Below are positions 1-64,000 of a stretch of 64,000 nt of DNA, piece after piece. Positions within the stretch are counted from its first letter, which is position 1, and the number at the start of each line of letters is the position of its first letter. The notes under the pieces are model-generated. The model ran no database searches. It was given only the letters and a program-made list of their open reading frames with translations, and was not told where the DNA came from. Position numbers and translations under genes: made by a program. The stretch is from the IMG/VR virus record IMGVR_UViG_3300045988_144682; one strand, given 5' to 3'. This stretch comes from a virus.

Positions 1-7
1 TTTAAAA

Positions 8-1867
8 ATGGCGTTACGTTCACAGAATCCAGGACTTGATAGAACTGATAGAATTATTAAAAACAATTATACATTTGAGTATAATGGCGATTTTACATCT
101 ATAAATGATGTTGTGTTGCAAGGCTTTTCAATGGGGCATTTTCAGTCAAAATGGATTGATAAGATCGTGAATAAAAAGCGAAAGATGTATGATATCCAGA
201 ATATGCCATTTTCTGAAATGCAACCAAACAAAAAAATAGCAAAGTGGCTTGATGAGTTCACATTGATGGATGATGAAAGAACTGTAAAGCTGAATGATGC
301 TCAGAAAGCAGATCTGAATCTATTTATTCAGAAACCGTATAGCTTCATACAGTGGGAACAAGGAAGTGGTAAAACATTCGCCGGAATTGCAATAGGTAAA
401 TATCGTTTGCAACACGATCATGTGAAAAATGTGTTTATTGTGAGTACGGCAATCTCAATCAAGAACAACTGGCAGGATGTATTGGATCAGTACGGTATTG
501 ATTTTGTTATGATTGAAAGCCTTGCAGATATTCAAAATATCAAAGAAGGTCAGTTTGTAATTATCACTTTAAATATGATGTGTAAATATCATAAATTCAT
601 CAAGCGATATGTAAAATCAATCTGCCAGAAAGCCGTTTTGATTTTTGACGAGTCGGATAATATGAGTAATCAGGACAGTAAACGGACAAAAGCCGTATTA
701 AATGCTTTTCGCCGGTTGAAGTATAAAACACTGATGACGGGTACAAGCACAAGGAATAATATCACTGAAATTTATCCTCAGTTTGAATTATTGTACAACA
801 ATTCTATCAATATGTTGTCTGAATGTGAGTATATTATGGAACGCAACAAAGATGGAGAACTGGAAGATCAGATAAATGAATATTATTTACAGCCATATCC
901 AGCATATCGTAAGGGTAGTAAGTTATTTGCAGCGAGTCATATTCCAGAGAAAATCACTGTATTTGGCGTATCTCAGTTCACACAAGATATTCTTAATGCA
1001 GACATTTTGAAACAGATGATTGATAAGACGATTATCACACGTACATTTGAAGAAATTACTGGCAAACAGCTTTATGAGATTAAACAGATTGCTTGTGAAA
1101 TGGGAGAAGAAGAGAAGCGTCTGTATAAGGTTGCATTGGATGAGTTCTATAAAATGGAATATCTGTTTGCGAAAACTGGGAACAGCCGGAAAGATGCAAT
1201 GCTGAAAATTTTGAATCAGTTGCTTGCACTTTTGAAGATTTGCGCTGCGCCTCAGACGTTGAGAGAGTACAATCAGTCGATAATGCCGGAAAAATTCAAA
1301 ACTGTATTATCACTTTTAGACGAATTTTCTGATGAAAGAGTTGCTATTGGTGTGCGTCATATTTCAGTAGTAAATGCATATGCAAAGGAAATCAGAAAAG
1401 CGTTTCCGGGCAGACCTATATTTGTGATTACTGGAAATGAAACTACATTGAAACAGAGAAAGAAAATTGTCAAAGAGTTAAAAGAAACAACAAACGGAAT
1501 TCTGATAAGCACACAGCAGAGCTTATCTGCAAGTATGAATATTGATTTTGTGAATAAGTGTATTATTCCAGAATTGCACTGGAACAACTCTAGCATGAGT
1601 CAGTATTATTTCCGCTTTATTCGTTATACTTCAACGGAATTCAAGCAAGTGTATTTTGTAACTTATGAGAATAGTATTGAAAGCAATCTGTTAAAAATGA
1701 TTCTTGTAAAAGACAAATTGAATCTGTTTATGAAGGATCAGGATTTGACAGACGATGAACTATATGAACGTTTTGGAGTGGATAGTAATATGCTGCAGAA
1801 CCTCATGTACAAAGAAAAAACGGAAGAAGGTTATGTAATAAGATGGGGAAATCAAAAAGTATCGTAA
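8..1867 (+). CDS. SNF2-family (superfamily 2) helicase/ATPase
   Basis: 619-aa ORF with Walker A-like QGSGKT, DExD-like IFDESDN, motif III MTGTS and a C-terminal helicase lobe. Motif recall only. Confidence 0.8.
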   Translation: MALRSQNPGLDRTDRIIKNNYTFEYNGDFTSINDVVLQGFSMGHFQSKWIDKIVNKKRKMYDIQNMPFSEMQPNKKIAKWLDEFTLMDDERTVKLNDAQKADLNLFIQKPYSFIQWEQGSGKTFAGIAIGKYRLQHDHVKNVFIVSTAISIKNNWQDVLDQYGIDFVMIESLADIQNIKEGQFVIITLNMMCKYHKFIKRYVKSICQKAVLIFDESDNMSNQDSKRTKAVLNAFRRLKYKTLMTGTSTRNNITEIYPQFELLYNNSINMLSECEYIMERNKDGELEDQINEYYLQPYPAYRKGSKLFAASHIPEKITVFGVSQFTQDILNADILKQMIDKTIITRTFEEITGKQLYEIKQIACEMGEEEKRLYKVALDEFYKMEYLFAKTGNSRKDAMLKILNQLLALLKICAAPQTLREYNQSIMPEKFKTVLSLLDEFSDERVAIGVRHISVVNAYAKEIRKAFPGRPIFVITGNETTLKQRKKIVKELKETTNGILISTQQSLSASMNIDFVNKCIIPELHWNNSSMSQYYFRFIRYTSTEFKQVYFVTYENSIESNLLKMILVKDKLNLFMKDQDLTDDELYERFGVDSNMLQNLMYKEKTEEGYVIRWGNQKVS

Positions 1868-2253
1868 AGAAACAACCATATATAAGGAAAGAAATATATT
1901 CCATTGATGAAGTGTATAACGCTGTAAAAGATGGACTCTTTGAAGAGAAAAAGACATTTGTTGATATGGATGGAGATATGATTAAAGCAAATAGTCAGAG
2001 ATATCAGACGTTTTTCACAAAAGGAATTAAGTGTTGCCGGTGTGGAATCGAAGGTAGATATTTTGCAAAAGAGAAAAATCCGAATGCAAGAAGATATCAT
2101 TTGAATCTGTATGCGGTAGATCAAGATGGGGAAGAAGTGATGATGACAAAAGATCATATCATCCCCGTTTCCAAAGGTGGCAAGAATACGCTTGAAAATT
2201 ACCAGACAATGTGCAGAAAATGCAACGTGCAAAAGGGGAATAAATTGGTTTGA
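1843..2253 (+). CDS. HNH endonuclease
   Basis: 136-aa ORF with HNH core DHIIPVSKGGKNTLENYQTMCRKCNVQKG and an upstream CCRCG knuckle. Overlaps the helicase 3' end by 25 nt. Confidence 0.85.
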   Translation: MGKSKSIVKKQPYIRKEIYSIDEVYNAVKDGLFEEKKTFVDMDGDMIKANSQRYQTFFTKGIKCCRCGIEGRYFAKEKNPNARRYHLNLYAVDQDGEEVMMTKDHIIPVSKGGKNTLENYQTMCRKCNVQKGNKLV

Positions 2254-2666
2254 CATATGATAGAGAAAATATGCGATGGATAGAATACACAAAACTATCT
2301 AATGGACAATCGGCGGTAATCTGTTTTGATAAGAACTATAGACATGAAATAGGAAGTGGATATGATTATGCAGTTGCTTTTGCTATTGCTAATAAAAAGA
2401 AAGTTTTAAGGCAGTGGCTTAATAGTGACGGTTACGGCGATTTAGATATGACAACAACTGGGAAATGTGGTGTTGAGGGATTATTGTGGGCTTTTAAAAT
2501 GGTTCGTGAATTTATAGGAACACATATGTATGAAAATGATAGAATCATTGTATATGGTTCAGATGCAAGAAGACAAAAGGTATATAGACATTTTCTCACT
2601 ACTAGATTAGGGTTTGAAGAAATACTTGATCCATATTGGGGAAGATGCCTTGCAAAAAACTTATAA
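2250..2666 (+). CDS. hypothetical protein
   Basis: 138-aa ORF with a TTG start in the track (first ATG at 2271). No recognisable motif. Confidence 0.55.
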   Translation: MTYDRENMRWIEYTKLSNGQSAVICFDKNYRHEIGSGYDYAVAFAIANKKKVLRQWLNSDGYGDLDMTTTGKCGVEGLLWAFKMVREFIGTHMYENDRIIVYGSDARRQKVYRHFLTTRLGFEEILDPYWGRCLAKNL

Positions 2667-2683
2667 ACAAACCAAAATAAATG

Positions 2684-2712
2684 TTGACACAATAATAAAA
2701 ATGTGGTATCTT
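2684..2712 (+). promoter_or_regulatory. sigma-70/sigA-type promoter
   Basis: TTGACA at 2684-2689, 17-nt spacer, extended -10 TGgTATCTT at 2704-2712. Lies upstream of the 2761 start. Confidence 0.6.
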
Positions 2713-2760
2713 ATATATAAAGAAAAACACAACTAATAAAAATTCACGGAGGTATTAAAA

Positions 2761-3924
2761 ATGAAGAAATCAACAATCCCTTACACAGTTATGCAGTTAA
2801 AGAAAATGTATGAGAAATCTGGAATCCTGGATTTTGATTGCCCTATTCAGAGAAGATATGGAATGTGGGACGATTATAAAAAGAGTCTGTTACCACATTC
2901 AATGCTTATCGGGTTTGTCATTCCACCATTGTATTTTACAAAAGAAAACAAAGGCACAAGAGATAAAAAGAACAGACCAGTATCTAATTATTCTTGCATT
3001 GACGGTCAGCACAGACTTTGCAGCTTATTCAGTTTTATCAATGATGAGTATGCACTGCATCCAGAAACGCCGGAAGTTGAAATTGATGGAGAAACTTATG
3101 AAATCGCTGGATTGAAATTCTCAGAGCTGCCGGAAGAAATTCAGCAGATGATTAACGGATATGTTTTCACGAATTATAACTTAGAAGAATGCACAGATGA
3201 AGAAATCGAGGAAATGTTCTTTAGACTGAATAACGGATCTGGATTAAGTAAAACTCAGATTGCCAATGTAAAACTGGGTATGAATCTGGCAAAATTTGTT
3301 AAAGAGATTCTTGCCGGAAAGTTCTTTGAAGATGTTTGTCATTTTACACCAGCTCAGTATCGTAGAGCAGCAGACGAAAAGACACTTTTACAAGCTATGA
3401 TGCTGTTAGATGTAAAAGACGGAGATTACGAACTTACTTCTATCTCAGAAGGTCAGGTAACAAAGTATGCGGAAAAACTGCATGATTCTTATACAGATGA
3501 AAAGCGTGAACGTCTTCTTAAAATTGTTAAGTATCTGGAAGACGGATTCGACCAGAAAGAAAAATTTATGAAGGTTGTAAATATTCCGATTTTCATGTAC
3601 ATGGCAGATGAGGCAATCAACAACGATATTAAAGCAGAAGATTTCTACAAATGGTTTGAGATCTTTGCAGACAAATATAACCCGGATTGTGCCTATGCAC
3701 AGTATTGTTCTACTGGATCTGTCAAGAAAGAGAAGGTGGAGGGAAGAATTTCTGTTATGAGTAAAGATTTCAGAGATTATTTCAAACTTAATGATAACAA
3801 TAATGAGGTAGAAGAAACAGAAATGGAAGAATCTGATGAATCCAGCGAACAGGTTACAGAGTCTAAAACTCCACTGACTGACGATTTCATGGATGATTTA
3901 GATAATGAACTTCCATTTTGCTAA
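2761..3924 (+). CDS. DUF262 / ParB-nuclease-superfamily protein with SSB-like acidic C-terminal tip
   Basis: 387 aa. GGAGG RBS. N-terminal signature FDCPIQRRYGMW ... IDGQHRL. C-terminus DDFMDDLDNELPFC. Confidence 0.75.
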   Translation: MKKSTIPYTVMQLKKMYEKSGILDFDCPIQRRYGMWDDYKKSLLPHSMLIGFVIPPLYFTKENKGTRDKKNRPVSNYSCIDGQHRLCSLFSFINDEYALHPETPEVEIDGETYEIAGLKFSELPEEIQQMINGYVFTNYNLEECTDEEIEEMFFRLNNGSGLSKTQIANVKLGMNLAKFVKEILAGKFFEDVCHFTPAQYRRAADEKTLLQAMMLLDVKDGDYELTSISEGQVTKYAEKLHDSYTDEKRERLLKIVKYLEDGFDQKEKFMKVVNIPIFMYMADEAINNDIKAEDFYKWFEIFADKYNPDCAYAQYCSTGSVKKEKVEGRISVMSKDFRDYFKLNDNNNEVEETEMEESDESSEQVTESKTPLTDDFMDDLDNELPFC

Positions 3925-4009
3925 AAAGATTTGAGCGGTGTATGGTAGGTAAATCCTGCCACGCCGTAAAAATAAATTAAAATCAAACGAAAATAAAGGA
4001 GAATACACA

Positions 4010-4774
4010 ATGAAATTATTTAAAAACAAGAAAACAGGGAAAATGTATGTAACACTTTCAGAGGAAAAAGATTGCCTGGTGGGATTTGATGGAATTCCGT
4101 ATACAGGATCTTCGGACGATGTTGAGGAAGTTTCGACAACAGCATCAGCACAGGATTTTCGCAGATTACATGAAGAGGCAAATGGTTTTTCTATTGGTTG
4201 TAGTGTAAATGTAGAAGATCCTACAAAAGTGACAATAGAAATTACGCATAGTGTAACAAATGAAAATAAAAGAAAATACAAAGTGGGGGATAAGTTTTCG
4301 TTTTCTTTAAAGAATGGAGAAAGTGTGACAGCACTTGCGGTTAAGGAAGAAACGGATGGAATGGTCTTCATCTTTGAAGACTGTTTAAGTAAAGCATACC
4401 CTATGAATGACAATCTGATGGATATGCTCAATAATGAGTTGTATAAATTATTTCCTGATAAGATTCGAGATGCTATGGTTTCTTTTGATGGCAATAGCAT
4501 GATTAGAATTCCAACCGAAAAAGAAATTTTTGGTGTTAATAAATATGGCGAGAAAGAATCTGATGATGTAAAGCAGTTTGAGCCGATGAAAAATAGAAGA
4601 AACAGAATTGCATTTAGGAACAATGAATTTGAATGGTACTGGTTGAAAAACCGTGGTGTTAGGAGTGCGACTCACTTCGCTCTTGTGAACTCCAACGGTA
4701 CTGCGAACATCAGCAGCGCCTCTTATTCTATTGGTGTTCGCCCGCTTTTCAAAATCAGATTTGTAGAAATCTGA
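4010..4774 (+). CDS. hypothetical protein
   Basis: 254-aa ORF with AAGGAG RBS. The C-terminal WYWLKNRGVRSATHFALVNSNG...IGVRPLF pattern resembles a repeat-associated domain of Firmicutes proteins, but this is a weak recollection. Confidence 0.6.
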   Translation: MKLFKNKKTGKMYVTLSEEKDCLVGFDGIPYTGSSDDVEEVSTTASAQDFRRLHEEANGFSIGCSVNVEDPTKVTIEITHSVTNENKRKYKVGDKFSFSLKNGESVTALAVKEETDGMVFIFEDCLSKAYPMNDNLMDMLNNELYKLFPDKIRDAMVSFDGNSMIRIPTEKEIFGVNKYGEKESDDVKQFEPMKNRRNRIAFRNNEFEWYWLKNRGVRSATHFALVNSNGTANISSASYSIGVRPLFKIRFVEI

Positions 4775-4786
4775 AATCTTTAATCT

Positions 4787-4806
4787 TACCGCCATTTATG
4801 GCGGTA
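4787..4806 (+). terminator. stem-loop after the 4010 gene (weak terminator candidate)
   Basis: TACCGCC-ATTTAT-GGCGGTA: 7-bp stem, no clear U-tract. Confidence 0.3.
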
Positions 4807-4847
4807 TGTTAAAGGCTGTAATTAAGAGAATAGGAGCGTAAAAGGAA

Positions 4848-5144
4848 ATGAAGAAAATTCGTAAAATGATTTGCATTGCAACTATTACATTGATGGCTTG
4901 TTTCGCTTGTACGGCTTGTGGGACTACATACTAGGAAGCGGTATCAGAAGAATATGCCACAGATGATAGTATATGTGGAAACTATTTCACAACTATCACG
5001 GAATGGGATGATACCACGGCATATTACAAAATCGCATATGCAAAAGATACTAAAGTGAAATACCTAATTATTGTATCTGGATATAAATTTGGAATAACAC
5101 CATTGTATAACGCCGATGGTACATTACAGGTATATGAAGAATAA
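4848..5144 (+). CDS. putative small lipoprotein interrupted by an in-frame TAG (4932-4934)
   Basis: AAAAGGA RBS. The N-terminus MKKIRKMICIATITLMAC carries a lipobox. The frame stays open through TAG for 70 more codons to TAA at 5142-5144. It is missing from the ORF track because both halves are under 60 aa. Confidence 0.5.
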
Positions 5145-5203
5145 ATAAAAGCAGTTTTTTATCTTAAAATAAATACAATATATAGTATTTTAATGTTAGT
5201 GAA

Positions 5204-5503
5204 ATGCAATATATAGAGTGCGAGGTGTACACAAATATGCAACCTTTTAAAAAATGGAAAGAGGCATCAGATAATAAGTATAAAAGAAGAATGTTCGGTG
5301 TAATCAATAGCTCTAGTGATGAGAAACTGATAGAACTTAACAAAGAATTCTATAATGGAATTGAGTTTGATAGAAGATTAGGAAAAAAGGTTTCTAAAGT
5401 GACTATCGAAATTGACGGGCTAATAAATGAAGAGATGCGTAAAAGAGGGCTTAAAACATGTGACGATATCGAGGAAGATATTTGGTTTAGTCAGCATAGA
5501 TAA
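5204..5503 (+). CDS. hypothetical protein
   Basis: 99-aa ORF with a weak RBS. Confidence 0.45.
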   Translation: MQYIECEVYTNMQPFKKWKEASDNKYKRRMFGVINSSSDEKLIELNKEFYNGIEFDRRLGKKVSKVTIEIDGLINEEMRKRGLKTCDDIEEDIWFSQHR

Positions 5504-5517
5504 TAAAGGAGAAAATT

Positions 5518-6834
5518 ATGAAGTTAGGAAGAATTGTAACAAGTTTATTAGAGAATGATCTGTATAAATTCAGTATGGGACAGGCAATTTATCATCAGTT
5601 CTCAGACTACAAGACAACATGGAGTTTTAAATGCCGGAACAAAGACGTACATTTCACAAAAGAAATGCTGGAAGAAGTCAGAGAGCAGATTAAAGCATAT
5701 TGTGAGCTGCGGTTCACAGAAGACGAACTGAGTTATCTGGACGGTATCAAGTGGATTAAAGGATCTTACGTTGATTTCCTAAGACTCTGGAAACCACGAT
5801 ATGAAGATTTCACAATTACAGATGATGCAGAATGTGGACTTGTCATTGAAACTGCCGGTACATGGTTAAATACTTCTATGTACGAAATCCCGACACTTGC
5901 TATTGTAAATGAAGTGTATTTCAGAATGCAGTATGATTATGATGAGCTGTTAAGTAGCTTCAAGAAAAGACTGGATAACAAGTATGCAAATCTTCGCAAT
6001 GGTCATTGGTATTGTGGCACATTTTCAGAGTTTGGACTTCGCCGGAGATTATCTGCAGAAGCACAGGAACTTGTTGTTGAGAAGTTCTCACACCTGAATG
6101 ATACGGCGCATTGTGCATCAAGATTTATTGGCACTTCAAACGTATTTCTTGCGAAAAAATACGGAGTTACACCAGTTGGCACAATGGCACATGAATGGAT
6201 TATGTGTGTAGGACAGGGAAATCACAAGCACAATCCGGCATATTCTAATTGGTATGCACTTGACGCATGGGTTAAGGAATATGGAGTTTTGAACGGTACA
6301 GCACTGACAGATACAATTACAACCGACTGTTTCTTGGAAGATTTCCAGCTTACATTCGCAACATTGTTTTCTGGCGTTCGTCATGATTCGGGTGATCCGA
6401 TGGTGTGGGGCGAAAAGATGATTAAGCACTATGAAAAACTGGGGATTGATACGAAAACAAAAACATTGCTTTTCTCTGATTCACTGGATTTTGAGAGAGC
6501 AGATAAGATTTGCCGACATTTTTCAAAGAAAGCAAAAGTCGCATTCGGAATCGGCACATATTTGTCAAATGATACTTGCGTAAGTCCACTCAATATCGTT
6601 ATGAAGACTACAAAATGCAATGGTCAGGATGTGGCTAAAATTTCCGATGTTGAAGGAAAGGGAATGTGTAAGAATCCAGAGTATGTGGATTATTTGAGAA
6701 GATCAATTGGTTGGAGAATGGAGTCCTCAAAGAAAGCAGAAATGGACGAAAAACTGACTTCATATTTTAAAAGCAGTTTTACAGGAGAAAAGACACCTGT
6801 TTTAATACAGGGTAGTGGGAAAAGTAGAATGTAA
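5518..6834 (+). CDS. pncB: nicotinate phosphoribosyltransferase
   Basis: 438 aa, collinear with E. coli PncB as I recall it: LLENDLYKFSMGQA, FGLRRR, GTSNV, GTMAHEW, ALTDTITTD, GVRHDSGDP..WGEK...YEKLGID, LLFSD, FGIGT, NIVMK...NG..VAK.SD. Confidence 0.92.
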   Translation: MKLGRIVTSLLENDLYKFSMGQAIYHQFSDYKTTWSFKCRNKDVHFTKEMLEEVREQIKAYCELRFTEDELSYLDGIKWIKGSYVDFLRLWKPRYEDFTITDDAECGLVIETAGTWLNTSMYEIPTLAIVNEVYFRMQYDYDELLSSFKKRLDNKYANLRNGHWYCGTFSEFGLRRRLSAEAQELVVEKFSHLNDTAHCASRFIGTSNVFLAKKYGVTPVGTMAHEWIMCVGQGNHKHNPAYSNWYALDAWVKEYGVLNGTALTDTITTDCFLEDFQLTFATLFSGVRHDSGDPMVWGEKMIKHYEKLGIDTKTKTLLFSDSLDFERADKICRHFSKKAKVAFGIGTYLSNDTCVSPLNIVMKTTKCNGQDVAKISDVEGKGMCKNPEYVDYLRRSIGWRMESSKKAEMDEKLTSYFKSSFTGEKTPVLIQGSGKSRM

Positions 6835-6852
6835 AGAAAGGCGGTATCTGAA

Positions 6853-7596
6853 ATGAGTTTTAATGCAAAAGAAGCAAAAGATAAGTGCGTAGAGTGGATC
6901 AGAGAATGGTTCAAAGAAAATGGGAATCAGTGCAAAGCTGTAATTGGAATCAGTGGAGGTGTTGACTCTTCTGTAGTAGCTGCATTATGTGTGGAAGCAT
7001 TAGGGAAAGAAAGAGTATACGGTGTGTTGATGCCACAGAACAGCCAGGATGACATTGATTATTCTTATGAGTTATGTGAACATCTGGGAATTGAACATTG
7101 TGTTATTGATATTGGTAATACTGTAGAGGATATGTTGACTCTTATGTACATTAAAAGTGGGATTAAAGTTTCTAATCAGACAGAAATAAATATTCCGGCT
7201 AGAGTGAGAATGGTAATGCTGTATGCAATTTCTCAGTCGATTGACGGGCGTGTTGCAAATACATGTAATTTGTCTGAGAACTATGTTGGTTACAGTACAA
7301 AATATGGAGATGCAGCAGGGGACTTTTCGCCACTGGAATCACTGACAAAAACAGAAGTAAAAGCGATTGGTAAAGAACTTGGACTGCCGGAACGTCTGGT
7401 TGTAAAAGTTCCAACTGACGGTTTATGTGGAAAGACAGACGAAGAAAAACTGGGATTTTCATATGATGTACTGGATAAGTATATCAGAACTGGCGAAATT
7501 GAAGACATGCCAAAGAAACGTTCGATTGACACATTGCATATGTTGAATGATTTTAAAATGAAACCTATGGCACATTTTGAGTATACAGGAGAATAG
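6853..7596 (+). CDS. nadE: NH3-dependent NAD+ synthetase
   Basis: 247 aa with PP-loop GISGGVDSS and the downstream YGDAAGDFSPL motif. Ends in TAG, in frame with the next ORF. Confidence 0.88.
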   Translation: MSFNAKEAKDKCVEWIREWFKENGNQCKAVIGISGGVDSSVVAALCVEALGKERVYGVLMPQNSQDDIDYSYELCEHLGIEHCVIDIGNTVEDMLTLMYIKSGIKVSNQTEINIPARVRMVMLYAISQSIDGRVANTCNLSENYVGYSTKYGDAAGDFSPLESLTKTEVKAIGKELGLPERLVVKVPTDGLCGKTDEEKLGFSYDVLDKYIRTGEIEDMPKKRSIDTLHMLNDFKMKPMAHFEYTGE

Positions 7597-7599
7597 CAT

Positions 7600-8001
7600 A
7601 TGAGTAAAAACCACGCAAAAGAACTTTTTGGAAAATTTAATGAGAACACAGATGATTATGACAAGTACATAGACACTGTAAAATATTGCGAATCTATAGA
7701 GGATGAAATTAGATCGGAAGAAAATGTAAAATTTCATGCTAAACTTCGTAGATTAGAAGGTTTGTTAAGTTGTCCTAATTGGAGAGAAAGAAAAAATGAT
7801 ATGTTATCACTTATTCATAAGGTACAGGCAGAGATAGAGCTTAAATATGGGGATTGCATAGCAAAAGAAAGTAAAACAATGTGTTCACAAGTCGGAAAGC
7901 ATATTAAAGGAGAAGATAATGGGAAAAATAATATACGCAGAGAAAATAACTTGTCAGAAGTTTATAAATCTGTTCAAACTTCACGCAAAAACGAAAGATG
8001 A
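7600..8001 (+). CDS. hypothetical protein
   Basis: 133-aa ORF with GGAGA RBS. Its 3' end overlaps the Nudix gene by 83 nt. Confidence 0.5.
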   Translation: MSKNHAKELFGKFNENTDDYDKYIDTVKYCESIEDEIRSEENVKFHAKLRRLEGLLSCPNWRERKNDMLSLIHKVQAEIELKYGDCIAKESKTMCSQVGKHIKGEDNGKNNIRRENNLSEVYKSVQTSRKNER

Positions 8002-8491
8002 AAAAGATATTGAATATATGGTTGCTTCAAGAGCCAAAGAAGTTGATGAACTAAAAGCGATCAATCCAAGTAAACAAGTTGATGCTGTTGCAATTCGTGC
8101 AACAACAGAAGAAGGAAAACTGGTACTTATCAGACAGTACAGATATGCAATCGGTGGTTATATCTATGAACTTCCGGCTGGACTTGTTGACGATGGAGAA
8201 AGTGTTTGTGATGCAGCAATAAGAGAAATGCATGAGGAAACAGGGTTGACACTTGAAATCACAGATTTGCCGATTGGAAATAAGGGTGGTTATTCAAGTG
8301 CCGGAATGACTGACGAAACTTGCACACTTGTAGTAGGCAAGGTAACTGGCGAAATTTCCGATAAATATAAAGAAGCGTCAGAAGAAATTGAAGTATTGCT
8401 TGTAGATAAAAAAGAAGCAGCACGTATCTTAAAAGAAGAAAACGTATGTATCAGATTAGCTCTTGTGCTTATGATGTTTATACATGAGTAG
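7919..8491 (+). CDS. Nudix hydrolase, ADP-ribose pyrophosphatase-like
   Basis: 190 aa with AAAGGAGA RBS. Nudix box GLVDDGESVCDAAIREMHEETGL. The preceding IRQYRY...ELPAG is typical of ADPRases. Confidence 0.8.
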   Translation: MGKIIYAEKITCQKFINLFKLHAKTKDEKDIEYMVASRAKEVDELKAINPSKQVDAVAIRATTEEGKLVLIRQYRYAIGGYIYELPAGLVDDGESVCDAAIREMHEETGLTLEITDLPIGNKGGYSSAGMTDETCTLVVGKVTGEISDKYKEASEEIEVLLVDKKEAARILKEENVCIRLALVLMMFIHE

Positions 8492-8500
8492 GAGGATATT

Positions 8501-8851
8501 ATGAATCTATATGATGGTTGCGAGTCAAATAAAGAAATCATTTATGGTTTTACTTCATTTGATTTTTACGATAAATTAGAAAAACGACAAAATGAAATTT
8601 TATCACAAGGAAAGAAAGTTGTGTTTGTGGAATCAAATACAAGTATTCATTCAGGTGCAAGAGTTGTTATATATTCTGATAAAATTCCCGAAATAATGCA
8701 GAACTATAAACATAGATACGTCAAAATCAATGGTAAGTGGACAAGGAACAGTCTTCTTGGATATTGTGATTGCTGCGGAATGTATACAGAACTTGTATGC
8801 TTAAGTAACAAAGGAAGAACATGTGAAAATTGTTCAGACTGGGATTTCTAA
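8501..8851 (+). CDS. hypothetical Cys-rich protein
   Basis: 116 aa with GGAGG RBS. C-terminal CDCCG...C...CENC cluster. Confidence 0.6.
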   Translation: MNLYDGCESNKEIIYGFTSFDFYDKLEKRQNEILSQGKKVVFVESNTSIHSGARVVIYSDKIPEIMQNYKHRYVKINGKWTRNSLLGYCDCCGMYTELVCLSNKGRTCENCSDWDF

Positions 8852-8942
8852 TAAAACTAAGATTTCAAGAAAAGGAGTGATACAGAAATAGTGCTGGCTC
8901 TACAGAATACAAAGAATTTTATAATTAAACCATAATAAATGG

Positions 8943-8970
8943 TTGACAAATCAAGAAAACATGATATACT
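8943..8970 (+). promoter_or_regulatory. sigA-type promoter
   Basis: TTGACA at 8943-8948, 16-nt spacer, TGaTATACT at 8962-8970. Confidence 0.55.
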
Positions 8971-8995
8971 ATAATCAGAAACGAGGTGATATGAA

Positions 8996-9247
8996 ATGTC
9001 AGGCACGAATTTGAATCGGATTAAAAACAAGCGTATGCAGAAAAATAACACTTCTGGTGTTACCGGCGTTTCTTTTCATTCAGGAATGGGACAATGGTAT
9101 GCAAGAATCTCTTTTAAAGGGAAAACGTATAGCTTGGGTTATTTTGATGAACTTGATGATGCGGTTAAAGCCAGGAGAGATGCGGAAAAGAAGTTGCATG
9201 ATGGTTTCATATCTCAAATAAGCCATAATAAAGTTATAGAAGTGTAA
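8996..9247 (+). CDS. AP2-domain DNA-binding protein
   Basis: 83 aa. SGVTGVSFHSGMGQWYARISFKGKTYSLGYFDELDDAVKARRDAE matches the AP2/integrase-type DNA-binding fold seen in phage and HNH-associated proteins. Confidence 0.75.
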   Translation: MSGTNLNRIKNKRMQKNNTSGVTGVSFHSGMGQWYARISFKGKTYSLGYFDELDDAVKARRDAEKKLHDGFISQISHNKVIEV

Positions 9248-9346
9248 AGGAGAAGAAAGATGATTAAACAGTTAATCTAGACAGAAACAAAAGTATTAAG
9301 CTCAAAGACCGTTATTGATTGTGGCAACGGCGATGTTGCTATCGGT

Positions 9347-10081
9347 ATGGCAGATGTAAAGGGTACGCCAAATGTACTTATTACATTTTCTGATATTCCA
9401 CAGCAGGAAGTCGGATCAAATGTAAAAAATAAAAACGTTATCGGTATACCGGTTGTAATATCCTTTGATTCTGTTGAGAGTATCAAGGTTCTGAATAAGT
9501 TTGTACAGGCTGCAATGAATAAGTTGAAAAAGAAAGAAGAGGTAGCAAAGAGAGCAGCTTTACCGCATTTTGTTGTAAAGACTGAAAGTATTATGATTCC
9601 GAGTTCTTTCAAATGTACAAATCCGAATGCAGAGAAGATCATGAAATGCCAGCAGTATTTCAATGAAAATGAAAAGCTGGACGAAGCCATTGACGTAACA
9701 AGTACCCTTACACTTACAGATGGATATGTGAGATATCTGGTTGCAAAATACAATAAACTGGAAAAGGTAGAAGTTGTTGCAGTAAACGGTATTGATATCA
9801 AGGTCGGAAACCAGGTTATCAAATTTACATCAGACGATATCAGACTTTCTTATGGTCTTGGAAAAGATGATGAAACAGGTGAAAAGAAGTTCTACTTATC
9901 CATTATAAATGGTGGTAAGAGATATGAAATTCCGGCAGAGGATAATGTAGAAGCTGCCACAATGGTTAAGAAGATCACAAATGTATTCGATGCAAAAATC
10001 GGGATTGCAGCAGTTAGCACAATGAACTTTGGATTAAAAGAAAGACTTGAAGAAGCCGGTATTACTGTTGCATACGCATAA
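9347..10081 (+). CDS. hypothetical protein (frame open from 9281; possible true start 9260 with in-frame TAG at 9278-9280)
   Basis: 244-aa ORF from its first ATG, which lacks an SD. A strong AAAGGAGA RBS serves an ATG at 9260 in the same frame, interrupted only by TAG. Confidence 0.6.
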   Translation: MADVKGTPNVLITFSDIPQQEVGSNVKNKNVIGIPVVISFDSVESIKVLNKFVQAAMNKLKKKEEVAKRAALPHFVVKTESIMIPSSFKCTNPNAEKIMKCQQYFNENEKLDEAIDVTSTLTLTDGYVRYLVAKYNKLEKVEVVAVNGIDIKVGNQVIKFTSDDIRLSYGLGKDDETGEKKFYLSIINGGKRYEIPAEDNVEAATMVKKITNVFDAKIGIAAVSTMNFGLKERLEEAGITVAYA

Positions 10082-10107
10082 CAAACAAAAATAAAGGACA
10101 AAACATT

Positions 10108-10584
10108 ATGATTTACAATATAGTTGGAGATTTATTAAAACAGGATAAAGTAGATATAATTTGTCATCAGACAAACTGTAAAGGTGTGATGGGTGCAGGA
10201 ATTGCATTTCAGATTAAAAGAGCTTATCCAGAAGTATTCAAAAAGTACAAAGAGTTTTGTGATGAATATGAAAACATTTTACTTGGAAGAACATTATTCG
10301 TAAATTGTAATGACGGAAAAGTTGTTGCAAATCTGTTTGGTCAGGATAGCTATGGTAGAGGATTCTGCCAGACAGATTATGTGGCACTTGAAAAGGCAAT
10401 TGCTACGGTGGCAAAAACCGCAGCCAAATATAAAAAGAGTGTCGGATTTCCGTACAAAATTGGTTGTGATTTAGCCGGTGGCGATTGGTCAATAGTAAGC
10501 AAAATCATAGAAAAATATTTTATGGATTCTGAGGTGGATTGCTACATCTGTTCGCTAACACAGGAACAGGAGCATGAATGTTAA
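10108..10584 (+). CDS. macrodomain protein (ADP-ribose binding/hydrolase)
   Basis: 158 aa. IICHQTNCKGVMGAGIAFQIKRAYPEVF and the later GCDLAGGDW are typical of phage-type macro domains. Confidence 0.8.
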   Translation: MIYNIVGDLLKQDKVDIICHQTNCKGVMGAGIAFQIKRAYPEVFKKYKEFCDEYENILLGRTLFVNCNDGKVVANLFGQDSYGRGFCQTDYVALEKAIATVAKTAAKYKKSVGFPYKIGCDLAGGDWSIVSKIIEKYFMDSEVDCYICSLTQEQEHEC

Positions 10585-10853
10585 ATAAGAAAGAATTTAT
10601 AAATGTGGTCAGTGGTACTACTGGAAAATCTAAAAAAGAGGTTGAAAGTGCCGTTGACCTGGTGCTTGAAGGTATCAAGTATGCCTACAAGTATTATGAT
10701 GGTGTAAAGTTCGTTGGTTTTGGTACTTTTAAGAAAAAGATAACGAAATCACGAATGGGTACAGATCCAAACACACTTGAACGAATTAAGATAGAGTCAA
10801 ACGTGTTACCAAAATTCATTCCGGGAGCAGAACTGAGAGGAATCTTTGCTTAG
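10578..10853 (+). CDS. HU/IHF-family DNA-binding protein
   Basis: 91 aa. MLNKKEFI...SKKEVESAVDLVLEGI...FGTFKKK..R.GTDPNT...KF.PG..L. Confidence 0.88.
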   Translation: MLNKKEFINVVSGTTGKSKKEVESAVDLVLEGIKYAYKYYDGVKFVGFGTFKKKITKSRMGTDPNTLERIKIESNVLPKFIPGAELRGIFA

Positions 10854-10887
10854 TTCCCGGAAATTCAAAAGAAAGTGCAGATAAATT

Positions 10888-11991
10888 ATGAGAGCGTTCA
10901 GGAGTGGAAAAAGAGACTTTGTAAAAGACGAGATAGTATTTGTTGTTGATAAGCTGGACAATTTTATGAATATATTGATTGGCAAAATCAATACATACGC
11001 TGGTTATGGAAAATACTATGTTGATTTATATACGGTTACGGAGAAAAAAGAAGATATTGATCCGAACCTTAATATCAGAATTGGAGATGATGCTGGTATT
11101 AGAGAGTGGATTAACAGAGGGTATTTAGTATTACGGTCAACCGTTGAACATTACCATAAAAAGCATCCAGATTCTCCATTATATATTGTTGAGCGAAAAG
11201 ATAATATTTTTCATTCTTGGAAAGATTCGGTGGATGAATTTAACCGAAGGAAAGAAGAGAAGAAAGTCGAAGAAGAACGGCGCAGCAATATGACAGAATA
11301 TCAGCTTTGCAGAGAAGACAATGCTGTATATTTGAAAAAGTGTGGTCTTTCCGATGAGGAAATTTCTGAATGTCTCAATTTGATTGATGAAAATGATTCA
11401 CTACCAGATATGGAAGATATTGATATCAGACGTTTTGGGAATGAGGTTCAGTGGAAATATCGTAGTAAATGGGAAAAGTTAATTGAACTTAACCGACCAG
11501 AGGAAGAAAAGCATAGTGAAAAATACTATGCAAATATATACCATGTGTGGGATATGGATCAAGAACCTGTTTTTAGAGGGTATACCAATGAATCGCCGAA
11601 GTCTTTGTTTGAGAAATATAGTGATTATACAGAGTATTATTTTCACGTTGCCAACAAAGAGTGGAGCATCGAAAAAGGTCTTGAAATTCCAGTGGGATAT
11701 GGTAGTTGTGTTGCAGCAGATGAAAATGGAGAGTTAAAACCGGCACTTGTTATAGAGTATTTGACAGAACATGGTTCTTTCGAGCTGGTTGGTGGGGAAC
11801 TTAGACATTTTGACATTTCCATTGATTATAAACATAGCGTAAATACTTTTTGGATTTCTGTGCTTTCAAAAACCAAACTGAGCAACCAGGAAATCCGTGA
11901 ATGGTTCTTAAAGAGAATCGGAAAAGTAACGGGGAAATATGAGGATCTTTTCAAAGAGAAAATCAATGAGCTGGACATCAGAAAAGCATAA
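10888..11991 (+). CDS. hypothetical protein
   Basis: 367-aa ORF with no recognisable motif. Confidence 0.6.
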   Translation: MRAFRSGKRDFVKDEIVFVVDKLDNFMNILIGKINTYAGYGKYYVDLYTVTEKKEDIDPNLNIRIGDDAGIREWINRGYLVLRSTVEHYHKKHPDSPLYIVERKDNIFHSWKDSVDEFNRRKEEKKVEEERRSNMTEYQLCREDNAVYLKKCGLSDEEISECLNLIDENDSLPDMEDIDIRRFGNEVQWKYRSKWEKLIELNRPEEEKHSEKYYANIYHVWDMDQEPVFRGYTNESPKSLFEKYSDYTEYYFHVANKEWSIEKGLEIPVGYGSCVAADENGELKPALVIEYLTEHGSFELVGGELRHFDISIDYKHSVNTFWISVLSKTKLSNQEIREWFLKRIGKVTGKYEDLFKEKINELDIRKA

Positions 11992-12370
11992 GGGGATGAA
12001 ATTGGATTCGATTGGGCATGGAACGGATATAATTCGCAGGAGCGACTACCTAATAGTCAAACTTAAAATAAACGCTGAAGAATTAAGAATGGTAGCGTAA
12101 GCTATATCAGTCTGTGAGATTGGGATATTGGTAACAGGCTGTATTAAGAGCTAATATCCAAAAGGAGAATGTTTTCTCTGTAAGTTGACTCTTCAAAAAA
12201 CAACAGAGTGGTGGACGTTGTAAGAAACCTTTACAAACCCAAAAACGGAGTAGTTACCTGATTCACTGGGGCAACCGTTTTCAAACAAAATGCCCGAATG
12301 AATGGTATTGCGTAAAAGATTATATAATTAGTACGTGTTTAAGACGGGGGTTCGACTCCCCCCATCTCCA
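11992..12370 (+). ncRNA. ssrA: tmRNA (SsrA)-like RNA
   Basis: 5' GGGGATGAAATTGGATTCGA. 3' GGGGGTTCGACTCCCCC-CATCTCC-A. The acceptor GGGGATG/CATCTCC includes a G3:U70 pair. No CCA is encoded. The tag frame is uncertain; the best candidate ends ...NAEELRMVA-TAA at 12098-12100. Confidence 0.75.
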
Positions 12371-12496
12371 CTGTAATAGCTGGTTATTGTTGTTACGGCT
12401 ATTACTAAAAACCTTTCTATCTAAATGGGGCGATGTAAAAATCGTCCCAAATAAAAAAATCACACAACTTTAAACAAACAATAATAAAGAAAATGC

Positions 12497-12525
12497 TTGC
12501 AAAAGTCATAAAAGTATGATAGTAT
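12497..12525 (+). promoter_or_regulatory. sigA-type promoter
   Basis: TTGCAA at 12497-12502, 17-nt spacer, TGaTAGTAT at 12517-12525. Confidence 0.5.
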
Positions 12526-12561
12526 ATATATTGTAAAGAAGAGATAAGAAAGGAATTCAAC

Positions 12562-12822
12562 ATGTCAAAGAAAAGCAAAGAAAAAGGATTGTCATTTGTA
12601 TATGACAGAAATGGTGAGAAAATGCATTGTGGTGTAACATCTATTTCTGAATTTAGAAAATTAGGAAATTCAAATAATCCTTTTGCTCCACAGATGAGCG
12701 AAGCAGTAAAGGGTGTCTTTATTTTTGGTGTGGAATTTCCGCAGTATGATGGATATACTGTAAAAGAACTTATCAAAGTTTTAGAAGAAATTGATTTTAC
12801 ATCAAAATTAACAAGAGAATAG
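12562..12822 (+). CDS. hypothetical protein
   Basis: 86-aa ORF with AAAGGA RBS. Confidence 0.55.
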   Translation: MSKKSKEKGLSFVYDRNGEKMHCGVTSISEFRKLGNSNNPFAPQMSEAVKGVFIFGVEFPQYDGYTVKELIKVLEEIDFTSKLTRE

Positions 12823-12833
12823 GAGAGTGAAAA

Positions 12834-13259
12834 ATGTATTCAATTAACAGACAGGAAACAATTAACCCAGACTTTGATATGATTAACAGAATTGTGGACA
12901 AGCTCAATTCAAAGTTTGATCCAAACGATGCATACCATCACAGTAATGCAGAATCAGAAATGTTTGAGTTCCAGATGAAGATAGACGATAAACGCCGGGA
13001 AGCATGGCAGATCGTATTCATGGGGCATCATACAGTAGCAAGTGGTAGCTTTTTTGGATTTGATTATTCAGATTGCCAGGAAGAAGAGTATATTACACTG
13101 GAAGGAAAAAATGAAAGAAAAATTTATATGCTTGCAGTGTCAAATACGGTTAATGTAATCACAAAATTCATTGAATTTATTTCAATGTCTGACACCTCTT
13201 ATCAGAACAAAAAGAAATGGATTGACACATTAAAGAAAGGTCTTGAAGACGAAGAGTAA
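12834..13259 (+). CDS. hypothetical protein
   Basis: 141-aa ORF with AGGAGAG RBS. Confidence 0.6.
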   Translation: MYSINRQETINPDFDMINRIVDKLNSKFDPNDAYHHSNAESEMFEFQMKIDDKRREAWQIVFMGHHTVASGSFFGFDYSDCQEEEYITLEGKNERKIYMLAVSNTVNVITKFIEFISMSDTSYQNKKKWIDTLKKGLEDEE

Positions 13260-13286
13260 GCCATAATAGCAGAAAGGAGCAGCATT

Positions 13287-14006
13287 ATGGAAGGATATAT
13301 TATTGATGGAACATCTGCAAGAATCATCAATTTTCCGACAGTAGAGAAGACTTTAGAAGTAGTTGAAAAACCAGAAAAGAAGGGTAACTACAAGAAAAAT
13401 TATAAAGTTGGCGAAAAACAGGAAGTATATCCGTTCCGTACTCAGGAGGATCTGGAACTGATGTATAACCATTTCGTAGAGAAAAAACAGTATCGCAATG
13501 CTTTAATGTTCGTTATTGGAATCAATGTAGGGCTTAGAGCAAGTGATTTGTTGGAATTGAAATGGAGTCAGATTTTCGATGAAGATGGTAGTATTGCGAA
13601 TGGAATTACAGTCAAAGAAGATAAGACTGAGAAGTTCCGTACATTTTATCTTAATGAATCATGTAAAACTGCCATTATTGAATATTATAACGGTTTAAAG
13701 AAAAAACCGGCAAAAAACGAATATGTTTTCAGTAGTCGAAAAGGAGATGGACATATAGAAGTTCGTCCGGCTGGTCTTATTCTGAAAAACGCTGCAAAAG
13801 CTGTAGGTATCAAGTATAATGTCGGCACTCATTCAATGAGAAAGACTTTTGGTTATTGGCAGTTACAAGCTCATAAAGATGATGCTTTGTTTTTATGTCA
13901 TTTGCAGGAGATGTTCAATCATTCAAGCCCACAGATTACATTGAGGTATTGTGGTTTGGCAGAAGAGGAAATGGAACAATATTACAATGATGTAAATTTG
14001 TTATAG
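13287..14006 (+). CDS. tyrosine recombinase (catalytic domain only, short)
   Basis: 239 aa with the catalytic set GLRASD (R), HSMRKTF (H-x-x-R), NHSS (H) and LRY (Y). No N-terminal core-binding domain is evident. Confidence 0.8.
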   Translation: MEGYIIDGTSARIINFPTVEKTLEVVEKPEKKGNYKKNYKVGEKQEVYPFRTQEDLELMYNHFVEKKQYRNALMFVIGINVGLRASDLLELKWSQIFDEDGSIANGITVKEDKTEKFRTFYLNESCKTAIIEYYNGLKKKPAKNEYVFSSRKGDGHIEVRPAGLILKNAAKAVGIKYNVGTHSMRKTFGYWQLQAHKDDALFLCHLQEMFNHSSPQITLRYCGLAEEEMEQYYNDVNLL

Positions 14007-14032
14007 TAAAATCAAACGTAAATAAAGGAGGT

Positions 14033-15010
14033 ATGATGATGATTTCGTGTAAAGAGTATGCTCAGGTTATGAAAGAAACTCTTAGAAAAAGAATTGAAAC
14101 AATGGATAAGAAACCAGCTCTTTCAATTATTCAAGTTGGTGATGACCAGGCTTCAGATGCTTATATAAGAGGTAAGATAAAAGACTGCGAAGAAGTCGGG
14201 ATTAGATATATTGTACAGAAACTTAGCGAAAATGTTAGCGAAGAAAATTTGCTGTATAATATTGAATTAGCTTCATGCGTTGCAGATGGGATTATTGTTC
14301 AGTTACCATTACCAAGACATATTAACGTAACTCATGTTAAAAATGCAATTCCTAAAGAAAAAGATGTAGATGGTTTTCGCCGGGACAGTTTGTTTGAGTG
14401 TTGCACTCCAAAAGGAATTATTGATTGGCTTGATTTTAACGAATATGAATTGTGCGGTAAAAATGCCGTTGTTCTTGGCAGGAGTGAAATTGTAGGAAAA
14501 CCACTCGTAAATATGTTGATTGATCGAGGTGCGACAGTTACATGCTGCAATAGCCACACAGATTTATTTTTAGAATCAGAATTGTCAAATAAAGCAGATA
14601 TAGTAATTTCAGCAATTGGAAAAGCAAAATTTTTAGACTGGATGAATTTTGGCACTGATTGTGATGTGATTGTTGATGTCGGAATCAACAGAGATGAAAA
14701 TGGAAAACTGTGTGGAGATGTTGATAGAGATTCTATTGAAAAATTAAAAGATGGAATCTATGTTACACCTGTTCCTGGTGGAGTTGGGTTGCTGACAAGA
14801 GTTACACTTCTGAAAAATATAGTTGAAGCGTGCGAAAATGGATATACAGAAAACACCGTAAAAGATGCAATCTCATTTCTGAAAAAGAAGGACTATTTTG
14901 TTAGAAAAATACCAAATAATTTGTGCGAGAATGCAAAAGAATGTCTTGAAACGGGACACGGAGAATGCGATTATTGTAGTTGTTTCGCATGTTTGGTTGG
15001 CAATGAGTAA
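14033..15010 (+). CDS. folD: bifunctional methylenetetrahydrofolate dehydrogenase/cyclohydrolase with Cys-rich C-terminal extension
   Basis: 325 aa. YIRGKIKDCEEVGI, VQLPLP, DVDGF, GKNAVVLGRSEIVGKP, VIDVGINR, TPVPGGVG. Extra tail CLETGHGECDYCSCFAC. Confidence 0.88.
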   Translation: MMMISCKEYAQVMKETLRKRIETMDKKPALSIIQVGDDQASDAYIRGKIKDCEEVGIRYIVQKLSENVSEENLLYNIELASCVADGIIVQLPLPRHINVTHVKNAIPKEKDVDGFRRDSLFECCTPKGIIDWLDFNEYELCGKNAVVLGRSEIVGKPLVNMLIDRGATVTCCNSHTDLFLESELSNKADIVISAIGKAKFLDWMNFGTDCDVIVDVGINRDENGKLCGDVDRDSIEKLKDGIYVTPVPGGVGLLTRVTLLKNIVEACENGYTENTVKDAISFLKKKDYFVRKIPNNLCENAKECLETGHGECDYCSCFACLVGNE

Positions 15011-15275
15011 CAGATATACAAGACTTGAAGAAAAATGCCCATTACTGGGAGATTATTGTAATCAGGAAGAAAAGGATTGCGATAAATGCATCAATCAAGA
15101 AAAAGCATGGCAAGATATACAGTGCTACATTGAATGTCACGATTATGGCATATCTTGTGGTTTTCTTGAAAAGTATTACAAGATGTTCTATTTGCCTGGA
15201 TTTTATGTGAATCCTATAATCCTTGATATTATTGAGAATAACAAGGAAGCGTGCAAATTATTATTTGAAGATTAG
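15003..15275 (+). CDS. hypothetical Cys-rich protein
   Basis: ATG at 15003 overlaps the folD stop. 90 aa with several CxxC-like pairs. Confidence 0.5.
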   Translation: MSNRYTRLEEKCPLLGDYCNQEEKDCDKCINQEKAWQDIQCYIECHDYGISCGFLEKYYKMFYLPGFYVNPIILDIIENNKEACKLLFED

Positions 15276-15285
15276 AGGTAAGAAA

Positions 15286-16059
15286 ATGGTCGGGTATAGT
15301 TACGACAAAGAAAATAAGCAAAGAGATTACACCTATATGGCAAGAGAAAAGAGGTCAAGAGATCTTGTTTGTGGGTATGTCGCAATTCATAAACCGTGGT
15401 ATGAACCAGAAAGTAACTGGACGTATTATATGTTTTATGACAGCTATCGTCCTGGTGGTTTCTGTGGTGGTGCTATAAATGAAGGACTTAAAAAGGTTGA
15501 AATTGATCCGAATACAATCGTGCCATATACTCAGGTTGCGGAGATTATAAGTGTTCTGCAGTCCGGCGATACCGTACATATAGAAGGTAAAGATTTGCCG
15601 GAAATGATGACTACAGCAATGATTGTAAGTGTTGATGATATGTACAGATATTACAACCGTAAAGACATTGATTATGTGGTCGAAAGATTTGGAGAGCCAG
15701 CCAAAGAGAAAGAATTTATAAATGTCAGAAAGATAGGGCATTTTCAGGATTTCGTTGATGGAATAATCGAAAAACAGAAAACCGCAAAAAGAAGTGAATT
15801 GCTTGCAGCTATAACAGATTTTTGGAATGCGTGGAAATCTATTTACAGTGAAGTTATCATTGGCACTGGTGGAGAATATGACTATGAGTATATCGAAGAG
15901 GAAGATGGTAAGTTTACCAGTTCTTTGTTAGATGGAGAATATGACAGTTTTGATGAAATTGTCAAAGATTTCTGCAAAGTTGTTGATCCAGATGATGTTG
16001 CCGGTTTTAATTATGGCAAGAGAAGGGTAAAAGAGCAATGCGAGAAGCAAAAGTGTTAA
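15286..16059 (+). CDS. hypothetical protein
   Basis: ATG at 15286 after AGAGGTAAG. 257 aa. Confidence 0.6.
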   Translation: MVGYSYDKENKQRDYTYMAREKRSRDLVCGYVAIHKPWYEPESNWTYYMFYDSYRPGGFCGGAINEGLKKVEIDPNTIVPYTQVAEIISVLQSGDTVHIEGKDLPEMMTTAMIVSVDDMYRYYNRKDIDYVVERFGEPAKEKEFINVRKIGHFQDFVDGIIEKQKTAKRSELLAAITDFWNAWKSIYSEVIIGTGGEYDYEYIEEEDGKFTSSLLDGEYDSFDEIVKDFCKVVDPDDVAGFNYGKRRVKEQCEKQKC

Positions 16060-16436
16060 ATAAGTACAATTTAACATTAAAAACCGCCAGAAAACTTGAA
16101 GTTGGCGATGAATCAAAAATCTGTGAACCTCTGTTTTGGCGAAACAATGTAATCAATGCATGGTGTATCAGCCGGAGTATTGGAACAGATGCAGACAGAA
16201 AGTTTTGTAACGACAATGAGATATGGATAGGAATTTACGATGAACCATATTATCGCAGGAGAGTTCATATTCATGTGAATTGTTGGGGCGGTATGGGAAA
16301 ATATGAATTTTGTGATTTCTACAATTATAAGGAAATTGAGAATGAAAGAGATTTGCAGACTCAGGAAAAACTTCTGGAAGTTCTCAATATGCTTATAGAT
16401 GAAGGAGTCTTAAAAATTTCAACAAACAAACCATAA
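16038..16436 (+). CDS. hypothetical protein
   Basis: 132-aa ORF that overlaps the upstream gene end. Confidence 0.55.
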   Translation: MREAKVLNKYNLTLKTARKLEVGDESKICEPLFWRNNVINAWCISRSIGTDADRKFCNDNEIWIGIYDEPYYRRRVHIHVNCWGGMGKYEFCDFYNYKEIENERDLQTQEKLLEVLNMLIDEGVLKISTNKP

Positions 16437-16449
16437 TAAATGTAAGGAA

Positions 16450-16671
16450 GTGATGAAAATGAATAGTGAAGAGTTCATACAGACATGCAGCTCAATGGGA
16501 TATTCGTCAAAGAAACTGGCGAAGAAATACGTTGAGAAAAACCAGAAAGATACTTATGACATGGACGATATTATAAATGTACATAGAAAAAGCGGTAATT
16601 TCAAGGGTAATCATACATGTGGATTAAGCAATATTCCAAATGGGAAAACGACAGCATTTCAGAACGCTTAA
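16450..16671 (+). CDS. hypothetical protein
   Basis: 73-aa ORF with AAGGAAG RBS. Confidence 0.5.
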   Translation: MMKMNSEEFIQTCSSMGYSSKKLAKKYVEKNQKDTYDMDDIINVHRKSGNFKGNHTCGLSNIPNGKTTAFQNA

Positions 16672-16683
16672 TAGGAGATTAAA

Positions 16684-16947
16684 ATGAAAATAGATTATTT
16701 ATACCGGCACAAGGAATTCAAGAAAGTTTTAGAGAAAGAGCTTGATAGACTAATCGAAGGGAAAATCAACCAAATAAGAATCAAAAATATTCCGTCTGAT
16801 ATATTTTGTGAAGCAACGGGATGCGAAGCCAATGATTTTAACGGCTGGCAGTGTGATTGGTGGGGACATTTCCAGTATAAAGGATATAAGTTCGGCGTTT
16901 GCGGTTGTGCCTGGGATGGAACGGTTGGCGTGAACTTAGAAAGGTAG
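16684..16947 (+). CDS. hypothetical protein
   Basis: 87-aa ORF with AGGAGA RBS. Confidence 0.55.
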   Translation: MKIDYLYRHKEFKKVLEKELDRLIEGKINQIRIKNIPSDIFCEATGCEANDFNGWQCDWWGHFQYKGYKFGVCGCAWDGTVGVNLER

Positions 16948-16953
16948 GTATGT

Positions 16954-17214
16954 ATGTCAGCATTTGAAGAGATGTTCGGAGATTATCTCAATGCATATAA
17001 AAATACATCTCAGTATAGAGATAATAGCATGTTGGATATTGCACTCAGAAAATCAGAGTTTGAGAAAAACTTAGATGAAATGTGGGCGATTTATTCAAGA
17101 GGATGTACGCAGCAGATTATTGAGTATAACAAGGGTGTTGAGCAGATTAAGAGTGCAGGATTTAAAGTGTATAGAAATTCTGTTGGGAAACACAAGATTG
17201 TAATACCTAAGTGA
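16954..17214 (+). CDS. hypothetical protein
   Basis: 86-aa ORF. Confidence 0.55.
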
Positions 17215-17519
17215 TGGAGGCAGAAATGAGAATACATAAAGGCGATGTTGTAAAACATTTTAAAAGAGAAAATCTTACAGAAGAGCAAGTAAAAAATAAC
17301 AGTGAATTATATCTGTATAAGGTTTTGGATTTTGCAAGGCATACAGAAACCGGTGAATTACTTGTGATTTATGAAGCATTGTATGATGGTAGAGAAATCG
17401 GTTGTGATGTTCATTATGGAGATAAATTTGCACGACCATTTGATATGTTCATGAGTGAAGTAGACCATGAGAAATATCCTAATATCAATAAGTGCAAATA
17501 TAGATTTGAGAAGGTATAA
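17211..17519 (+). CDS. DUF1653-like protein
   Basis: 102 aa. HFKRE...[28 protein letters not shown]...FARPFDMF...YRFEKV resembles DUF1653 as I remember it. Confidence 0.55.
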
Positions 17520-17536
17520 GAAAAGAGAGTAACGTA

Positions 17537-18061
17537 ATGGGAAAAGAAAAAATAAGTGAATTACATTTCGGTGATAAATTTATAACTCAACTCGGTGAAT
17601 TCACAGTGATTGAAAAAATGCAAAATGACACAATTAAAGTTGCATCATGTGACTATTATGGAGATTATTTGGGAAAATTTAGTTCTTCGATTATACCAGA
17701 TTATGACACAAGTAATATAAGAGGGTACATTGAGGAAAAGATTTTGCCTAAATTTGAAGATTATTTTGGTGATAATCTTGAGGATTGTGATTTGAAAAAT
17801 GGATATAGAATGAGAGCAATTTCGAGCGAAGAGTGTCTGTTGTTTAGCAGCCACTATGGACATCCAATTAGTAAAGAATGCTGGACTTCAACAGTCACAC
17901 AAGATGGGGAAAAGGTATACTATTTTAATAATTATGGAGTGATAAAAAGTTGCGAACCACATAAAAATTTCAAACGAATAATGATTGTGTTTGGTTTGAA
18001 TAAAGATACTTTTGTGGAAAAGATTAAAAAGGAAATTGGATTAGTTAAAGCAAAGATATAG
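17537..18061 (+). CDS. hypothetical protein
   Basis: 174-aa ORF. Confidence 0.6.
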   Translation: MGKEKISELHFGDKFITQLGEFTVIEKMQNDTIKVASCDYYGDYLGKFSSSIIPDYDTSNIRGYIEEKILPKFEDYFGDNLEDCDLKNGYRMRAISSEECLLFSSHYGHPISKECWTSTVTQDGEKVYYFNNYGVIKSCEPHKNFKRIMIVFGLNKDTFVEKIKKEIGLVKAKI

Positions 18062-18074
18062 GAGAGTGCATGAA

Positions 18075-18521
18075 ATGAACAAGCAAGAATTAGTAAGAAA
18101 TGAAATGGTCAAAGCCATGAAAGAAAAAGACAAACCTAAAAAGGAAACGCTTTCTCTCTTACTGGCAGCATTAAAGAATGCGGAAATTGACAAAATGGGA
18201 ATTTTATCTGAATCTGAAGAAGATGCAGTAGTCCAGAAGGAAATCAAACAGACAAAAGAAACCCTGGATCTTGCACCGGCAGATAGAACAGATATCATTC
18301 AGGAGTGTAAATATCGTATTGAAGTGCTGAGTCAGTTCGCACCGAAGATGATGACAGAAGAAGAGATTGAGGCTATAATCGCTGGTGTGCTGAGTGATTT
18401 AGGTATCGAGAATCCGACCAAAAAAGAAAAAGGTAAAATCATGAAGACACTTATGCCGATGGTCAAGGGCAAAGCTGACGGGAAATTGGTAAATCAGATT
18501 TTGGAAAAGAAACTGGCATAA
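18075..18521 (+). CDS. GatB/YqeY-domain protein
   Basis: ATG at 18075 (the track uses GTG at 18066). AMKEKDK..L..LLAALKNAEIDK...VVQKEIKQ..E........R.D...E....I.VL..FAPKMM.EEEI...I...L...G...K.KGKIMK.LMP.VKGKADGKLVNQ. Confidence 0.8.
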   Translation: MNKQELVRNEMVKAMKEKDKPKKETLSLLLAALKNAEIDKMGILSESEEDAVVQKEIKQTKETLDLAPADRTDIIQECKYRIEVLSQFAPKMMTEEEIEAIIAGVLSDLGIENPTKKEKGKIMKTLMPMVKGKADGKLVNQILEKKLA

Positions 18522-18526
18522 TTGTT

Positions 18527-19120
18527 ATGTATATTGGAAGTTATGTTTTTATCAAAGAGCGTTGTATATCAGAACTTAGAAAGAAAGATCCAGAACTGGC
18601 AAGTAGTTTGGCATATAAGGTGGGTAAAATCGTTGGGTTTGATGGTACAACATGGACATTTAATGTCAAATTTGGCGATGAAGAATATTCACTTAGAAGA
18701 TATCAGTTGGAGGAAATATCTGAAAAAGAGTTGCAATTAGTTAATTCCATTTCAGGTAATTGGAAGAAAATGAGTTCAGTGCAGAGTTATTATGTGATTG
18801 CCGGAATGGATTTATCTGCATTTAAAACAGATAAATATAAAGGATGGCAATGGTCTGAGGCATGGGAGAACTACACATGTAATCAGTCAAGAGGAAAAAT
18901 TCAGTTGTTCGATGATCCAACGTATTTATATATTGGATATATTCTGGCAGCAGGAGATGAATACGGTTTTAATACCGCTATGATAAAGCCAGAAGAAGTC
19001 AAAGAACATCAACAGCAAGTAATCGAGGAAATAAAACGACTGGTAAAAATTGGGGTTATATCTGAAAAAGTATTAGACTCTATTGATTACGGTCTGATTG
19101 TTTTTGCAGATTACAGATAG
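18527..19120 (+). CDS. hypothetical protein
   Basis: 197-aa ORF. Confidence 0.55.
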   Translation: MYIGSYVFIKERCISELRKKDPELASSLAYKVGKIVGFDGTTWTFNVKFGDEEYSLRRYQLEEISEKELQLVNSISGNWKKMSSVQSYYVIAGMDLSAFKTDKYKGWQWSEAWENYTCNQSRGKIQLFDDPTYLYIGYILAAGDEYGFNTAMIKPEEVKEHQQQVIEEIKRLVKIGVISEKVLDSIDYGLIVFADYR

Positions 19121-19127
19121 GAGTATT

Positions 19128-19667
19128 ATGAAAATAGTAAATAATTGCATTGATTGCGTATATGATTTTCAAATGAGAGAATCATGTCGTGATAAACTTG
19201 TACATGCAATGCCAACAGATTTAATAGCAAGAATGACTTCTATTTTGGTTATCAAACCGTATGGGGATAAATTCTATGTTGTAAAATCAAGATACGAGAG
19301 GGAACTTTTTTATAACAAATTACTTAAAGAAGATTTTAAGGTAATTTCCAATTCGGATTTTGAAGGTTGTAAGGATTGGATTGAATTTGCGGAAAGAGTA
19401 AGAGAGCTAATCAATCCAGGAGAATGTGTCATATATAAGATGAACAACAAGAAGTTCGATGAAAATTATAATCTGGTGCGGAATACAAATTACAGTACAA
19501 ATATCTATTCGTTGTATAAGAGGGTTATGAAACGTGATCCGAGAGCCATTGATGAAATCGAATCTCTTGAAGAAGCAAAAGAAATTATAGGTATGATGCT
19601 TGGAAACCACTATATGCATAATACGGCATATGAAATGCTCAAAATTTTTGGAGGGAAACAACGATGA
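19128..19667 (+). CDS. hypothetical protein
   Basis: ATG at 19128 after TAGGAG. 179 aa. Confidence 0.55.
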   Translation: MKIVNNCIDCVYDFQMRESCRDKLVHAMPTDLIARMTSILVIKPYGDKFYVVKSRYERELFYNKLLKEDFKVISNSDFEGCKDWIEFAERVRELINPGECVIYKMNNKKFDENYNLVRNTNYSTNIYSLYKRVMKRDPRAIDEIESLEEAKEIIGMMLGNHYMHNTAYEMLKIFGGKQR

Positions 19668-20422
19668 TTTATATTACGGGAGATATTCACGGTAGCCCGG
19701 AACGCCTGGGTATGCATTCCTTTTATGAACAGAAGGAAATGACAAGAGATGATATCGTGATTATTTGCGGAGATTTTGGTATGGTCTGGGAAAAAAGTGG
19801 AGAATCTGCATCTGAGCAGTATTGGCTGAAATGGCTAGAAGATAAGCCGTTTACAACCGTGTTCGTGTGCGGAAACCATGAAAATTTTGACAGACTATAT
19901 CAGTACCCAGTGAAAGAGTGGCATGGTGGTAAAGTTCATGAAATTCGCCCACATGTATTACATTTAATGCGTGGAGAAATTTTTGATATTGAAGGATTGA
20001 AATTTTTCGCATTTGGTGGGGCAAGCAGCCATGATATCAGAGATGGTATTATTGATCCGGCAGAAGATGAAAACTGGCGTGAGATAGCTAAAGAATGGTA
20101 TAAAGCCGGGAAGATGTATCGCATTAAAGGGATTTCATGGTGGGAACAGGAGCTTCCGACACAAAAGGAAATGGATAATGGTATTAAGAATCTTGAACGT
20201 GTTGGAAATAAAGTAGATTACATTATCACTCATTCGCCATCTGCAAGTGTGATTGCACTGTTAGGGCATGGATTGTATGAACAAGATGTACTTACAAGAT
20301 ACTTGGAAGATATTCGATCTAAGGTAGAGTATAAGAAACATTTCTGCGGTCATATGCATGTAGATAAGGCAGTTAATGAAAAAGACATTATTCTGTATGA
20401 GCAGATCATCCGGCTTGCTTGA
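19664..20422 (+). CDS. calcineurin-like metallophosphoesterase
   Basis: 252 aa. ITGDIHG, ICGDFG, GNHENF, and later GHMH. Confidence 0.82.
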   Translation: MIYITGDIHGSPERLGMHSFYEQKEMTRDDIVIICGDFGMVWEKSGESASEQYWLKWLEDKPFTTVFVCGNHENFDRLYQYPVKEWHGGKVHEIRPHVLHLMRGEIFDIEGLKFFAFGGASSHDIRDGIIDPAEDENWREIAKEWYKAGKMYRIKGISWWEQELPTQKEMDNGIKNLERVGNKVDYIITHSPSASVIALLGHGLYEQDVLTRYLEDIRSKVEYKKHFCGHMHVDKAVNEKDIILYEQIIRLA

Positions 20423-20446
20423 CAAATTTGTAATCTATGCTATAAT
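20419..20446 (+). promoter_or_regulatory. sigA-type promoter (first of tandem pair)
   Basis: TTGACA at 20419-20424, 16-nt spacer, TGcTATAAT at 20438-20446. Confidence 0.6.
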
Positions 20447-20467
20447 ATTAACATGCAAAAATAAAGG

Positions 20468-20496
20468 TTGACAGTCAACAAATAATATGATATCTT
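20468..20496 (+). promoter_or_regulatory. sigA-type promoter (second of tandem pair)
   Basis: TTGACA at 20468-20473, 17-nt spacer, TGaTATCTT at 20488-20496. Confidence 0.6.
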
Positions 20497-20512
20497 ATAG
20501 GAGAAGCAAATA

Positions 20513-20797
20513 GTGAATATAGTATTGATTATTATTTTGTTCGGCTTTATATATGGAAGCAGCTATTTCAGATTTCATGAACCATACGGATTGAATAATA
20601 CATACAATGCTTTAGGTTATTATATGTTATCAGTAAAATGGTGGAATATTGAATTCAACTGGTGTACATACAAAAACAAATGGCAAGTTGATATTAAGCT
20701 GAGATTTATAAGAAAATGGAAGCCGAGAAGATATAAAGAGGTATATGTGATATTTAATAGTGCAGGAGTAAGAACCTACACTTTAAATATATATTAA
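20513..20797 (+). CDS. hypothetical small membrane protein
   Basis: GTG start after AGGAGA. 94 aa with a hydrophobic N-terminus IVLIIILFGFIYG. Confidence 0.5.
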   Translation: MNIVLIIILFGFIYGSSYFRFHEPYGLNNTYNALGYYMLSVKWWNIEFNWCTYKNKWQVDIKLRFIRKWKPRRYKEVYVIFNSAGVRTYTLNIY

Positions 20798-20824
20798 ACA
20801 AACAATAATAAAGGAGAAAGACAA

Positions 20825-23458
20825 ATGAGAACAGGATTAACAAGCTCTCAGGTAACAAAGAACAGAGAAAAATATGGTTCAAATAAGTTACCAGAAAAGA
20901 AACTAAAAACAGGATTTCAGTTTTTCATGGAAACATTTGAAGATAGACTGAACCAGATTCTTTTAGCAATGATGATTGTGTTTACGGTTTTAGCCGTATT
21001 CGGACAAGGATCGTATTCAGAGCCGATAGGTGTTGCGGTAGTATTACTTGCAATTGCATTTATTGGAATGAATACAGGATTGAAAAGCCAGAAAAGTGCA
21101 AAAGAATTGAAAGACAGAACTTCGATTCATTATTGTAATGTAATCCGTGATGGAAAGGTTGAGCATATCAACTCAAATGATTTGGTTGTTGGCGATCTTG
21201 TAATTATTCAGTCCGGCGAAGCAATTTATGCAGACGGATATTTAGTAGAAGGAAATGTAAAAGTTGATAACTCCGTTTTAAATGGGGAATCAGATCCTTG
21301 TAAAAAGACACCGTGGGAAAATGAAGATTCATCCCCAATTATTATAGGTGGGAAACGACATGCAAATTCAAATGATTATGTAGATTCGTATTCATTATTT
21401 GCTGGCACAACAGTAACAGACGGAGAAGGAAAGATGATCGTTACAAACGTAGGTGTTAATACTGTAAACGGTCAGACAATTTCCACGATTGATGAAATCG
21501 AAGAAACAAAGACATCACTGGAAATTCAGTTAGATGATCTTGCCGGGCAGATTAGTAAATTCGGATATATTGGAGCAGCTATCATCGTTGTTGCACTGAT
21601 TGTAACAAATATCATTCAGCTTGGTGGTATTGCTGAATACCTCAATATCGGGTGGATTGGTATTTTGAAAAATGTCCTTACAGTAGCAGTTACGGCACTT
21701 ACAATTATTGTTGCAGCAGTTCCAGAAGGACTTCCATTGATTATTAACCTTATTACAGCACAGAATGCGAAAGTAATGATTAAACATAACGTGCTTGCGA
21801 AACATACAAATAAGATCCCGGAAGCCGGAAACATTCAGTTGCTTTGCACAGATAAGACAGGAACTCTTACGGTAGGTAAACTTGTACCAGTTGAAAATGT
21901 GATGGGCGATAAAAATGAAGTACCGAAAGATTCAGTAATTGAAAATATGTTTAAGTTAAACGTAGCGTTAAATAGTAGTGCTATGTATGATGAAAATAAA
22001 AATATTGTTGGTGGTAACGCTACAGAACGTGCATTACTTACAATGATTTCAGATAGAGAGTATAAAGACTTTACGGATTCTGTAGAAGTCACAAACAGAA
22101 AAATTTTCAATAGTGCAAATAAGTTTAGTGCTATTGAAACGAGTGGAAAAGATGGAAAGATTACCTATTATAAAGGTGCGCCTGAAAAATTGATTGATGC
22201 AGCAGTTTCTTATGAAACAACAGATGGAATCAAACCAATTGAAAAGGAAAAATTAAAAGAAATCGTTAAATCATATGCTACAAAAGCTATGAGGGTAATC
22301 GCAACTGGATATAGTAAATCCGTATTACCAGAGGAAGGATTCCCGGATGATTTAGTTCTTGTTTCTTTGGTTGCTATTCGTGATGATGTTCGTCCAGAAG
22401 TACCGGAAGCAGTTGCAAAAATGCATGAAGCCGGTGTACAGGTAATGATGGTAACAGGAGATGTCATTGATACTGCTAAAGCTATTGCTAAAGATGCAGG
22501 ACTTATTACAAGTGATTCTGATATCGCAATGTCAGCTATTGATTTTGATGCCTTATCAGACGAAGAAGCAAAAGAGAAACTTCCGTATATCAAAGTAATT
22601 GCAAGAGCTACGCCAAATACGAAACTGAGAATTGTAAGACTTGCACAGGAGATTGGTCTTTGCGTTGGAATGACAGGAGATGGAACAAATGATGCACCAG
22701 CTTTAAAGGCTGCAGATGTAGGATTTTCAATGGGATCTGGTACGGATGTTTGCAAAGAAGCAGGAGATATCATTATTACAGATGATAACTTTGTATCTAT
22801 TACAGATGCCGTTCTATTAGGAAGAACATTCATGCACAATGTTATGAAGTTCCTGAAATTCCAGCTACCTATCAATGTAGGGTTAGTAATTTTGAGTATT
22901 TTATATCCGATTATTATGGCAGTAGAAGCTGTGGCAGCAGTACAGATTCTTGTAATCAATATTGTAATGGACTCTCTTAATTCTCTTTCGTTTGGTGGAG
23001 AACCAGCAAAAGATGAGTATATGAAAGAAAAGCCTATTCCAAAAGGATCGAAACTTCTTTCAAGAGAAACTATTGGACAGATTGCAGTATCAGTTGTAGC
23101 ATTTATCGGAATTTTTGGAATTACATTACTGCCACCAATTCAGAAAGTATTTGGAAATGATGAAACCGTTTATGCGACAGTAAGGTTTGCGCTTCTTGTT
23201 ATGATGGCAACATTTAATGGATTTAACATCAGAACCGATGGATTCAATTTATTTAAAGGAATTGGAAAGAATAAGCTCTTTGTTGAGATTGCGGTAGCAA
23301 TTTTTGTACTGACATTTGTTCTTGCTCAGTTTGGTGGAGCAATTATGGGATGCGCAGCACTGACAGCTACACAGTGGGGCATTACAGTTGGGCTTGCATT
23401 CATGATTATCCCAATTGATCTGGTAAGAAAAGCCGTTATCAGAGTAAAAAGAAAGTAG
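20825..23458 (+). CDS. P-type (P2, Ca2+-type) cation-transporting ATPase
   Basis: 877 aa. Phosphorylation site CTDKTGTLT, actuator-like NGES, M4 VPEGLPLI, MVTGD, hinge TGDGTNDAPALK, and multiple TM helices. Confidence 0.92.
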   Translation: MRTGLTSSQVTKNREKYGSNKLPEKKLKTGFQFFMETFEDRLNQILLAMMIVFTVLAVFGQGSYSEPIGVAVVLLAIAFIGMNTGLKSQKSAKELKDRTSIHYCNVIRDGKVEHINSNDLVVGDLVIIQSGEAIYADGYLVEGNVKVDNSVLNGESDPCKKTPWENEDSSPIIIGGKRHANSNDYVDSYSLFAGTTVTDGEGKMIVTNVGVNTVNGQTISTIDEIEETKTSLEIQLDDLAGQISKFGYIGAAIIVVALIVTNIIQLGGIAEYLNIGWIGILKNVLTVAVTALTIIVAAVPEGLPLIINLITAQNAKVMIKHNVLAKHTNKIPEAGNIQLLCTDKTGTLTVGKLVPVENVMGDKNEVPKDSVIENMFKLNVALNSSAMYDENKNIVGGNATERALLTMISDREYKDFTDSVEVTNRKIFNSANKFSAIETSGKDGKITYYKGAPEKLIDAAVSYETTDGIKPIEKEKLKEIVKSYATKAMRVIATGYSKSVLPEEGFPDDLVLVSLVAIRDDVRPEVPEAVAKMHEAGVQVMMVTGDVIDTAKAIAKDAGLITSDSDIAMSAIDFDALSDEEAKEKLPYIKVIARATPNTKLRIVRLAQEIGLCVGMTGDGTNDAPALKAADVGFSMGSGTDVCKEAGDIIITDDNFVSITDAVLLGRTFMHNVMKFLKFQLPINVGLVILSILYPIIMAVEAVAAVQILVINIVMDSLNSLSFGGEPAKDEYMKEKPIPKGSKLLSRETIGQIAVSVVAFIGIFGITLLPPIQKVFGNDETVYATVRFALLVMMATFNGFNIRTDGFNLFKGIGKNKLFVEIAVAIFVLTFVLAQFGGAIMGCAALTATQWGITVGLAFMIIPIDLVRKAVIRVKRK

Positions 23459-23466
23459 GTAATAAT

Positions 23467-23697
23467 ATGGTCATGAGAGATAGAGAATACAAAACGGTTG
23501 AAAATATTGTATTGATTTGTTATACAGTTGGATTAGTCCTTACATGCGTAACAAAATTTATACCATTTATATTTTTAACGGTTGCAGCATATCCTATTTC
23601 ACTTGCTATATTAAACAATAATAAATGTGGGAACAGAACAAAAAACTGTTCCCAGAAAACAAAAAAGTTCAATAAGAAGGAGAGAACATTATGGTAA
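23467..23697 (+). CDS. hypothetical small membrane protein
   Basis: 76 aa with two hydrophobic helices and a basic tail. Confidence 0.5.
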
Positions 23698-24257
23698 GTT
23701 TGGTAAAAGGACAGAAAGTTGATCTTACAAAAGGAAACGCAGGGTTAAAGAAAATTCTTGTCGGTTTAGGATGGGACACAAATAAGTACGATGGAGATGA
23801 TTTCGATTTAGACGCATCTGCATTTCTGCTTGATAAAAATGGAAAAGTGACAACTGATAAAGACTTTGTATTCTTCAACAATCTGGTACATCCGAGTGGA
23901 GCAGTAAAACATATGGGAGATAACCTTACTGGATCTGGCGATGGAGATGATGAACAGATTATTGTTGACCTGGCAAAGATCCCGGAAAATATCGAAAAGA
24001 TTGCATTTACAGTAACAATTTATGAAGCAGACAGTAGAATGCAGAATTTCGGTATGGTGTCTAATGCGTATATTCGTATGTCAAACGAGGAAACAGGCGA
24101 AGAAATGATTAGATACGATCTTGGAGAAGATTATTCTACAGAAACATCTATGGTTCTTGGAGAGTTGTATCGTCATAATGGCGAGTGGAAATTCAATGCG
24201 ATTGGTGCTGGTTATGCTGGCGGTTTAACTGCACTTTGCAATGGATATGGATTATAA
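23691..24257 (+). CDS. TerD-family protein (paralog 1)
   Basis: 188 aa. [39 protein letters not shown]. Confidence 0.92.
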
Positions 24258-24272
24258 AGGGAGGAAACGAAA

Positions 24273-24884
24273 ATGGCAGTTAGTTTAACAAAAGGTGAAA
24301 AGGTAAATCTTTCAAAAGTGGTGGAGAAACTGGCGAATGTAACCGTTGGTCTTGGTTGGGATGCAGCGGAATACGGAGATAGTATTGATTGTGATTCTTC
24401 TGTATTTGTACTTAAAAATGTAGTTGGAAAGTCTGGAATGTTCGGCTTATTTAAGAAAGAAGAGAAAGCAAGATTAGTAAATGATGAGGATATCATTTAC
24501 TATGGTCACAAAAAACATTCAAATGGTTGTATCAAACATCATGGAGATAATTTGGTTGGTGGCAGTGTAGGTGATGATGAGCAGATTTCAATAAATTTGA
24601 AAGAAATGCCGGAAGATGTTACTAGACTGGCTGTTGTAATCAATATCTATAATTGTAGAAATAGAGGGCAACATTTTGGCATGATTAAAAACTGTTTTGC
24701 ACGTATTGTAGATGATGCGACCAAAGAAGAAATCTGCCGATATAATTTATCAAATGACTATAACGGTTGTACAGCACTGATTGTGGCTGAGTTCTACAGA
24801 GAAGATGGAGAATGGCATTTTGAAGCTGTTGGAAAAGGCACACATGATGGCAGTATTTCAGAACTTGCAAGAAGATACAAATAG
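24273..24884 (+). CDS. TerD-family protein (paralog 2, divergent with insert)
   Basis: 203 aa. GLGWD, CDSSVFVL, GDNLVGGSVGDDEQI, WHFEAVGKG. Confidence 0.88.
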   Translation: MAVSLTKGEKVNLSKVVEKLANVTVGLGWDAAEYGDSIDCDSSVFVLKNVVGKSGMFGLFKKEEKARLVNDEDIIYYGHKKHSNGCIKHHGDNLVGGSVGDDEQISINLKEMPEDVTRLAVVINIYNCRNRGQHFGMIKNCFARIVDDATKEEICRYNLSNDYNGCTALIVAEFYREDGEWHFEAVGKGTHDGSISELARRYK

Positions 24885-24900
24885 AGTGGAGGAAAAGTAG

Positions 24901-25479
24901 ATGTCAGTAAGTTTGAATAAAGGCGATAGAGTCGAACTTTCAAAGGACAGCAGAGTGAATGCAGTTTCCGTGTGTTTAGGTTGGGACACAGCTAAATACG
25001 ATGATGATGGAGATTTTGATTTGGATGCGTCTGCATTTGTTATCGGTAGAAATGGCATGACAAGAAGAGATGAGGATTTCATTTTTTACAATAATCTGCA
25101 GCATCCTAGTGGTGGTATCACTCACAGTGGAGATAACCTTACCGGCGGTGGAGATGGGGATGATGAAGTAATCAAAGTCGTTCTTGATAAACTTCCAAAA
25201 TATGCCGAAAAGGTTGTGTTCTGTGTAACAATTCACGAAGCAGAGAGAAGAATGCAGAACTTTGGAATGGTCGAAAACTCTTTTATTAGGGTGGTTGATG
25301 ACAATACTGGTTGTGAGATTACACGTTACGACTTAAAAGAGAAATTCGGAGATTCTACTGCAATTATCGCAGGTGAAATCTACAGAGATGGATCTGGTTG
25401 GAAATTCCATGCTGTAGGGGATGGATTCAATGGTGGACTTTTTGACTTATGTGAAAAATTTGGAATTGAGGTAAAGTAG
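24901..25479 (+). CDS. TerD-family protein (paralog 3)
   Basis: 192 aa. LGWD, DLDASAFVI, GDNLTGGGDGDDEVI, WKFHAVGDGF. Confidence 0.92.
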   Translation: MSVSLNKGDRVELSKDSRVNAVSVCLGWDTAKYDDDGDFDLDASAFVIGRNGMTRRDEDFIFYNNLQHPSGGITHSGDNLTGGGDGDDEVIKVVLDKLPKYAEKVVFCVTIHEAERRMQNFGMVENSFIRVVDDNTGCEITRYDLKEKFGDSTAIIAGEIYRDGSGWKFHAVGDGFNGGLFDLCEKFGIEVK

Positions 25480-25480
25480 A

Positions 25481-26248
25481 ATGACAGTAGGTACAAGTAA
25501 TTTAGTGATATTCGTTATTGCTATTATCCTGGTTGTTGGAATTATTGCACTGATTTTGAATAAGACATTTTTCAAACAGCTTGTGATTAAATACAGAGGA
25601 AGAACAGAAGAGATTGCAAGACAAGATGCAGCGACACCACAAGGTGCAACGGATTATTTCAATAATGCAATCAGAGAAAAAGAAACTTTATATGGGGATG
25701 CAGAACGTTCATATGTTGAGATTGCTGGAAAATTAGACGAGTCCGAAAAGGAACAGTATCATTTGAAGAAAGAACTCATGAAGATTGATAAATCTATCAA
25801 TGATTGTCTGGACGCAAATGACGAAAACGGTGCTAGACAGTATGCAATGAAGAAAATCACAGTTCAGCAGAAAATTGATACTCTGAAAGATACAATCGAA
25901 GAGTTTAAGAAAGCGAAAGATCAGCAGGATGAAATCAGAAAAGCGGTGAAACAGGAACTTGACGAACTCAAAGAAGAGAAAGAAAGAACCGTTTATCAGA
26001 TGGAAGCAGATCAGCAGATTATTCAGCTTCATGAAGGTATGAATGCAAGTGCAAGTTCAAGTGAAAGCGATCACATGTTGGAAAGAGTGCGTGAAGGTGC
26101 TAAAAAGACCAGAGAACGTGCAGCCGGAGCGCAGATTGCCTATGATACAAGTGCAAAAGCACAGGATCGTAGACTGGAAGCCCAGGCAAGAAACAGAGAG
26201 GCTGATGAACTTCTGGCAGAAATGAAAAGAAAAAGAGGTAACAACTAA
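25481..26248 (+). CDS. membrane-anchored coiled-coil protein, PspA/IM30-like (weak)
   Basis: 255 aa with an N-terminal TM helix followed by a long heptad-rich region. Similarity to PspA is loose (..NGARQYAMKKI.VQQKIDTLK..). Confidence 0.35.
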   Translation: MTVGTSNLVIFVIAIILVVGIIALILNKTFFKQLVIKYRGRTEEIARQDAATPQGATDYFNNAIREKETLYGDAERSYVEIAGKLDESEKEQYHLKKELMKIDKSINDCLDANDENGARQYAMKKITVQQKIDTLKDTIEEFKKAKDQQDEIRKAVKQELDELKEEKERTVYQMEADQQIIQLHEGMNASASSSESDHMLERVREGAKKTRERAAGAQIAYDTSAKAQDRRLEAQARNREADELLAEMKRKRGNN

Positions 26249-26337
26249 TGATTGTACTTAATATTGGAGTTTTCTGCTTGTGTATAGTTGTTCCGTTTGT
26301 AACTGGCTACTGCGTAGGACGCAAGAAAAGAAAGTAG
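26248..26337 (+). CDS. 29-aa hydrophobic peptide
   Basis: ATG overlaps the upstream TAA (TAATG). Sequence MIVLNIGVFCLCIVVPFVTGYCVGRKKRK. Below the track cutoff. Confidence 0.35.
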   Translation: MIVLNIGVFCLCIVVPFVTGYCVGRKKRK

Positions 26338-26343
26338 TATGAA

Positions 26344-26377
26344 GTAGTAGTTGGTGAAATATCCAACTACTATTTTT
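26344..26377 (+). terminator. Rho-independent terminator
   Basis: GTAGTAGTTGG-TGAAATAT-CCAACTACTA(T) stem followed by TTTTT. Confidence 0.7.
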
Positions 26378-26393
26378 AAAATGAGGTAAATAA

Positions 26394-26873
26394 ATGAGAG
26401 TAATTGATCCGAATTTGGACGGAATCACTCATATCAATGTGTATAGTGGAAGTAGGACAGAGCTTGGTAGAATGCTGAGTAATTTCTGTCTGGAAGAGAT
26501 ATATACAAAAGATGGGCGGTTTATGTCAGTTGAGGCATATTGGTTTTGGCTAGGTATTTCGCCGGATTGTAAAGAAAGAGAATGTATGCGTGATTTATTC
26601 GGTTATCAGGCAAAGGCAAAAGGTACATATTTGAGAGAAGTATATCCCGGAGAGCAGATAGAAGATTTTCAGGACAGAATCATTCGGGCGATATGGTACA
26701 AAGCCAAAAGACATACAGACTTATTTTTGCCGGAATATGAAAATCTGCCACTGAAACATTACTATGTCAACAGAAACGGATCAGTGAGAGATGTGTATGG
26801 CAAATACTGGTGGATGATAGAAGCTGAAGAAAAAATGAAGAAATACATTTATGAGGTTAAGAAACAGCTATGA
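26394..26873 (+). CDS. NADAR (YbiA/DUF1768)-like protein
   Basis: 159 aa. INVYSGSRTELGRMLSNFCLEEIYTKDGRFMSVEAYWFW aligns by eye with E. coli YbiA INFYSTSDDYGDFSNFAAWPIKVDGKTWPTSEHYFQ. The C-terminal half is less clear. Confidence 0.45.
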   Translation: MRVIDPNLDGITHINVYSGSRTELGRMLSNFCLEEIYTKDGRFMSVEAYWFWLGISPDCKERECMRDLFGYQAKAKGTYLREVYPGEQIEDFQDRIIRAIWYKAKRHTDLFLPEYENLPLKHYYVNRNGSVRDVYGKYWWMIEAEEKMKKYIYEVKKQL

Positions 26874-27694
26874 AGAAATTGAAAGTAGTTGCGTTATTAG
26901 TAGTTATGATGTGCGGATTGGTCGGGTGTAAGGAAGACGTAGAAGTACATACAGAATATGTCAAAGCACAGCCGTTACAATTATATACAGAGGAAGTCGT
27001 GCAAGAAACCGTAGAACAAGCAAAAGTAAGTGCTGAGATTGCTATAGAGGAAGTGGAGAAGGAATTTTCGCCATATTATGTAGCGGTCAGTTCTTTGAAT
27101 ATCAGACAAGCACCAGATACAAATTCTTCATTGGTTGGCAGCTTGGTATTTGGCGATTATATAAATGCGTATGTAGATGGAGAATGGGCAGAACTTGATA
27201 ACGGTACATATGTAAGTGCAGAGTATTTGACAAGTGAATTGCTATATACAGCTTATGCAGCACCATATACAAGCGGAATGAAAAGCTATATGCCGTATAG
27301 TGTTAGAGATAGAAGTATTTTCGTACAATCAAGTAATCAGTACAAATTACAAGAATTATGCAACACTGGGAATTACGGCATCCGGCAATATAAGGGCAGA
27401 TATTGTGTGGCAATTGGTAGTTATTTTGGAACTACAATCGGACAGTATTTTGACTTGATTTTAGAGAATGGCGTTTCAATACCTTGTATCATGGCAGATC
27501 AAAAAGCAGATTGCCATACAGATGACAGTAATATTATTACGGTTGCCAATGGTTGCATGACAGAATTTGTAGTTGATTTTGACAATCTTAATAGTGATGC
27601 AAAACGAATGGGGGATATATCCTACTGTTCCGAAGATTGGAAATCAAGAGTTGTAGAAGTAAGAGTGTATGATATGAATGCACTTTCTGAATAG
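26870..27694 (+). CDS. lipoprotein with SH3b domain (possible cell-wall-binding/hydrolase)
   Basis: 274 aa. Signal plus lipobox LVGC. SH3b-like LNIRQAPDTNSSLVGSLVFGDYINAYVDGEWAEL..GTYVSAEYL. Confidence 0.55.
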   Translation: MKKLKVVALLVVMMCGLVGCKEDVEVHTEYVKAQPLQLYTEEVVQETVEQAKVSAEIAIEEVEKEFSPYYVAVSSLNIRQAPDTNSSLVGSLVFGDYINAYVDGEWAELDNGTYVSAEYLTSELLYTAYAAPYTSGMKSYMPYSVRDRSIFVQSSNQYKLQELCNTGNYGIRQYKGRYCVAIGSYFGTTIGQYFDLILENGVSIPCIMADQKADCHTDDSNIITVANGCMTEFVVDFDNLNSDAKRMGDISYCSEDWKSRVVEVRVYDMNALSE

Positions 27695-28073
27695 GAGAAT
27701 TGAAGTGGACAAAGAAGATATTAAGAAATTATGTGAAGAACGTGGAATTATATATAAAGCGGATTTCATGGATGGATTAAGCGAAAAGCAGTTTGATGAG
27801 GGATGTATCAAGCTCTATATACCGGCAGATGGAAACGGTGGTTGTGGAGAAGGAATCTGGGGTTGGATTACGCCGGAAGATAAAGAGAAGTATATGGACG
27901 ATAATTTCTACGGAGAGATTAAAGCTGTACTTTGCAATAATCCAATTAACTATTTTGGAATCCTGTTTTGGGGTTGTGAAATCCCGATTATTTGCCAGGG
28001 AGAAGATAGACCAATACTTTCGGAAGACTACATTAAAAATGTGTTACTTCCAATCGTAAACAAGCAAAAATAA
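27678..28073 (+). CDS. hypothetical protein
   Basis: 131-aa ORF. An alternative GTG start at 27706 follows AGGAGA. Confidence 0.5.
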   Translation: MHFLNRRIEVDKEDIKKLCEERGIIYKADFMDGLSEKQFDEGCIKLYIPADGNGGCGEGIWGWITPEDKEKYMDDNFYGEIKAVLCNNPINYFGILFWGCEIPIICQGEDRPILSEDYIKNVLLPIVNKQK

Positions 28074-28076
28074 TGA

Positions 28077-29252
28077 ATGGAGAACATGATGAGTGAATTA
28101 GATATGAACTGGGAAATTTTAGCGAATAAGGATTATGCATTTTTGACAGAAAGCCCCCTCTTAGGTAATAATATTCTTCTTTTGACTTTGGGCGGTTCTC
28201 ATGCATATGGAACGAATGTGGAAACGTCAGATATTGATGTTAGAGGAATTACTTATAATCCAGTTGATTCTCTGCTTGGGAACAGAGTTTTTGAGCAGTA
28301 CGAAGACGAAGCGACAGATACCGTTGTATATGGATTAAATAAAATGTTTAAGTTGTTATTGGAGTGTAACCCAAACACTATCGAGCAGCTTGGTTCTAAA
28401 CCAGAACATTATATTATTCTCAATGATGACGGTAAAAAGCTGATTGAAAACAGGAAAATCTTTCTTTCTAAAAGAGCGATTTATACTTTTGGCGGTTACG
28501 CAAATTCACAGTTACGCCGGTTGCAGAATGCGTTGGCAAGAGACAGTTATCCACAGGCAGAGAAAGAAAAACATATTCTTGGATCAATCAGAAGTGCAAT
28601 GAACAGTATTATTGAGAAATTCCATACAGTTAATGGAAAGTTGATTGAATATAATTTTGCCAATGACAATGGAAAAATGGTTCATGCATATAAGGAATAC
28701 AACCAAAAAATGCAAGAGATGGAACAGTTTAAGGACTTTGAGTATGGATCACTCAACCTTTACCCGGATAAATCCGATAGAGAGGGGATGGACGTTGAAA
28801 TCTATATGGACGCTTGCTTACATCATTATCCATTGAGAGATTACAAGGGTATCTGGAACGGTATGAATACTATCGTAAAAGATTACGAAAAACTGGGTAA
28901 GCGAAATACGAAGAAAGATGACATGCATCTTAATAAGCACGCACAACATTTAGTCAGACTGTATCTTATGTGTATTGACATTCTTACAAAAGAAGAAATC
29001 ATTACATATCGTGCCGATGAACATGATTTGCTTATGAGCATTAGAAATGGAGAGTTCCAGAAGCCGGAAGGTGGTTATCGCCCAGAATTCTTTGAACTGG
29101 TTGATGATTTGGAAAAGAAAATGAAAGATGCAGCAGAAAACACAAGTCTGCCGGATTGCCCAGATACAGAAGCAGCTTATGAAATGCTTGTGGAAATGAA
29201 CAAAAATCATATTCTGAAGATGGAGGATTATTATGACGGAAGCACATATTAA
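28077..29252 (+). CDS. Pol-beta-fold nucleotidyltransferase, RlaP-type (RNA-repair associated)
   Basis: 391 aa. LLLTLGGSHAYGTNVETSDIDVRGI is the GS..YG...SD.D signature of this nucleotidyltransferase family. Confidence 0.65.
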   Translation: MENMMSELDMNWEILANKDYAFLTESPLLGNNILLLTLGGSHAYGTNVETSDIDVRGITYNPVDSLLGNRVFEQYEDEATDTVVYGLNKMFKLLLECNPNTIEQLGSKPEHYIILNDDGKKLIENRKIFLSKRAIYTFGGYANSQLRRLQNALARDSYPQAEKEKHILGSIRSAMNSIIEKFHTVNGKLIEYNFANDNGKMVHAYKEYNQKMQEMEQFKDFEYGSLNLYPDKSDREGMDVEIYMDACLHHYPLRDYKGIWNGMNTIVKDYEKLGKRNTKKDDMHLNKHAQHLVRLYLMCIDILTKEEIITYRADEHDLLMSIRNGEFQKPEGGYRPEFFELVDDLEKKMKDAAENTSLPDCPDTEAAYEMLVEMNKNHILKMEDYYDGSTY

Positions 29253-29640
29253 AGAAGCAACAAAAATGTTAGGTTGGTTCTTCGATAGATGCGGTAAAGT
29301 TCCGCACTATAAGGGAATGATGTACGTGAAAAACGCCGATAACTTAAAGGTATTACTTGATTCTGTTGTTGGTCGGATTGAGAAAGAAAATTCACAGCAG
29401 ATTGAGAAAATCTATAATGAAGAAAATTCATATACGGTACATTTCAAGAACGGAAGTCATTTCTCTTTTGTGGTTGTTGATACAGTGGTAGTAGTTGGAG
29501 AACATTGCCATGTACTGTTTGTGGACAGTAAAATCAGAGAACTTGAATTGAGAAGCCTTGCGCCGGTAATTGATCCGTGTACAATGCCGGAAGGAAATGT
29601 AATGCTTAATCCGAAACCACTTTATTTGAGTATGGATTAA
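29233..29640 (+). CDS. hypothetical protein
   Basis: 135-aa ORF that overlaps the upstream gene end. Confidence 0.55.
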   Translation: MTEAHIKEATKMLGWFFDRCGKVPHYKGMMYVKNADNLKVLLDSVVGRIEKENSQQIEKIYNEENSYTVHFKNGSHFSFVVVDTVVVVGEHCHVLFVDSKIRELELRSLAPVIDPCTMPEGNVMLNPKPLYLSMD

Positions 29641-29650
29641 GGAGAAAGCA

Positions 29651-30001
29651 ATGCAGATAGATAGAATTAAATATACAATGAAACATAGAAAAGCGTTCCG
29701 AGCAGTTGAAAAACAATTGCTCGGACACAATACAATTCGTGGTTACTTGCACGACCTGGATAAAGTGTTTCTGTATATGATTATGGACTATAAGCGTGCC
29801 CATAAGACACATAGAAGCCATTCTAGACACCACACTTTGAAAGCAAGGACACATGCGGATTATGTACAAATGGTTATAGACTGGGAATGTGCCAGACTTA
29901 CAAAGCCGGACAAGCAGATGAATGCCAGAGAAACACTGGATAAGCTATATCCTGAGTTAAAAGATAAGGTTTTGCCGGTAATTGAAGAACTTGGATTATA
30001 A
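29651..30001 (+). CDS. hypothetical His-rich protein
   Basis: 116 aa with AAGGAGA RBS. Contains HDLDK...HKTHRSHSRHH. Confidence 0.55.
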   Translation: MQIDRIKYTMKHRKAFRAVEKQLLGHNTIRGYLHDLDKVFLYMIMDYKRAHKTHRSHSRHHTLKARTHADYVQMVIDWECARLTKPDKQMNARETLDKLYPELKDKVLPVIEELGL

Positions 30002-30092
30002 CCAGATAAAAAGTAAATTTTATTTAGAAATAAGTGCTATATATTGTATTTTGAGATAGTTATTATACCATATATAGTATATATGTGGAGGA

Positions 30093-31013
30093 ATGATTAT
30101 GGTATTACCGATTGTGGTAAATACAGATAGGAAAATTGCCATTGATAAATCAGAATATAATCATGGTATGGAAAATGGGTTATTTCTGACAGAAGATGGT
30201 TCGCTTGGCATAAAAAGAAAAAATGGTGAGTGTTTTGATTTGTACGGAAAAGAACTGAATGTATCTGGGGAGATGGGATATAAATGTTATGTAGAAGGTG
30301 GAATTAAAGGTATTGGTATTGAAGGTCAAACTAGAGAAAGTTGGTGTGGCGATAAAATGTCAACACATTCTGGATATGGAGTAATGACTATAACACGCCA
30401 ACAAGTAAATCCACCTACAGCATTGTTCGGTAGTTCAATTAAGCATGGAAATGTTATCAATGTTACTGTTTCTCATGCAGATTTAAAACGTGGAATAAAT
30501 CACGACTGGTATCATGCCAATGGAAGAATATGTGAAATTGAATTATCTTTATCTCAATTTGCAGATATGATTACATCTATTGGAAATGGCGATGGTGTTC
30601 CTTGTACTATCCATTTTACAGAACGTGACGGATATATTCCACAAATTGATTATGAAAGCAAGATTGAACAGCATCGTGGTGAATTCAAGGATCAGTTGTC
30701 AGATGTTAAAAGTTCGATTAAAAATGCGTATGATATAGCTGAAGAATTATTTTCATCGAAGAAAACATTGAATAAAGCAGATAAGCAGAAAATTTTAGAT
30801 GTATTGGCAAAAGCAAATAGAGATATTGGTTGCAATGCCGAATATGCTCTTGATTGTTTCAATGAACAGATGGAAAAATCAGTAACAGAAGCTAGAGGCG
30901 AAATCGAAGCATTTATGCAGAATCAGATTCAAAATATAGCAATGAAAGCTATTGGAACGAATGTTGATGAAAACGGATTGCCGGATTTCAATAAGATGAT
31001 TGCAATAGAATAG
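30093..31013 (+). CDS. hypothetical protein
   Basis: 306-aa ORF with GGAGGA RBS. Confidence 0.6.
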   Translation: MIMVLPIVVNTDRKIAIDKSEYNHGMENGLFLTEDGSLGIKRKNGECFDLYGKELNVSGEMGYKCYVEGGIKGIGIEGQTRESWCGDKMSTHSGYGVMTITRQQVNPPTALFGSSIKHGNVINVTVSHADLKRGINHDWYHANGRICEIELSLSQFADMITSIGNGDGVPCTIHFTERDGYIPQIDYESKIEQHRGEFKDQLSDVKSSIKNAYDIAEELFSSKKTLNKADKQKILDVLAKANRDIGCNAEYALDCFNEQMEKSVTEARGEIEAFMQNQIQNIAMKAIGTNVDENGLPDFNKMIAIE

Positions 31014-31020
31014 GAGAAAT

Positions 31021-31260
31021 ATGAGTGTAATAATTGGAAATAGAAATTATATAAGAAATGCAGTCATTGGAGATAATGGAGAATCTATACAAAATATTGA
31101 AAATGACGGAATTATTATTGATGGGAAAAAGATTCCACCATGCCCAACGCCGATGAACAACTGTACGATTATTGATAACCATGTATTCATAGATGGATAT
31201 GAATGGAAAAATAGTAAATGGAAGAAAACTCTCAGAGCTTTATATCATAAATATTTTTAA
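31021..31260 (+). CDS. hypothetical protein
   Basis: 79-aa ORF with AGGAGA RBS. Confidence 0.5.
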   Translation: MSVIIGNRNYIRNAVIGDNGESIQNIENDGIIIDGKKIPPCPTPMNNCTIIDNHVFIDGYEWKNSKWKKTLRALYHKYF

Positions 31261-31276
31261 CATGATGGAGGAAGAT

Positions 31277-31843
31277 ATGAATAAACCATATGATGTAGGA
31301 TTTATTTGCGGACGTTTCCAAACGTTCCACAAAGGACATGAAAAATTAGTTGAAACTGGGTTAATGCTTTGTGACAGACTTTTAATTTTTATTGGAAGTT
31401 CTCAGGAAGACGGAACAGAAAGAAATCCGTTCAACATTACAACCAGAGAAAAAATGTTAAAAGAGATATACGGTGGGCGTGACGATATCATGATTTACGG
31501 CTTACCAGACTTAACCACTGAAAATGATATTACTCCGGCGTGGGGAAGTTATCTACTGGATAAGGTAGACAGATATATTTATAAGAAGCCGGATATTATG
31601 ATTTATGGGAATGATGAGAGTAGATCTGCCTGGTTCTCCAAAGAAGACCTTAAAGGAATGACAGAGCTTATTATCAATCGTTCAGATTTGCCGATTTCTG
31701 CCACAATGGTAAGAGATTATATGGTTCACGATCAGAGAAAAGAATGGATGCAACTTGTAAATCCAAAACTTCATAAGATGTATGATGAATTGCGTATGCA
31801 GCTTATGTCCGTTGAATACTACAAAAAAGTAGCGGAGGTATAA
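31277..31843 (+). CDS. nicotinamide/nicotinate mononucleotide adenylyltransferase (NadM/NadR-type)
   Basis: ATG at 31277 after GGAGGA (the track ORF starts at 31193). GFICGRFQTFHKGHEKLV is the (H/T)xGH cytidylyltransferase-fold motif in the GRFQPFH form. C-terminal ISATMVR. Confidence 0.8.
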   Translation: MNKPYDVGFICGRFQTFHKGHEKLVETGLMLCDRLLIFIGSSQEDGTERNPFNITTREKMLKEIYGGRDDIMIYGLPDLTTENDITPAWGSYLLDKVDRYIYKKPDIMIYGNDESRSAWFSKEDLKGMTELIINRSDLPISATMVRDYMVHDQRKEWMQLVNPKLHKMYDELRMQLMSVEYYKKVAEV

Positions 31844-31845
31844 AA

Positions 31846-32250
31846 TTGAAAATTTGTCAAAAATTTCATTTAAAACAGATGTATCATGAGATAACATTTT
31901 ATGCTTATGATATAGAGAAGATTGAGAAAATAACACCATATAATTTATCAAGGATATATGTGCCGGAATGCGCAGATAGAGCCAATAAAAGGTGTGATTT
32001 TTGGAAAGTAAAAGAGGTTTGTTGTCAATGTTGCGCTCCGCATTTACAAGAATTACTTTTAGATGGTTGGTATGTAGGGGATAAAAATGGATTTTTGACA
32101 GATGATTCATATTATGCTCTGTTACAGACAGGGATTAGAGTTCCCGTAAATAAAGAAATATATAGGGAATGGAAAAAAGGTTGGTCTTCCAAACCATCAA
32201 CACAAGATGATAAAGTGTATGAGTTAGGAGTAGATTATGAAAAGAAATAG
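31846..32250 (+). CDS. hypothetical Cys-rich protein
   Basis: TTG start after GGAGG. 134 aa. Confidence 0.5.
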   Translation: MKICQKFHLKQMYHEITFYAYDIEKIEKITPYNLSRIYVPECADRANKRCDFWKVKEVCCQCCAPHLQELLLDGWYVGDKNGFLTDDSYYALLQTGIRVPVNKEIYREWKKGWSSKPSTQDDKVYELGVDYEKK

Positions 32251-32527
32251 CCAGTTTTGGCATTTGAAATTTGCCGATGATTACGATAAATCAAAGGAAA
32301 CATTCCGGGAATACAGATGTAATCATGAGTTATATTACGACCATGACAAGAAAATGTGGGTACATCGTGCAGAATATACAGGCAGTTGGTATCCAGCAAC
32401 ATTCCCTTGTGGAAGTTATAAAGCTGCATTACGACATTTGAGAAAGCATGATGAGATACCAAAGGGTACACGATTTGTTTTAGTTAGTCGTTTTGTTGGT
32501 GGTGATAGAGTTTTAATGAAGAGGTAG
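32237..32527 (+). CDS. hypothetical protein
   Basis: 96-aa ORF with AGGAG RBS. Confidence 0.55.
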   Translation: MKRNSQFWHLKFADDYDKSKETFREYRCNHELYYDHDKKMWVHRAEYTGSWYPATFPCGSYKAALRHLRKHDEIPKGTRFVLVSRFVGGDRVLMKR

Positions 32528-32530
32528 AAC

Positions 32531-32902
32531 ATGAGAACGAATGATATTTTATTAGACGGATTTAATGATATCCGCACACTTCAAAGATATCTTTATATGT
32601 CAGATGAACATTATATTGAGATAGAAAATGTTATTGGAGTGAAACTGAGAATTAGAATGGGAGAAAACTTACATTATTATTGTAAGAACATGAATTTCCC
32701 AGATTTGCCAGATGCATGTTTTTCGGAATCAATGACGAATAAAACTATGTTAGGTATTATTGACCAGTTGAAAGAGAATCCGGCAACTGAATATCCAAAC
32801 AGTTTTAAGAATAGATGGGATGAGATAGTATCAATAACATCTGCAAACGTAGCTCAGAACGAATATAAATGGGCGAATGGAAGATACAGAGGGAGTGTGT
32901 AA
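32531..32902 (+). CDS. hypothetical protein
   Basis: 123-aa ORF. Confidence 0.55.
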   Translation: MRTNDILLDGFNDIRTLQRYLYMSDEHYIEIENVIGVKLRIRMGENLHYYCKNMNFPDLPDACFSESMTNKTMLGIIDQLKENPATEYPNSFKNRWDEIVSITSANVAQNEYKWANGRYRGSV

Positions 32903-32903
32903 G

Positions 32904-34136
32904 ATGAAAGACATCAAAATGCCAGAAAATGTAAAAATGATTCTTGATAAATTATCAAGTGAAGGGCATGAAGCTGTTATAATTGGTGGTTGCGTGCGTG
33001 ATTCTATCATGGGGATCGAACCGCATGATTGGGATATTGCCACATCTGCCCAACCAGAAGAAATAATGGAATGTTTCAAGAGATATAATCTAATGAAAGC
33101 TGGATTAAAACATGGGACAGTAACCGTTATTATTGACCATGAGCCGTATGAAATCACTACTTACAGAATTGATGGGGAGTATTCAGATCATCGAAGACCT
33201 GATTCTGTTGATTTTACATGTGATTTAGCAGAAGACATTATGCGCCGGGATTTCACAATCAATGCTATCGCATATGACGGAGAAAATATTATTGACTTGC
33301 ATGATGGTATTGGAGATTTGCAGAAAGGGATTATCCGTTGTGTTGGTAATGCAAATACAAGATTCAGAGAAGATCCGCTTAGAATTCTCCGGGCGATTCG
33401 ATTTGCTGCACGATTTGGCTTTGAGATTGAAGAATTAACTAAAAAAGCAATGTTTGATAATTGTGATATGTTGCGACTCATTGCAACGGAGAGAAGACAG
33501 AGTGAATTTACAAAAACACTTTGCAGTGAGCATGTCAGTATCATCAAGGATTATGCTAAAATACTGAAATATGGTTTACCATGTATTGACAGCATTAAGG
33601 ATTTTGATAAGGCAGTACGTGCAATAGAAATGTGCCAGGATATCAGTGAAAAATTGGCAATTTTGATTGACGGATTATCATTATCAGAGTATAATAAAGC
33701 TGTTAAAGCAATTTTGACAGGAATGAGATATCCGAATAAAGTAATTGTATCTGTTCAAAATATTTTTGCTGCAAAGAAAATGGTAATTACTAACTCAGAT
33801 GCGTGTATCAAAAATATGTTGTACAAGTTTTCACTGGAAGATGTGAAACATATTTTAAGATATAAACACGCTAAAATAAATGCAAGTGATAATATAAATA
33901 AAGAAACACTTGAAAAAGTAGAGGATATGATTGAACGTGCAGAAGAATTGGCTGAATCAGATGAATGCTACAACTTAAAAGGTCTTGCAATTAACGGAAA
34001 TGATTTAAAACGCCTGGGAGTGAAAGATCTTGACATTAAGTGGATGTTAGATGGACTGTTAAAATTAGTAACCACAAATCAAGTAGAAAATTCGAGGGAC
34101 GTATTGATCGAGGTGGCAAAAATTTCCATGTTATAA
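32904..34136 (+). CDS. cca: CCA-adding tRNA nucleotidyltransferase
   Basis: ATG at 32904 after GAGGGAG. IIGGCVRDSIMG..PHDWDIAT (head domain), TYR.DG.Y.DHR, RRDFTINA, DPLRILRAIRFAARF. Confidence 0.88.
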   Translation: MKDIKMPENVKMILDKLSSEGHEAVIIGGCVRDSIMGIEPHDWDIATSAQPEEIMECFKRYNLMKAGLKHGTVTVIIDHEPYEITTYRIDGEYSDHRRPDSVDFTCDLAEDIMRRDFTINAIAYDGENIIDLHDGIGDLQKGIIRCVGNANTRFREDPLRILRAIRFAARFGFEIEELTKKAMFDNCDMLRLIATERRQSEFTKTLCSEHVSIIKDYAKILKYGLPCIDSIKDFDKAVRAIEMCQDISEKLAILIDGLSLSEYNKAVKAILTGMRYPNKVIVSVQNIFAAKKMVITNSDACIKNMLYKFSLEDVKHILRYKHAKINASDNINKETLEKVEDMIERAEELAESDECYNLKGLAINGNDLKRLGVKDLDIKWMLDGLLKLVTTNQVENSRDVLIEVAKISML

Positions 34137-34151
34137 TTTGGTTTATTATTA

Positions 34152-34180
34152 TTGACTTTAGTAAGGTTGATATGTATAAT
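34152..34180 (+). promoter_or_regulatory. sigA-type promoter
   Basis: TTGACT at 34152-34157, 17-nt spacer, TATAAT at 34175-34180. Confidence 0.55.
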
Positions 34181-34240
34181 AAGAACATACGTTCTAAGTG
34201 GAACTTTCGCTACCTGGATGTCGGAAAGGGGAAAAAGATA

Positions 34241-34528
34241 ATGTTTTTTATTTACGAAAAGAATGAGTACCATGTAAATGTGAAAGATGAATTTGCAAAA
34301 GCTACGTCTGGTGATTATATAGACATGCTTGATGCATTTGGCATTGTGTTACATAGTTTATCTGACAATCCAGAATTCGGCAATTCTACTGTTATGTTAA
34401 TGATGTATAATAATGGAAGAATTACCATTGAAATTGTTGATGCAAAGGAAGATGATTGTGAAATCATTGATCCAACATACACACAGGAGGAATATAGAGA
34501 AATAGAAGAATATTTAAAACTCGAATAA
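34241..34528 (+). CDS. hypothetical protein
   Basis: ATG at 34241 lies downstream of the 34152 promoter. 95 aa. The track ORF extends upstream into the cca 3' end. Confidence 0.5.
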   Translation: MFFIYEKNEYHVNVKDEFAKATSGDYIDMLDAFGIVLHSLSDNPEFGNSTVMLMMYNNGRITIEIVDAKEDDCEIIDPTYTQEEYREIEEYLKLE

Positions 34529-34573
34529 TTGAATATCTACTATCAGATAAAAATAAAGTATTACCGGAAAAAC

Positions 34574-34602
34574 TTGACATCTCTGTTTTCTGGTGGTATT
34601 AT
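34574..34602 (+). promoter_or_regulatory. sigA-type promoter
   Basis: TTGACA at 34574-34579, 17-nt spacer, TGgTATTAT at 34594-34602. Confidence 0.6.
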
Positions 34603-34638
34603 TAAAGTACAAACAAAATATGGAAAGGGGACGCACAT

Positions 34639-35958
34639 ATGAAAGCATCTGATAGTAGAGAGCATCTAATTACTAAAATTGAGAATTTAGTTTTAAACTC
34701 AAGTCCAGATAAAATAAACAAAATTGAAGAAGAAGTTAGACATGACGGTAAAATCTCATTAGGCAGTTTTCTTAGAATAGTATCAGGGAGAGCCGATTTA
34801 GATGAACTGAGTGATGCCGAATTATATTGGCTGACTTTTGCCATATCTAAAGTATCAAAAAATTTTGGTGTGCCGGAAGATTATTTTGAAGACGTAGAAA
34901 TTCAGAATTATAAATATTATGATCCACAAACAGATAATAATAAAAAAATTGGTTATCCGTTAGTTTTTAGAAATGTTTCAAAATTGGCAGATAATCAGTA
35001 TATGTTTCCATTAAGTGTCAGAGAAATTAAAGAATTAAAGAGTGCAAATCTTTTGCAAATTATTCCAGAGCTGCAGCGTAACCACAAAAAGGATAAATAT
35101 GGAGATTTAAAAACAAAGGTTAATCGCCAAACAGCGCAACAGATTTCTAATCTTATCAATGAGGGAAGTTTTTTCTATAACGGAATTCGTTTCAATTTAA
35201 TGGATGACGGTGATAGTGATATTCCAGTTTATGACGAAGAAGCAAAAACATTAACTGTTTCAAATGGTATTATTATCGTTCCAGATGGAAACCATAGAAC
35301 AATAAGTTGTGAATTAGCAAATAAACATTTAGATGATTGTTTTGGTGTATTTTTCACATATTTCTCACCACAGAAGACGAGAGAATTGCTTAATCAGGAA
35401 TGGACAACAGTGCCGATTCCGAAACGACACAGAGAGGCGATGAAGCCTACAGTTGCAAATAAGATTGTAGATTCAATTATGAGAAGCAGTGATGCCGATG
35501 AAATCTATGTAAAAGGTATCGTGAAAGATGGAATGGAACTCCGGGCAAATAATGGATTCATTCTTTATATTGAATTGGCAACGGCAATTTCAAGATACTA
35601 TGATACAGATAATCTTACATTCAAAGCACAGCAAGATGAATTGAGAGACTGGCTGATTACTTACATGAATTATCTTACAATGTTATTGCACGATGATTTT
35701 ATGAATTATAAGAAAGCGAAGAGAACCTCTTGGTCTGTACACTATATGGCATGGCATTATTATATAATGATTAGCAGATATATAAAAGGCGATGACAACT
35801 GGCGTGAAGAGCTAAAGAGAATTATAGCTGAAACCGACTTTTCAGATCAAGAAATTAGAGAATTCTTTGTTAAAAATAATCGCAGGAAAGTATATGAATT
35901 CTGCAATGAGAAGGAGGAACAGTTATGTACAACTCTGAACAAAAACAAACTTTCTTAA
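34639..35958 (+). CDS. ParB/sulfiredoxin-fold protein of the DGQHR (DndB-like) type
   Basis: 439 aa. The central IIIVPDGNHRTISCELA follows a QR-containing segment (IPELQRNHK), resembling the DGQHR-domain layout. Confidence 0.4.
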   Translation: MKASDSREHLITKIENLVLNSSPDKINKIEEEVRHDGKISLGSFLRIVSGRADLDELSDAELYWLTFAISKVSKNFGVPEDYFEDVEIQNYKYYDPQTDNNKKIGYPLVFRNVSKLADNQYMFPLSVREIKELKSANLLQIIPELQRNHKKDKYGDLKTKVNRQTAQQISNLINEGSFFYNGIRFNLMDDGDSDIPVYDEEAKTLTVSNGIIIVPDGNHRTISCELANKHLDDCFGVFFTYFSPQKTRELLNQEWTTVPIPKRHREAMKPTVANKIVDSIMRSSDADEIYVKGIVKDGMELRANNGFILYIELATAISRYYDTDNLTFKAQQDELRDWLITYMNYLTMLLHDDFMNYKKAKRTSWSVHYMAWHYYIMISRYIKGDDNWREELKRIIAETDFSDQEIREFFVKNNRRKVYEFCNEKEEQLCTTLNKNKLS

Positions 35959-36893
35959 ATACTATTACAAATGATAATTCATATAGATCATTCCAAAGAG
36001 TTTTCAAAGCTGTACAGGATATGGAAGAAAAATTTGGAAAAGATATTTGTGAGATGAATGTTGATGAACTTCTAACTGTTCTGGATTTCAAAACGGGAGT
36101 GCGAATTACAAATACCGAACAAACAATGAGCTTATTGCGTTCATATGTTGATTGGTGTATTCAAAATGGTAAGACAACTAGCGAAAATAATTTTGATAAA
36201 ATCAGTTCTTCCGAAGTAGATAAGACTAGAACTTGTCGGGCGAGATATGTCAAATCGCCGGTAGAATTTGAGGAAATGATTAAAATTGCATTTGGTATGA
36301 ATGTTGATTACAATGAAAGCACTGAAATACCAAACGAGTTAATGGTAAGGTTATGTTATGTTGGCTTAGAGAATGAAGAGATTGTACTTTTAGAAAAGGC
36401 TAATGTAGATTACGAAGCAAAGACGATTAAAAGCCCACTTTATGATTGCGTTTATCATGTTTCCGATAGGATTCTGAAACTTTGTAAATTTTGTGCGGAG
36501 CAAGAAGAAGTATTGCTTATGGCGAAGTTCGGTATGCGAAAAGAAAGAGTATGCAGCAACAAGTATTTATTTAGAAATCGACTTGGTACATTACGTGGAA
36601 AATCTGAAGATTCTCCACTGAATAAATTAGTTATCCCTAGAAAAGTAAAGGCATTTAGCGATGCGTATGTTGAAAGTACAGGAAATTATAAAGCTATATC
36701 TTGTGATAAATTACGTGAGAGCAAGATGCTTTATAATATCTATGAATCTGGTGAAACTTTTGATGTGTATTTTAACCAAGTAATTCTTCCAGATATTAAA
36801 ATGCGCAACCCGGAATATACAGAGCGGAAAATCCAGGAGAGAAGACGTATTCTCAAAGGTATGTATGATTTATATAAGGAAACTTTCTATTAA
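35925..36893 (+). CDS. hypothetical protein
   Basis: 322-aa ORF with GGAGGA RBS that overlaps the upstream gene by 34 nt. The N-terminus looks like a SAM-like core-binding fold, but no RHRY catalytic set was found. Confidence 0.55.
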   Translation: MYNSEQKQTFLNTITNDNSYRSFQRVFKAVQDMEEKFGKDICEMNVDELLTVLDFKTGVRITNTEQTMSLLRSYVDWCIQNGKTTSENNFDKISSSEVDKTRTCRARYVKSPVEFEEMIKIAFGMNVDYNESTEIPNELMVRLCYVGLENEEIVLLEKANVDYEAKTIKSPLYDCVYHVSDRILKLCKFCAEQEEVLLMAKFGMRKERVCSNKYLFRNRLGTLRGKSEDSPLNKLVIPRKVKAFSDAYVESTGNYKAISCDKLRESKMLYNIYESGETFDVYFNQVILPDIKMRNPEYTERKIQERRRILKGMYDLYKETFY

Positions 36894-36970
36894 GGAAAGG
36901 CGAGACTGGGATCTCGCCAAAACCTTGCGATAAACAACCGAAAATAAATGAAAAAACTTTTAAAAACCTA

Positions 36971-36998
36971 TTGACATTTTCCTGAAATATGGTATTAT
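36971..36998 (+). promoter_or_regulatory. sigA-type promoter driving the RNA array
   Basis: TTGACA at 36971-36976, 16-nt spacer, TGgTATTAT at 36990-36998. Confidence 0.6.
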
Positions 36999-37024
36999 AT
37001 AATTGTTCAAAGGAACAGAGAAAA

Positions 37025-37082
37025 ACACTGGAAAAGCTAATAAGGTAGCTTAAGAAAATAGGTTCGATTCCTAATCCATGTG
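37025..37082 (+). ncRNA. D-armless mini tRNA-like element (unit 0)
   Basis: Hand fold. Acceptor ACA(C)TGGA/TCCATGT has one bulge. Single hairpin AAGCT-AATAAGGT-AGCTT. T arm (A)TAGG-TTCGATT-CCTA(A). Confidence 0.35.
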
Positions 37083-37085
37083 ATC

Positions 37086-37152
37086 GACATTTCGGGGCTT
37101 ATCTCCGTGAAAAAGTTGTGTTTGTTTGTAGAACGGACAACTCCGAAATGTC
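37086..37152 (+). ncRNA. long imperfect hairpin RNA
   Basis: GACATTTCGGGG at 37086-37097 pairs with CTCCGAAATGTC at 37141-37152. An inner TCCGT/ACGGA helix is present. Confidence 0.35.
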
Positions 37153-37186
37153 TTTAAAAATAATATAAACAAGCAATAATAAATGA

Positions 37187-37304
37187 GCTGATGTAGTTCA
37201 ACTGGTAGAACATTTGATTATGAAAAATGCACTTCGTACAATAAGTGCTAACAGCAATAGCAAAGCCACTCAAACAGTTGTTGGTTCGAGTCCAACCGTC
37301 AGCA
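37187..37304 (+). tRNA. tRNA-scaffold gene with 52-nt anticodon-loop region (unit A)
   Basis: Acceptor GCTGATG/CGTCAGC. D arm GTTC-AACTGGTA-GAAC. Stem TTTGA (37213-17) / TCAAA (37270-74). Variable CAGTT. T arm GTTGG-TTCGAGT-CCAAC. The insert holds hairpin GCACTT/AAGTGC followed by ACAGCAAT (37251-58). Confidence 0.55.
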
Positions 37305-37425
37305 TTCGGCAGAAATGCCATAAATGTATGAGAAAGACACATGCAGCAAATTCAAAAGGATAAAGCAAAACTCTACAAGTTTAGTGAAGTGGTTCAAATC
37401 CACAAAAATGAAGTGTCTTGAAAAT
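37305..37425 (+). ncRNA. structured RNA, paralog of the 40246-40330 element (unit B)
   Basis: CAGAAATGCC (37310-19). AAGACAC (37334-40) followed by AT-GCAGCAAAT. An AAACT-CTACA-AGTTT hairpin. T-arm-like GTGG-TTCAAAT-CCAC. GTGTCTT (37413-19) is complementary to AAGACAC. Confidence 0.4.
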
Positions 37426-37433
37426 GTGAATAT

Positions 37434-37549
37434 GGGAGTGATCCGGCGGTGCTTTTTAAGGCGCATCGGGTGGAGAGCGCATACAGCAATTTTACATAAA
37501 AGGAAACTCTTCAAAAGTTTTAGTTACGGTTCGACTCCGTACACTCCCA
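37434..37549 (+). tRNA. tRNA-like gene with intact UCA anticodon arm and extra sequence around the D arm (unit C)
   Basis: Acceptor GGGAGTG/CACTCCC. D-arm-like GCGC-ATCGGGTGGAGA-GCGC (37461-80) followed by AT-ACAGCAAT. Anticodon arm AAACT-CTTCAAA-AGTTT (37504-20, anticodon TCA at 37511-13). T arm TACGG-TTCGACT-CCGTA. Confidence 0.55.
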
Positions 37550-37570
37550 CAATTCCACCAATTAAAAAAT

Positions 37571-37706
37571 GGGTAAGTGGCGAAATAGGCACACGCAACG
37601 GCAATTTTTATACACATGTGTTTAGTTGACAAACACATACAGCAATTTATTTAAGTAGAAGAAATCAGGAAGCCGTGTCTTGCAGGTTCGAGTCCTGTCT
37701 TACCCG
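37571..37706 (+). tRNA. tRNA-scaffold gene with 69-nt anticodon-loop region (unit D)
   Basis: Acceptor GGGTAAG/CTTACCC. Leu-like D arm TG-GCG-AAATAGGCACA-CGC. Stem ACGGC (37598-602) / GCCGT (37672-76). T arm GCAGG-TTCGAGT-CCTGT. Insert hairpin ATGTGTTT-AGTTGAC-AAACACAT followed by ACAGCAAT (37639-46). Confidence 0.55.
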
Positions 37707-37862
37707 TTAGCACCATGAAAGTATGCAACTTTGTTTAGTTGGAAATGAAAGAATATCGCACCACAAGAATCGTATGTTTTGTGTGATTAAATGTAGCGAA
37801 AAGGTATCGTGAAAGGCTAATCCATTGGAGGTCGTGCATGGCTTCGCTTTATGGTGCAACCA

Positions 37863-37936
37863 GGATCATTAGCTCAGTTGGTTAGAGCATCCGGCTCATA
37901 ACCGGGCGGTCACTGGTTCGAGTCCAGTATGATCCA
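37863..37936 (+). tRNA. tRNA with CAT anticodon (Met, or Ile2 if lysidinylated)
   Basis: Canonical cloverleaf GGATCAT-TA-GCTC-AGTTGGTTA-GAGC-A-TCCGG-CTCATAA-CCGGG-CGGTC-ACTGG-TTCGAGT-CCAGT-ATGATCC-A. No CCA is encoded. Confidence 0.9.
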
Positions 37937-38068
37937 TTTGAGCAATTTCAAACGCTCAACATTTTGATTTTTGTAGCTTGGTTTTAGCGAAAGCTGTGGA
38001 AACTATCTGTAAAATAGGGAGATAGTGTGTCTCATATGTGAGGTTTGTATGAGAAAAATTAAATATTT

Positions 38069-38194
38069 GCCACCGTAGCTCAACTAGATAGAGCAACGTA
38101 AATCGAAAAACGTGTCTAGTATTAGACACAGACAGCAATTTTTCAAGATAGCATGTTAAGCCGTAGGTTATAGGTTCGACTCCTATCGGTGGCG
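38069..38194 (+). tRNA. tRNA-scaffold gene with about 74 nt replacing the anticodon arm (unit F)
   Basis: Acceptor GCCACCG/CGGTGGC. D arm GCTC-AACTAGATA-GAGC. T arm ATAGG-TTCGACT-CCTAT. Internal hairpin GTGTCT-AGTATT-AGACAC followed by AG-ACAGCAAT (38132-39). No clean anticodon stem found. Confidence 0.5.
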
Positions 38195-38197
38195 TTG

Positions 38198-38332
38198 GCG
38201 AGAGTATGCAAGAGGCTTAAGCAAATGATACAAAAATGTGCTTAGTTCTAGCACACACAGCAAAATTCTCAGAAGAAAACATTGATTCAAAATTGTAAGT
38301 TGAATTCGTGGGTTCAAATCCCACCTCTCGCC
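38198..38332 (+). tRNA. class-II-like tRNA-scaffold gene with insert (unit G)
   Basis: Acceptor GCGAGAG/CTCTCGC. Ser/Leu-like D arm TGC-AAGAGGCTTAA-GCA. T arm GTGGG-TTCAAAT-CCCAC. Long arm ATTCAA-AATTGTAAG-TTGAAT. Hairpin GTGCT-TAGTTCT-AGCAC followed by AC-ACAGCAAA (38257-64). Confidence 0.5.
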
Positions 38333-38333
38333 C

Positions 38334-38418
38334 TGGTGAAATGGTAATGGATTAGAATGGCAGCAATTCATATAGTTCCCCTGTAAAAACAAGGTTGCCA
38401 CTGATTCTTGCCACACCA
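38334..38418 (+). ncRNA. small structured RNA without T arm (unit H)
   Basis: TGGTG (38334-38) / CACCA (38414-18) closing helix. Contains CAGCAAT (38361-67). Has GGCAG/TTGCC internal pairing. Confidence 0.3.
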
Positions 38419-38421
38419 TAA

Positions 38422-38557
38422 GCGTATGTAGCTCAGTAGGTTAGAGCGTCCACAAAAATTTTATAGAGCCTTGTATAAGGCTTGAACCGCAAATATTTTT
38501 AAAGAATTTGAAATTGAGGAAGGTGGAAGGTCACAAGTTCAAGTCTTGTCATACGCA
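38422..38557 (+). tRNA. tRNA-scaffold gene with 69-nt anticodon-loop region (unit I)
   Basis: Acceptor GCGTATG/CATACGC. D arm GCTC-AGTAGGTTA-GAGC. Stem TCCAC (38449-53) / GTGGA (38523-27). Variable AGGTC. T arm ACAAG-TTCAAGT-CTTGT. Insert hairpin AGCCTT-GTAT-AAGGCT followed by TGAA-CCGCAAAT. Confidence 0.55.
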
Positions 38558-38651
38558 CTTATTCTAATTTTTATATACTTACAGCATAATCAAACAATAA
38601 TAAAGTATGTAGGAATTATGAAATATAATTCAAAATTAGGAGGAATTGAAC

Positions 38652-40205
38652 ATGGGTTTCATGAATTCAATGAAAAGTACGTTGAATGAAGATTTCAACG
38701 AAAGCTACACAGAAAACGGCGCACTTGGATATAGAACAACAGGTAAACACTTGCTTGATTTGAATTTCAAGGTCGCATCTCTGAGAAAAGCTGATGCAGA
38801 AACAATCATTTCTGGATTCGATAAAGCGTTTTCAGAAGACCATATTCACGCACTCAAATGGTTATTCTATTTGCGTGATGCGAGAGAAGGTCTGGGGGAA
38901 CGTAGATCATTCAGAATCATCATGTCTCATTTGGCAAATGTTGAGCCGGAAATCAGTAAAGTGCTGATTGGTTTAATCGCTGAATACGGACGTAGTGATG
39001 ATCTTCTCTCCCTGTTAGGTACAGAGTGTGAAAAAGACACACTGGAACTTATCAAAAATCAGCTAATGAAAGATTTAGAAGCAAAAAAAGCGAACAAACC
39101 AGTATCATTGTTTGCTAAGTGGTTGCCAAGTTGTAATGCAACTTCCCACAAAACAAGAGAAAATGCTGCAGTAATTCGTAAGTATTTGGGATTCACAGAA
39201 AGACAATATCGTAAGATTCTTTCGGAACTGAGAGAGTATATTGATGTTGTTGAAAGAAAGATGTCTGCTAAGAAATGGGGCGAAATCAATTACGAAGCCG
39301 TTCCGTCAAAAGCAAATCTTATTTACAACAATGCATTCCTCAAAAACGATGAGGAACGCAGACGAGAGTATCTGGATAAGCTGGAAAAGGGAGAGGCGAA
39401 AATCAACTCTTCTACAAACTTCCCACATGATATCGTACATAGTTATCTGAAAGGTCGTAGCTATTACAGATCCAATATAAAAGAGAACAAAGCTCTGGAA
39501 GCATTATGGAAAGCACTTCCTGATACAGTACAGGGTGATGGAAATACTCTTGTTGTCAGAGATGGTTCTGGAAGTATGATGTGTAGTGTTGATCCAAACA
39601 GCAGCATTACTGCACTGGAAGTCGCAACAGCACTTGCTATTTACTTCTCTGAGAGATGTTCTGGCGAATTCAAAGATAACTTTATCACATTCAGTTCAAG
39701 ACCTGAGTTGATTGATCTTTCAGCGTGTAGTTCACTGGCAGAAAAAATCAGAAGATGTTATGCAGAAAATGACTGTTCTAACACAGACATTGAAAAAACA
39801 TTTGATCTTATTCTGCAGACAGCTATCAATACTAATATGAAACAGGAAGACATGCCAAAGAATATCCTGATTATCAGTGATATGGAATTTGACCAGGCAA
39901 CCTATTCATATGGATGGGGAGGTAGCGCAAGCACAGTAAATGAAACACTGTTCAAGACAATTGGCAGAAAATTTGAGAAAGCTGGATATCAGCTTCCGAG
40001 ACTTGTGTTCTGGAATGTAAACTCACGTACCGGCACAATCCCTGTCAAGGAAAACGCTTTGGGTGTTGCTCTTGTAAGTGGATTCTCAGTCAATGTTGCG
40101 AAAATGGTATTAAGCGGAGAACTTGATCCGTATAAATGTCTGATTGAGCAGCTTGACACAGAGAGATATGCACCGATTGAGGCAGCAATCAAAGATTTAA
40201 AATAA
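38652..40205 (+). CDS. vWA-domain protein of the DUF2828 / TROVE (Ro60)-like architecture
   Basis: ATG at 38652 after AGGAGGA. A helical N-terminal about 300 aa beginning ..YTENGALGY.TTGK.LLDLNF. C-terminal vWA with MIDAS VVRDGSGSM and ISDMEFD. The family assignment is from memory. Confidence 0.6.
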   Translation: MGFMNSMKSTLNEDFNESYTENGALGYRTTGKHLLDLNFKVASLRKADAETIISGFDKAFSEDHIHALKWLFYLRDAREGLGERRSFRIIMSHLANVEPEISKVLIGLIAEYGRSDDLLSLLGTECEKDTLELIKNQLMKDLEAKKANKPVSLFAKWLPSCNATSHKTRENAAVIRKYLGFTERQYRKILSELREYIDVVERKMSAKKWGEINYEAVPSKANLIYNNAFLKNDEERRREYLDKLEKGEAKINSSTNFPHDIVHSYLKGRSYYRSNIKENKALEALWKALPDTVQGDGNTLVVRDGSGSMMCSVDPNSSITALEVATALAIYFSERCSGEFKDNFITFSSRPELIDLSACSSLAEKIRRCYAENDCSNTDIEKTFDLILQTAINTNMKQEDMPKNILIISDMEFDQATYSYGWGGSASTVNETLFKTIGRKFEKAGYQLPRLVFWNVNSRTGTIPVKENALGVALVSGFSVNVAKMVLSGELDPYKCLIEQLDTERYAPIEAAIKDLK

Positions 40206-40245
40206 AACAACTTCATACGTGGCAAAACAACCAAAGTAAAAAGTA

Positions 40246-40330
40246 CAGAAATGCCTTGTAAGACACGTACAGCAAATAATAATGCAATCAACTTTTAATT
40301 GATAACCGCAAACTAAGTGTCTTGAAGAAC
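40246..40330 (+). ncRNA. structured RNA, paralog of unit B (unit J)
   Basis: CAGAAATGCC (40246-55). AAGACAC (40260-66) followed by GT-ACAGCAAAT (40269-77). Inner hairpin ATCAA-CTTTTAA-TTGAT. GTGTCTT (40317-23) followed by GAAG. Followed by a strong terminator. Confidence 0.45.
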
Positions 40331-40344
40331 GTATATTCCATAAT

Positions 40345-40391
40345 GGTTAGACGAAGTGGCAGTGGTTGTAAGCACTTCTTCTAACCTTTTT
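40345..40391 (+). terminator. Rho-independent terminator
   Basis: GGTTAGACGAAGTG / CACTTCTTCTAACC: a 14-bp stem with one mismatch, followed by TTTTT. Confidence 0.75.
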
Positions 40392-40422
40392 GAATAGATA
40401 TTTTTCAACATAGAGGTTATAC

Positions 40423-41517
40423 ATGAGAAAGTTAGCAACAATTCGTGAAATCGCAGAAATCAAGCCGATTCCTGATGCTGACAGAATCGAAGTAGCAAGA
40501 ATTGATGGTTGGGAAGTTGTCGTGTCAAAGAAAGACAATTTTCATGTTGGCGATAGAGTGGTATATGTCGAGATTGACAGTAAGATGCCGGAAACGCCAG
40601 AGTATGAATTCTTGAAATCAAGAAAGTATGTTGTAAAGACTATCGTAATGAGAGGACAGGTTTCACAAGGATTAGTGATGCCGTTATCCATTCTTCCGGT
40701 AGGTGAATACAAACTTGGTCAGGATGTTACGGATGTCTTAGGAATCATTAAGTATGATCCACAGCTTGAAGAAGAAAATGCGGTTTTCGAGGAAAACAGA
40801 AAGAAAACCAGGAATCCAGTTGTGAAATTTTTAATGAGATATGCATGGTTCAGAAAAATCTATCTCAAGAAGAATACGCACACAGAGTTTCCAAACTTTA
40901 TTAAAAAGACAGATGAAGAAAGAATTCAGAATATGCCTGAGTTATACGAAAGGCTGAAGAATGAACAAACCAATCTGATAGTGACAGAAAAAGTTGACGG
41001 ATGTTCCGGCACTTATTTTTTACGCAAAATTCCGAGAAAATTCGGAAAAGCGAAGTACGAATTCGGAGTTTGCAGCAGAAATAGGAGATTGCCACAGCCG
41101 GATAACAGCTACTATTGGAAAATCGCCAACAAATACAAAATTCGCAGCGTTCTTGAAAAATTGATAGACGATGAGGATTATATAGTATTACAAGGCGAAA
41201 TTACTGGTGCAAAAATCCAGGGAAACAAATATCATGAGAAAGATTGCCAGTTATGGGCATTCAACCTCATAGCCCCCTCAAAGAAATATAATACCATTGA
41301 GATGCAAGACATTCTCATTAAGCATGGTATTCATACAGTACCAATTGTTGAGATTGGTTACAATGTAAAAGGTGATATACAAGATATTGTAAAGTATGTG
41401 AAAGGCAAGTCACAAATTGTAGATAGGGAAAGAGAAGGATGTGTTTTTAGAAATACTGATAAGAATATCAGTTTCAAATGTATTAACCCAAACTTCTTAA
41501 TCAAGAATAATGAGTAG
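40423..41517 (+). CDS. ATP-dependent RNA ligase (Rnl5/DraRnl-like, N-terminal OB-type extension)
   Basis: 364 aa. The N-terminus MRKLATIREI.EIKPIPDADRIEVA.IDGW.VV is typical of this ligase clade. Nucleotidyl-lysine motif TEKVDG. Confidence 0.72.
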   Translation: MRKLATIREIAEIKPIPDADRIEVARIDGWEVVVSKKDNFHVGDRVVYVEIDSKMPETPEYEFLKSRKYVVKTIVMRGQVSQGLVMPLSILPVGEYKLGQDVTDVLGIIKYDPQLEEENAVFEENRKKTRNPVVKFLMRYAWFRKIYLKKNTHTEFPNFIKKTDEERIQNMPELYERLKNEQTNLIVTEKVDGCSGTYFLRKIPRKFGKAKYEFGVCSRNRRLPQPDNSYYWKIANKYKIRSVLEKLIDDEDYIVLQGEITGAKIQGNKYHEKDCQLWAFNLIAPSKKYNTIEMQDILIKHGIHTVPIVEIGYNVKGDIQDIVKYVKGKSQIVDREREGCVFRNTDKNISFKCINPNFLIKNNE

Positions 41518-41612
41518 CCTTGAAAATATAATATCTTTTGCAATATGTCTTCTTGTTTTGGTCGTGTGTTTACGATTCTTAATTGTAGAAACACGGGAAG
41601 CAAGAAAATTTT

Positions 41613-42518
41613 ATGGGAAGGGAAATGAGAATGGATCGGAGCAGTATTGGTACGAGAATGAAATCTTATGAAGATGCTCAGAAAACGTACTTAACAAGAA
41701 GAATGCCAGTAATGATTAGAGTGGATGGAAATGCTTTTCATACATTCACCAGAGGTTTTGAAAGACCTTTTGACAGCATTATGGCAGAATCAATGCAGCG
41801 CACAATGAAATATATGTGCGAAAACATTTCTGGATGTGTCTTAGGATATACACAGAGCGATGAAATCACATTACTTCTGATTGATTACAAGAAAAAGAAT
41901 CAGGGAGCATGGTTTGGATATGTAAAGCGAAAGGTAGAAACTATCGCAGCGAGTATGGCAACAATGGCTTTCAATGAGGCTTTTTCAGATGTAATTACGG
42001 AAAAGATATCAGAAGACATTATGAAAGTTCAGAATGATGAAGAAGCCGAAAAAGTAAAGGATTACTATTTCAAATATGTAAAGAAATGTGGAAGGGCAAT
42101 GTTTGATGCTAGAGCATTTAATATCCCAGAATTTGAAGTAGTCAATGAATTTATTTGGAGGCAGCAGGATTGTACAAGAAATTCAATTCAGTCAGTTGGT
42201 CATGCAAATTTTTCAGATAAGAAAATGCATAAGAAAAATATGAGTCAGATTCAAGACATGCTCATGTTGAAGAAAGGAATCAACTGGAATGATTTTCCGA
42301 CTTTTCTGAAAAGAGGATCTTGTTGTATCAAAGAAGATTATTTCATTCCAGAAAATGAGCTTCCAGAAAATCACAGAAACAATTTATCCCCACGGACATT
42401 AGATCCAGAAGAAGATGAATATGGTGTGTGGAGATCACGTTGGGTTATCGACAAAGAAATTCCAATTTTCACACAGAACAAAAACTATGTTAATAATTTG
42501 TTTTTAAACAAGTATTAA
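41613..42518 (+). CDS. Thg1-like protein (tRNA 3'-5' nucleotidyltransferase/5'-end repair)
   Basis: 301 aa. RMKSYE....YL.RRMPVMIRVDGNAFHTFTRGFERPFD and GYTQSDEITLLL. The start may be the ATG at 41631. Confidence 0.82.
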   Translation: MGREMRMDRSSIGTRMKSYEDAQKTYLTRRMPVMIRVDGNAFHTFTRGFERPFDSIMAESMQRTMKYMCENISGCVLGYTQSDEITLLLIDYKKKNQGAWFGYVKRKVETIAASMATMAFNEAFSDVITEKISEDIMKVQNDEEAEKVKDYYFKYVKKCGRAMFDARAFNIPEFEVVNEFIWRQQDCTRNSIQSVGHANFSDKKMHKKNMSQIQDMLMLKKGINWNDFPTFLKRGSCCIKEDYFIPENELPENHRNNLSPRTLDPEEDEYGVWRSRWVIDKEIPIFTQNKNYVNNLFLNKY

Positions 42519-42550
42519 ACAAGCAATAATAAAGGAGAAAACAAAGCAAG

Positions 42551-43456
42551 ATGAAAACAAGTTATTCAGAAATCGTAAATGAAAACTACATCGGCAAAAC
42601 TGAAAATCCCATTCCGATGAATGAAATTCTGAAAAAAGCAAACGAAGAAAAGTTAGAGCCATCTTCAAGCAGTCTTGAAAAAGTGCTGTTTTTGGGAATT
42701 GATGTGCAGCAGGACTTCATGGATAACGGAGCGTTAGGTGTTCCCGGCGCACATGAAGATGTTGCTAGAATGACTAAGTTCATTTATAACAACATGGAGA
42801 AAATCTCGCACATTTCAGTATCTATTGATACTCACATTCCACACCAGATTTTCCATCCGTGTTGGTGGATTGATGAAAACGGCAATAATCCAGCACCTTA
42901 CACTGTTATTACATTAGCAGATTTGGATTCTGGAAAATGGCGTCCTATTGTTGAACCAATTAAGAGCCGTGAGTATGTAGAGAATCTGGAAAAGAACTCT
43001 AAAAAGAAACTTTGCATTTGGACATATCACTGCTTACAGGGTACAGAAGGTGCAGCACTGGAAAATCAGTTTGCAAATATGATTTACTTCCACAGTGTAG
43101 CAAGAAAATACGCACTGAACCCTATCGTAAAAGGTCAAGATCCACTGTCGGAGATGTACGGTATTATCAAGCCGGAATATGACAGAAGAGGATATGTGAA
43201 CCAGGCACTATTAAACAAGTTCGCAAAATTTGACAAAATCATCATCGGCGGTGAAGCAAGAGATTATTGCGTATACGAATCTCTCTGCCAGATGCTTGAA
43301 TTTTACAAAGATGACACTGATATGCTGAAAAAGTTCTACATTCTGGAAGATTGTATGTCTGCCATTGGTGATAAAGCCGAAGTTGACAAGATGTATGCAG
43401 ATCTTCAGAAAAAGTACAAATTCAACATTGTACGCAGCACTGAATTCAAACTGTAA
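42551..43456 (+). CDS. pncA: isochorismatase-family hydrolase, nicotinamidase-like
   Basis: 301 aa. FLGIDVQQDFMDNGALGVPGA, WTYHCLQGTEGA, IIGGEARDYCV (catalytic Cys context). Confidence 0.65.
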   Translation: MKTSYSEIVNENYIGKTENPIPMNEILKKANEEKLEPSSSSLEKVLFLGIDVQQDFMDNGALGVPGAHEDVARMTKFIYNNMEKISHISVSIDTHIPHQIFHPCWWIDENGNNPAPYTVITLADLDSGKWRPIVEPIKSREYVENLEKNSKKKLCIWTYHCLQGTEGAALENQFANMIYFHSVARKYALNPIVKGQDPLSEMYGIIKPEYDRRGYVNQALLNKFAKFDKIIIGGEARDYCVYESLCQMLEFYKDDTDMLKKFYILEDCMSAIGDKAEVDKMYADLQKKYKFNIVRSTEFKL

Positions 43457-43467
43457 GGAGTAGAAAG

Positions 43468-44127
43468 ATGGAAGAAATTATTATTGATGGATTAGACGAA
43501 ATCGAAATGCAGAATACAGCCGTTGATGATATCGACAGTGAAAATGTCAATCTGATTTTCATTGGAATTGACAAATCTGGATCAATGTCCCCATACAGAG
43601 GTGATATGGTTTCTTGTCTGAAAGAGTTCAAACAGGCATTAACCGACTCTAAAGAGGCAGATGAAATTTTAGTAGCAAGAGCAGACTTTAACAGCTCAAT
43701 CAACGTGGGTGGTTACAAGAAAATCACAGAGTTTGATACAAACTACGATGCCAGTGGTATGACAGCACTGTACAATGTCATTGAAGATGGTACACAGAAA
43801 CTTACTGACTACATGGAATATCTGAAACAGCAGGGAGTACGTGTAAAAGCGGTATTTGCAATTTTCAGTGATGGTGAGGATACAGTTTCCAATGATCCGA
43901 GTGAAGCAAAACACAGAATTCAGGATCTAAACAATAAAGAAATTACAACAGCTTTCATTAGTTTTGGTGGTACAGCTACAGGTATTGCAAAGAGCCTGGG
44001 ATTTAGAAATATTCTGGATGTATCAAGTTCTGCATCTGAGCTGAGAAAAGCGTTCGATTGTCTGAGTAAATCTGTAATCGAAAGCTCAAAGAGTGTTGTA
44101 GCCGATGGAGATAACTTCTTCATTTAA
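43468..44127 (+). CDS. vWA-domain protein (TerY-like)
   Basis: 219 aa. MIDAS IGIDKSGSM, later T.L and FSDGEDT. Confidence 0.78.
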   Translation: MEEIIIDGLDEIEMQNTAVDDIDSENVNLIFIGIDKSGSMSPYRGDMVSCLKEFKQALTDSKEADEILVARADFNSSINVGGYKKITEFDTNYDASGMTALYNVIEDGTQKLTDYMEYLKQQGVRVKAVFAIFSDGEDTVSNDPSEAKHRIQDLNNKEITTAFISFGGTATGIAKSLGFRNILDVSSSASELRKAFDCLSKSVIESSKSVVADGDNFFI

Positions 44128-44181
44128 GAATAACAGAATTCGCCCCATTCATTAAGGGTGGGGCGATACACGGAGAAAAAT

Positions 44182-44820
44182 ATGTTTGTAAACAAAATAG
44201 GTTACGATCATTTATCTATCGGAATGAACTGCCAGGATTACGGATTTGAATTGTCGGATTATAAAGTGAAAGTTGTAGCAGATGGTTGTTCTGAGGGATT
44301 ACATTCAGAAGTAGGAGCAAAGACATTTTGCCACCTGTTGTCAAAAGGATATGATATCGAACAGGCTTTTTCTTCTTTGGTTGCTGTATATGGGCAGACA
44401 ATTGAGGATATGAAGAATTTCTTGTGCTTTACATATCTTTCGGTAACAGAAAGTAATGAATATTTCATTACATCAAATTGTGGCGATGGTTTCCTTATTT
44501 TGGAAGATAACGAAGGTAATATATCGTTTGTTGAATTAACCGATGGCGAATATCCGAAATACTATATCTACAACTATATTGACAAAAAATATCTTAATCA
44601 TTATGCAGATGGTGTTTCTGTAGAAAATAAGCTATTCAGCAAGGAAGAATACAAGAATGTAGGTATTGCTTCCGATGGATTGAGATTTATTGTAAATGCA
44701 GATGAAGATATCAAACAGGAATTTATTGAATGTTTAAAGTCTGGGAAAGCAGTGAAAATAAAAAGATTTATTAACCGTAACCAGAAATTATTCAGAGATG
44801 ATATTACAATTGTTTTTTAA
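44182..44820 (+). CDS. PP2C-family protein phosphatase-like
   Basis: ATG at 44182 after GGAG. NCQDYG......VVADGCSEG.HSEVGA, NCGDGF, IASDG. Confidence 0.65.
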   Translation: MFVNKIGYDHLSIGMNCQDYGFELSDYKVKVVADGCSEGLHSEVGAKTFCHLLSKGYDIEQAFSSLVAVYGQTIEDMKNFLCFTYLSVTESNEYFITSNCGDGFLILEDNEGNISFVELTDGEYPKYYIYNYIDKKYLNHYADGVSVENKLFSKEEYKNVGIASDGLRFIVNADEDIKQEFIECLKSGKAVKIKRFINRNQKLFRDDITIVF

Positions 44821-44834
44821 GAAAGGGACATATA

Positions 44835-45800
44835 ATGGGAAAAATTACTGAGAAATCAACAAAAGCACAGATTATGGACGCATATACTCAGGCATTAGCT
44901 GAGTTGGAGAAACTTAAAGCTATGAGCGATTCGCCGGTTGAAAATGCAAAGAAAGAGGCATTGGAAGCATCTATGCAGAATGCAGAAATAGCAGCAAGCA
45001 ATGAAGTATTTTCAGATACGATTGTAAAACAGTACAATGATCTGAAAATTGCGATTGACGAATATCAGAAAGAGTTAGAAGGACTCTACGGTATCAAAGC
45101 TGAAGCTGACGGTCTGGCAGCAGCTATCAATGCTCATAGAGCGAAAGTAGCTGAAATGAACGATGAGTATAAACAGAAGAAAGCGGATCTCGATGCAGAG
45201 CTGGCACGGAAGACAGTAGAAGTAAAAGAAAAGATTGCAGATTTGGAAAAGAGTGTTCAGAAAGCTAAGAAACAGGCTGATGAAGAAGTAAAAGAGTATA
45301 ATACCGATATCAACAAGAAACGTAATCGTGAGAAAGATGAGTATGACTACAATCTGAAGATGGATCGTAAGGCAGATGCCGACACTTGGGCAGAAGAAAA
45401 AGAAAAGCGTGAAGCAGAAATTCAGGCAAAAGATGATGCCGTAACAGAGCGTGAAGAAGCGATTGCTGCGAAAGAAGAAGAAATCCAGGCTATGAAAGCA
45501 CAGATTGAAGCATTCCCGGATAAACTGGCAGAAGCCAAAGAGGACGCAGCGAAAGAGGCAAAGGCTAAAGCGGACAAGAGTTTTGCATTTGAAAAACGTG
45601 CGTTAGAATCTGATAAAAAACATGCAGAGGAAATGGCAGATGCAAAAATCAAGAATCTGGAATCTCAGGTTGAAGCACTGACACAGAGCAATGCGGAACT
45701 TTCCAATAAACTTGATGCAGCATATGCTCAGATGAAAGACATGGCAACCGCTACTGTCCAGGCTGGCGCAACTGTAAAGGTCGTATCAAGCGACAAGTAA
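44835..45800 (+). CDS. Ala/Glu/Lys-rich coiled-coil protein
   Basis: 321-aa low-complexity heptad-rich ORF sitting between the phosphatase and the kinase. Confidence 0.6.
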   Translation: MGKITEKSTKAQIMDAYTQALAELEKLKAMSDSPVENAKKEALEASMQNAEIAASNEVFSDTIVKQYNDLKIAIDEYQKELEGLYGIKAEADGLAAAINAHRAKVAEMNDEYKQKKADLDAELARKTVEVKEKIADLEKSVQKAKKQADEEVKEYNTDINKKRNREKDEYDYNLKMDRKADADTWAEEKEKREAEIQAKDDAVTEREEAIAAKEEEIQAMKAQIEAFPDKLAEAKEDAAKEAKAKADKSFAFEKRALESDKKHAEEMADAKIKNLESQVEALTQSNAELSNKLDAAYAQMKDMATATVQAGATVKVVSSDK

Positions 45801-45823
45801 AATAAAAGAAAGCCGATAGAGAA

Positions 45824-47515
45824 ATGATTTTAAAAAGTAACATAACAAGATTGCCGGTATTAGCCGAAGGTGGAGAAGGAATTATATATGAATATGGAGA
45901 TAAGCTGATAAAGGCTTATAAATCCCATGTGAATATGCCAACCAAAGAGAAAAAGATTAAACTCTTAATGGCGAAGAATTTACCGGCAGAAGTCATTTCT
46001 CCGATTGATATTGTCTATGACAGCCGGAATAAATTTGTTGGTTACATCATGGACAAAGTAGACGGAGAAGAATTCAAGAAATTGTCAAATAAAAAATTCG
46101 TGAAAGCGAATGGAATTACAAAGAAAGAGATTCTTGCCATGCTTGACAGATTGTTTGATGTTTTGGCTGATTTGCATAAGCAGGGCATATACATTGGCGA
46201 TTTGAACGATCAGAACATTTTGTTTGATAAGCACTATAATATCTCTATCATTGACTGCGATAGTTGGTCAATTGATTCTGAGAAATGTGATGTTGCTATG
46301 GATTTATTCAAAGATCCGTTACTGGTTTCAAATAACTTTGACCAAAAAACAGATACATATGCATTCAGTGTATTGAGTTGGAAATCTCTGACACGAATTC
46401 ATCCGTTTGGTGGGACAATGCAGCCGGATATGAATATTATGGAACGTATGAAGAAAGGTATATCCGTGATAGACAATCTGGCGGTAAAGATTCCGAAAAC
46501 AATCGGATCATGGGCTGGTCTATCGCCAGAGCTTATCAGTGCGCTCAAAGCAGTTTTCGAGAATAAAAGCCGGGAACTTCACGGTGAAATTCATGAGCTA
46601 AGTTGTCATTTGAAATACTGTGATACAGATAAGGATTATTACTATGATAAATACAATGTCTGCCCAGTATGTGATAACTCTGCAAGGATCAATAGAAAGC
46701 CGATAAATCAGGGCGTACAGTCTGGATTACAGCTTGTAGAACTGTTGGTTAAATCAAGCATTAAAGCGGTTGTCGATGAGAATATGTACATTGATACCGA
46801 TGATAATGTTGTAGATATCAAGAGTGGCAAGAAATATAAGCACAAAAACTTGATAAAATATCATTTTCATTCAGATGGATATTTGATTGAGGATGATAAT
46901 AATACGATTGTCATTCACAGCGAAAAAGATTATGAGCTTGATAAAAAGTTCAAATCAAGAGTAGTTGTTGATGGGGATAAGATGTATTACATTTCAAAGC
47001 AGAACACCTTGACAGAAGTGACTATTACGAAGGATGGGAATAGCTTTAGAAATCTTTGTAAATGCAGCGATAGTTGTTATTTTGAAGTAAGCAATGGAAA
47101 GTATTTCGTTGTCAACTATTATCAGAGCAAAATAATCTTTGATATCAATGGCATAAACCACATTTATAAATATGACGGAAGGATTACAAATTATGGTATT
47201 CACTATGATGTTGCCACTGATAAGTGGTTAGTAGTCTTGGAAAATGAAACTGGAAGTTTCTTAACTCTTGTATTTAAAGGAAATGATATTCAATATGAAT
47301 GTAATGAAATTAAGTATGAGTGTTCGCTTGGAAACATGTGTATGAGTAATAACACAATCTTTTTCCCGATTGATGGAAAAATAAGAGGTTTTGCTTATGC
47401 AAAAGATATGTTTAAAGATTTTCAGTGTGGTGTTGTAAATTATGATAGCAAATTGATTAAGAGTGGCAAAAAAATCATTATCGTCAACGATGAAAATATA
47501 TATGCTCTATCATAG
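45824..47515 (+). CDS. Ser/Thr protein kinase-like protein with C-terminal beta-rich domain
   Basis: 563 aa. Gly-loop-like GGEGIIYEY, IKAYK, catalytic-loop-like LHKQGIYIGDLNDQNILF, IIDCDSW (DFG-equivalent), and a CPVC zinc knuckle. Confidence 0.7.
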   Translation: MILKSNITRLPVLAEGGEGIIYEYGDKLIKAYKSHVNMPTKEKKIKLLMAKNLPAEVISPIDIVYDSRNKFVGYIMDKVDGEEFKKLSNKKFVKANGITKKEILAMLDRLFDVLADLHKQGIYIGDLNDQNILFDKHYNISIIDCDSWSIDSEKCDVAMDLFKDPLLVSNNFDQKTDTYAFSVLSWKSLTRIHPFGGTMQPDMNIMERMKKGISVIDNLAVKIPKTIGSWAGLSPELISALKAVFENKSRELHGEIHELSCHLKYCDTDKDYYYDKYNVCPVCDNSARINRKPINQGVQSGLQLVELLVKSSIKAVVDENMYIDTDDNVVDIKSGKKYKHKNLIKYHFHSDGYLIEDDNNTIVIHSEKDYELDKKFKSRVVVDGDKMYYISKQNTLTEVTITKDGNSFRNLCKCSDSCYFEVSNGKYFVVNYYQSKIIFDINGINHIYKYDGRITNYGIHYDVATDKWLVVLENETGSFLTLVFKGNDIQYECNEIKYECSLGNMCMSNNTIFFPIDGKIRGFAYAKDMFKDFQCGVVNYDSKLIKSGKKIIIVNDENIYALS

Positions 47516-48032
47516 GGATCTTGTATTGCCGACAGAAAAATATTATGTGTATATCCACAGAAATCCTTTAACACACAAAATATTTTATGTTGGTTCTGCA
47601 AAAGGAAACCCATTGAGAGCATATGAATTTGGAAAACATAGAAATCAATCTTGGAAGAATGAGGTAATATCATTTGGAGGGACATGCAATATCATAGTTG
47701 AAATAGTACAGTATTGTGAAGATCCAATCCAGGCGCAAGAGGCTGAGTTTCAACTGATTTATAAATTGAAAAAATGTGGTGAAGCATATTGTTGTAATGA
47801 AGGAGATACGTCTTTTAAGAGAAAATATCCAAAATTACAGTACCATTTATTCATCGGAAGTACACATATAAAATTCACAAGAAAAATGGAATTATTTTCG
47901 TATTGTAAGAAAGAGTATGGTCTTAGTAGAAATATAGTGAATCTTCTGATTGAAAACGATGGTGAATACAACGGTTCACACCAACAGGCGTGTGGGCTGA
48001 AAATCATAAGAGAAGGAAAGGAACATCAATAA
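47490..48032 (+). CDS. GIY-YIG homing endonuclease
   Basis: YYVYIHRNPLTHKIFYVGSAKGNPLRAYE (GIY...YVG...R) followed by E in QEAEF. The start overlaps the kinase 3' end. Confidence 0.7.
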   Translation: MKIYMLYHRDLVLPTEKYYVYIHRNPLTHKIFYVGSAKGNPLRAYEFGKHRNQSWKNEVISFGGTCNIIVEIVQYCEDPIQAQEAEFQLIYKLKKCGEAYCCNEGDTSFKRKYPKLQYHLFIGSTHIKFTRKMELFSYCKKEYGLSRNIVNLLIENDGEYNGSHQQACGLKIIREGKEHQ

Positions 48033-48349
48033 TGGAAGAATTATTGTTAAGATTATTAAAGGAGTCACCAGAGAGCTTTGTAGGGCTTGTTCATGGATAT
48101 ATTGAAAAATATAAACCGGCAGTCTATGAAGTTGGTAAAGAAATTGTAAACGTAGCAAGAGACTATGCAAATAACACAGAGATTTGTGAAATTGCTGCAA
48201 TCAAAAAGAAAAACCAGTTTGATGCATATGTTAAAGTCGGTTTTACAGAAGAACAGGCAACTGCATTCATTCTGAGTGATAATCTGCAGCTTGTTAAGAA
48301 CATGGAAAAATTAAGTTCAAATTCTTCTGCAAAAGTTAATGCAAAGTAG
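48032..48349 (+). CDS. hypothetical protein
   Basis: ATG at 48032 overlaps the upstream stop. 105 aa. Confidence 0.5.
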   Translation: MEELLLRLLKESPESFVGLVHGYIEKYKPAVYEVGKEIVNVARDYANNTEICEIAAIKKKNQFDAYVKVGFTEEQATAFILSDNLQLVKNMEKLSSNSSAKVNAK

Positions 48350-48377
48350 TTGACAAATTTGGAAATCGTGGTACTAT
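48350..48377 (+). promoter_or_regulatory. sigA-type promoter
   Basis: TTGACA at 48350-48355, 16-nt spacer, TGgTACTAT at 48369-48377. Immediately followed by the AAACAAGCAATAATAAA motif. Confidence 0.6.
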
Positions 48378-48413
48378 AAACAAGCAATAATAAATGAAGA
48401 AAGGAATAAAGAA

Positions 48414-49034
48414 ATGGACGAAAAGAATTATTTCCAGGAATTGTACGATGTGGATGTTCGTGAGAAGACAAAACAGAAAAACGGTCTGAACTACCTGTCA
48501 TGGGCTGCAGCTTGGGCAGAAGTAAAAAAGAAATTCCCAGATGCAACATTCAAAATCTATGAACAGACAATGGATGACAAGGGGAACACAAGACCGTGGT
48601 TTGATGACGGACGTACTGGTTGGGTTAAGACTGGTGTAACGATCAATGGCATGGAATTGATTGAAGAACTTCCTATTATGGATTTTCGCAATAAATCTAT
48701 TCCAGCAGATTCTATTACATCAACGGATGCTAATAAATCTATTCAAAGATCACTCACAAAAGCGTGTGCCCGTCACGGATTGGGATTATATATCTACGAG
48801 GGAGAGGATCTTCCTGAAGAAGAAAAGAAGAAAGAAGCAAAAAAACAGGCTGAAAAATCAGAACTTGATAAAGTAAACCTTGAATGTTTCAATCTTGCAA
48901 AAGAGAAATCCAAGACTCATAACGATGCAGTGACAGAACTTTGTAAGAAGTATGTAGCTAATGGAAACCCGAAGAGAATCACAAATATTGATGATTCCAA
49001 AGCACTGTTAGAAGAGTTAAAAGCACTTAAATAA
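48414..49034 (+). CDS. Rad52-like single-strand annealing protein (Sak/DUF1071-type)
   Basis: 206 aa. KNGLNYLSWAAAWAEVKKKFPDATFKIYE. Position directly upstream of ssb. Confidence 0.6.
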   Translation: MDEKNYFQELYDVDVREKTKQKNGLNYLSWAAAWAEVKKKFPDATFKIYEQTMDDKGNTRPWFDDGRTGWVKTGVTINGMELIEELPIMDFRNKSIPADSITSTDANKSIQRSLTKACARHGLGLYIYEGEDLPEEEKKKEAKKQAEKSELDKVNLECFNLAKEKSKTHNDAVTELCKKYVANGNPKRITNIDDSKALLEELKALK

Positions 49035-49052
49035 AAAAGGAGATATTACAGA

Positions 49053-49496
49053 ATGAATAATGTAAATTTAGTAGGTCGTTTAGCAAGAGATCCAGAGGTT
49101 CGTTATTCCCAGGGCGGTAACGCAACATGTGTAGCAAGATATACGCTTGCCGTATCACGCCCATTTAAAAACGGAGAAGGTAAGCAGGAAGCAGATTTTA
49201 TTTCTTGTGTTGCATTCGGTAAAGCCGGAGAGTTTGCAGAAAAGTATCTTACAAAAGGAATGATGATCGGTGTTACTGGTAGAATTCAGACAGGAAGCTA
49301 CGATGATAAAGACGGTAAAAAAGTCTATACAACAGATGTAATCGTGGCAACTCAGGAGTTCTGTGAGAAAAAAGGAAGTACAGATAATGGGAATTCTTCT
49401 GCTGCACCTAAATCAAACAATAATAAAGGAAAGAAAACAGATGACGGTTTCATGAACATTCCAGACGATGTGGATGACGAACTTCCATTTAACTAA
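49053..49496 (+). CDS. ssb: single-stranded DNA-binding protein
   Basis: 147 aa. MNNVNLVGRLARDPEVRY...FI.CVAFGK.AE....YL.KG..I.V.GR.QTGSY, and an acidic tip DDVDDELPFN. Confidence 0.93.
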   Translation: MNNVNLVGRLARDPEVRYSQGGNATCVARYTLAVSRPFKNGEGKQEADFISCVAFGKAGEFAEKYLTKGMMIGVTGRIQTGSYDDKDGKKVYTTDVIVATQEFCEKKGSTDNGNSSAAPKSNNNKGKKTDDGFMNIPDDVDDELPFN

Positions 49497-49510
49497 GCCG
49501 GAGGATATAA

Positions 49511-50131
49511 ATGAGCGAAAATAAAGACAGGTTTGTTAGTCTTGTACGCTCAATAAACAGAGAAGGGATAAACGAATTAGTGGAATTCTTGGAAAAATCG
49601 GACTTTTACACAGCACCAGCAAGTACAAGATTCCACTGTTCAATCCCAGAAGGGTTATTGATACATAGTTTGAATGTGTATAACATGTTCGAGCAAAAAC
49701 GCAAGACAGAACCATATAAAACAGTTTTAGGCAATATTTCAGATGATTCCAGCAAAATAATCACTCTTTTCCATGATATTTGCAAGACATACATGTATGA
49801 AACTGATTATAAGAACAAGAAAATTTACAGTGAAACAGGTTCTAAGAAGGACGAAAAAGGTAGATTCGATTGGCAAGCGGTAGAGTTTTACAAAGTAAAT
49901 GATCTTGTTCCTTATGGTCACGGCGAAAAGAGCGTCATGATGCTTGAAGAGTTTATTAAATTACAACCGATTGAAAGATATGCTATCCGATGGCATATGG
50001 GGTTCACAGAGCCTAAAGAAAACTGGAACACTCTTGGTTCAGCGATTGAAAAATATCCAGTGATTTTAGCTCTCCATGAATCTGATCTGGAAGCCACATA
50101 TCTTTTAGAAAAAGATATGAAGTCAGAATAA
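49511..50131 (+). CDS. HD-domain phosphohydrolase
   Basis: 206 aa. H..(IHSL) ... LFHDICK ... GHGEKS ... W-H. Confidence 0.6.
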   Translation: MSENKDRFVSLVRSINREGINELVEFLEKSDFYTAPASTRFHCSIPEGLLIHSLNVYNMFEQKRKTEPYKTVLGNISDDSSKIITLFHDICKTYMYETDYKNKKIYSETGSKKDEKGRFDWQAVEFYKVNDLVPYGHGEKSVMMLEEFIKLQPIERYAIRWHMGFTEPKENWNTLGSAIEKYPVILALHESDLEATYLLEKDMKSE

Positions 50132-50135
50132 CAAC

Positions 50136-50167
50136 AGAGGGAGGGCAATAGCTTTCCCTCTTTTATT
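50136..50167 (+). terminator. Rho-independent terminator
   Basis: AGAGGGAGGGC-AATA-GCTTTCCCTCT: an 11-bp stem with two G:U pairs, followed by TTTTATT. Confidence 0.8.
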
Positions 50168-50185
50168 ATAGAAAGGAACTTGAAA

Positions 50186-50725
50186 ATGAAACATTATAAA
50201 TGCGGATTTTCCCACTGCGCACATGCTGATGGAAAAGTGCCAGAAAATGAAGCTGTGAAAATTGGCACACGTTACTGGCATAAAGATTGTTATGAGATAT
50301 CTGAAACAATCAAGGATATCAGAGAAACTTATCTTGATAAAATTAGCAGCTCTGTGGTTGTCAGTGCCTTAAACAAGATAATCAATAATATTGTTTTTGG
50401 TAAGAAACTGGAAAATAAAAAACTCACAAAAGCACAGTCAAATTTGGAAGCAGCAAGATATCTGCAGTTCTGTATTGACTATGCATTGGAGCATAAAATT
50501 CCAATCACACATGCGCCGGGATTATATTATCTGATTGATAACGTAAGAGTTAAAAAAGCATACGAGAAAAAGAATGAATTGGAAATGCAAAAAGAAATGA
50601 AAAAGCAAATGGATGTTGGTATCGAATCAAAGCCAGTTGATACAACGGTTAAGCCAACTACTAATTTTTCTGCTGGTGGCGGTAACTTTGGATTTGGAAA
50701 CATTCTGGGAGGCATGAATGAATAA
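50186..50725 (+). CDS. hypothetical protein with N-terminal Cys/His cluster
   Basis: ATG at 50186. HYKCGFSHCAH....YWHKDC. Its position before dnaB suggests a replication accessory role (inference). Confidence 0.5.
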   Translation: MKHYKCGFSHCAHADGKVPENEAVKIGTRYWHKDCYEISETIKDIRETYLDKISSSVVVSALNKIINNIVFGKKLENKKLTKAQSNLEAARYLQFCIDYALEHKIPITHAPGLYYLIDNVRVKKAYEKKNELEMQKEMKKQMDVGIESKPVDTTVKPTTNFSAGGGNFGFGNILGGMNE

Positions 50726-52061
50726 CGAGTTAGAAAAACTGTCTGATACACAAGCGGAAGCCGGGATTATTGCCACATTGGTTTATCATCCAGATTTTAT
50801 TTTACATTCTGATGTTCTAAAGGCAGGGTATTTCTATCATAAGGATAATGGTTGTTTATACTGGGCAATTGATGAGCTTATCAAGGCTGGTGTAGATAAT
50901 ATTGATGCATTCAACATTTCAAATATGTTACAGTCAAACAATGCTGTTAAGAAGACACTTGAAAGCGTCAATATGCCAGATATGGACGAATTCATTGAAC
51001 TTTGTAGCGATGCTGCCCGTCATACAATTGCAGAATATCAGCTCTTAGTTATCAGTGTTGTAACCCTTGCATTCAAAAGAGATTTGTATAAATTACTCAA
51101 CAAACTGCAAAAACAGACTCTTACACAAGAACTTGATTTAAACCAGCTTAACAAAATAGTATACGACAGTTTGGAAGATTTAACTGGAAGGTATATGTTT
51201 GATAGTGATTTTCAGATGTTCGGTGAAAAAGTGCCTGGACTCTGGGAAGAAGTTTGTGAGCGAAGAAATAATGATGGAACTATTGGAGTACCATCAAAAT
51301 TTCCACATCTTGCAAGATATTTTTCATACGAAAGTGGAGAGCTTGTTATGGTTTCTGGTCGTATGAAAATGGGTAAGAGTGCATTTATGCTCAATGAAGC
51401 GATGGACAAGATCCAGAGAGGAATCCCGACTATTTATTTCGACACTGAAATGAATGATAGGCTTTTCTATCTTCGTATGTTGGCTAATTTAACTGGAATA
51501 GATCAGAAGAAAATAAAGAGCGGAAATCTTTTGCCGGAAGAACAGAAGATTATTGACGATACAAATGAATGGCTCAAAAAACAGCCATTTGTACATGAGT
51601 TTATTCCAAACGCTACAAATGAGGAATTGTTTAATAAGTGCCGAATGATGAAATACAAAATGGGATTACAGTTTGTAATCTATGATTATTTCAAGAGTGC
51701 AGAAACAGACAGTAGTAATCAGTATAATGACTTAGGTGCAAAATGTGATTTTTTAAAAAACAGAATCGCCGGAGAACTGGATGTCGCTGTTTTGGCTGGT
51801 GCGCAGCTCAACCGTGAAGATAGGGTTGCTGATTCTGATAAATTGGAAAGATATGCCAGCGTGAGTGCAAAATGGAGAAAGAAAACAGCCGATGAAATGG
51901 CTAATGATGGAAAAGAATGCGGAAATTATGCATTCCATATTGCTCTTAACAGACTTGGCGAAGGAATGTTTGAGGACGAATATATAGACTTCAAATTTTC
52001 AGGGGCACAAATGAGGATTGAAGAAGCAAAACAACATGAGGAACAGCAAGTTCCATATTAG
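50718..52061 (+). CDS. dnaB: DnaB-family replicative helicase
   Basis: 447 aa. N-terminal AEAGIIATL..., Walker A SGRMKMGKSAF, and RecA-like C-terminal domain motifs. Confidence 0.85.
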   Translation: MNNELEKLSDTQAEAGIIATLVYHPDFILHSDVLKAGYFYHKDNGCLYWAIDELIKAGVDNIDAFNISNMLQSNNAVKKTLESVNMPDMDEFIELCSDAARHTIAEYQLLVISVVTLAFKRDLYKLLNKLQKQTLTQELDLNQLNKIVYDSLEDLTGRYMFDSDFQMFGEKVPGLWEEVCERRNNDGTIGVPSKFPHLARYFSYESGELVMVSGRMKMGKSAFMLNEAMDKIQRGIPTIYFDTEMNDRLFYLRMLANLTGIDQKKIKSGNLLPEEQKIIDDTNEWLKKQPFVHEFIPNATNEELFNKCRMMKYKMGLQFVIYDYFKSAETDSSNQYNDLGAKCDFLKNRIAGELDVAVLAGAQLNREDRVADSDKLERYASVSAKWRKKTADEMANDGKECGNYAFHIALNRLGEGMFEDEYIDFKFSGAQMRIEEAKQHEEQQVPY

Positions 52062-52072
52062 GAGCGAAACAC

Positions 52073-53083
52073 ATGAAAGAATACAGCGATGACCTGATCG
52101 AAGAAATAAAAGAGAATATTGACATCGTTGATTTCATCGGAGAGTATGTTGACCTTACAAGAAAAGGGAAGGAATATTTTGGGAAATGCCCATTACACGA
52201 TGAAAGAACTGGTTCGTTCAGTGTTACACCAAGTAAAAATATGTATTACTGCTTTGGTTGCAAAAAGGGTGGAGATGTAATTACTTTCTGCCAGGAACAT
52301 TTGAATATGTCATATGAGCGTGCTGTTTCATATTTGTGTGGGGTTGCTGGATTGAGTGATGAAAAGACAGAGATATCAACTACAGTTAGGTATCTCAAAA
52401 AAGCAGCCAGAAAAAAGAAAAAGCAACAACTGCCGGTAACACATCCAATTCTGGACGAAAAAATCTTAAATGATTTTGAACACCGGCGAATAACAAAATG
52501 GATTGAAGAGGGAATACCACAAAGCATCATGGAAAAATATGGTGTTCGGTATGATAAAAGAGCCAATCGTATTGTATATCCTGTATATGATAATGACGGA
52601 AATTTGATAAATGTAAAGGGGAGAACTCTTTACGATGGTTATAAAGACTTTGATCCACCGATTCCAAAATACATGAATTATTATCCTGTGGGCGATTTAG
52701 ATTACCTTCAAGGATTTTGTTTTAAGAAAGATATCATACAGCAGTACAAGGAAATCATTATTTTTGAATCACTGAAATCTGTTATGAAACTTGATAGTTA
52801 TGGTCAACCCAATTCAGTTTCATCAGAAACCAGTGAGCTTACAATTTTTCAGATAAAGACGATTATTAGTCTACATTGCGATGTGGTAATTGCTTTTGAT
52901 AATGACGTTTCACTTGAAAAAATATTAGAGAAAGAGACAATTCAGTTACTTATGAGATTTGTGAATGTGTATGTTGTGATTGATAAAAATGAATTACTGG
53001 GGAAAGTGAGTGATAAAAATTCGCCCGTAGATAAAGGGAAAGATATTTGGGATCGCCTATATCAAACTAAAATAAAGTTATGA
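52073..53083 (+). CDS. dnaG: DNA primase
   Basis: 336 aa. CHC2 zinc finger CPLHDERTGSFSV.....YYCFGCKKGGD, followed by a TOPRIM-like region. Confidence 0.88.
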   Translation: MKEYSDDLIEEIKENIDIVDFIGEYVDLTRKGKEYFGKCPLHDERTGSFSVTPSKNMYYCFGCKKGGDVITFCQEHLNMSYERAVSYLCGVAGLSDEKTEISTTVRYLKKAARKKKKQQLPVTHPILDEKILNDFEHRRITKWIEEGIPQSIMEKYGVRYDKRANRIVYPVYDNDGNLINVKGRTLYDGYKDFDPPIPKYMNYYPVGDLDYLQGFCFKKDIIQQYKEIIIFESLKSVMKLDSYGQPNSVSSETSELTIFQIKTIISLHCDVVIAFDNDVSLEKILEKETIQLLMRFVNVYVVIDKNELLGKVSDKNSPVDKGKDIWDRLYQTKIKL

Positions 53084-53091
53084 GGTAAATA

Positions 53092-53880
53092 ATGTCAGAA
53101 TATAACTTTTTGATAGATAACATGATTTGGTCTTTTAGTAGACTGAATTCATTTTGCATCTGCAAATATGAATGGTATTTGCAGTATATAGAAGAGGCAG
53201 AAGGAACAAACAACTTCTATGCGGAGTTTGGAAAGTTCTGTCACAAGATTCTTGAAATGTATGCAAAAGGTGAGCTTGGCTTATTTGAACTGTCTGACTA
53301 CTTTGTTGAACACTATGATGAAGAAGTAAAAGAGTTCGTATACCACAAAACCGCAGACATCAGAGAGAATTACAAACAGAAAGCAATTGAATATTTCGAT
53401 AACATTGATATTGATTTCAGTAAGTATGAGATTCTTGGTATCGAAAAGAAATGTGATTTTGAAATCAATGGGTATAAATTCACTGGATATATTGACTTGC
53501 TTTTAAGAGAGAAAGATACAGGAAAAATTATTCTCATTGACCATAAATCGTCAAAATATCCCTATGGGAAGAAAGGAAAGCTACTGAAATCTGAAAAGGA
53601 TAAATTTCAGCAGTACAAAAGGCAGCTATATCTCTATTCAATACAGGTATTCAATGAGTACGGTGTATTCCCAGACCGTATAGGTTGGAATTACTTTGGA
53701 GATAGAAAGTGGGATTTTCTTGATTTTAACAAAGAAGATTATGAAGAAGCTAAGAAATGGGCGATAGATACCCTGGAAGAAGTCAGAAATACAAGTGAAT
53801 TTCCACCGACTGTAGATTTCTATTACTGCCACAATCTGTGTAAATTCAGAAATTCATATTGCGAATATAAGAATTACTAG
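53092..53880 (+). CDS. PD-(D/E)XK nuclease, Cas4/RecB-like
   Basis: 262 aa. GYIDLLLRE...IILIDHKS (D...D.K) and Q..LY. One N-terminal Cys plus a C-terminal YYCHNLCKFRNSYC cluster. Confidence 0.68.
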   Translation: MSEYNFLIDNMIWSFSRLNSFCICKYEWYLQYIEEAEGTNNFYAEFGKFCHKILEMYAKGELGLFELSDYFVEHYDEEVKEFVYHKTADIRENYKQKAIEYFDNIDIDFSKYEILGIEKKCDFEINGYKFTGYIDLLLREKDTGKIILIDHKSSKYPYGKKGKLLKSEKDKFQQYKRQLYLYSIQVFNEYGVFPDRIGWNYFGDRKWDFLDFNKEDYEEAKKWAIDTLEEVRNTSEFPPTVDFYYCHNLCKFRNSYCEYKNY

Positions 53881-53889
53881 GAGGTAGGT

Positions 53890-56800
53890 ATGGACAATTA
53901 TGTAGTATATCATCTCCATAGTGATCTCTCAAATGGAGTAACCAATGTAGATAGCGTTACAAAGTTTGGTGAATACATAGAGGCAGCAAAAAAAATGGGA
54001 ATGAAAGCTATGGCTTTTAGCGAACACGGCAATATCTTTGAGTGGTTTCACAAAAAAGAAGCCATTGAAAATGCCGGAATGAAATATATTCATGCGGTGG
54101 AAGCCTATATAACAGAAGACAATAACTCTGACCACAAACGAACAGTATATAGTGCCATTGATTTGTTCACTTCGAGTACGGCTAAGAAAGATGTGAGAAT
54201 ATCTTTTGAAAATTATTACAAAAGAGAAGATGGCATGTATTTGGCAAAATGCATAGATGATGATAAGACATATCCGATAGATCCAGAAAGTATCAGAGAA
54301 GAAAAAGTTGTAAAGACGAGGGACAACTATCACTGTGTTTTAATCGCAAAAAATCATGCTGGTGTTAGAGAAATCAATAGATTGACTTCACAATCATTTT
54401 GCAGAACAGACAGTCATTTTTATTACATGCCGAGAATATATCTTGACGATCTATTGAATACCTCTGATAACGTGATAGTTACGTCTGCTTGTCTTGGTGG
54501 TATCTTATCGAAAGGTACAGATGAAGTAAAAGAGAGATTTTTGGATTTCTGTATAAAAAATAAGCATAGGTGCTACTTGGAAATTCAGCACCATAATGTT
54601 GAAGACCAAAAAAACTATAATAAAGAATTATATGCATTAAGCAGGGAGTACGGTATTCCGTTAATTGCTGGAACAGACACACATGCATTGAATGATACAC
54701 ATATGGAAGGTAGAAAGATTCTACAGCTCAGTAAGGGTGTTCATTTTGCAGAAGAAGACGCATGGGATTTAACATTTAAGTCTTTTGAAACGTTGTGTGA
54801 AGCATATAAGAGGCAAGATTCATTGCCGGAAGAAGTGTGGATGGAAGCCATTATGAATACAAACAGAATGGCAGATTGTGTTGAAACATTTGAGTTGGAT
54901 AGGAATACAAAATATCCGAAGATATACGATCATCCACTCCAAACTTATAAACAAAAAATCAATCAGGCATATAAGGTACATCCATATGTCCGTAAGAGGT
55001 ATAAGTCGGAAGAAATCAATCCAATCATAAGAGATGAGGTTGATGTATACGAAAAAACTAAATCCATTGACTTTATGTTGCTGCAGACCTATTTGAGAGA
55101 ATGGGAAACAAAACATGATATCTTTTGTGGATATGGTCGTGGATCTGTATCTGGAAGCGAAGTTGCATACATACTTGGAATCACTCAAATGGACAGTAAA
55201 AAATTCGGATTGAACTTCTTCCGTTTTATGAATCCAAGCCGTGTTACAAATGCTGATATTGATACAGATTATTCTTCCAGAGATAGAGATATTATTAAGC
55301 AATTCATTCTGAGGGATCACATGGATCTTCCGAACATTCGAGCGAGTGAGATTATCACGTTCAACACGATTGCATTAAAAGGCGCAATTAAAGATGTGGG
55401 ACGAGCATTGAGAATGTCCATCGTAGAAACGTCTGCGATATCAGAAGCAGTGTATTTGGAAGATGGCAAATGGATTATTGATGATGTATTTCGTGAACGA
55501 TATCCAGACTTATTCAAATATGTAGATATCGTAAGTGGAACAATCGTTTCTATCGGATCACATCCGTCTGGCGTTTTGGTAAGTGATTTAAACATTGATG
55601 AAGAAGTCGGAATGTGTAGTTTGTCAACATCTGACTATCCAGTGTCCGTATTAAATATGAAGGAACTGGATGCACTTATGTATGTCAAGTTGGATATTCT
55701 TGGACTTGATAATATTGGTGTAATCAATGAAACATGTAAACTTGCCGGAATTGAACGAATGACACCAGATAATGTTGATTTGGATGATGAAGATGTGTGG
55801 AGAGATATTAGGGAAGATACGACCTTGATATTCCAGTGGGAGTCAGCTTCAGCCCAAGCATATCTTAAAAGATTCATGTCGGACGAAACTATTGCAATTG
55901 CGAAAAGTAATAACAAAGACTTTTCCTATATTAAATGGTTTTCATTTGGAAATGGTCTGCTTAGACCAGGGTGTGCAAGTTTCCGTGATGACGTTGCGGA
56001 AGGTCATGTGTTGGTTACTGGATTCAAAGAGTTGGATGATTTCTTATCAACAACTTCCGGGCGAATCACCATGCAGGAAGATATCATGAAATTCTTGGTA
56101 AACTTCTGTGGCTATTCGGATGCAGAGTCAGATACAGTCCGGCGAGGAATTGCAAAGAAATATGGAACTGAAAAATTCATTGATGAAATACATGACAGAT
56201 TTATAAGCTATTCCAATGAAACATACGGTGCGCCAAAAGAACAGCTTGAAGAAATTTTCCCACCAATTAAACAGGGTATTCTTGATGCAACACGATACGC
56301 TTTCTCATGGAATCATTCAGACGCTTATTCATGTGTTGGATATATATGCGGATATTTGCGGTATTATTACCCATTGGAATTCTTGACAGCAGCGTTGAAT
56401 ACATTCGAGGGTAAAGAAGAAAAGACACTAAATATCACCAATTATACTAAGAAAAAAGGTATAAAGGTCGAAGGTGTTAAATTCCGGCATTCCACAAGTG
56501 AGTATACATTTAATAAGGAAGAAAATGTGATTTATAAGGGAATTGCTTCTATAAAATATCTTAACTCAAAAGTAGCAGATGCTTTTCAGTCTATAAAAGA
56601 TATGAAATTTCAGGACTTTATTCATTTGTTGGCTGTTGTAAAAGAAAAATCGTTGCCGGTCAATTCAAAGCAGATGAAAATTCTGATACAACTAAACTTC
56701 TTTGAAGAATTTGGAGAAGTAAAATATCTGTTGAAACAGTATGATTACTTTGATTTGCTATACGGTAAAAAACAGATGAAAAAGGATAAAGCTAATTCGC

Positions 56801-57252
56801 TTGGTATTCCGTATGAAATTATCAAACGTAATTCCGAAAAGGAAAGTGAAAAAACATTTACGAAAGTAAATATGATGGGTGTTTTACATGATTATATAAA
56901 TGTAATGCCATATGATAGGACAACATTCGTTGATCGTGTGGGATATCAGCTTGAGAACTTAGGATATATCGACATCGTGGATAATCAGTATAAAGGATAT
57001 GTAGTCGTTCTGGAAACTGAAACTAAGTATACTCCAAAAGTCAAGGTATATGCATTGGCAAATGGAAACACGCTGACAGTTAAAGTTGCCAAAAAGGACT
57101 TTAACAGAAATCCGCTGCAAAAAGGTGACATTGTACATATCACCAACCAAAAGAAAAAAGCAAGGATGAAAATGTCGGCAGAAGGAAAGTTTGTGCCAGT
57201 TGAAGGTGAATTTGATTGGTGGGCTACAAAATATGAAATGGTAGGTAAGTAA
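53890..57252 (+). CDS. dnaE: DNA polymerase III alpha subunit (DnaE-type)
   Basis: 1120 aa. PHP start HLHSDLSNG, SEHGN, GTDTH. Palm and fingers region GRGS..GS.VAY.LGIT and DID.D. Confidence 0.88.
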   Translation: MDNYVVYHLHSDLSNGVTNVDSVTKFGEYIEAAKKMGMKAMAFSEHGNIFEWFHKKEAIENAGMKYIHAVEAYITEDNNSDHKRTVYSAIDLFTSSTAKKDVRISFENYYKREDGMYLAKCIDDDKTYPIDPESIREEKVVKTRDNYHCVLIAKNHAGVREINRLTSQSFCRTDSHFYYMPRIYLDDLLNTSDNVIVTSACLGGILSKGTDEVKERFLDFCIKNKHRCYLEIQHHNVEDQKNYNKELYALSREYGIPLIAGTDTHALNDTHMEGRKILQLSKGVHFAEEDAWDLTFKSFETLCEAYKRQDSLPEEVWMEAIMNTNRMADCVETFELDRNTKYPKIYDHPLQTYKQKINQAYKVHPYVRKRYKSEEINPIIRDEVDVYEKTKSIDFMLLQTYLREWETKHDIFCGYGRGSVSGSEVAYILGITQMDSKKFGLNFFRFMNPSRVTNADIDTDYSSRDRDIIKQFILRDHMDLPNIRASEIITFNTIALKGAIKDVGRALRMSIVETSAISEAVYLEDGKWIIDDVFRERYPDLFKYVDIVSGTIVSIGSHPSGVLVSDLNIDEEVGMCSLSTSDYPVSVLNMKELDALMYVKLDILGLDNIGVINETCKLAGIERMTPDNVDLDDEDVWRDIREDTTLIFQWESASAQAYLKRFMSDETIAIAKSNNKDFSYIKWFSFGNGLLRPGCASFRDDVAEGHVLVTGFKELDDFLSTTSGRITMQEDIMKFLVNFCGYSDAESDTVRRGIAKKYGTEKFIDEIHDRFISYSNETYGAPKEQLEEIFPPIKQGILDATRYAFSWNHSDAYSCVGYICGYLRYYYPLEFLTAALNTFEGKEEKTLNITNYTKKKGIKVEGVKFRHSTSEYTFNKEENVIYKGIASIKYLNSKVADAFQSIKDMKFQDFIHLLAVVKEKSLPVNSKQMKILIQLNFFEEFGEVKYLLKQYDYFDLLYGKKQMKKDKANSLGIPYEIIKRNSEKESEKTFTKVNMMGVLHDYINVMPYDRTTFVDRVGYQLENLGYIDIVDNQYKGYVVVLETETKYTPKVKVYALANGNTLTVKVAKKDFNRNPLQKGDIVHITNQKKKARMKMSAEGKFVPVEGEFDWWATKYEMVGK

Positions 57253-57254
57253 AA

Positions 57255-57791
57255 ATGATGTTAGGAAAGTATAAGTATACTGAAGCCGAAGAAAAAGAGC
57301 TTCTATCATCAATTGTCATTCTGGTTGATACGAAAGAAAAGGTCAACAACCATATCACTGATTACTTCGATGCTCACGGTATTCCGTACAAGAAGAAAGC
57401 ATTGCAGAATGGCGATTACAGTTTTTACGTTCCAAAAAATGAGAAGTTATCAATTATGAGAGATACCTATTTCAATGATGAAATATTCATTGAGAGAAAG
57501 GCGAATCTTGAAGAGTTGTCTGCAAATCTCTCAGCCGAAAGAGCTAGATTTGAAAAAGAAATGGCAACGGCAAAAGCGAAGAAGAAGTATTTGCTTATTG
57601 AAAATGCAGGATATGAAGATGTGGTAAATGGAAATTATGACACTCAGTACAATAAGAAAAGTTATCTTGGAAGTATTCATAGTTTTAACCACAAATATGA
57701 TCTTCAGATCGTTTTCATGAAGGAACGTGCATACACTCCAATTTATATTTATGGGGTTATGCAGTATTATTTGAGAGGTCAAATTAGATAG
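57255..57791 (+). CDS. ERCC4-type (XPF/Mus81-like) nuclease
   Basis: 178 aa. GDYSF .... ERKANLEELSANL signature. Confidence 0.65.
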   Translation: MMLGKYKYTEAEEKELLSSIVILVDTKEKVNNHITDYFDAHGIPYKKKALQNGDYSFYVPKNEKLSIMRDTYFNDEIFIERKANLEELSANLSAERARFEKEMATAKAKKKYLLIENAGYEDVVNGNYDTQYNKKSYLGSIHSFNHKYDLQIVFMKERAYTPIYIYGVMQYYLRGQIR

Positions 57792-57848
57792 TACAAAAAC
57801 AAACAATAATAAAGTGGGTGCGTAAAGTGCCCACTTATAGGAGGAAAA

Positions 57849-59831
57849 ATGTCAAGACAAGATGATTTAAAAGAGATACGAGAACTAACCATTAAATTAA
57901 ATCAATGGTGTTATGAGTATTATGCACTCTCAAAACCGTCTGTTTCTAATGATGTGTTCGATCAAAATTTTGACCGGCTCAAATATTTAGAAGATAAAAC
58001 AGGGTTCTTTTTCTCTGGTAGTCCAGTAAGAACCGTTGGATTCAGAGTAAGTTCGGAACTTCCTAAAATTAAACACAGTTCTCCATTGTTGAGTCTGGAT
58101 AAGACGAAAGATAGAAAGGTTGCAATGGATTTTACTAAAAATCGGGAAGCACTTCTTATGTATAAACTGGATGGATTAACAATTTGCCTGGAATATGAAG
58201 ATGGTAAATTGGTAAGAGCAGCAACAAGAGGAAACGGCGAAGAAGGAAGCATTATTACCGATAATGCAAAAACGTTTGTAAATGTGCCACTTCAAATAGA
58301 ATATGAAGGGTACTTAAAAGTTACCGGCGAAGGAATCATTCATAGAGATGATTTTGAAGCCATAAATGCTCAGATTCCTAATGCGGATGACAGATATAAG
58401 ACACCACGAAATTTGGCAAGTGGATCAGTGCAACAACTTGATTCAGGTGTTTGTGCAAAGAGAAAAGTATATTTTTATGCGTTCAATGTTCTTGAAGGAT
58501 TAGAAGAGATCAATTCTCTGAATGGTAGATTGACACGGATTAAAGAGTTTGGTTTCGATGTGTGCAAATACAGAATGTTCAACCCAAAAGATATTGAATT
58601 TGAAACATTTGACTTTATGATGGATAGCATGGTAATGGAAGCTCAAAAAGAGAACATACCCATTGATGGTCTTGTTGTTATGTATGACGATATTGAGTAT
58701 GGAAAGAAACAGGGCAGAACAGGACACCATTATAGAAATGGTATCGCATTCAAATTTAAGGAAGAAGAGGAAGAGAGTGTAATCCATAGCATTGATTGGC
58801 AAGTTGGAAGAACGGGAAAGATTACGCCGGTTGCAGTTTTCGATACAGTTATTCTTGATGGTACAGACGTTAGTAGAGCATCATTACACAATCTCAGTAT
58901 CATTAAAGAACTTGGAATTAAAAATGGTGCAAAAGTAACTATTGTCAAGAAGAATGAAATCATACCGCAAATAATAAAAGCCACTGGTGGAACAGAAGAT
59001 TTTGAAGTGCCAAAAGTATGCCCTATTTGTGGAGGTACTACAACTCAGTGTTCAGATGGTGGAAGCGTATCATTATATTGCAGAAATATTGATTGTGCAG
59101 CACAAAATATTAGAAAGATTGCTTATTTTGCATCAAAAGAATGTATGAACATAGATGGTCTTTCTGAAAAAACGGTAGAGAAATTCATTGATGCCGGGAT
59201 TATCAAGAATATTTTAGATATCTACAAACTGGAAAACCACCATGATGAAATCGTTGGTTTTGAAGGTATGGGAGAAAAATCATTTGCAAAATTACTTTCT
59301 GCCATTGAGAAGAGTAAAAATGTGAAATTGGAAAATTTCATTGCCGGACTTGGAATACAGAATATCGCATTAAGCAAAGCAAAGATTATTAGCAGACGGT
59401 TTGACGGTGACTGGGATTTATTTGAAAATGCGTTGAAATCAAGATTTGATTTTACAGAATTGGAGTCATTTGGAACAGAAGTAAATAAGTGTATCTATGA
59501 GTTTTTCGATAATGTATTTTTAAAGAACGATATGTATTCCGAGTTGGTATCGTATATGCATTTTGTAAAAGAAGAGAAAAATTCCGATGTCTTTGCCGGA
59601 AATATCTTTGTAATTACTGGTAGCCTTAATATCTTCTCAAACAGAAAAGAGCTACAAGAAAAGATCGAATCACTTGGAGGAAAGGTAGCTGGTGGAGTTT
59701 CAAAGAAAACAACGTATTTAATCAATAATGATATTGAAAGTTCTTCGAGTAAGAATCGTGATGCTAAAAAGAATAATGTGCCGATTATTACAGAAGAAGA
59801 ATTTTTAAATATGATAAACAGACAAAAATAA
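57849..59831 (+). CDS. ligA: NAD+-dependent DNA ligase
   Basis: 660 aa. Adenylation YKLDGL, TRGNG..G, Zn finger CPICGG...C....C, HhH region, and a C-terminal BRCT (FVITGSL). Confidence 0.93.
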   Translation: MSRQDDLKEIRELTIKLNQWCYEYYALSKPSVSNDVFDQNFDRLKYLEDKTGFFFSGSPVRTVGFRVSSELPKIKHSSPLLSLDKTKDRKVAMDFTKNREALLMYKLDGLTICLEYEDGKLVRAATRGNGEEGSIITDNAKTFVNVPLQIEYEGYLKVTGEGIIHRDDFEAINAQIPNADDRYKTPRNLASGSVQQLDSGVCAKRKVYFYAFNVLEGLEEINSLNGRLTRIKEFGFDVCKYRMFNPKDIEFETFDFMMDSMVMEAQKENIPIDGLVVMYDDIEYGKKQGRTGHHYRNGIAFKFKEEEEESVIHSIDWQVGRTGKITPVAVFDTVILDGTDVSRASLHNLSIIKELGIKNGAKVTIVKKNEIIPQIIKATGGTEDFEVPKVCPICGGTTTQCSDGGSVSLYCRNIDCAAQNIRKIAYFASKECMNIDGLSEKTVEKFIDAGIIKNILDIYKLENHHDEIVGFEGMGEKSFAKLLSAIEKSKNVKLENFIAGLGIQNIALSKAKIISRRFDGDWDLFENALKSRFDFTELESFGTEVNKCIYEFFDNVFLKNDMYSELVSYMHFVKEEKNSDVFAGNIFVITGSLNIFSNRKELQEKIESLGGKVAGGVSKKTTYLINNDIESSSSKNRDAKKNNVPIITEEEFLNMINRQK

Positions 59832-59843
59832 AGGAGAAACAAT

Positions 59844-60263
59844 ATGAAGATTGCAGAGTTAGAAATCAACATTATGGCAGTACCACAGGGATATTACTTA
59901 GCACAAGGAATTTCCAGAGATCTCAATTTTAAGGTTGGTCTTCCGGCAGTATTTGAGAAGACATACAATCTGAAAGAAAAGTTGACTGATAAGTACGATG
60001 AGATTGAGTGTGGAGAAACATATCTTATTGATAATGTTTATTCTCTGGTTGTAAAAGATAGCAGCTATGACAGCCCGGATAGAGATCTTCTTATGGAAGC
60101 ACTGGTTAATCTGAGAGATCAGATGGAAGAAAACAAGGTTACAAAACTTGCCATTCCACGACTTTGTTGTGGTAGAGGTGGTCTTGACTGGGACGATGTG
60201 AAAGCAATGATTGGATTTGTTTTCGGAGATGCGGATATTCAGATTCTTGTTTGTGTGCAATAG
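59844..60263 (+). CDS. macrodomain protein, TARG1/OARD1-like
   Basis: 139 aa. Aligns by eye to human TARG1: ..LAQGISRDLNFKVGLPAVF.., YSLVVKDSSYDSP, L..AL..L.......VTKLAIPRLCCGRGGLDWDDVKAMI..VF. Confidence 0.7.
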   Translation: MKIAELEINIMAVPQGYYLAQGISRDLNFKVGLPAVFEKTYNLKEKLTDKYDEIECGETYLIDNVYSLVVKDSSYDSPDRDLLMEALVNLRDQMEENKVTKLAIPRLCCGRGGLDWDDVKAMIGFVFGDADIQILVCVQ

Positions 60264-60272
60264 GAGGTAACT

Positions 60273-60575
60273 ATGGAAGAGAAATCACCAGTTTACCTTG
60301 TTATGGTAACAACAAACAATAATAATAAATATTATCGCATGATTCCACATGGTGATACTTTCGAGGCTGAATATGGTCGTGTTGGTGCAAGTTGCCAGCA
60401 CGCCTCCTATTCAATGTCACAGTGGAATAAGAAGTACAATGAGAAAATTAAAAAAGGATATGTGGATCAGACACATCTTGTACAGGATTTGATTCAGAAA
60501 GAAAAACCAAAAGGAAAAGACGGTTATAAAGAAATTGAAAATAAAGTAATTGCAGAAATCGTTCAAAGACTTTAA
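60273..60575 (+). CDS. WGR-domain protein
   Basis: 100 aa. KYYRM......FEAEYGRVGA......Y....W...Y.EKIKKGY. Ends with TAA, in frame with the next ORF. Confidence 0.78.
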   Translation: MEEKSPVYLVMVTTNNNNKYYRMIPHGDTFEAEYGRVGASCQHASYSMSQWNKKYNEKIKKGYVDQTHLVQDLIQKEKPKGKDGYKEIENKVIAEIVQRL

Positions 60576-60578
60576 GAT

Positions 60579-61487
60579 ATGGCTCATCAGAAAATCCAGG
60601 CGAACTATAAGGTTTCATCTCAGCAAGTAACGCAAGCTATGGTGGACGAAGCACAGAAGGTAATTGATAAGCTCATGCAGCGAGAAGAAGTAGAGGACTT
60701 CAATAATACTTTGCTAGAGTTGTTTAGTGTAATTCCACGAAAAATGGGAAATGTCAATGATTATCTTTCCAGAAGCAAAGAAGATTTCGCACGCATTCTC
60801 AAAGATGAACAGGATCTACTTGATGTAATGAGAGGTCAGGTTGTTACACATACAGTACAGGATGAGCCAGACACCGATGATGTGGAAGAGAAGCAAGAAA
60901 CCATTATTGAAGCAATGGGGCTTGAATTTGAGGAAGTAACAGAAGACGATGTGCGAATGATTAAGAGTCTGCTTGGAGATTGTCGAGATAAATTCTATAG
61001 AGCATGGCGTGTCAAGAATATTAAGACACAAAAACGATTTGATGAGTTTGTCAACAAAGAACATATTTCAAAAACTAAGCTGTTATGGCATGGAAGTAGA
61101 AATGAGAACTGGTGGTCAATCATCAATACTGGTCTTGTTTTACGTCCGACAAATGCGGTTATTACAGGGAAGATGTTTGGATTTGGTATTTACTATGCCC
61201 CAAAAGCAAGAAAATCGTTAGGTTATACATCTTTGAGCGGATCATACTGGGCGAGAGGAAATTCAAATTCGGCATTTATGGCACTTATGGATGTGGCATA
61301 TGGAAAGCCATATGATGTACATTCTTTTGATAGTAAATATTATGATTTCAATTATGAACGATTACAGAAGACATGCCCAGGTGCGAATTGCTTACATGCT
61401 CATGCTGGTAGTATGTTGAGAAATGATGAAATTATCGTATATAAAGAAGACCAGTGTACAATCAAATATTTAGTTGAACTGAGATAA
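60579..61487 (+). CDS. PARP-family ADP-ribosyltransferase (helical regulatory + catalytic domain, H-Y-E intact)
   Basis: 302 aa. LLWHGSRNENWWSIINTGL, GKMFGFGIYYAP, NDEIIVY...IKYLVEL (compare PARP1 LLWHGSR / GKGIYFA / YNEYIVY). No SD. The ATG lies 3 nt after the WGR stop, in the same frame. Confidence 0.88.
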   Translation: MAHQKIQANYKVSSQQVTQAMVDEAQKVIDKLMQREEVEDFNNTLLELFSVIPRKMGNVNDYLSRSKEDFARILKDEQDLLDVMRGQVVTHTVQDEPDTDDVEEKQETIIEAMGLEFEEVTEDDVRMIKSLLGDCRDKFYRAWRVKNIKTQKRFDEFVNKEHISKTKLLWHGSRNENWWSIINTGLVLRPTNAVITGKMFGFGIYYAPKARKSLGYTSLSGSYWARGNSNSAFMALMDVAYGKPYDVHSFDSKYYDFNYERLQKTCPGANCLHAHAGSMLRNDEIIVYKEDQCTIKYLVELR

Positions 61488-61499
61488 GGAGAGATGATT

Positions 61500-61646
61500 A
61501 TGGTAGTAAAAAATTGTAGAGAATGCGAACACACAAATAACTGTAGATCATATTATAGTGGACTCGGCTGTAAAAAGCGTGATGAAATTCTCAAACATAT
61601 TGCAGAGTTAGAAGCTGAAAAGAAAGAAGGTAAAGCAAATGATTAA
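61500..61646 (+). CDS. 48-aa Cys-rich peptide
   Basis: AAGGAGAG RBS. MVVKNCRECEHTNNCRSYYSGLGCKKR... Below the track cutoff. Confidence 0.4.
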   Translation: MVVKNCRECEHTNNCRSYYSGLGCKKRDEILKHIAELEAEKKEGKAND

Positions 61647-61758
61647 AATAGGATTGGCTTTAATTGGTGTAGCGGTAGTTGTAGGTTTGTATTCTTGTGT
61701 TGTGGCTGGTAAAAATACAGACAATGCGATGCATGATTACTTTGAAAAATATAAATAA
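61639..61758 (+). CDS. 39-aa membrane peptide
   Basis: MIKIGLALIGVAVVVGLYSCVVAG... Overlaps the upstream stop. Confidence 0.4.
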   Translation: MIKIGLALIGVAVVVGLYSCVVAGKNTDNAMHDYFEKYK

Positions 61759-61799
61759 AATATGTTTTTTATTTTGTTGAGAAATATCCCCACTTTTAG

Positions 61800-61828
61800 T
61801 TGATATATTGCCGTTATTTTGGTATAAT
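61800..61828 (+). promoter_or_regulatory. sigA-type promoter with about 140-nt leader
   Basis: TTGATA at 61800-61805, 17-nt spacer, TGgTATAAT at 61820-61828. Confidence 0.6.
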
Positions 61829-61971
61829 TCACCATTTTCAATAGTATTCTCTGCCATAATACAATCTATTCCTCCACTATTTAAACGCATTTGCATGAAC
61901 TTATCTTAGAACCACCGATATTTAGCTGATTTGCGGTATAAGATAAAAAACATATTCACACAGAAAGTAGT

Positions 61972-62892
61972 TTGAAATTACTTCAAGCACTTCCTTTGGA
62001 TTTGAAGATTGCGAAGACTCAGAATAGAATCAGAGAGTGGTATAATTATTATGGTGGAGAAGTATATGTAAGTTTTTCTGGTGGAAAAGACAGTACAGTA
62101 TTATTGGATATTGTAAGAGGATTATACCCAGATATAGATGCGGTATATGTAGACACTGGACTTGAATATCCAGAATTGAGAGATTTTGTGAAAACGATTG
62201 ATAATGTCACATGGTTAAAACCAAAAAAGAATTTCAAGAGTGTTATTCAAGAATATGGATATCCAATCGTCAGTAAAGAAGTGGCAAATAAGGTTCATGG
62301 TGCGAAACCTGGAAATACAAGGTGGCAGCAACTTCATGGTACATACATTGATAATAATACCGGCAAGTTATCTACGCATTATAATTATAAGAAATGGGAG
62401 TATTTGCTTGATGCTGACTTTAAGATATCAGATCAGTGTTGTGCAATTATGAAAAAACGCCCATCTCTACAGTATGAGAAACAAACTGGTAAAAAACCAA
62501 TCTTGGGACTCATGGCAGCAGAAAGCCAAAAGAGAAAAACAGATTATATGAAAACTGGTTGCAATGCTTTTGATAAAGAGCGTCCACAGAGTCAACCTAT
62601 GGGATTTTGGACTGAACAAGACGTTTTACAATATCTGTATGAAAAGAAAATTCCGTATGCATCAGTCTATGGAGATATAGTATTGGAAGATGGAAAATAT
62701 CGCACGACTGGATGTAACAGAACCGGCTGTATTTTTTGTGGCTTTGGCTGCCACCTCGAAAAAGAACCAAACAGATTCCAAATGTTAAAGCAAACACACC
62801 CGAAATTATGGGAATATTGTATGAAACCGATTGAATCTGGTGGATTGGGAATGAGAAACGTAATGGAATATATCAATGTTCCTATAGAATAA
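61972..62892 (+). CDS. PAPS-reductase-family (PP-loop ATPase) protein
   Basis: 306 aa. TTG start in the track. VSFSGGKDSTVLLD PP-loop. C-terminal CNRTGCIFCGFGC cluster. Confidence 0.78.
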   Translation: MKLLQALPLDLKIAKTQNRIREWYNYYGGEVYVSFSGGKDSTVLLDIVRGLYPDIDAVYVDTGLEYPELRDFVKTIDNVTWLKPKKNFKSVIQEYGYPIVSKEVANKVHGAKPGNTRWQQLHGTYIDNNTGKLSTHYNYKKWEYLLDADFKISDQCCAIMKKRPSLQYEKQTGKKPILGLMAAESQKRKTDYMKTGCNAFDKERPQSQPMGFWTEQDVLQYLYEKKIPYASVYGDIVLEDGKYRTTGCNRTGCIFCGFGCHLEKEPNRFQMLKQTHPKLWEYCMKPIESGGLGMRNVMEYINVPIE

Positions 62893-62909
62893 ACAAGCAA
62901 AAATAAATG

Positions 62910-62937
62910 TTGACATTTACAAGAATGATGATATAAT
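62910..62937 (+). promoter_or_regulatory. sigA-type promoter
   Basis: TTGACA at 62910-62915, 16-nt spacer, TGaTATAAT at 62929-62937. Confidence 0.6.
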
Positions 62938-63010
62938 GTAAGGGAAAAGTGAATAGAGTCTATTTTTCTTTTATATTATAATCAAACAATAATAAAGGAA
63001 ACAACCAATA

Positions 63011-63671
63011 ATGAAAACAAATGAAATATATAATATGGATTGCATGTCATTCCTCCATAGCGTAGATGGGGGGGCAATTTGACTTAACACTAACAGATAT
63101 CCCATATGGTGAAGTGAATCGTTCCAGTAATGGGCTGAGGAATCTGGATAAAGAGGATGCTGATATATTGACCTTTAACCTACAAGACTTCTTAAAAGAG
63201 ATTTATGAGGTTACAAAAAGTACGATCATAATATTTTGTGGGAAAGAACAGATGTCGGAAATTCATAAATTTTTTTCTGAAAAACAGAAGAAAGGAAAAG
63301 GAACAGTCCGGCAGCTTGTATGGAAGAAAACGAATCCTTCACCTATGAATGGGCAGAATATCTATCTTTCCGGCATTGAAAATGCTGTGTGGTTCAAGAA
63401 GCGTGGCGGTACATTCAATGCTCACTGCAAAAATACAGTGTTTGAATATCCGTGTGGAAGAAACAAATTACACCCTACAGAAAAGAACCATGAGTTATTG
63501 CGAGAGCTGATAAGAGATAACAGTAATGAGGGCGATATAGTTTTTGATCCATGTTGCGGAAGTGGCGCACACTGTTTAGTTGCGAAGGAAGAGAATAGAA
63601 ATTACATAGGTGTTGAGCTGAAAAATCAATATTATGAAATTGCAAAGGAAAGGTTGAAAAATGTCTCATAA
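63011..63671 (+). CDS. DNA methyltransferase (beta-class, N6A/N4C type) frameshifted at a G7 tract
   Basis: ATG at 63011 gives MKTNEIYNMDCMSFLHSVDGGAI-stop. The ORF 63066-63671 continues in another frame with FDLTLTDIPYG (motif IV) ... FDPCCGSGAH (motif I). Removing one G from 63068-63074 fuses them. Confidence 0.75.
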
Positions 63672-63867
63672 ACATAACGACTTTGAAATGTCTAATGAGT
63701 TTAAAGGCATATACAAAGGAATGATAGGAATGCCAATGAACGAAATAGAAGAACGATTTAGAAAACATGGCAAAAAGTTATACCATGTAAATTTTGCTAA
63801 AATTGTGAGGATAATGTATGAGAAACAGAGCTTGGCGAAGAAAGAAGAACTTTTCAAAAGGTCGTAG
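63661..63867 (+). CDS. hypothetical protein
   Basis: 68-aa ORF that overlaps the methyltransferase stop. Confidence 0.45.
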   Translation: MSHKHNDFEMSNEFKGIYKGMIGMPMNEIEERFRKHGKKLYHVNFAKIVRIMYEKQSLAKKEELFKRS

Positions 63868-64000
63868 AAAGAAACGTATTGCAATAGCGGTTTGCCGGAA
63901 CTGGTGGTATGAACATGATGGGCAGTATATTAAGGGTAAAATCCATTGCTCATGTCCTTCATGTAGCCCAAAGACAAATAATCATGGACATGGAGCTGCA
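63818..64000 (+). CDS. hypothetical basic/Cys-rich protein, 3'-truncated by the window edge
   Basis: ATG at 63818 after TGAGGA. The frame is open to the end of the window (MRNRAWRRKKNFSKGRRKKR...CSCPSC...). Not in the track because there is no stop. Confidence 0.35.
   Translation, partial: MRNRAWRRKKNFSKGRRKKRIAIAVCRNWWYEHDGQYIKGKIHCSCPSCSPKTNNHGHGAA

What the first reader, a model, noticed from the sequence alone, without database searches (positions are those of the whole stretch)
28077..42518. Dispersed RNA-repair / tRNA-maintenance toolkit surrounding the RNA array
Within 14 kb the phage encodes:
- an RlaP-type Pol-beta nucleotidyltransferase (28077-29252);
- a CCA-adding enzyme (32904-34136);
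- a Ro60/DUF2828-like vWA protein (38652-40205);
- an Rnl5/DraRnl-like ATP-dependent RNA ligase (40423-41517);
- a Thg1-like 3'-5' polymerase (41613-42518).

A tmRNA (11992-12370) and a calcineurin-like phosphoesterase (19664-20422) lie further upstream; the phosphoesterase could heal 2',3'-cyclic phosphate ends.

Comparative-genomics work on RNA-repair systems links exactly these families as counter-measures to tRNA-targeting toxins such as anticodon nucleases. Together they could repair the 3' end (CCA), the 5' end (Thg1-like) and internal nicks (ligase).

What is new here is their co-occurrence with insert-bearing tRNA scaffolds. The repair enzymes may double as a maturation pathway for the phage's own RNAs.
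Basis: partly seen in the sequence, partly recalled or inferred. Interest (0 to 1): 0.7.

Follow-up and report, generated by a model that had tools for sequence, protein, structure and literature searches.

The report
Phage tRNA-repair kit with Ro-like RNP
A large gut-bacterial phage carries a conserved set of enzymes that can rebuild broken tRNA ends, arranged around a Ro60-like protein and a cluster of small tRNA-like RNAs that all share one sequence box and look like that protein's own partner RNAs.

Summary
All five protein calls hold: RlaP, a class II CCA-adding enzyme, a DUF2828/DUF7788 protein with a Ro60-like predicted fold, a DraRnl/NgrRnl-type (Rnl5) RNA ligase, and a bacterial-type Thg1-like polymerase with all three catalytic carboxylates. 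The tmRNA and the metallophosphoesterase are also real.

The genes are not loosely scattered. Relatives at 65-71% identity keep the order RlaP..CCA..[DndB-like + MrpR-like]..RNA array..DUF2828-ligase-Thg1.

As a kind, this kit is already described for jumbo phages.

The less expected part is the RNA array. Its "inserts" are a shared module, a 7-bp helix followed by NN-ACAGCAAU, present in about 10 copies here. This box tracks DUF2828 genes:
- It occurs in 64 of 69 genome loci chosen by the protein alone.
- Its density is about 27 times background in the 500 nt upstream of the gene, on the same strand only.
- It also occurs in Felix O1, Bacillus phage MrDarsey and mycobacteriophage LeBron.
- Rfam has no family for it.

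Many copies enclose T-arm or anticodon-loop mimics.

The array is therefore best read as Y-RNA-like partners of the Ro-like protein, not as tRNAs awaiting splicing. No polynucleotide kinase is present, so only 3'-OH/5'-P breaks can be sealed directly.

The parts
28077..29252 (+). RlaP-family Pol-beta nucleotidyltransferase, predicted to add 1-2 NMP to RNA 3'-OH ends
   Evidence: Pfam PF10127 at 63.5 bits. PHROG 388 at 3.4e-52. G39-G40-S41, D52xD54 and D81 seen by inspection. Biochemistry of the family is in PMC12776372.
32904..34136 (+). Class II tRNA nucleotidyltransferase, most likely CCA-adding
   Evidence: Motifs GGCVRD...DWD, RRDFTINA and EDPLRILRAIRF are present.
36971..36998 (+). Sigma-70-like promoter (TTGACA, 16-nt spacer, TG-n-TATTAT) in front of the RNA array
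   Evidence: Matches 11 of 12 consensus positions and has an extended -10 element; lies in an intergenic gap. This is a consensus match only, not evidence of function.
37187..37304 (+). tRNA-like scaffold RNA U1. The anticodon loop is replaced by a hairpin plus an ACAGCAAU box at 37251.
   Evidence: Rfam tRNA 57.8 bits with a 49-nt insert. Perfect 7-bp acceptor stem, no encoded CCA.
37332..37423 (+). Free-standing box RNA: AAGACAC-AU-GCAGCAAA ... T-arm ... GUGUCUU-G
   Evidence: Covariance model R1 scores 24.5 bits, E 0.005. Sequence read.
37434..37549 (+). Scaffold RNA U2: acceptor stem and T-arm only, box at 37483, internal 5-bp stem with 7-nt loop CUUCAAA
   Evidence: z = -2.9. Orthologs in L135 and L137.
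37571..37706 (+). Scaffold RNA U3: acceptor stem and T-arm, box at 37639
   Evidence: R1 scores 23 bits, E 0.011.
37863..37936 (+). Canonical tRNA-Met(CAU). G1-C72 pair, so elongator or Ile2 type, not initiator.
   Evidence: ARAGORN and Rfam 71 bits.
38069..38194 (+). tRNA-like scaffold RNA U5 with a 63-nt insert: hairpin GUGUCUA/UAGACAC plus box at 38132
   Evidence: Rfam tRNA 44.6 bits. Fold z = -4.5. Compensatory changes in the hairpin, acceptor stem and T-arm among orthologs.
38198..38332 (+). Scaffold RNA U6: acceptor stem and T-arm, box ACAGCAAA at 38257
   Evidence: R1 scores 18.5 bits.
38422..38557 (+). tRNA-like scaffold RNA U7 with a 69-nt insert and variant box ACCGCAAA at 38486
   Evidence: Rfam tRNA 53.8 bits. 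R1 scores 25.7 bits, E 0.003.
38570..38613 (+). Short variant box element (ACAGCAUA) about 30 nt upstream of the DUF2828 ribosome-binding site. Weak evidence.
   Evidence: R1 scores 11.8 bits, E 3.4. Sequence.
38652..40205 (+). Ro60-like protein of the DUF2828/DUF7788 family: alpha-helical TROVE-like domain plus a vWA domain with MIDAS motif D304-G-S306-G-S308
   Evidence: Pfam. PHROG 850 'RNA-binding protein' at 1.7e-139. AlphaFold2 model, pLDDT 76. The only full-length Foldseek matches are Ro60 structures: 9kop 5.5e-9, 1yvr 8e-6, 2nvo 4.6e-5.
40258..40327 (+). Free-standing box RNA between DUF2828 and the ligase: AAGACAC-GU-ACAGCAAA ... AUCAA-CUUUUAA-UUGAU ... GUGUCUU-G. The internal hairpin mimics a Lys(UUU) anticodon stem-loop.
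   Evidence: Sequence. R1 scores 52.9 bits (this copy is a seed member). Orthologs in L135 and L137.
40423..41517 (+). Rnl5-type ATP-dependent RNA ligase (N-terminal OB domain plus nucleotidyltransferase domain; motif I K190-V-D-G)
41613..42518 (+). Bacterial-type Thg1-like 3'-5' polymerase (TLP) with D38, D83 and E84
   Evidence: The residues map to BtTLP D30, D75 and E76 (PMC3701042).
11992..12373 (+). Phage tmRNA (tag AEELRMVA*). Same theme, but outside the conserved module.
19664..20422 (+). Calcineurin-type metallophosphoesterase. Any link to RNA end healing is only conjecture.

Best explanation
The window holds a conserved early-region module of a lineage of large (roughly 130-190 kb), probably temperate Clostridia phages. 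It combines a Ro60-like ribonucleoprotein with enzymes that rebuild RNA ends.

Layout:
- A promoter-like site at 36971 precedes an array of one tRNA-Met and about nine small RNAs. Each small RNA carries the same module: a 7-bp helix whose strand (A/U)AGRCNC is followed by NN-ACAGCAAU.
- Six of these RNAs are built on a tRNA-like acceptor/T-arm scaffold without an encoded CCA.
- The array runs into the gene for a DUF2828/DUF7788 protein with a Ro60-like fold. One more box RNA follows, carrying a Lys-type anticodon-loop mimic. Then come an Rnl5 RNA ligase and a Thg1-like 3'-5' polymerase.
- A class II CCA-adding enzyme and an RlaP nucleotidyltransferase lie upstream on the same strand.

Proposed mechanism (inferred, not shown):
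- The box RNAs are released from the array by host RNase P and RNase Z. The scaffold forms may then receive CCA.
- The RNAs bind the Ro-like protein through the helix plus ACAGCAAU box, as Y RNAs bind Ro60. They display tRNA-part mimics: a T-arm, an anticodon stem-loop or a whole tRNA-like body.
- The resulting particle acts as a decoy or scaffold for tRNA-targeting nucleases and for the repair enzymes.
- CCA-adding enzyme restores 3' ends, the TLP restores 5' ends, RlaP replaces a nucleotide lost at a break, and Rnl5 seals 3'-OH/5'-P nicks.
- With no kinase present, the kit suits breaks left by metal-dependent tRNases (Toprim AriB, HNH PtuB, PIN VapC) rather than HEPN-type cyclic-phosphate breaks.

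Shown here: the protein families and catalytic motifs, the conserved gene order, the RNA box with its helix, and the box-DUF2828 association.
Inferred: RNA-protein binding, RNA processing, and the counter-defence role.
For: Families and motifs. The TLP carboxylates map to BtTLP residues.

Ro60-like fold: the AlphaFold2 model matches only Ro60/TROVE structures over its full length.

Gene order conserved at 65-71% identity. In L135, RlaP and CCA are separated by a single 101-aa ORF.

The box is concentrated in the array:
- Four of the five exact ACAGCAAT copies in 64 kb lie within the 1.7-kb array.
- About 10 copies are found when variants are counted.
- Covariance model R1, run over the whole window with filters off, places its five best matches (all those with E below 0.2) in 37332-40325 on the + strand.

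The helix is real:
- 246 downstream plus 63 upstream perfectly complementary 7-nt arms among 579 box instances, against 57 plus 12 at random positions.
- A G that was not selected for follows the 3' arm in 84% of cases.
- 46 cells show changes on both sides of a pair, against 10.7 in shuffles.

Box-DUF2828 link:
- A DNA pattern search using only the box plus a T-arm returned 120 viral loci, of which 47 encode a DUF2828 homolog (median 39.5% identity). Box copies outside the gene were 237 on the same strand against 31 on the opposite strand, and they peak within 500 nt upstream.
- Among 80 genome loci chosen by protein alone, 69 have a box within -2000 to +500 nt of the gene. Density is 2.71 per kb in the 500 nt upstream, against about 0.1 per kb in the background.
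- Among 69 loci with enough upstream sequence: 39 have a box only, 25 have a box plus a tRNA, none has a tRNA only, and 5 have neither.
- The same arrangement occurs in the cultured phages Felix O1, LeBron and MrDarsey.
- In LeBron one box RNA is a weak Rfam YrlA match (39.8 bits, E 8e-6), with the box sitting where YrlA has its Ro-binding motif.

tRNA-part mimics: 149 of 362 free-standing box elements contain a hairpin of at least 5 bp with a YUNNNRN loop, against 14 after shuffling. These are T-loops or CUUUUAA, CUGUUAA, CUUGAAA and similar loops.

Other repair genes recur near DUF2828 elsewhere: kinase-HD in 9 of 44 loci, Band-7 in 6 of 44, and Rnl5 plus kinase-HD together in L210. L013 has kinase-HD, Band-7 and RlaP.

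Precedents from the literature:
- YrlA being cut by RNase P and given CCA (PMC4201824).
- AriB leaving 3'-OH/5'-P ends (PMC12409363).
Against: - No expression, binding or activity data exist for any part.
- The DUF2828 model has only moderate confidence (pLDDT 76), and its TM-scores to Ro60 structures are 0.37-0.59.
- The window's RNAs do not match Rfam YrlA even at E up to 10. They have unpermuted tRNA topology, unlike YrlA.
- RlaP and CCA lie 9 and 4.5 kb from the core. They are separated from it by NAD-salvage genes and a DndB-like/MrpR-like pair, so co-regulation is not shown.
- Outside this lineage, RlaP, CCA and TLP are not found within 6 kb of DUF2828. The enzymatic kit and the RNP are therefore separable modules.
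- No kinase or proven 3'-phosphatase is present, so repair of classical anticodon-nuclease breaks is incomplete.
- Several unit folds are not better than shuffled sequence (z = -1.1 to -1.3 for U1 and U3).
- The helix statistics start from instances selected for complementarity, so the percentage paired is partly circular.
Confidence: 0.6

Rival explanations
1. One reading: the insert-bearing tRNA scaffolds are precursors. Their inserts are cut out, and the halves are rejoined by the phage ligase, with Thg1 and CCA trimming the ends. The repair kit would then double as a splicing-like maturation pathway that makes functional phage tRNAs.
For: - U1, U5 and U7 match the tRNA model on both sides of an insert that sits exactly in the anticodon loop.
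- A ligase and two end-rebuilding enzymes are adjacent to the array.
- U1's insert is preceded by UUAUGAA, which looks like a complete anticodon loop.
Against: - The inserts are not idiosyncratic introns but copies of one conserved box module. That module also occurs free-standing (37332-37423, 40258-40327) and, in other phages, between ordinary tRNAs or inside YrlA-like permuted RNAs.
- U2, U3 and U6 lack a D-arm and anticodon stem, so they could not become tRNAs.
- U5 and U7 have no U33-type loop remnant.
- Across 44 full-flank DUF2828 loci with box RNAs, Rnl5 is nearby in 3 and TLP in 1.
- No candidate splicing endonuclease was found.
Confidence: 0.08
2. There is no functional unit. The five genes are independent accessory genes that happen to sit in the same early, accessory-rich region, among NAD salvage, TerD, kinase/PP2C and lysogeny genes. 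The RNA array would be an ordinary degenerate tRNA cluster.
For: - The genes are interleaved with unrelated functions.
- Outside the lineage the enzymes do not travel with DUF2828.
- Each family occurs alone in many phages: TLP in 161 cultured phage records and DUF2828 in 711.
Against: - The order RlaP..CCA..array..DUF2828-ligase-TLP is kept at 65-71% identity while the intervening cargo changes.
- DUF2828, ligase and TLP are contiguous.
- The box-DUF2828 association is far above background.
- Other DUF2828 loci carry different repair enzymes (kinase-HD, Band-7, Rnl5), which is the modular pattern described for RNA-repair systems.
Confidence: 0.15
3. The ACAGCAAU helix is a cis-acting signal rather than a protein's partner RNA. 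It could be an endoribonuclease processing site that punctuates polycistronic tRNA/sRNA transcripts, or a 5'-leader operator that controls DUF2828 translation.
For: - Copies sit exactly between tRNAs in Felix O1, L021 and L085.
- Density peaks in the 500 nt before the DUF2828 start codon.
- One weak copy lies about 30 nt before the ribosome-binding site in the window.
Against: - 39 of 69 DUF2828 loci have box copies but no canonical tRNA nearby, so the box is not a general tRNA-array spacer.
- Up to 10 copies per locus, each with its own cargo (T-arm, anticodon-loop mimic or tRNA-like body), points to trans-acting RNAs.
- An autoregulatory leader would still imply that the protein binds the box.
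Confidence: 0.15
4. The Ro-like particle works in RNA decay rather than repair. As in Deinococcus and Thermus phage phiLo, the RNA would tether the Ro-like protein to host PNPase or another exonuclease to degrade structured host RNAs. The neighbouring enzymes would serve the phage's own tRNA supply independently.
For: - Ro60/Y RNA/PNPase complexes are the only experimentally established bacterial and phage Ro function (PMC4201824 and PMC12135203).
- LeBron gp53 is toxic when overexpressed (PMC13148394).
Against: - DUF2828 is repeatedly linked to ligases, kinase-HD, Band-7 and RlaP.
- The cargo modules mimic tRNA parts rather than a PNPase-binding loop.
- Neither point excludes decay.
Confidence: 0.2

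Closest known systems
Jumbo-phage RNA-repair complements (Iyer, Anantharaman, Krishnan, Burroughs & Aravind 2021, PMC7824862, section 3.4.9; builds on Burroughs & Aravind 2016)
   Same: The component list matches: phage tRNAs, ATP-dependent RNA ligase, RlaP, CCA-adding enzyme, sporadic Thg1, a ROT/TROVE protein with a tRNA-like partner, and NAD+ salvage genes in the same genome.
   Different: - This phage is a temperate-looking Clostridia phage rather than a surveyed jumbo phage.
- The ligase is Rnl5-type, not Rnl1, Rnl2 or RtcB.
- No kinase or phosphatase accompanies the ligase.
- The Ro-like protein belongs to the DUF2828/DUF7788 family.
- Its RNA partners, the box and the scaffolds are not described there.
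Salmonella rsr-yrlBA-rtcBA operon and bacterial/phage Ro60-YrlA loci (PMC4201824, PMC7790460, PMC12135203)
   Same: - A Ro-fold protein is encoded next to same-strand tRNA-like non-coding RNAs and an RNA ligase.
- The RNAs have a terminal helix with a short conserved motif on the 5' strand.
- tRNA mimicry is present, and RNase P and CCA processing have been shown for YrlA.
   Different: - The protein does not hit Pfam TROVE, and its sequence link to a TROVE structure is only E 0.045.
- The motif is ACAGCAAU, not GNCGAAN0-1G.
- The window's RNAs are not detected by Rfam YrlA.
- The topology is an unpermuted tRNA with the module in the anticodon loop, or a simple stem-loop, rather than the permuted YrlA layout.
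- There are many copies per locus.
- The ligase is ATP-dependent Rnl5, not RtcB.
Phage T4 Pnkp + Rnl1 (+ NrdC.11 RlaP) tRNA repair against PrrC
   Same: A phage-encoded ligase plus RlaP restores cleaved tRNA.
   Different: The window has no polynucleotide kinase-phosphatase, so cyclic-phosphate/5'-OH breaks cannot be healed by the genes seen here. It adds CCA and 3'-5' polymerase functions that T4 lacks.
DraRnl / NgrRnl (Rnl5) RNA ligases
   Same: N-terminal OB domain plus nucleotidyltransferase domain. Passes the NCBIfam equivalog cutoff. Matches NgrRnl at 4e-38, with the KxDG motif aligned.
   Different: Phage-encoded. About 25 extra residues lie between the two domains. Activity is untested.
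Bacterial Thg1-like proteins (BtTLP, 4kgk)
   Same: Match at 2.8e-58. E20, R36, D38, D83 and E84 are conserved. BtTLP functions in 5'-end repair.
   Different: About 33 residues (128-160) are inserted relative to BtTLP, and the C-terminus is longer. TLPs are already annotated in 161 cultured phage records.

Membership tests
RlaP (PF10127) | Profile match above the curated cutoff | tested here: met
   63.5 bits against 23. The match covers only the N-terminal nucleotidyltransferase half of the profile (positions 19-141 of 249).
RlaP (PF10127) | Pol-beta motif hG[GS] plus three catalytic aspartates | tested here: met
   G39-G40-S41, D52-I-D54 and D81, by inspection. PMC12776372 reports three strictly conserved aspartates. 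The third Asp is assigned by position only.
RlaP (PF10127) | Gene neighbourhood with an RNA ligase | tested here: inconclusive
   The ligase is 11 kb downstream here and about 8 kb away in L135. The two share a conserved module but are not adjacent.
RlaP (PF10127) | Adds 1-2 NMP to the RNA 3'-OH | not testable with these tools
   A biochemical property (PMC12776372).
Class II CCA-adding enzyme | PolyA_pol head domain plus RNA-binding domains; motifs A (GGxVRD..DxD), B (RRD) and D (EDxxR) | tested here: met
Class II CCA-adding enzyme | NCBIfam equivalog NF009814 cutoff | tested here: inconclusive
   283.2 bits against a cutoff of 290, with a full-length match. This still scores well above the poly(A) polymerase and A-adding models.
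Class II CCA-adding enzyme | Specificity for CCA rather than A-only, CC-only or poly(A) | not testable with these tools
   The best solved relatives are CCA-adding enzymes (3e-48), ahead of PcnB (1e-30) and the Aquifex A-adding enzyme (3e-16).
Rnl5 / DraRnl RNA ligase | NCBIfam equivalog TIGR02306 above cutoff | tested here: met
   157.9 bits against 151.15.
Rnl5 / DraRnl RNA ligase | N-terminal OB domain preceding the nucleotidyltransferase domain; motif I lysine | tested here: met
   PF21189 at residues 4-88 and PF09414 at 185-353. K190-V-D-G aligns with the NgrRnl KLDG motif.
Rnl5 / DraRnl RNA ligase | Seals 3'-OH/5'-P nicks with an RNA 3'-OH strand | not testable with these tools
   A biochemical property.
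Thg1-like protein (bacterial TLP) | Thg1 domain and three metal-binding carboxylates | tested here: met
   PF04446 at 93.3 bits. D38, D83 and E84 correspond to BtTLP D30, D75 and E76.
Thg1-like protein (bacterial TLP) | Closer to TLPs than to eukaryotic G-1-adding Thg1 | tested here: met
   BtTLP at 2.8e-58, against Candida and human Thg1 at 4e-10 and 6e-6.
Ro60 / TROVE | Sequence membership in the Pfam TROVE family | tested here: not met
   Only DUF2828 and DUF7788 hit. The sequence match to a TROVE structure is E 0.045 and is confined to the vWA MIDAS region.
Ro60 / TROVE | Fold: alpha-helical repeat domain capped by a vWA domain with MIDAS | tested here: met
   The only full-length Foldseek matches are 9kop, 1yvr and 2nvo (E 5.5e-9 to 4.6e-5; TM 0.37-0.59). 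The MIDAS motif DGSGS is present. Model pLDDT is 76, so this is fold-level evidence only.
Ro60 / TROVE | Same-strand non-coding RNA partners encoded within a few kb | tested here: met
   Actual binding was not tested.
YrlA Y RNA (Rfam RF02553) | Covariance-model match; GNCGAAN0-1G motif; permuted tRNA-like domain | tested here: not met
   No hit in the window array at E up to 10. A related LeBron RNA reaches only 39.8 bits against a gathering score of 69. The box is ACAGCAAU.
tRNA (RF00005) for the scaffold RNAs | Cloverleaf with a 7-nt anticodon loop | tested here: not met
   The acceptor, D-arm and T-arm match, but the anticodon loop is replaced by 49-69 nt. U2, U3 and U6 lack the D-arm and anticodon arm.
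T4-type healing-and-sealing pathway | Polynucleotide 5'-kinase plus 3'-phosphatase/CPDase alongside the ligase | tested here: not met
   No P-loop kinase other than DnaB in the window, and no homolog of the L013 kinase-HD protein. The metallophosphoesterase is unlinked to the module. The rest of the phage genome was not seen.
tmRNA (RF00023) | Covariance-model match above the gathering score, plus a tag reading frame | tested here: met
   80.2 bits against 47; tag AEELRMVA*.

The most novel reading that the evidence does not exclude
DUF2828/DUF7788 proteins and the 'helix + ACAGCAAU' RNAs form a widespread, so far undescribed class of phage ribonucleoprotein. It would be a second, phage-centred branch of the Ro60/Y-RNA world, present from Felix O1 and Listeria/Staphylococcus/Bacillus phages to mycobacteriophages and thousands of gut prophages. 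Its interchangeable RNA cargo (T-arm, anticodon stem-loop mimics such as Lys-UUU and Asn-GUU, or whole tRNA-like bodies) would bait or block host tRNA-targeting immune nucleases and hand damaged tRNAs to co-encoded repair enzymes.
Probability: 0.3. Interest if true: 0.85.

Novelty: new variant of a known kind. Interest (0 to 1): 0.68.

Why it matters
tRNAs are now recognised as a main target of bacterial anti-phage immunity (PrrC, PARIS, retron-PtuAB, Cas13, VapC). Apart from T4 Pnkp/Rnl1 and phage-encoded spare tRNAs, phage countermeasures are mostly predictions.

This locus offers:
- A compact and conserved combination of four end-rebuilding enzymes, all of which work on 3'-OH/5'-P ends.
- A sequence-defined RNA partner candidate for a protein family found in at least 711 cultured phage genomes and more than 8000 protein clusters. 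This makes the function of Ro-like proteins testable in tractable systems: Felix O1 in Salmonella, LeBron in M. smegmatis, and MrDarsey in B. anthracis Sterne.

It may also explain some of the unannotated gaps and degenerate tRNAs seen in phage tRNA clusters.

Tried and rejected
- Megablast of the 15-kb region against 50,697 phage records found no close relative.
- Rfam at gathering and E-value thresholds found only tRNA and tmRNA in the window. Known ribozymes, YrlA and the large ornate phage RNAs are therefore not the explanation for the inserts.
- I first read the inserts as possible introns. I dropped this once the same box turned up free-standing and next to DUF2828 in unrelated phages.
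- I looked for a polynucleotide kinase, Band-7 protein or kinase-HD protein in the window using phmmer and a P-loop scan. None was found.
- I looked for RlaP, CCA, Rnl5 and TLP near distant DUF2828 genes with tblastn and phmmer. They are mostly absent within the 4-6 kb flanks. I did not run Pfam on those neighbours.
- 34639-35958 was suspected to belong to the kit, but it resembles DndB-like DNA-sulfur-modification-associated proteins. Its partner is an MrpR-like repressor or recombinase. I treat both as unrelated.
- The Burroughs & Aravind 2016 paper could not be retrieved. What I say about it rests on the 2021 paper that cites it and on memory.
- Literature searches for DUF2828, DUF7788, Ro-like and anticodon-loop decoys found no description of the box.
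- The pairing of ACAGC with a downstream GCAUGU predicted in U5 orthologs is invariant, and it is broken in L045. I did not pursue it.
- The 156-nt RNA before tRNA-Met folds no better than shuffled sequence.

Full report
OBSERVATION

- 28077-29252 is an RlaP nucleotidyltransferase: Pfam PF10127 at 63.5 bits against a cutoff of 23, and PHROG 388 at 3.4e-52. It has G39-G40-S41, D52xD54 and D81.
- 32904-34136 is a class II tRNA nucleotidyltransferase. Pfam finds the PolyA_pol head domain at 2e-36 plus two C-terminal domains. Its best solved relatives are the CCA-adding enzymes 6ibp and 1miv, at 3e-48 and 4e-47, ahead of poly(A) polymerase and the A-adding enzymes. The NCBIfam CCA equivalog scores 283 bits, just under its cutoff of 290.
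- 38652-40205 is a DUF2828 + DUF7788 protein.
- 40423-41517 has an N-terminal PHA02142 OB domain and an RNA_ligase domain. It matches Naegleria NgrRnl at 4e-38 with the KxDG lysine aligned. It passes the NCBIfam equivalog for the Deinococcus DRB0094 ligase, 157.9 bits against 151.15. It is therefore an Rnl5-type RNA ligase, not a DNA ligase or capping enzyme.
- 41613-42518 is a Thg1-like protein. It is much closer to the Bacillus thuringiensis TLP (2.8e-58) than to eukaryotic Thg1. D38, D83 and E84 correspond to the catalytic D30, D75 and E76 of BtTLP (PMC3701042).

The tmRNA is also real. The metallophosphoesterase has all five active-site motifs, but it lies 8 kb from RlaP, outside the stretch whose gene order I could check in relatives.

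IS THE CLUSTERING MEANINGFUL?

DUF2828 homologs at 65%, 69% and 71% identity (L135, L137, L139) sit in the same order. That order is TerD..RlaP..CCA..[a 440-aa PHROG 5732 protein + an MrpR-like protein]..a 1.4-1.7 kb non-coding gap..DUF2828-ligase-Thg1.

In L135, RlaP and CCA are separated by a single 101-aa ORF. The eight genes at 29233-32902 in the window, including an NMNAT-like gene, are therefore lineage-specific cargo inserted into an older module.

The 440-aa protein resembles DndB-like DNA-sulfur-modification-associated proteins. Its partner resembles the SPbeta repressor MrpR. I do not count either as part of the kit.

Relatives of the DUF2828 protein occur as integrated prophages in cultured Clostridia, for example Clostridiales bacterium CCNA10 and Dysosmobacter segnis. 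Together with an integrase and the MrpR-like gene in the window, this suggests a temperate phage of Lachnospiraceae or Oscillospiraceae-type hosts.

HOW NEW IS THE PROTEIN KIT?

It is not new in kind. A comparative study of jumbo phages already lists phage tRNAs, RNA ligases, RlaP, CCA-adding enzyme, sporadic Thg1 and a ROT/TROVE protein with a tRNA-like partner as one counter-defence toolkit, alongside NAD+ salvage (PMC7824862).

- RlaP has since been shown to add one or two nucleotides to damaged RNA 3' ends (PMC12776372).
- Thg1-like genes are annotated in 161 cultured phage records.
- DUF2828 homologs occur in 711 cultured phage records, some annotated 'Ro-like RNA binding protein'.

THE RO-LIKE PROTEIN

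By sequence the protein barely touches TROVE: E 0.045, and only at the MIDAS region. An AlphaFold2 model (pLDDT 76, pTM 0.66) tells more. Its only full-length Foldseek matches are the Thermus phage Ro60 (9kop, E 5.5e-9, TM 0.54/0.59), Xenopus Ro (1yvr) and Deinococcus Rsr (2nvo). Everything else aligns only to the vWA domain.

THE RNA ARRAY

Between 36971 and 38640 there are several elements:
- one canonical tRNA-Met;
- six RNAs with perfect 7-bp acceptor stems and T-arms (37187-37304, 37434-37549, 37571-37706, 38069-38194, 38198-38332, 38422-38557), none encoding CCA;
- further free-standing elements.

Three of the six RNAs match the tRNA model, with 49-69 nt replacing the anticodon loop.

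Reading the inserts side by side shows a shared module. A short helix has one strand reading (A/U)AGRCNC, and this strand is followed by two nucleotides and then ACAGCAAU.

- Four of the five exact ACAGCAAT copies in the 64-kb window lie in this 1.7-kb stretch.
- With variants there are about ten copies. One is a free-standing stem-loop at 40258-40327, between DUF2828 and the ligase.

THE BOX BELONGS WITH DUF2828

A DNA pattern containing only the box and a T-arm was searched against viral contigs and returned 120 loci.
- 47 of these, in flanks averaging 8 kb, encode a DUF2828 homolog of median 39.5% identity.
- Box copies outside the gene were 237 on the gene's strand and 31 on the other.
- They peak in the 500 nt upstream of the start codon.

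The reverse test used 80 bacterial and MAG loci picked by protein similarity alone.
- 69 have a same-strand box within -2000 to +500 nt of the gene.
- Density is 2.71 per kb just upstream, against about 0.1 per kb in the background and on the opposite strand.
- Of 69 loci with enough upstream sequence, 39 have a box but no canonical tRNA, 25 have both, none has a tRNA only, and 5 have neither.

The box therefore follows the protein, not tRNA arrays.

The same arrangement occurs in cultured phages:
- Felix O1 has four box stem-loops between the tRNAs after ORF86.
- Bacillus phage MrDarsey has five before gp219.
- Mycobacteriophage LeBron has three after gp53.

In LeBron one of these RNAs is a weak Rfam YrlA match (39.8 bits against a gathering score of 69; E 8e-6). 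Its GCAGCAAU box follows directly after the 5' strand of the terminal helix, which is where YrlA carries its presumed Ro-binding GNCGAA motif.

Rfam has no family for the box RNAs in the window, even at E up to 10. I found no paper describing them.

STRUCTURE OF THE BOX RNA

In the commonest form the arm before the box pairs with a complementary arm 17-129 nt downstream (median 65), which is followed by a G.
- Perfect 7-bp complements are found for 246 (downstream) plus 63 (upstream hairpin) of 579 box instances, against 57 plus 12 at random positions.
- The G after the 3' arm, which was not used in the selection, is present in 84%.
- In a 34-sequence alignment, 46 cells show changes on both sides of a pair, against 10.7 in shuffles.

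The percentage paired in that alignment is circular, because the instances were selected for pairing. The covariation count and the random-position control are not.

A covariance model built from that alignment was run over the whole window with filters off. Its five best matches, all those with E below 0.2, lie between 37332 and 40325 on the + strand. Orthologs of unit U5 show compensatory changes in the hairpin, acceptor stem and T-arm.

CARGO OF THE BOX RNAs

Inside the loops of 362 non-redundant free-standing elements, 149 contain a hairpin of at least 5 bp with a 7-nt YUNNNRN loop, against 14 after shuffling.
- 59 are T-loops.
- Most of the rest look like anticodon loops: CUUUUAA (Lys, 14), CUGUUAA (Asn, 11), CUUGAAA (8), CUGCUAA (7) and others.

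The window's element at 40258-40327 carries AUCAA-CUUUUAA-UUGAU. Relatives at 97% identity have CCGUUAA instead.

The box RNAs thus display parts of tRNAs, or in the window's scaffold forms almost whole tRNAs minus the anticodon loop.

MECHANISM

What is shown:
- the protein families and their catalytic residues;
- the conserved gene order;
- the box and its helix;
- the association of the box with DUF2828.

What I infer:
- The array is transcribed from the promoter-like site at 36971.
- The RNAs are released by host RNase P and RNase Z.
- The box RNAs bind the Ro-like protein as Y RNAs bind Ro60.
- The particle presents tRNA mimics to tRNA-binding enzymes.

For Salmonella YrlA, others have already suggested that the tRNA-like domain could act as a competitive inhibitor of an anticodon nuclease (PMC7790460). 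M. smegmatis YrlA is cut by RNase P and receives CCA (PMC4201824).

The four enzymes all act on 3'-OH or 5'-P ends:
- the CCA enzyme on 3' termini;
- the TLP on 5'-truncated acceptor stems;
- RlaP on a 3'-OH at a break;
- Rnl5 on 3'-OH/5'-P nicks.

The window encodes no polynucleotide kinase. More distant DUF2828 loci often carry a kinase-HD protein, and L210 has Rnl5 and kinase-HD side by side. As seen here, the kit therefore fits breaks left by metal-dependent tRNases such as PARIS AriB, which leaves 3'-OH and 5'-P on tRNA-Lys(UUU) (PMC12409363). It fits HEPN-type cyclic-phosphate breaks less well, unless a kinase lies elsewhere in the genome.

I find no support for it.
- The inserts are a shared protein-linked module, not introns.
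- Three scaffolds could never become tRNAs.
- Most phages with box RNAs lack the ligase and the TLP nearby.

VERDICT

It is overstated for the phosphoesterase and probably wrong about maturation.

- The protein kit is a new member of a known kind.
- The Ro-like protein with its ACAGCAAU-box RNAs is a new variant of the Ro60/Y-RNA theme. It appears widespread and undescribed, and it is directly testable in model phages.

Noticed in passing
window 5518-8491, 10108-10584, 31193-31843, 42551-43456, 57849-61487: A dispersed NAD+ set. It comprises NAPRTase, NAD synthase, a Nudix hydrolase, two macro domains, an NMNAT-like adenylyltransferase, a weak nicotinamidase-like protein, an NAD-dependent DNA ligase, and a WGR domain plus PARP-like ADP-ribosyltransferase. 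Together these look like a Preiss-Handler NAD+ reconstitution route plus ADP-ribose handling, interleaved with the RNA-repair genes.
   Followed up: partly
window 23691-25479 and 43468-47515: Three tandem TerD-domain proteins, and downstream of the Thg1-like gene a vWA-like protein, a PP2C phosphatase, a coiled-coil protein and a Ser/Thr kinase. This combination resembles Ter-type stress-response modules. The 42551-47515 block recurs next to DUF2828 in several unrelated viral contigs: L091, L105, L117, L124 and L128.
   Followed up: partly
window 11992-12373: The phage-encoded tmRNA has an unusually short tag, AEELRMVA*, without the usual ...LAA ending.
   Followed up: no
window 34639-36893: A translationally overlapping pair sits between the CCA gene and the RNA array in all close relatives. 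It comprises a 439-aa DGNHR-motif protein (PHROG 5732, DndB-like) and an MrpR-like tyrosine-recombinase-fold protein. It may be the lysogeny switch, and it might regulate the array promoter.
   Followed up: partly
window 37707-37862: The 156 nt just before tRNA-Met have no box. They form a 9-bp terminal helix and end in ...GGUGCAACCA immediately before the tRNA 5' end, so RNase P cleavage would leave an RNA with an encoded ACCA tail. The fold is no better than shuffled sequence (z = -1.1).
   Followed up: partly
window 40290-40306, compared with L001 and L004 at 11613-11680: The anticodon-like loop of the free-standing box RNA differs between phages that are about 97% identical in protein. It is CUUUUAA in the window, L002, L008 and L010, and CCGUUAA in L001 and L004. 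The flanking stem and box are unchanged. This could reflect rapid retargeting of the mimic.
   Followed up: no
L013 8137-9039, 14559-15608, 15750-16778; L210 2915-5030: More distant DUF2828 phages carry different repair partners. L013 has a P-loop kinase fused to an HD phosphohydrolase, an SPFH/Band-7 protein and RlaP. L210 has an Rnl5 ligase directly followed by the kinase-HD protein. LeBron likewise has a Band-7-like gp49, a polynucleotide kinase gp74 and an RNA ligase gp85.
   Followed up: partly
L219 (Salmonella phage Felix O1, record positions 23881-24700): The long-studied phage Felix O1 has four unannotated ACAGCAA stem-loops between its tRNA genes, just downstream of ORF86, which is its DUF2828 homolog. 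Several small ORFs of unknown function are annotated across this stretch.
   Followed up: partly
window 20825-23458, 14033-15010, 2761-3924: Other unusual cargo was seen. There is an 877-aa protein that looks like a P-type cation ATPase, judged by reading the sequence only. There is also a FolD-type methylene-THF dehydrogenase/cyclohydrolase and a GmrSD_N/DUF262-like protein.
   Followed up: no

What the first reader, a model, noticed from the sequence alone, without database searches (positions are those of the whole stretch)
36971..38560. Array of tRNA-scaffold genes carrying 45-70-nt inserts that share a covarying hairpin + ACAGCAAT module
Downstream of the promoter at 36971 I hand-folded ten tRNA-related units. 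Only one is a normal tRNA (37863-37936, anticodon CAT, 74 nt).

Six others have perfect 7-bp acceptor stems, canonical T arms (GGTTCGAnTCC / GGTTCAAnTCC type) and mostly canonical D arms, yet are 116-136 nt long:
- A (37187-37304): TTTGA/TCAAA closes 52 nt instead of a 7-nt loop.
- D (37571-37706): ACGGC/GCCGT closes 69 nt.
- I (38422-38557): TCCAC/GTGGA closes 69 nt.
- G (38198-38332): about 52 nt closed by a 4-bp stem.
- F (38069-38194): about 74 nt where the anticodon arm should be.
- C (37434-37549): about 20 extra nt before and about 23 after a D-arm-like hairpin.

The inserts are otherwise unrelated in sequence but share one module. It is a 4-8-bp hairpin whose two strands covary (GCACTT/AAGTGC, ATGTGTTT/AAACACAT, GTGTCT/AGACAC, GTGCT/AGCAC, GCGC/GCGC, AGCCTT/AAGGCT). 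After 0-4 nt comes ACAGCAAT (variants ACAGCAAA, GCAGCAAA, CCGCAAAT), then an A/T-rich tail.

The inserts are far too short for group I introns. I could not restore a standard U33-containing 7-nt anticodon loop by removing one contiguous block, so they are not obviously classical introns.

Possible explanations:
- a new kind of protein-dependent tRNA intron or split tRNA, re-joined by the phage RNA ligase;
- embedded small ribozymes;
- tRNA scaffolds that display a protein-binding RNA module, for example decoys for anticodon nucleases or ligands for the adjacent Ro-like protein.

No unit encodes CCA, which matches the phage cca gene.
Basis: seen in the sequence. Interest (0 to 1): 0.9.

Follow-up and report, generated by a model that had tools for sequence, protein, structure and literature searches.

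The report
Phage Ro-like protein's tRNA-shaped partner RNAs
A row of tRNA look-alike genes beside a phage Ro60-like gene all carry the same hairpin-plus-ACAGCAAU tag, which is most likely that protein's docking site, so they look like a widespread, apparently undescribed branch of "Y RNA" particles, not broken tRNAs or ribozymes; true intron status is unsettled for some units.

Summary
Rfam's tRNA model matches units A, I and F end to end around inserts of 49-69 nt. A covariance model of "hairpin + ACAGCAAW" finds six copies in the array and a seventh downstream of the next gene.

That gene (38646-40205, DUF2828/DUF7788) folds like Ro60, with a TROVE ring and a vWA domain. In 71 loci chosen by this protein alone, ACAGCAAW occurs 317 times on the gene strand and 11 times on the other. 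The tag was present next to the gene in all seven cultured phages inspected, including Felix O1.

The tag is a helix (..GYGYCUU / AAGRCRC) followed by 0-3 nt and ACAGCAAW. The helix can be a closed hairpin inside a tRNA anticodon arm. It can also be an open stem enclosing permuted tRNA-like bodies (sub-threshold Rfam YrlA hits), bare anticodon-stem-loop mimics, or nothing.

About half of the tagged tRNA bodies regain a perfect anticodon arm when one block is deleted; unit F becomes tRNA-Asn(GUU). The other half cannot (D and I).

Best reading: these are Y-RNA-like ligands of a Ro60 paralog, a new variant of a known kind. Protein-assisted excision of the restorable half is not excluded.

The parts
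36971..36998 (+). Promoter-like site (TTGACA, 16 nt, TG-TATTAT) at the head of the array
   Evidence: 11 of 12 consensus matches with a TG extension. This is a consensus match only.
37187..37304 (+). Unit A: tRNA-like body with the module in the anticodon loop. Helix P is 37229-37234 / 37243-37248 and ACAGCAAU is 37251-37258.
   Evidence: Rfam tRNA 57.8 bits, model 1-71, 49-nt insert. R1 hit 34.0 bits. Close relatives carry a 23-26-nt indel in the P loop. Deleting 45 nt between positions 33 and 34 gives an ARAGORN tRNA-Gly(GCC), but the boundary is ambiguous.
37334..37420 (+). Unit B: open-stem small RNA. AAGACAC (37334-37340), AU, then GCAGCAAA (37343-37350). A mini-hairpin and a T-arm-like hairpin follow. 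GUGUCUU (37413-37419) closes the stem.
   Evidence: Sequence. The minimum-free-energy fold pairs 37334-40 with 37413-19 and forms the T-arm hairpin. The same architecture is common in related loci.
37434..37549 (+). Unit C: tRNA-like body with the module (ACAGCAAU 37483-37490) between a D-like region and an intact anticodon arm, AAACU-CUUCAAA-AGUUU (37504-37520, anticodon UCA).
   Evidence: R1 hit 19.3 bits. Partial Rfam tRNA hit 23.8 bits. Restoration and fold.
37571..37706 (+). Unit D: tRNA-like body with a class-II-like D arm. The module replaces the anticodon loop. P is 37616-37623 / 37631-37638, ACAGCAAU is 37639-37646, and the tail ends in ..UCAGGAA.
   Evidence: R1 hit 30.0 bits. ARAGORN intron mode. 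Not restorable to a U33 loop. A homologue is present in L141.
37863..37936 (+). Ordinary tRNA-Met(CAU), the only canonical tRNA in the array
   Evidence: 71 bits.
38069..38194 (+). Unit F: tRNA-Asn(GUU) body with a 52-nt module (38099-38150) between positions 29 and 30 of the anticodon stem. P is 38112-38118 / 38123-38129 and ACAGCAAU is 38132-38139.
   Evidence: Rfam tRNA 44.6 bits. R1 45.5 bits. A single deletion gives ACGGC-AUGUUAA-GCCGU and a 74-nt ARAGORN tRNA-Asn.
38198..38332 (+). Unit G: tRNA-like body with the module between the D arm and an anticodon-arm-like hairpin. P is 38237-38242 / 38250-38255, ACAGCAAA is 38257-38264, and the hairpin at 38287-38303 has loop AUUGUAA.
   Evidence: R1 37.4 bits. 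ARAGORN intron mode. Only 4 of 5 stem pairs form after deletion.
38352..38410 (+). Unit H: weak open-stem unit. ..AGAAU-G-GCAGCAAU (38360-38367) ... AUUCU-UG.
   Evidence: Sequence and fold. The closing stem is only 5 bp, so confidence is low.
38422..38557 (+). Unit I: tRNA-like body in which the module replaces the anticodon loop. P is 38466-38472 / 38477-38483, the variant motif ACCGCAAA is 38486-38493, and the tail ends in ..UUGAGGAAG.
   Evidence: Rfam tRNA 53.8 bits with a 69-nt insert. R1 28.9 bits. Not restorable.
38575..38608 (+). Degenerate module in the 5' UTR of the Ro-like gene: AUACUU-ACAGCAUA-...-AAGUAU, followed by GUAGGAAU.
   Evidence: Read. The equivalent hairpin in L141 covaries (AUACAU / AUGUAU). 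Cargo-free modules lie in the 5' UTR in L176, L201, L213 and Vibrio phage phi-ST2.
38646..40205 (+). Ro60-like protein (DUF2828 + DUF7788): a TROVE-type helical ring plus a vWA domain with an intact D-x-S-x-S motif
   Evidence: Pfam. PHROG 850 'RNA-binding protein'. AlphaFold model with pLDDT 75.8. The top Foldseek PDB hits, aligned over about 525-590 columns, are Ro60/TROVE structures 9KOP, 9L5Y and 1YVR, E 1e-8 to 5e-5. D306, S308 and S310 are invariant.
40260..40324 (+). Unit J: open-stem small RNA that displays an anticodon-stem-loop mimic. AAGACAC (40260-40266), GU, ACAGCAAA (40269-40276), then AUCAA-CUUUUAA-UUGAU (40287-40303, Lys UUU). GUGUCUU (40317-40323) closes the stem.
   Evidence: R1 hit 19.1 bits. 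Sequence and fold. The same type lies next to the gene in L158, L161, L168, L174 and L194.
40423..41517 (+). RNA ligase (PHA02142 OB fold + RNA_ligase domain). A neighbour, not shown to act on these RNAs.
   Evidence: Homologues lie downstream of the Ro-like gene in 17 of 71 related loci.
41613..42518 (+). Thg1-like 3'-5' nucleotidyltransferase (neighbour)
32877..34136 (+). CCA-adding enzyme (neighbour). This fits the lack of encoded CCA in the units.

Best explanation
The array encodes Y-RNA-like partner RNAs of the adjacent Ro60-like (TROVE + vWA) protein.

Every unit carries one handle. It is a 6-8-bp helix P with strands ..GYGYCUU(G) and (A)AAGRCRC. The second strand runs on, after 0-3 nt, into single-stranded ACAGCAAW. 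An A-rich linker often precedes the helix.

I infer that this helix-plus-single-strand element is the docking site of the Ro-like ring. It would play the role of the stem plus GNCGAA/CGAA bulge that canonical Ro60 recognises in YrlA and Yrl RNAs.

The handle is fused to tRNA-shaped cargo. In this window it is mostly a closed hairpin inside the anticodon arm of otherwise normal-order tRNA bodies (A, C, D, F, G, I). In units B and J it is an open stem that encloses a T-arm fragment or a Lys(UUU) anticodon-stem-loop mimic.

The resulting particles would present tRNA or anticodon-loop shapes to tRNA-recognising enzymes. Candidates are the neighbouring ligase, Thg1-like and CCA enzymes, host PNPase, or host anticodon nucleases. 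Copies in the gene's own 5' UTR would give feedback control.

Shown: the module, its covarying helix, its strand-specific linkage to the gene family, the Ro60 fold, and the range of topologies. Inferred: direct binding, a stable particle rather than excision, and what the cargo does.
For: 1. Linkage. ORF clustering in loci picked by the RNA motif alone gives the DUF2828 protein as the top family, in 36 loci. Conversely, in 71 loci picked by the protein alone, ACAGCAAW occurs 317 times on the gene strand against 11 on the other (chance is about 11). In 68 of the 71 it lies within 600 nt of the gene. This repeats in bacterial genome contigs: 134 against 17, in 61 of 80 loci.
2. Breadth. 711 cultured phages carry the protein. 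The module sits next to the gene in all seven inspected: Felix O1, LeBron, MrDarsey, EFGrKN, LMTA-57, S-CoN_Ph10 and phi-ST2.
3. Protein fold. The top structural matches, aligned over about 525-590 columns, are Ro60/TROVE. The best are from Thermus phage phiLo Ro60. That protein is shown experimentally to bind Y-like RNAs encoded upstream of its gene through a stem-bulge CGAA motif (PMC12135203).
4. RNA-level helix. 134 of 185 distinct sites have a perfect 7-bp partner, against 40-54 in controls. There are 103 distinct helices and all seven pairs vary.
5. Cargo that cannot become a tRNA. 64 of 127 distinct tagged tRNA bodies cannot regain an anticodon loop. 37 of 94 small open-stem RNAs carry only an anticodon-stem-loop mimic, against 2.6% of shuffles. 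Cargo-free hairpins lie in the gene's 5' UTR, and in phi-ST2 the module overlaps the Shine-Dalgarno sequence and AUG.
6. Resemblance to YrlA. Permuted units in EFGrKN and LeBron align to Rfam YrlA over the whole model at 36-48 bits. YrlA genes likewise lie on the Ro gene's strand within 4 kb (PMC4201824).
7. No avoidance of ordinary tRNAs. Tagged tRNAs share an anticodon with an ordinary tRNA in the same locus as often as chance predicts, 5 observed against 5.2 expected.
Against: - No binding, expression or processing data exist for any of these RNAs.
- The motif ACAGCAAW is not the GNCGAAN0-1G/CGAA motif, and no unit reaches Rfam's YrlA gathering score.
- The window's own units are in normal tRNA order, unlike YrlA.
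- Half of the tagged tRNA bodies keep exon halves that rejoin into a flawless 5-bp stem and 7-nt loop with U33 and a purine at 37: 34 of 61, against 1-2% in controls. The insertion point clusters at 28/29-29/30. That is what one expects of a real intron.
- Permuted tRNA genes such as L060 and the neighbouring RNA ligase also fit a cut-and-rejoin pathway.
- The anticodon-overlap test rests on only 16 cases.
Confidence: 0.6

Rival explanations
1. The modules are true protein-dependent introns or processing elements. The Ro-like protein binds the module. Nucleases remove it up to the exon-exon helix. A nick-sealing RNA ligase then rejoins the anticodon stem, which yields functional tRNAs. The permuted genes would pass through a circular intermediate.
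For: - Deleting one block restores a perfect anticodon arm in 34 of 61 parsed units, against 1.0-1.8% in controls, and in 63 of 127 distinct bodies.
- The insertion point is usually 28/29 or 29/30, which would leave a nick inside a duplex.
- Unit F becomes a canonical tRNA-Asn.
- Permuted tRNA genes split exactly in the P loop exist: L060, L040 and L099.
- In L109 the module halves flank a complete tRNA-Gly.
- An RNA ligase lies downstream in 17 of 71 loci, and an annotated 'tRNA-splicing ligase' gene lies about 1.3 kb away in LMTA-57.
- Lak megaphage tRNAs were reported to carry 'enigmatic introns' (PMC6784885).
Against: - It cannot explain the 64 non-restorable bodies, which include window units D and I, nor the small RNAs that carry only an anticodon stem-loop, nor the cargo-free 5' UTR hairpins.
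- No endonuclease is conserved near the module.
- Distances from the module to the junctions vary: 5-13 nt on the 5' side and 4-15 nt on the 3' side.
- There is no bulge-helix-bulge motif.
- The module is retained in tRNA-Asn across phages whose Ro-like proteins are only 55-97% identical, which suggests it is selected for itself.
- Ordinary tRNAs with the same anticodon coexist in the same arrays: L115, L132 and L048.
- The spliced junction of unit F is absent from IMG/VR and JGI metagenome contigs. This is only a weak negative.
Confidence: 0.22
2. The insert is a small self-cleaving or self-splicing ribozyme embedded in tRNA genes.
For: There is a conserved 8-nt single-stranded motif next to a helix. 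Units are tens of nucleotides long, like small ribozymes. There is no positive tool evidence.
Against: - No Rfam ribozyme family matches, even at E <= 10.
- The only conserved features are one helix and one octamer.
- Junction distances vary.
- There is no conserved G at the 3' end of the insert and no conserved U at its 5' junction (sequences).
- The same element occurs without any exons.
- The tight linkage to a protein gene points to protein recognition.
Confidence: 0.03
3. The units are decayed pseudo-tRNAs, or the shared motif is a chance or repeat-derived similarity with no function.
For: ARAGORN in default mode ignores them. Several, such as H and the stretch 37000-37186, are hard to fold.
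Against: - The motif is 30-fold enriched on one strand across 71 independent loci.
- The helix covaries.
- The module is conserved from Firmicutes gut phages to Felix O1, mycobacteriophages and Vibrio T4-like phages.
- The tRNA bodies keep full-length Rfam scores of 45-58 bits.
Confidence: 0.01
4. The element acts at the level of DNA or transcription. It could be an intrinsic terminator for antisense transcripts, a promoter-associated sequence, or a mobile miniature element that targets tRNA genes.
For: On the minus strand the P hairpins, followed by the complement of the A-rich linker, score as terminator-like sites at 38130-38111, 38256-38236 and 37248-37229. Many open-stem units start a few bases after a TATAAT box.
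Against: - ACAGCAAW is strand-specific and co-oriented with the gene.
- Open-stem forms have no hairpin at all on the DNA.
- The inserts share no terminal repeats and nothing beyond the module.
- G-U pairs are tolerated in P, which points to RNA pairing.
Confidence: 0.03

Closest known systems
Bacterial and phage Ro60-Y RNA particles, especially YrlA (Rfam RF02553) and the Yrl1/Yrl2 RNAs of Thermus phage phiLo
   Same: - A Ro60-fold protein (TROVE ring + vWA domain) is encoded next to, and on the same strand as, several small RNAs.
- The RNAs combine a stem and an adjacent short conserved single-stranded motif with a domain that mimics tRNA.
- Permuted relatives show the YrlA order: T arm, closed acceptor stem, D arm.
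- RNA-repair genes (a ligase) lie nearby, as I recall for the Salmonella rsr-yrlBA-rtcBA operon; the papers found concern that RtcB/RtcA repair operon.
Sources.
   Different: - The protein belongs to the DUF2828/DUF7788 family, not Pfam TROVE.
- The motif is ACAGCAAW 3' of a helix strand, not GNCGAAN0-1G/CGAA.
- No unit reaches the YrlA gathering score.
- In this window the handle is a closed hairpin inside the anticodon arm of normal-order tRNA bodies with open acceptor ends.
- Many units keep a complete, canonical anticodon stem-loop, or consist of little else.
- Arrays hold up to about ten units.
Archaeal and eukaryal tRNA introns, split tRNAs and permuted tRNA genes processed through the bulge-helix-bulge motif (from my own knowledge)
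   Same: - Short inserts (40-70 nt) sit at several positions in tRNA genes.
- Their removal restores a canonical anticodon arm in about half of the cases.
- Permuted genes exist with the 3' half upstream of the 5' half.
- Module halves can flank a complete tRNA.
Sources.
   Different: - No bulge-helix-bulge motif can be drawn. The start of the insert does not pair with the start of exon 2 (sequences).
- No splicing endonuclease was recognised nearby.
- Half of the units are not restorable.
- The conserved element is a helix plus an octamer, and it is linked to a Ro-like gene.
'Enigmatic introns' reported in Lak megaphage tRNAs (Devoto et al. 2019, PMC6784885)
   Same: These are phage tRNA genes that are longer than normal, and they were read as intron-containing by running eukaryote-mode tRNA prediction.
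   Different: I could not check whether the Lak inserts carry the P helix and ACAGCAAW. That paper describes neither a motif nor a protein partner.
Group I introns in bacterial tRNA anticodon loops
   Same: They interrupt the anticodon region of bacterial-type tRNA genes.
   Different: They are roughly 200 nt or longer, with a conserved catalytic core (my own knowledge). Here the inserts are 40-70 nt, Rfam gives no intron hit, and there is no conserved terminal G.

Membership tests
Ro60-Y RNA particle (YrlA / Yrl type) | A Ro60-type protein (helical TROVE ring + vWA domain) is encoded beside the RNA genes | tested here: met
   The AlphaFold model matches 9KOP, 9L5Y, 1YVR and 2I91 over about 525-590 aligned columns, E 1e-8 to 5e-5, TM about 0.43-0.54. 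The D-x-S-x-S motif of the vWA domain is invariant. Pfam itself calls only DUF2828 and DUF7788.
Ro60-Y RNA particle (YrlA / Yrl type) | RNA genes lie within a few kb of the Ro gene and on the same strand | tested here: met
   317 same-strand against 11 opposite-strand motifs in 71 protein-selected loci, with 68 of 71 within 600 nt. 134 against 17 in genome contigs.
Ro60-Y RNA particle (YrlA / Yrl type) | The conserved Ro-binding motif GNCGAAN0-1G (CGAA) in or next to the 5' strand of a stem | tested here: not met
   The conserved element is ACAGCAAW, 0-3 nt 3' of helix strand AAGRCRC. It is analogous in position but not the same sequence.
Ro60-Y RNA particle (YrlA / Yrl type) | A match to Rfam RF02553 at the gathering score (69 bits) | tested here: not met
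   The window gives no hit at E <= 10. Permuted relatives score 35.7-47.8 bits over the full model.
Ro60-Y RNA particle (YrlA / Yrl type) | A tRNA-like domain with T arm, closed acceptor stem-loop and D arm, with the RNA ends in the Ro-binding stem | tested here: inconclusive
   Met in relatives: L060, EFGrKN, LeBron and Felix O1. Not met by window units A, C, D, F, G and I, which have normal order and open acceptor ends. B and J do have their ends in the stem, but they carry only tRNA fragments.
Ro60-Y RNA particle (YrlA / Yrl type) | Physical binding of the RNA by the Ro protein | not testable with these tools
   This needs co-purification or gel-shift experiments.
tRNA (Rfam RF00005), functional decoder | Full cloverleaf with a 7-bp acceptor stem, D arm and T arm | tested here: met
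   A, I and F pass the gathering score over model 1-71. 127 distinct tagged bodies with 7/7 acceptor pairing occur in related loci.
tRNA (Rfam RF00005), functional decoder | A contiguous 5-bp anticodon stem and 7-nt loop with U33 and a purine at 37, as transcribed or after removing one block | tested here: inconclusive
   Met after one deletion for F and C, and perhaps A. Not met for D and I, and only 4 of 5 pairs for G. Overall 63 of 127 are restorable.
Bulge-helix-bulge tRNA introns | A bulge-helix-bulge (or relaxed) motif at both exon-intron junctions | tested here: not met
   Inspection of 18 units with unambiguous junctions shows that the insert's 5' end (UAAAAU.., AAAGA..) is not complementary to the start of exon 2. 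No formal bulge-helix-bulge scanner was run.
Bulge-helix-bulge tRNA introns | A splicing endonuclease of the EndA/Sen family is present | not tested
   Pfam and PHROG scans of neighbouring ORFs found none, but the whole genome was not surveyed.
Group I intron or small self-cleaving ribozymes | A match to a curated catalytic-RNA family | tested here: not met
   Rfam 15 scan of 36900-38700 at E <= 10 lists only tRNA and clearly spurious weak hits.

The most novel reading that the evidence does not exclude
A third route of tRNA splicing, operating in bacterial viruses. A Ro60-like ring would recognise the helix-ACAGCAAW handle. The insert would be trimmed back to the anticodon-stem duplex, and a nick-sealing RNA ligase would close it. 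This would mature both intron-containing and circularly permuted phage tRNA genes without a bulge-helix-bulge motif or a ribozyme.

An equally unexcluded sister reading: the particles are a library of anticodon-loop decoys (Lys, Ser, Pro, Asn and others) that soak up host anticodon nucleases, and the neighbouring ligase reseals them.
Probability: 0.2. Interest if true: 0.9.

Novelty: new variant of a known kind. Interest (0 to 1): 0.72.

Why it matters
Ro60-Y RNA particles are studied in animals, a few bacteria and one Thermus phage. What their tRNA-like domains do is still open.

This finding points to a second, much larger branch. The Ro60 paralog occurs in at least 711 cultured phages and thousands of metagenomic sequences. 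It appears to have its own recognition tag, and its partner RNAs come in arrays.

These partner RNAs include complete tRNA bodies with genuine anticodon arms and small RNAs that display only an anticodon stem-loop. That ties the Ro system directly to anticodon-specific biology: tRNA repair, anticodon nucleases and phage-host conflict.

It also explains why phage tRNA arrays contain overlong "tRNAs" that standard predictors skip or label as intron-containing.

The system is present in workable models: Felix O1 in Salmonella, A511-type Listeria phages, Staphylococcus phages and mycobacteriophage LeBron. The binding, processing and function questions can therefore be tested directly.

Tried and rejected
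- GenBank phage DNA search (blastn) with the array: only the tRNA-Met matched.
- Literature searches for tRNA introns in phages, ACAGCAA, DUF2828, TROVE and Ro-like: none describes this motif. Useful context came from PMC6784885, PMC4201824 and PMC12135203.
- ARAGORN intron mode and an exhaustive ARAGORN scan of single deletions: ARAGORN is too permissive to fix splice sites or anticodons. I used a stricter test instead: 5 bp + U33 + purine 37, with shuffled and truncated controls.
- First covariation count on the seed alignment: it is strong but circular, because the seeds were chosen for having a hairpin. I replaced it with a test on sites chosen by protein linkage only. Its controls are still high (22-29%) because the search windows are wide.
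- First module-tRNA census: a one-base error in my T-arm pattern made it fail. It was corrected.
- My automatic open/closed classifier mislabels some units, including window A and G, because it prefers long distant pairings. I used it only for bulk counts and checked the sequences by eye.
- Bulge-helix-bulge intron, group I intron and known small ribozymes: rejected.
- Search for an intron-less allele or cDNA of unit F by its exact spliced junction in IMG/VR and JGI metagenomes: nothing found.
- Search for a conserved endonuclease near the module: only homing-type GIY-YIG, HNH and PD-(D/E)XK genes, in a minority of loci.
- Not resolved: the stretches 37000-37186, 37707-37862 and 37937-38068.

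Full report

Yes. ARAGORN and Rfam find a single ordinary tRNA in the stretch, tRNA-Met(CAU) at 37863-37936. Rfam's tRNA model also aligns end to end (positions 1-71) to three much longer segments:
- 37187-37304 (57.8 bits, 49-nt insert),
- 38422-38557 (53.8 bits, 69-nt insert),
- 38069-38194 (44.6 bits, 63-nt insert).

All three inserts lie in the anticodon arm. ARAGORN in intron mode adds D and G.

Five of the eight ACAGCAAW sites in the 64-kb window fall in this 1.4-kb stretch, all on the + strand. I built a covariance model from 30 hairpin + ACAGCAAW examples (R1). It finds six copies in the array, with E from 1.6e-9 to 0.03, and a seventh at 40241-40282, beyond the next gene.

The promoter-like site at 36971 matches 11 of 12 consensus positions. 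None of the units is followed by CCA.

**2. The module is widespread and tied to one protein family**

The array has no close relative in GenBank phages.

I clustered all ORFs in those RNA-selected loci. The largest cluster by far, present in 36 loci, is the homologue of window gene 38646-40205. The motif lies beside that gene on the same strand.

I then ran the reverse, unbiased test. In 71 loci selected only by the protein (55-68% identity), ACAGCAAW occurs 317 times on the gene strand of the flanks and 11 times on the other strand, where chance predicts about 11. In 68 of the 71 loci a copy lies within 600 nt of the gene.

The result repeats in bacterial genome and MAG contigs, mostly gut Lachnospiraceae and Oscillospiraceae: 134 against 17, in 61 of 80 loci.

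The protein is found in 711 cultured phages. I inspected seven and found the module next to the gene in every one:
- Salmonella phage Felix O1
- mycobacteriophage LeBron, where the gene is annotated "Ro-like RNA binding protein"
- Bacillus phage MrDarsey
- Enterococcus phage EFGrKN
- Listeria phage LMTA-57
- Staphylococcus phage S-CoN_Ph10
- Vibrio phage phi-ST2

**3. The protein is a Ro60 paralog**

Pfam sees only DUF2828 and DUF7788. PHROGs calls it an RNA-binding protein.

An AlphaFold model (pLDDT 75.8) has Ro60/TROVE structures as its seven best PDB matches, aligned over about 525-590 columns. These include 9KOP and 9L5Y (Ro60 of Thermus phage phiLo), Xenopus Ro60 (1YVR, 1YVP, 2I91) and the Ro60 cryo-EM entries 9NFA and 9NEP, with E from 1e-8 to 5e-5. 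After these come isolated vWA domains. The D-x-S-x-S metal-site motif of the vWA domain is invariant.

**4. Anatomy of the module**

Comparing about 100 distinct examples gives one consensus: a helix P with strands X = ..GYGYCUU(G) and Y = (A)AAGRCRC. Y continues after 0-3 nt into ACAGCAAW, and X is usually preceded by an A-rich linker.

The helix covaries. In sites chosen by protein linkage alone, 134 of 185 have a perfect 7-bp partner, against 40-54 for reversed, complemented or shuffled controls. There are 103 different helices, and every pair position varies.

The far end of the helix (CUU-G...A-AAG) can be closed by a short loop or left open. Among near-identical phages, the loop of unit A gains or loses 23-26 nt.

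This yields several topologies:
- (i) A closed hairpin replaces the anticodon loop of a tRNA body (window D and I, probably A). 64 of 127 distinct tagged bodies are of this non-restorable kind.
- (ii) A closed hairpin interrupts the 5' strand of the anticodon stem (mostly 28/29 or 29/30) or sits between the D arm and the anticodon arm, leaving a complete anticodon arm (window F, C, G).
- (iii) An open stem forms from the two ends of a small RNA. It encloses:
  - a permuted tRNA-like body (L060, L040, L099, EFGrKN, LeBron, Felix O1),
  - a T-arm fragment (window B),
  - or a bare anticodon-stem-loop mimic (window J, loop CUUUUAA). 37 of 94 distinct small RNAs have such a mimic, against 2.6% of shuffles. 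The commonest anticodon triplets are UUU, UGA, UGG and CAU.
- (iv) The module has no cargo and lies in the 5' UTR of the Ro-like gene (L176, L201, L213). In phi-ST2 it overlaps the Shine-Dalgarno sequence and the start codon.
- (v) The module halves flank a complete tRNA (L109).

Minimum-free-energy folds of the window units agree with these assignments.

**5. Are they introns?**

I took this seriously. After deleting one contiguous block, 34 of 61 parsed units regain a 5-bp stem and a 7-nt loop with U33 and a purine at 37. Shuffled and truncated controls give 1.8% and 1.0%. In well-formed tRNAs the cut falls after 2-3 nt of the stem.

Window F becomes ACGGC-AUGUUAA-GCCGU, a 74-nt tRNA-Asn(GUU). 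Asn(GUU) is the commonest restorable type, 23 of 59. The permuted genes and a neighbouring RNA ligase also fit a cut-and-rejoin pathway. From my own knowledge, ligases of this family seal nicks in duplex RNA, which would suit a cut inside a stem.

Several points count against a pure intron model:
- Half of the bodies cannot be restored.
- The stem-loop-only and cargo-free forms have nothing to splice.
- No bulge-helix-bulge motif, ribozyme family or conserved endonuclease is present.
- Junction distances vary.
- The module is retained in the same tRNA across distant phages.
- Tagged tRNAs coexist with ordinary tRNAs of the same anticodon as often as chance predicts: 5 observed against 5.2 expected, n = 16.
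- The spliced junction of F is absent from IMG/VR and JGI contigs. This is a weak negative.

**6. Comparison with what is known**

Bacterial and phage Ro60 proteins bind Y RNAs that are encoded within a few kb on the same strand. YrlA combines a stem bearing GNCGAAN0-1G with a tRNA-like domain in the order T arm, closed acceptor stem, D arm (PMC4201824).

Thermus phage phiLo Ro60 provides the best structural matches to the window protein. It binds two upstream Y-like RNAs through a stem-bulge CGAA motif and recruits host PNPase (PMC12135203).

The permuted units next to the DUF2828 gene in EFGrKN and LeBron align to Rfam YrlA over the whole model at 36-48 bits, below the 69-bit gathering score.

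The system therefore works like Ro60-Y RNA, but it fails two membership tests: the motif sequence and the Rfam threshold. It also adds new features:
- a different protein family,
- a different tag,
- closed-hairpin insertion into normal-order tRNA bodies,
- display of genuine anticodon arms,
- large arrays.

None of the ten literature searches, nor Rfam 15, returned a description of the tag.

**7. Most likely mechanism**

Best-supported model (confidence about 0.6): helix P plus single-stranded ACAGCAAW is the docking site of the Ro-like ring. Each RNA tethers a tRNA-shaped or anticodon-loop-shaped cargo to it. Copies in the gene's own leader give feedback control.

Binding is inferred from linkage, topology and analogy. 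It has not been shown.

What the cargo does is open. It may recruit the neighbouring ligase, Thg1-like and CCA enzymes or host PNPase. It may also act as bait for host anticodon nucleases. From my own knowledge, PrrC-type nucleases target tRNA-Lys(UUU), one of the most frequently displayed loops.

The main rival (about 0.22) is that the restorable half is matured into working tRNAs by Ro-assisted excision and ligation. The two models are not exclusive.

**8. Verdict**

This is a real, strongly non-random feature. It is a new variant of a known kind: Y-RNA-like partners of a Ro60 paralog.

Noticed in passing
window 11992-12371 (+): The phage encodes a tmRNA with tag peptide AEELRMVA* (ARAGORN; Rfam 80.2 bits). 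It adds to the RNA-centred gene set in the window: CCA enzyme, Ro-like protein, RNA ligase and Thg1-like protein.
   Followed up: no
window 37504-37520 (unit C): The intact anticodon arm of unit C has the loop CUUCAAA, so its anticodon is UCA, which would read UGA. ORFs in this part of the window look normal under code 11, so recoding is not evident. I did not test the whole window.
   Followed up: no
window 37235-37242 compared with L002, L003, L005-L012: Near-identical phages (97% protein identity) differ by a 23-26-nt insertion in the loop of unit A's P hairpin. The top of the helix therefore tolerates extra sequence.
   Followed up: partly
window 37680-37686 and 38523-38530; L141, L022, L131, L201; phi-ST2 (L301 about 1975-1985): A purine-rich AGGAA / UGAGGAA element recurs at the 3' end of the insert, just before the 3' strand of the anticodon stem (units D and I). 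It also occurs in the loop of cargo-free hairpins. In phi-ST2 it coincides with the gene's Shine-Dalgarno sequence. It may be a second recognition element.
   Followed up: partly
L301 (Vibrio phage phi-ST2) 1957-1995: The only module near the gene pairs GACAUU with AAUGUC, and the latter contains the start codon of the Ro-like gene. The ribosome-binding site lies in the enclosed loop. This looks like a translational autoregulation operator.
   Followed up: partly
L141 about 1930-2000 (locus coordinates; from the upstream block shown): A tRNA-like gene, GCGAAUAUAGCUCAGUUGGUUAGAGCAUCCG-UGAG-CGGAUGGUC.., has its anticodon loop replaced by a 4-nt loop and carries no module. It is another non-decoding tRNA mimic in the same kind of array.
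   Followed up: no
L141-L214 flanks (for example L209 2805-3905): A NifS/IscS-like cysteine desulfurase gene lies near the Ro-like gene in 19 of 71 loci, downstream in 17 of them, which hints at tRNA thiolation. My label comes from reading the sequence; I did not run it through Pfam. An SPFH/band-7-like protein occurs in 22 loci.
   Followed up: no
window 38130-38111, 38256-38236, 37248-37229 (minus strand): Read on the minus strand, the P hairpins and the complement of the A-rich linker score as intrinsic-terminator-like sites. This is probably a by-product of the A-rich linker.
   Followed up: partly
window 37000-37186, 37707-37862, 37937-38068: These stretches of the array remain unassigned. 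They contain a T-arm-like hairpin (UAGGUUCGAUUCCUA, about 37058-37072), a long 10-bp-stem hairpin (about 37086-37152) and an AAGCAAU variant at about 37171. They may hold further degenerate units.
   Followed up: no
L295 (Felix O1, AF320576.1 about 23.86-25.0 kb): The gaps between annotated tRNAs in the classic Felix O1 array hold four module-bearing RNAs with helix AGACCNN / NNGGUCU. One is a permuted tRNA-like unit. Several annotated small ORFs (ORF91, 92, 94) overlap these RNAs and the tRNAs and are probably spurious.
   Followed up: partly
L299 (Listeria phage LMTA-57) 4841-5509: A gene annotated 'tRNA-splicing ligase' lies about 1.3 kb downstream of the DUF2828 gene. As I recall, the Salmonella rsr-yrlBA-rtcBA operon pairs Ro60 and Y RNA genes with the RtcB ligase in the same way.
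   Followed up: no
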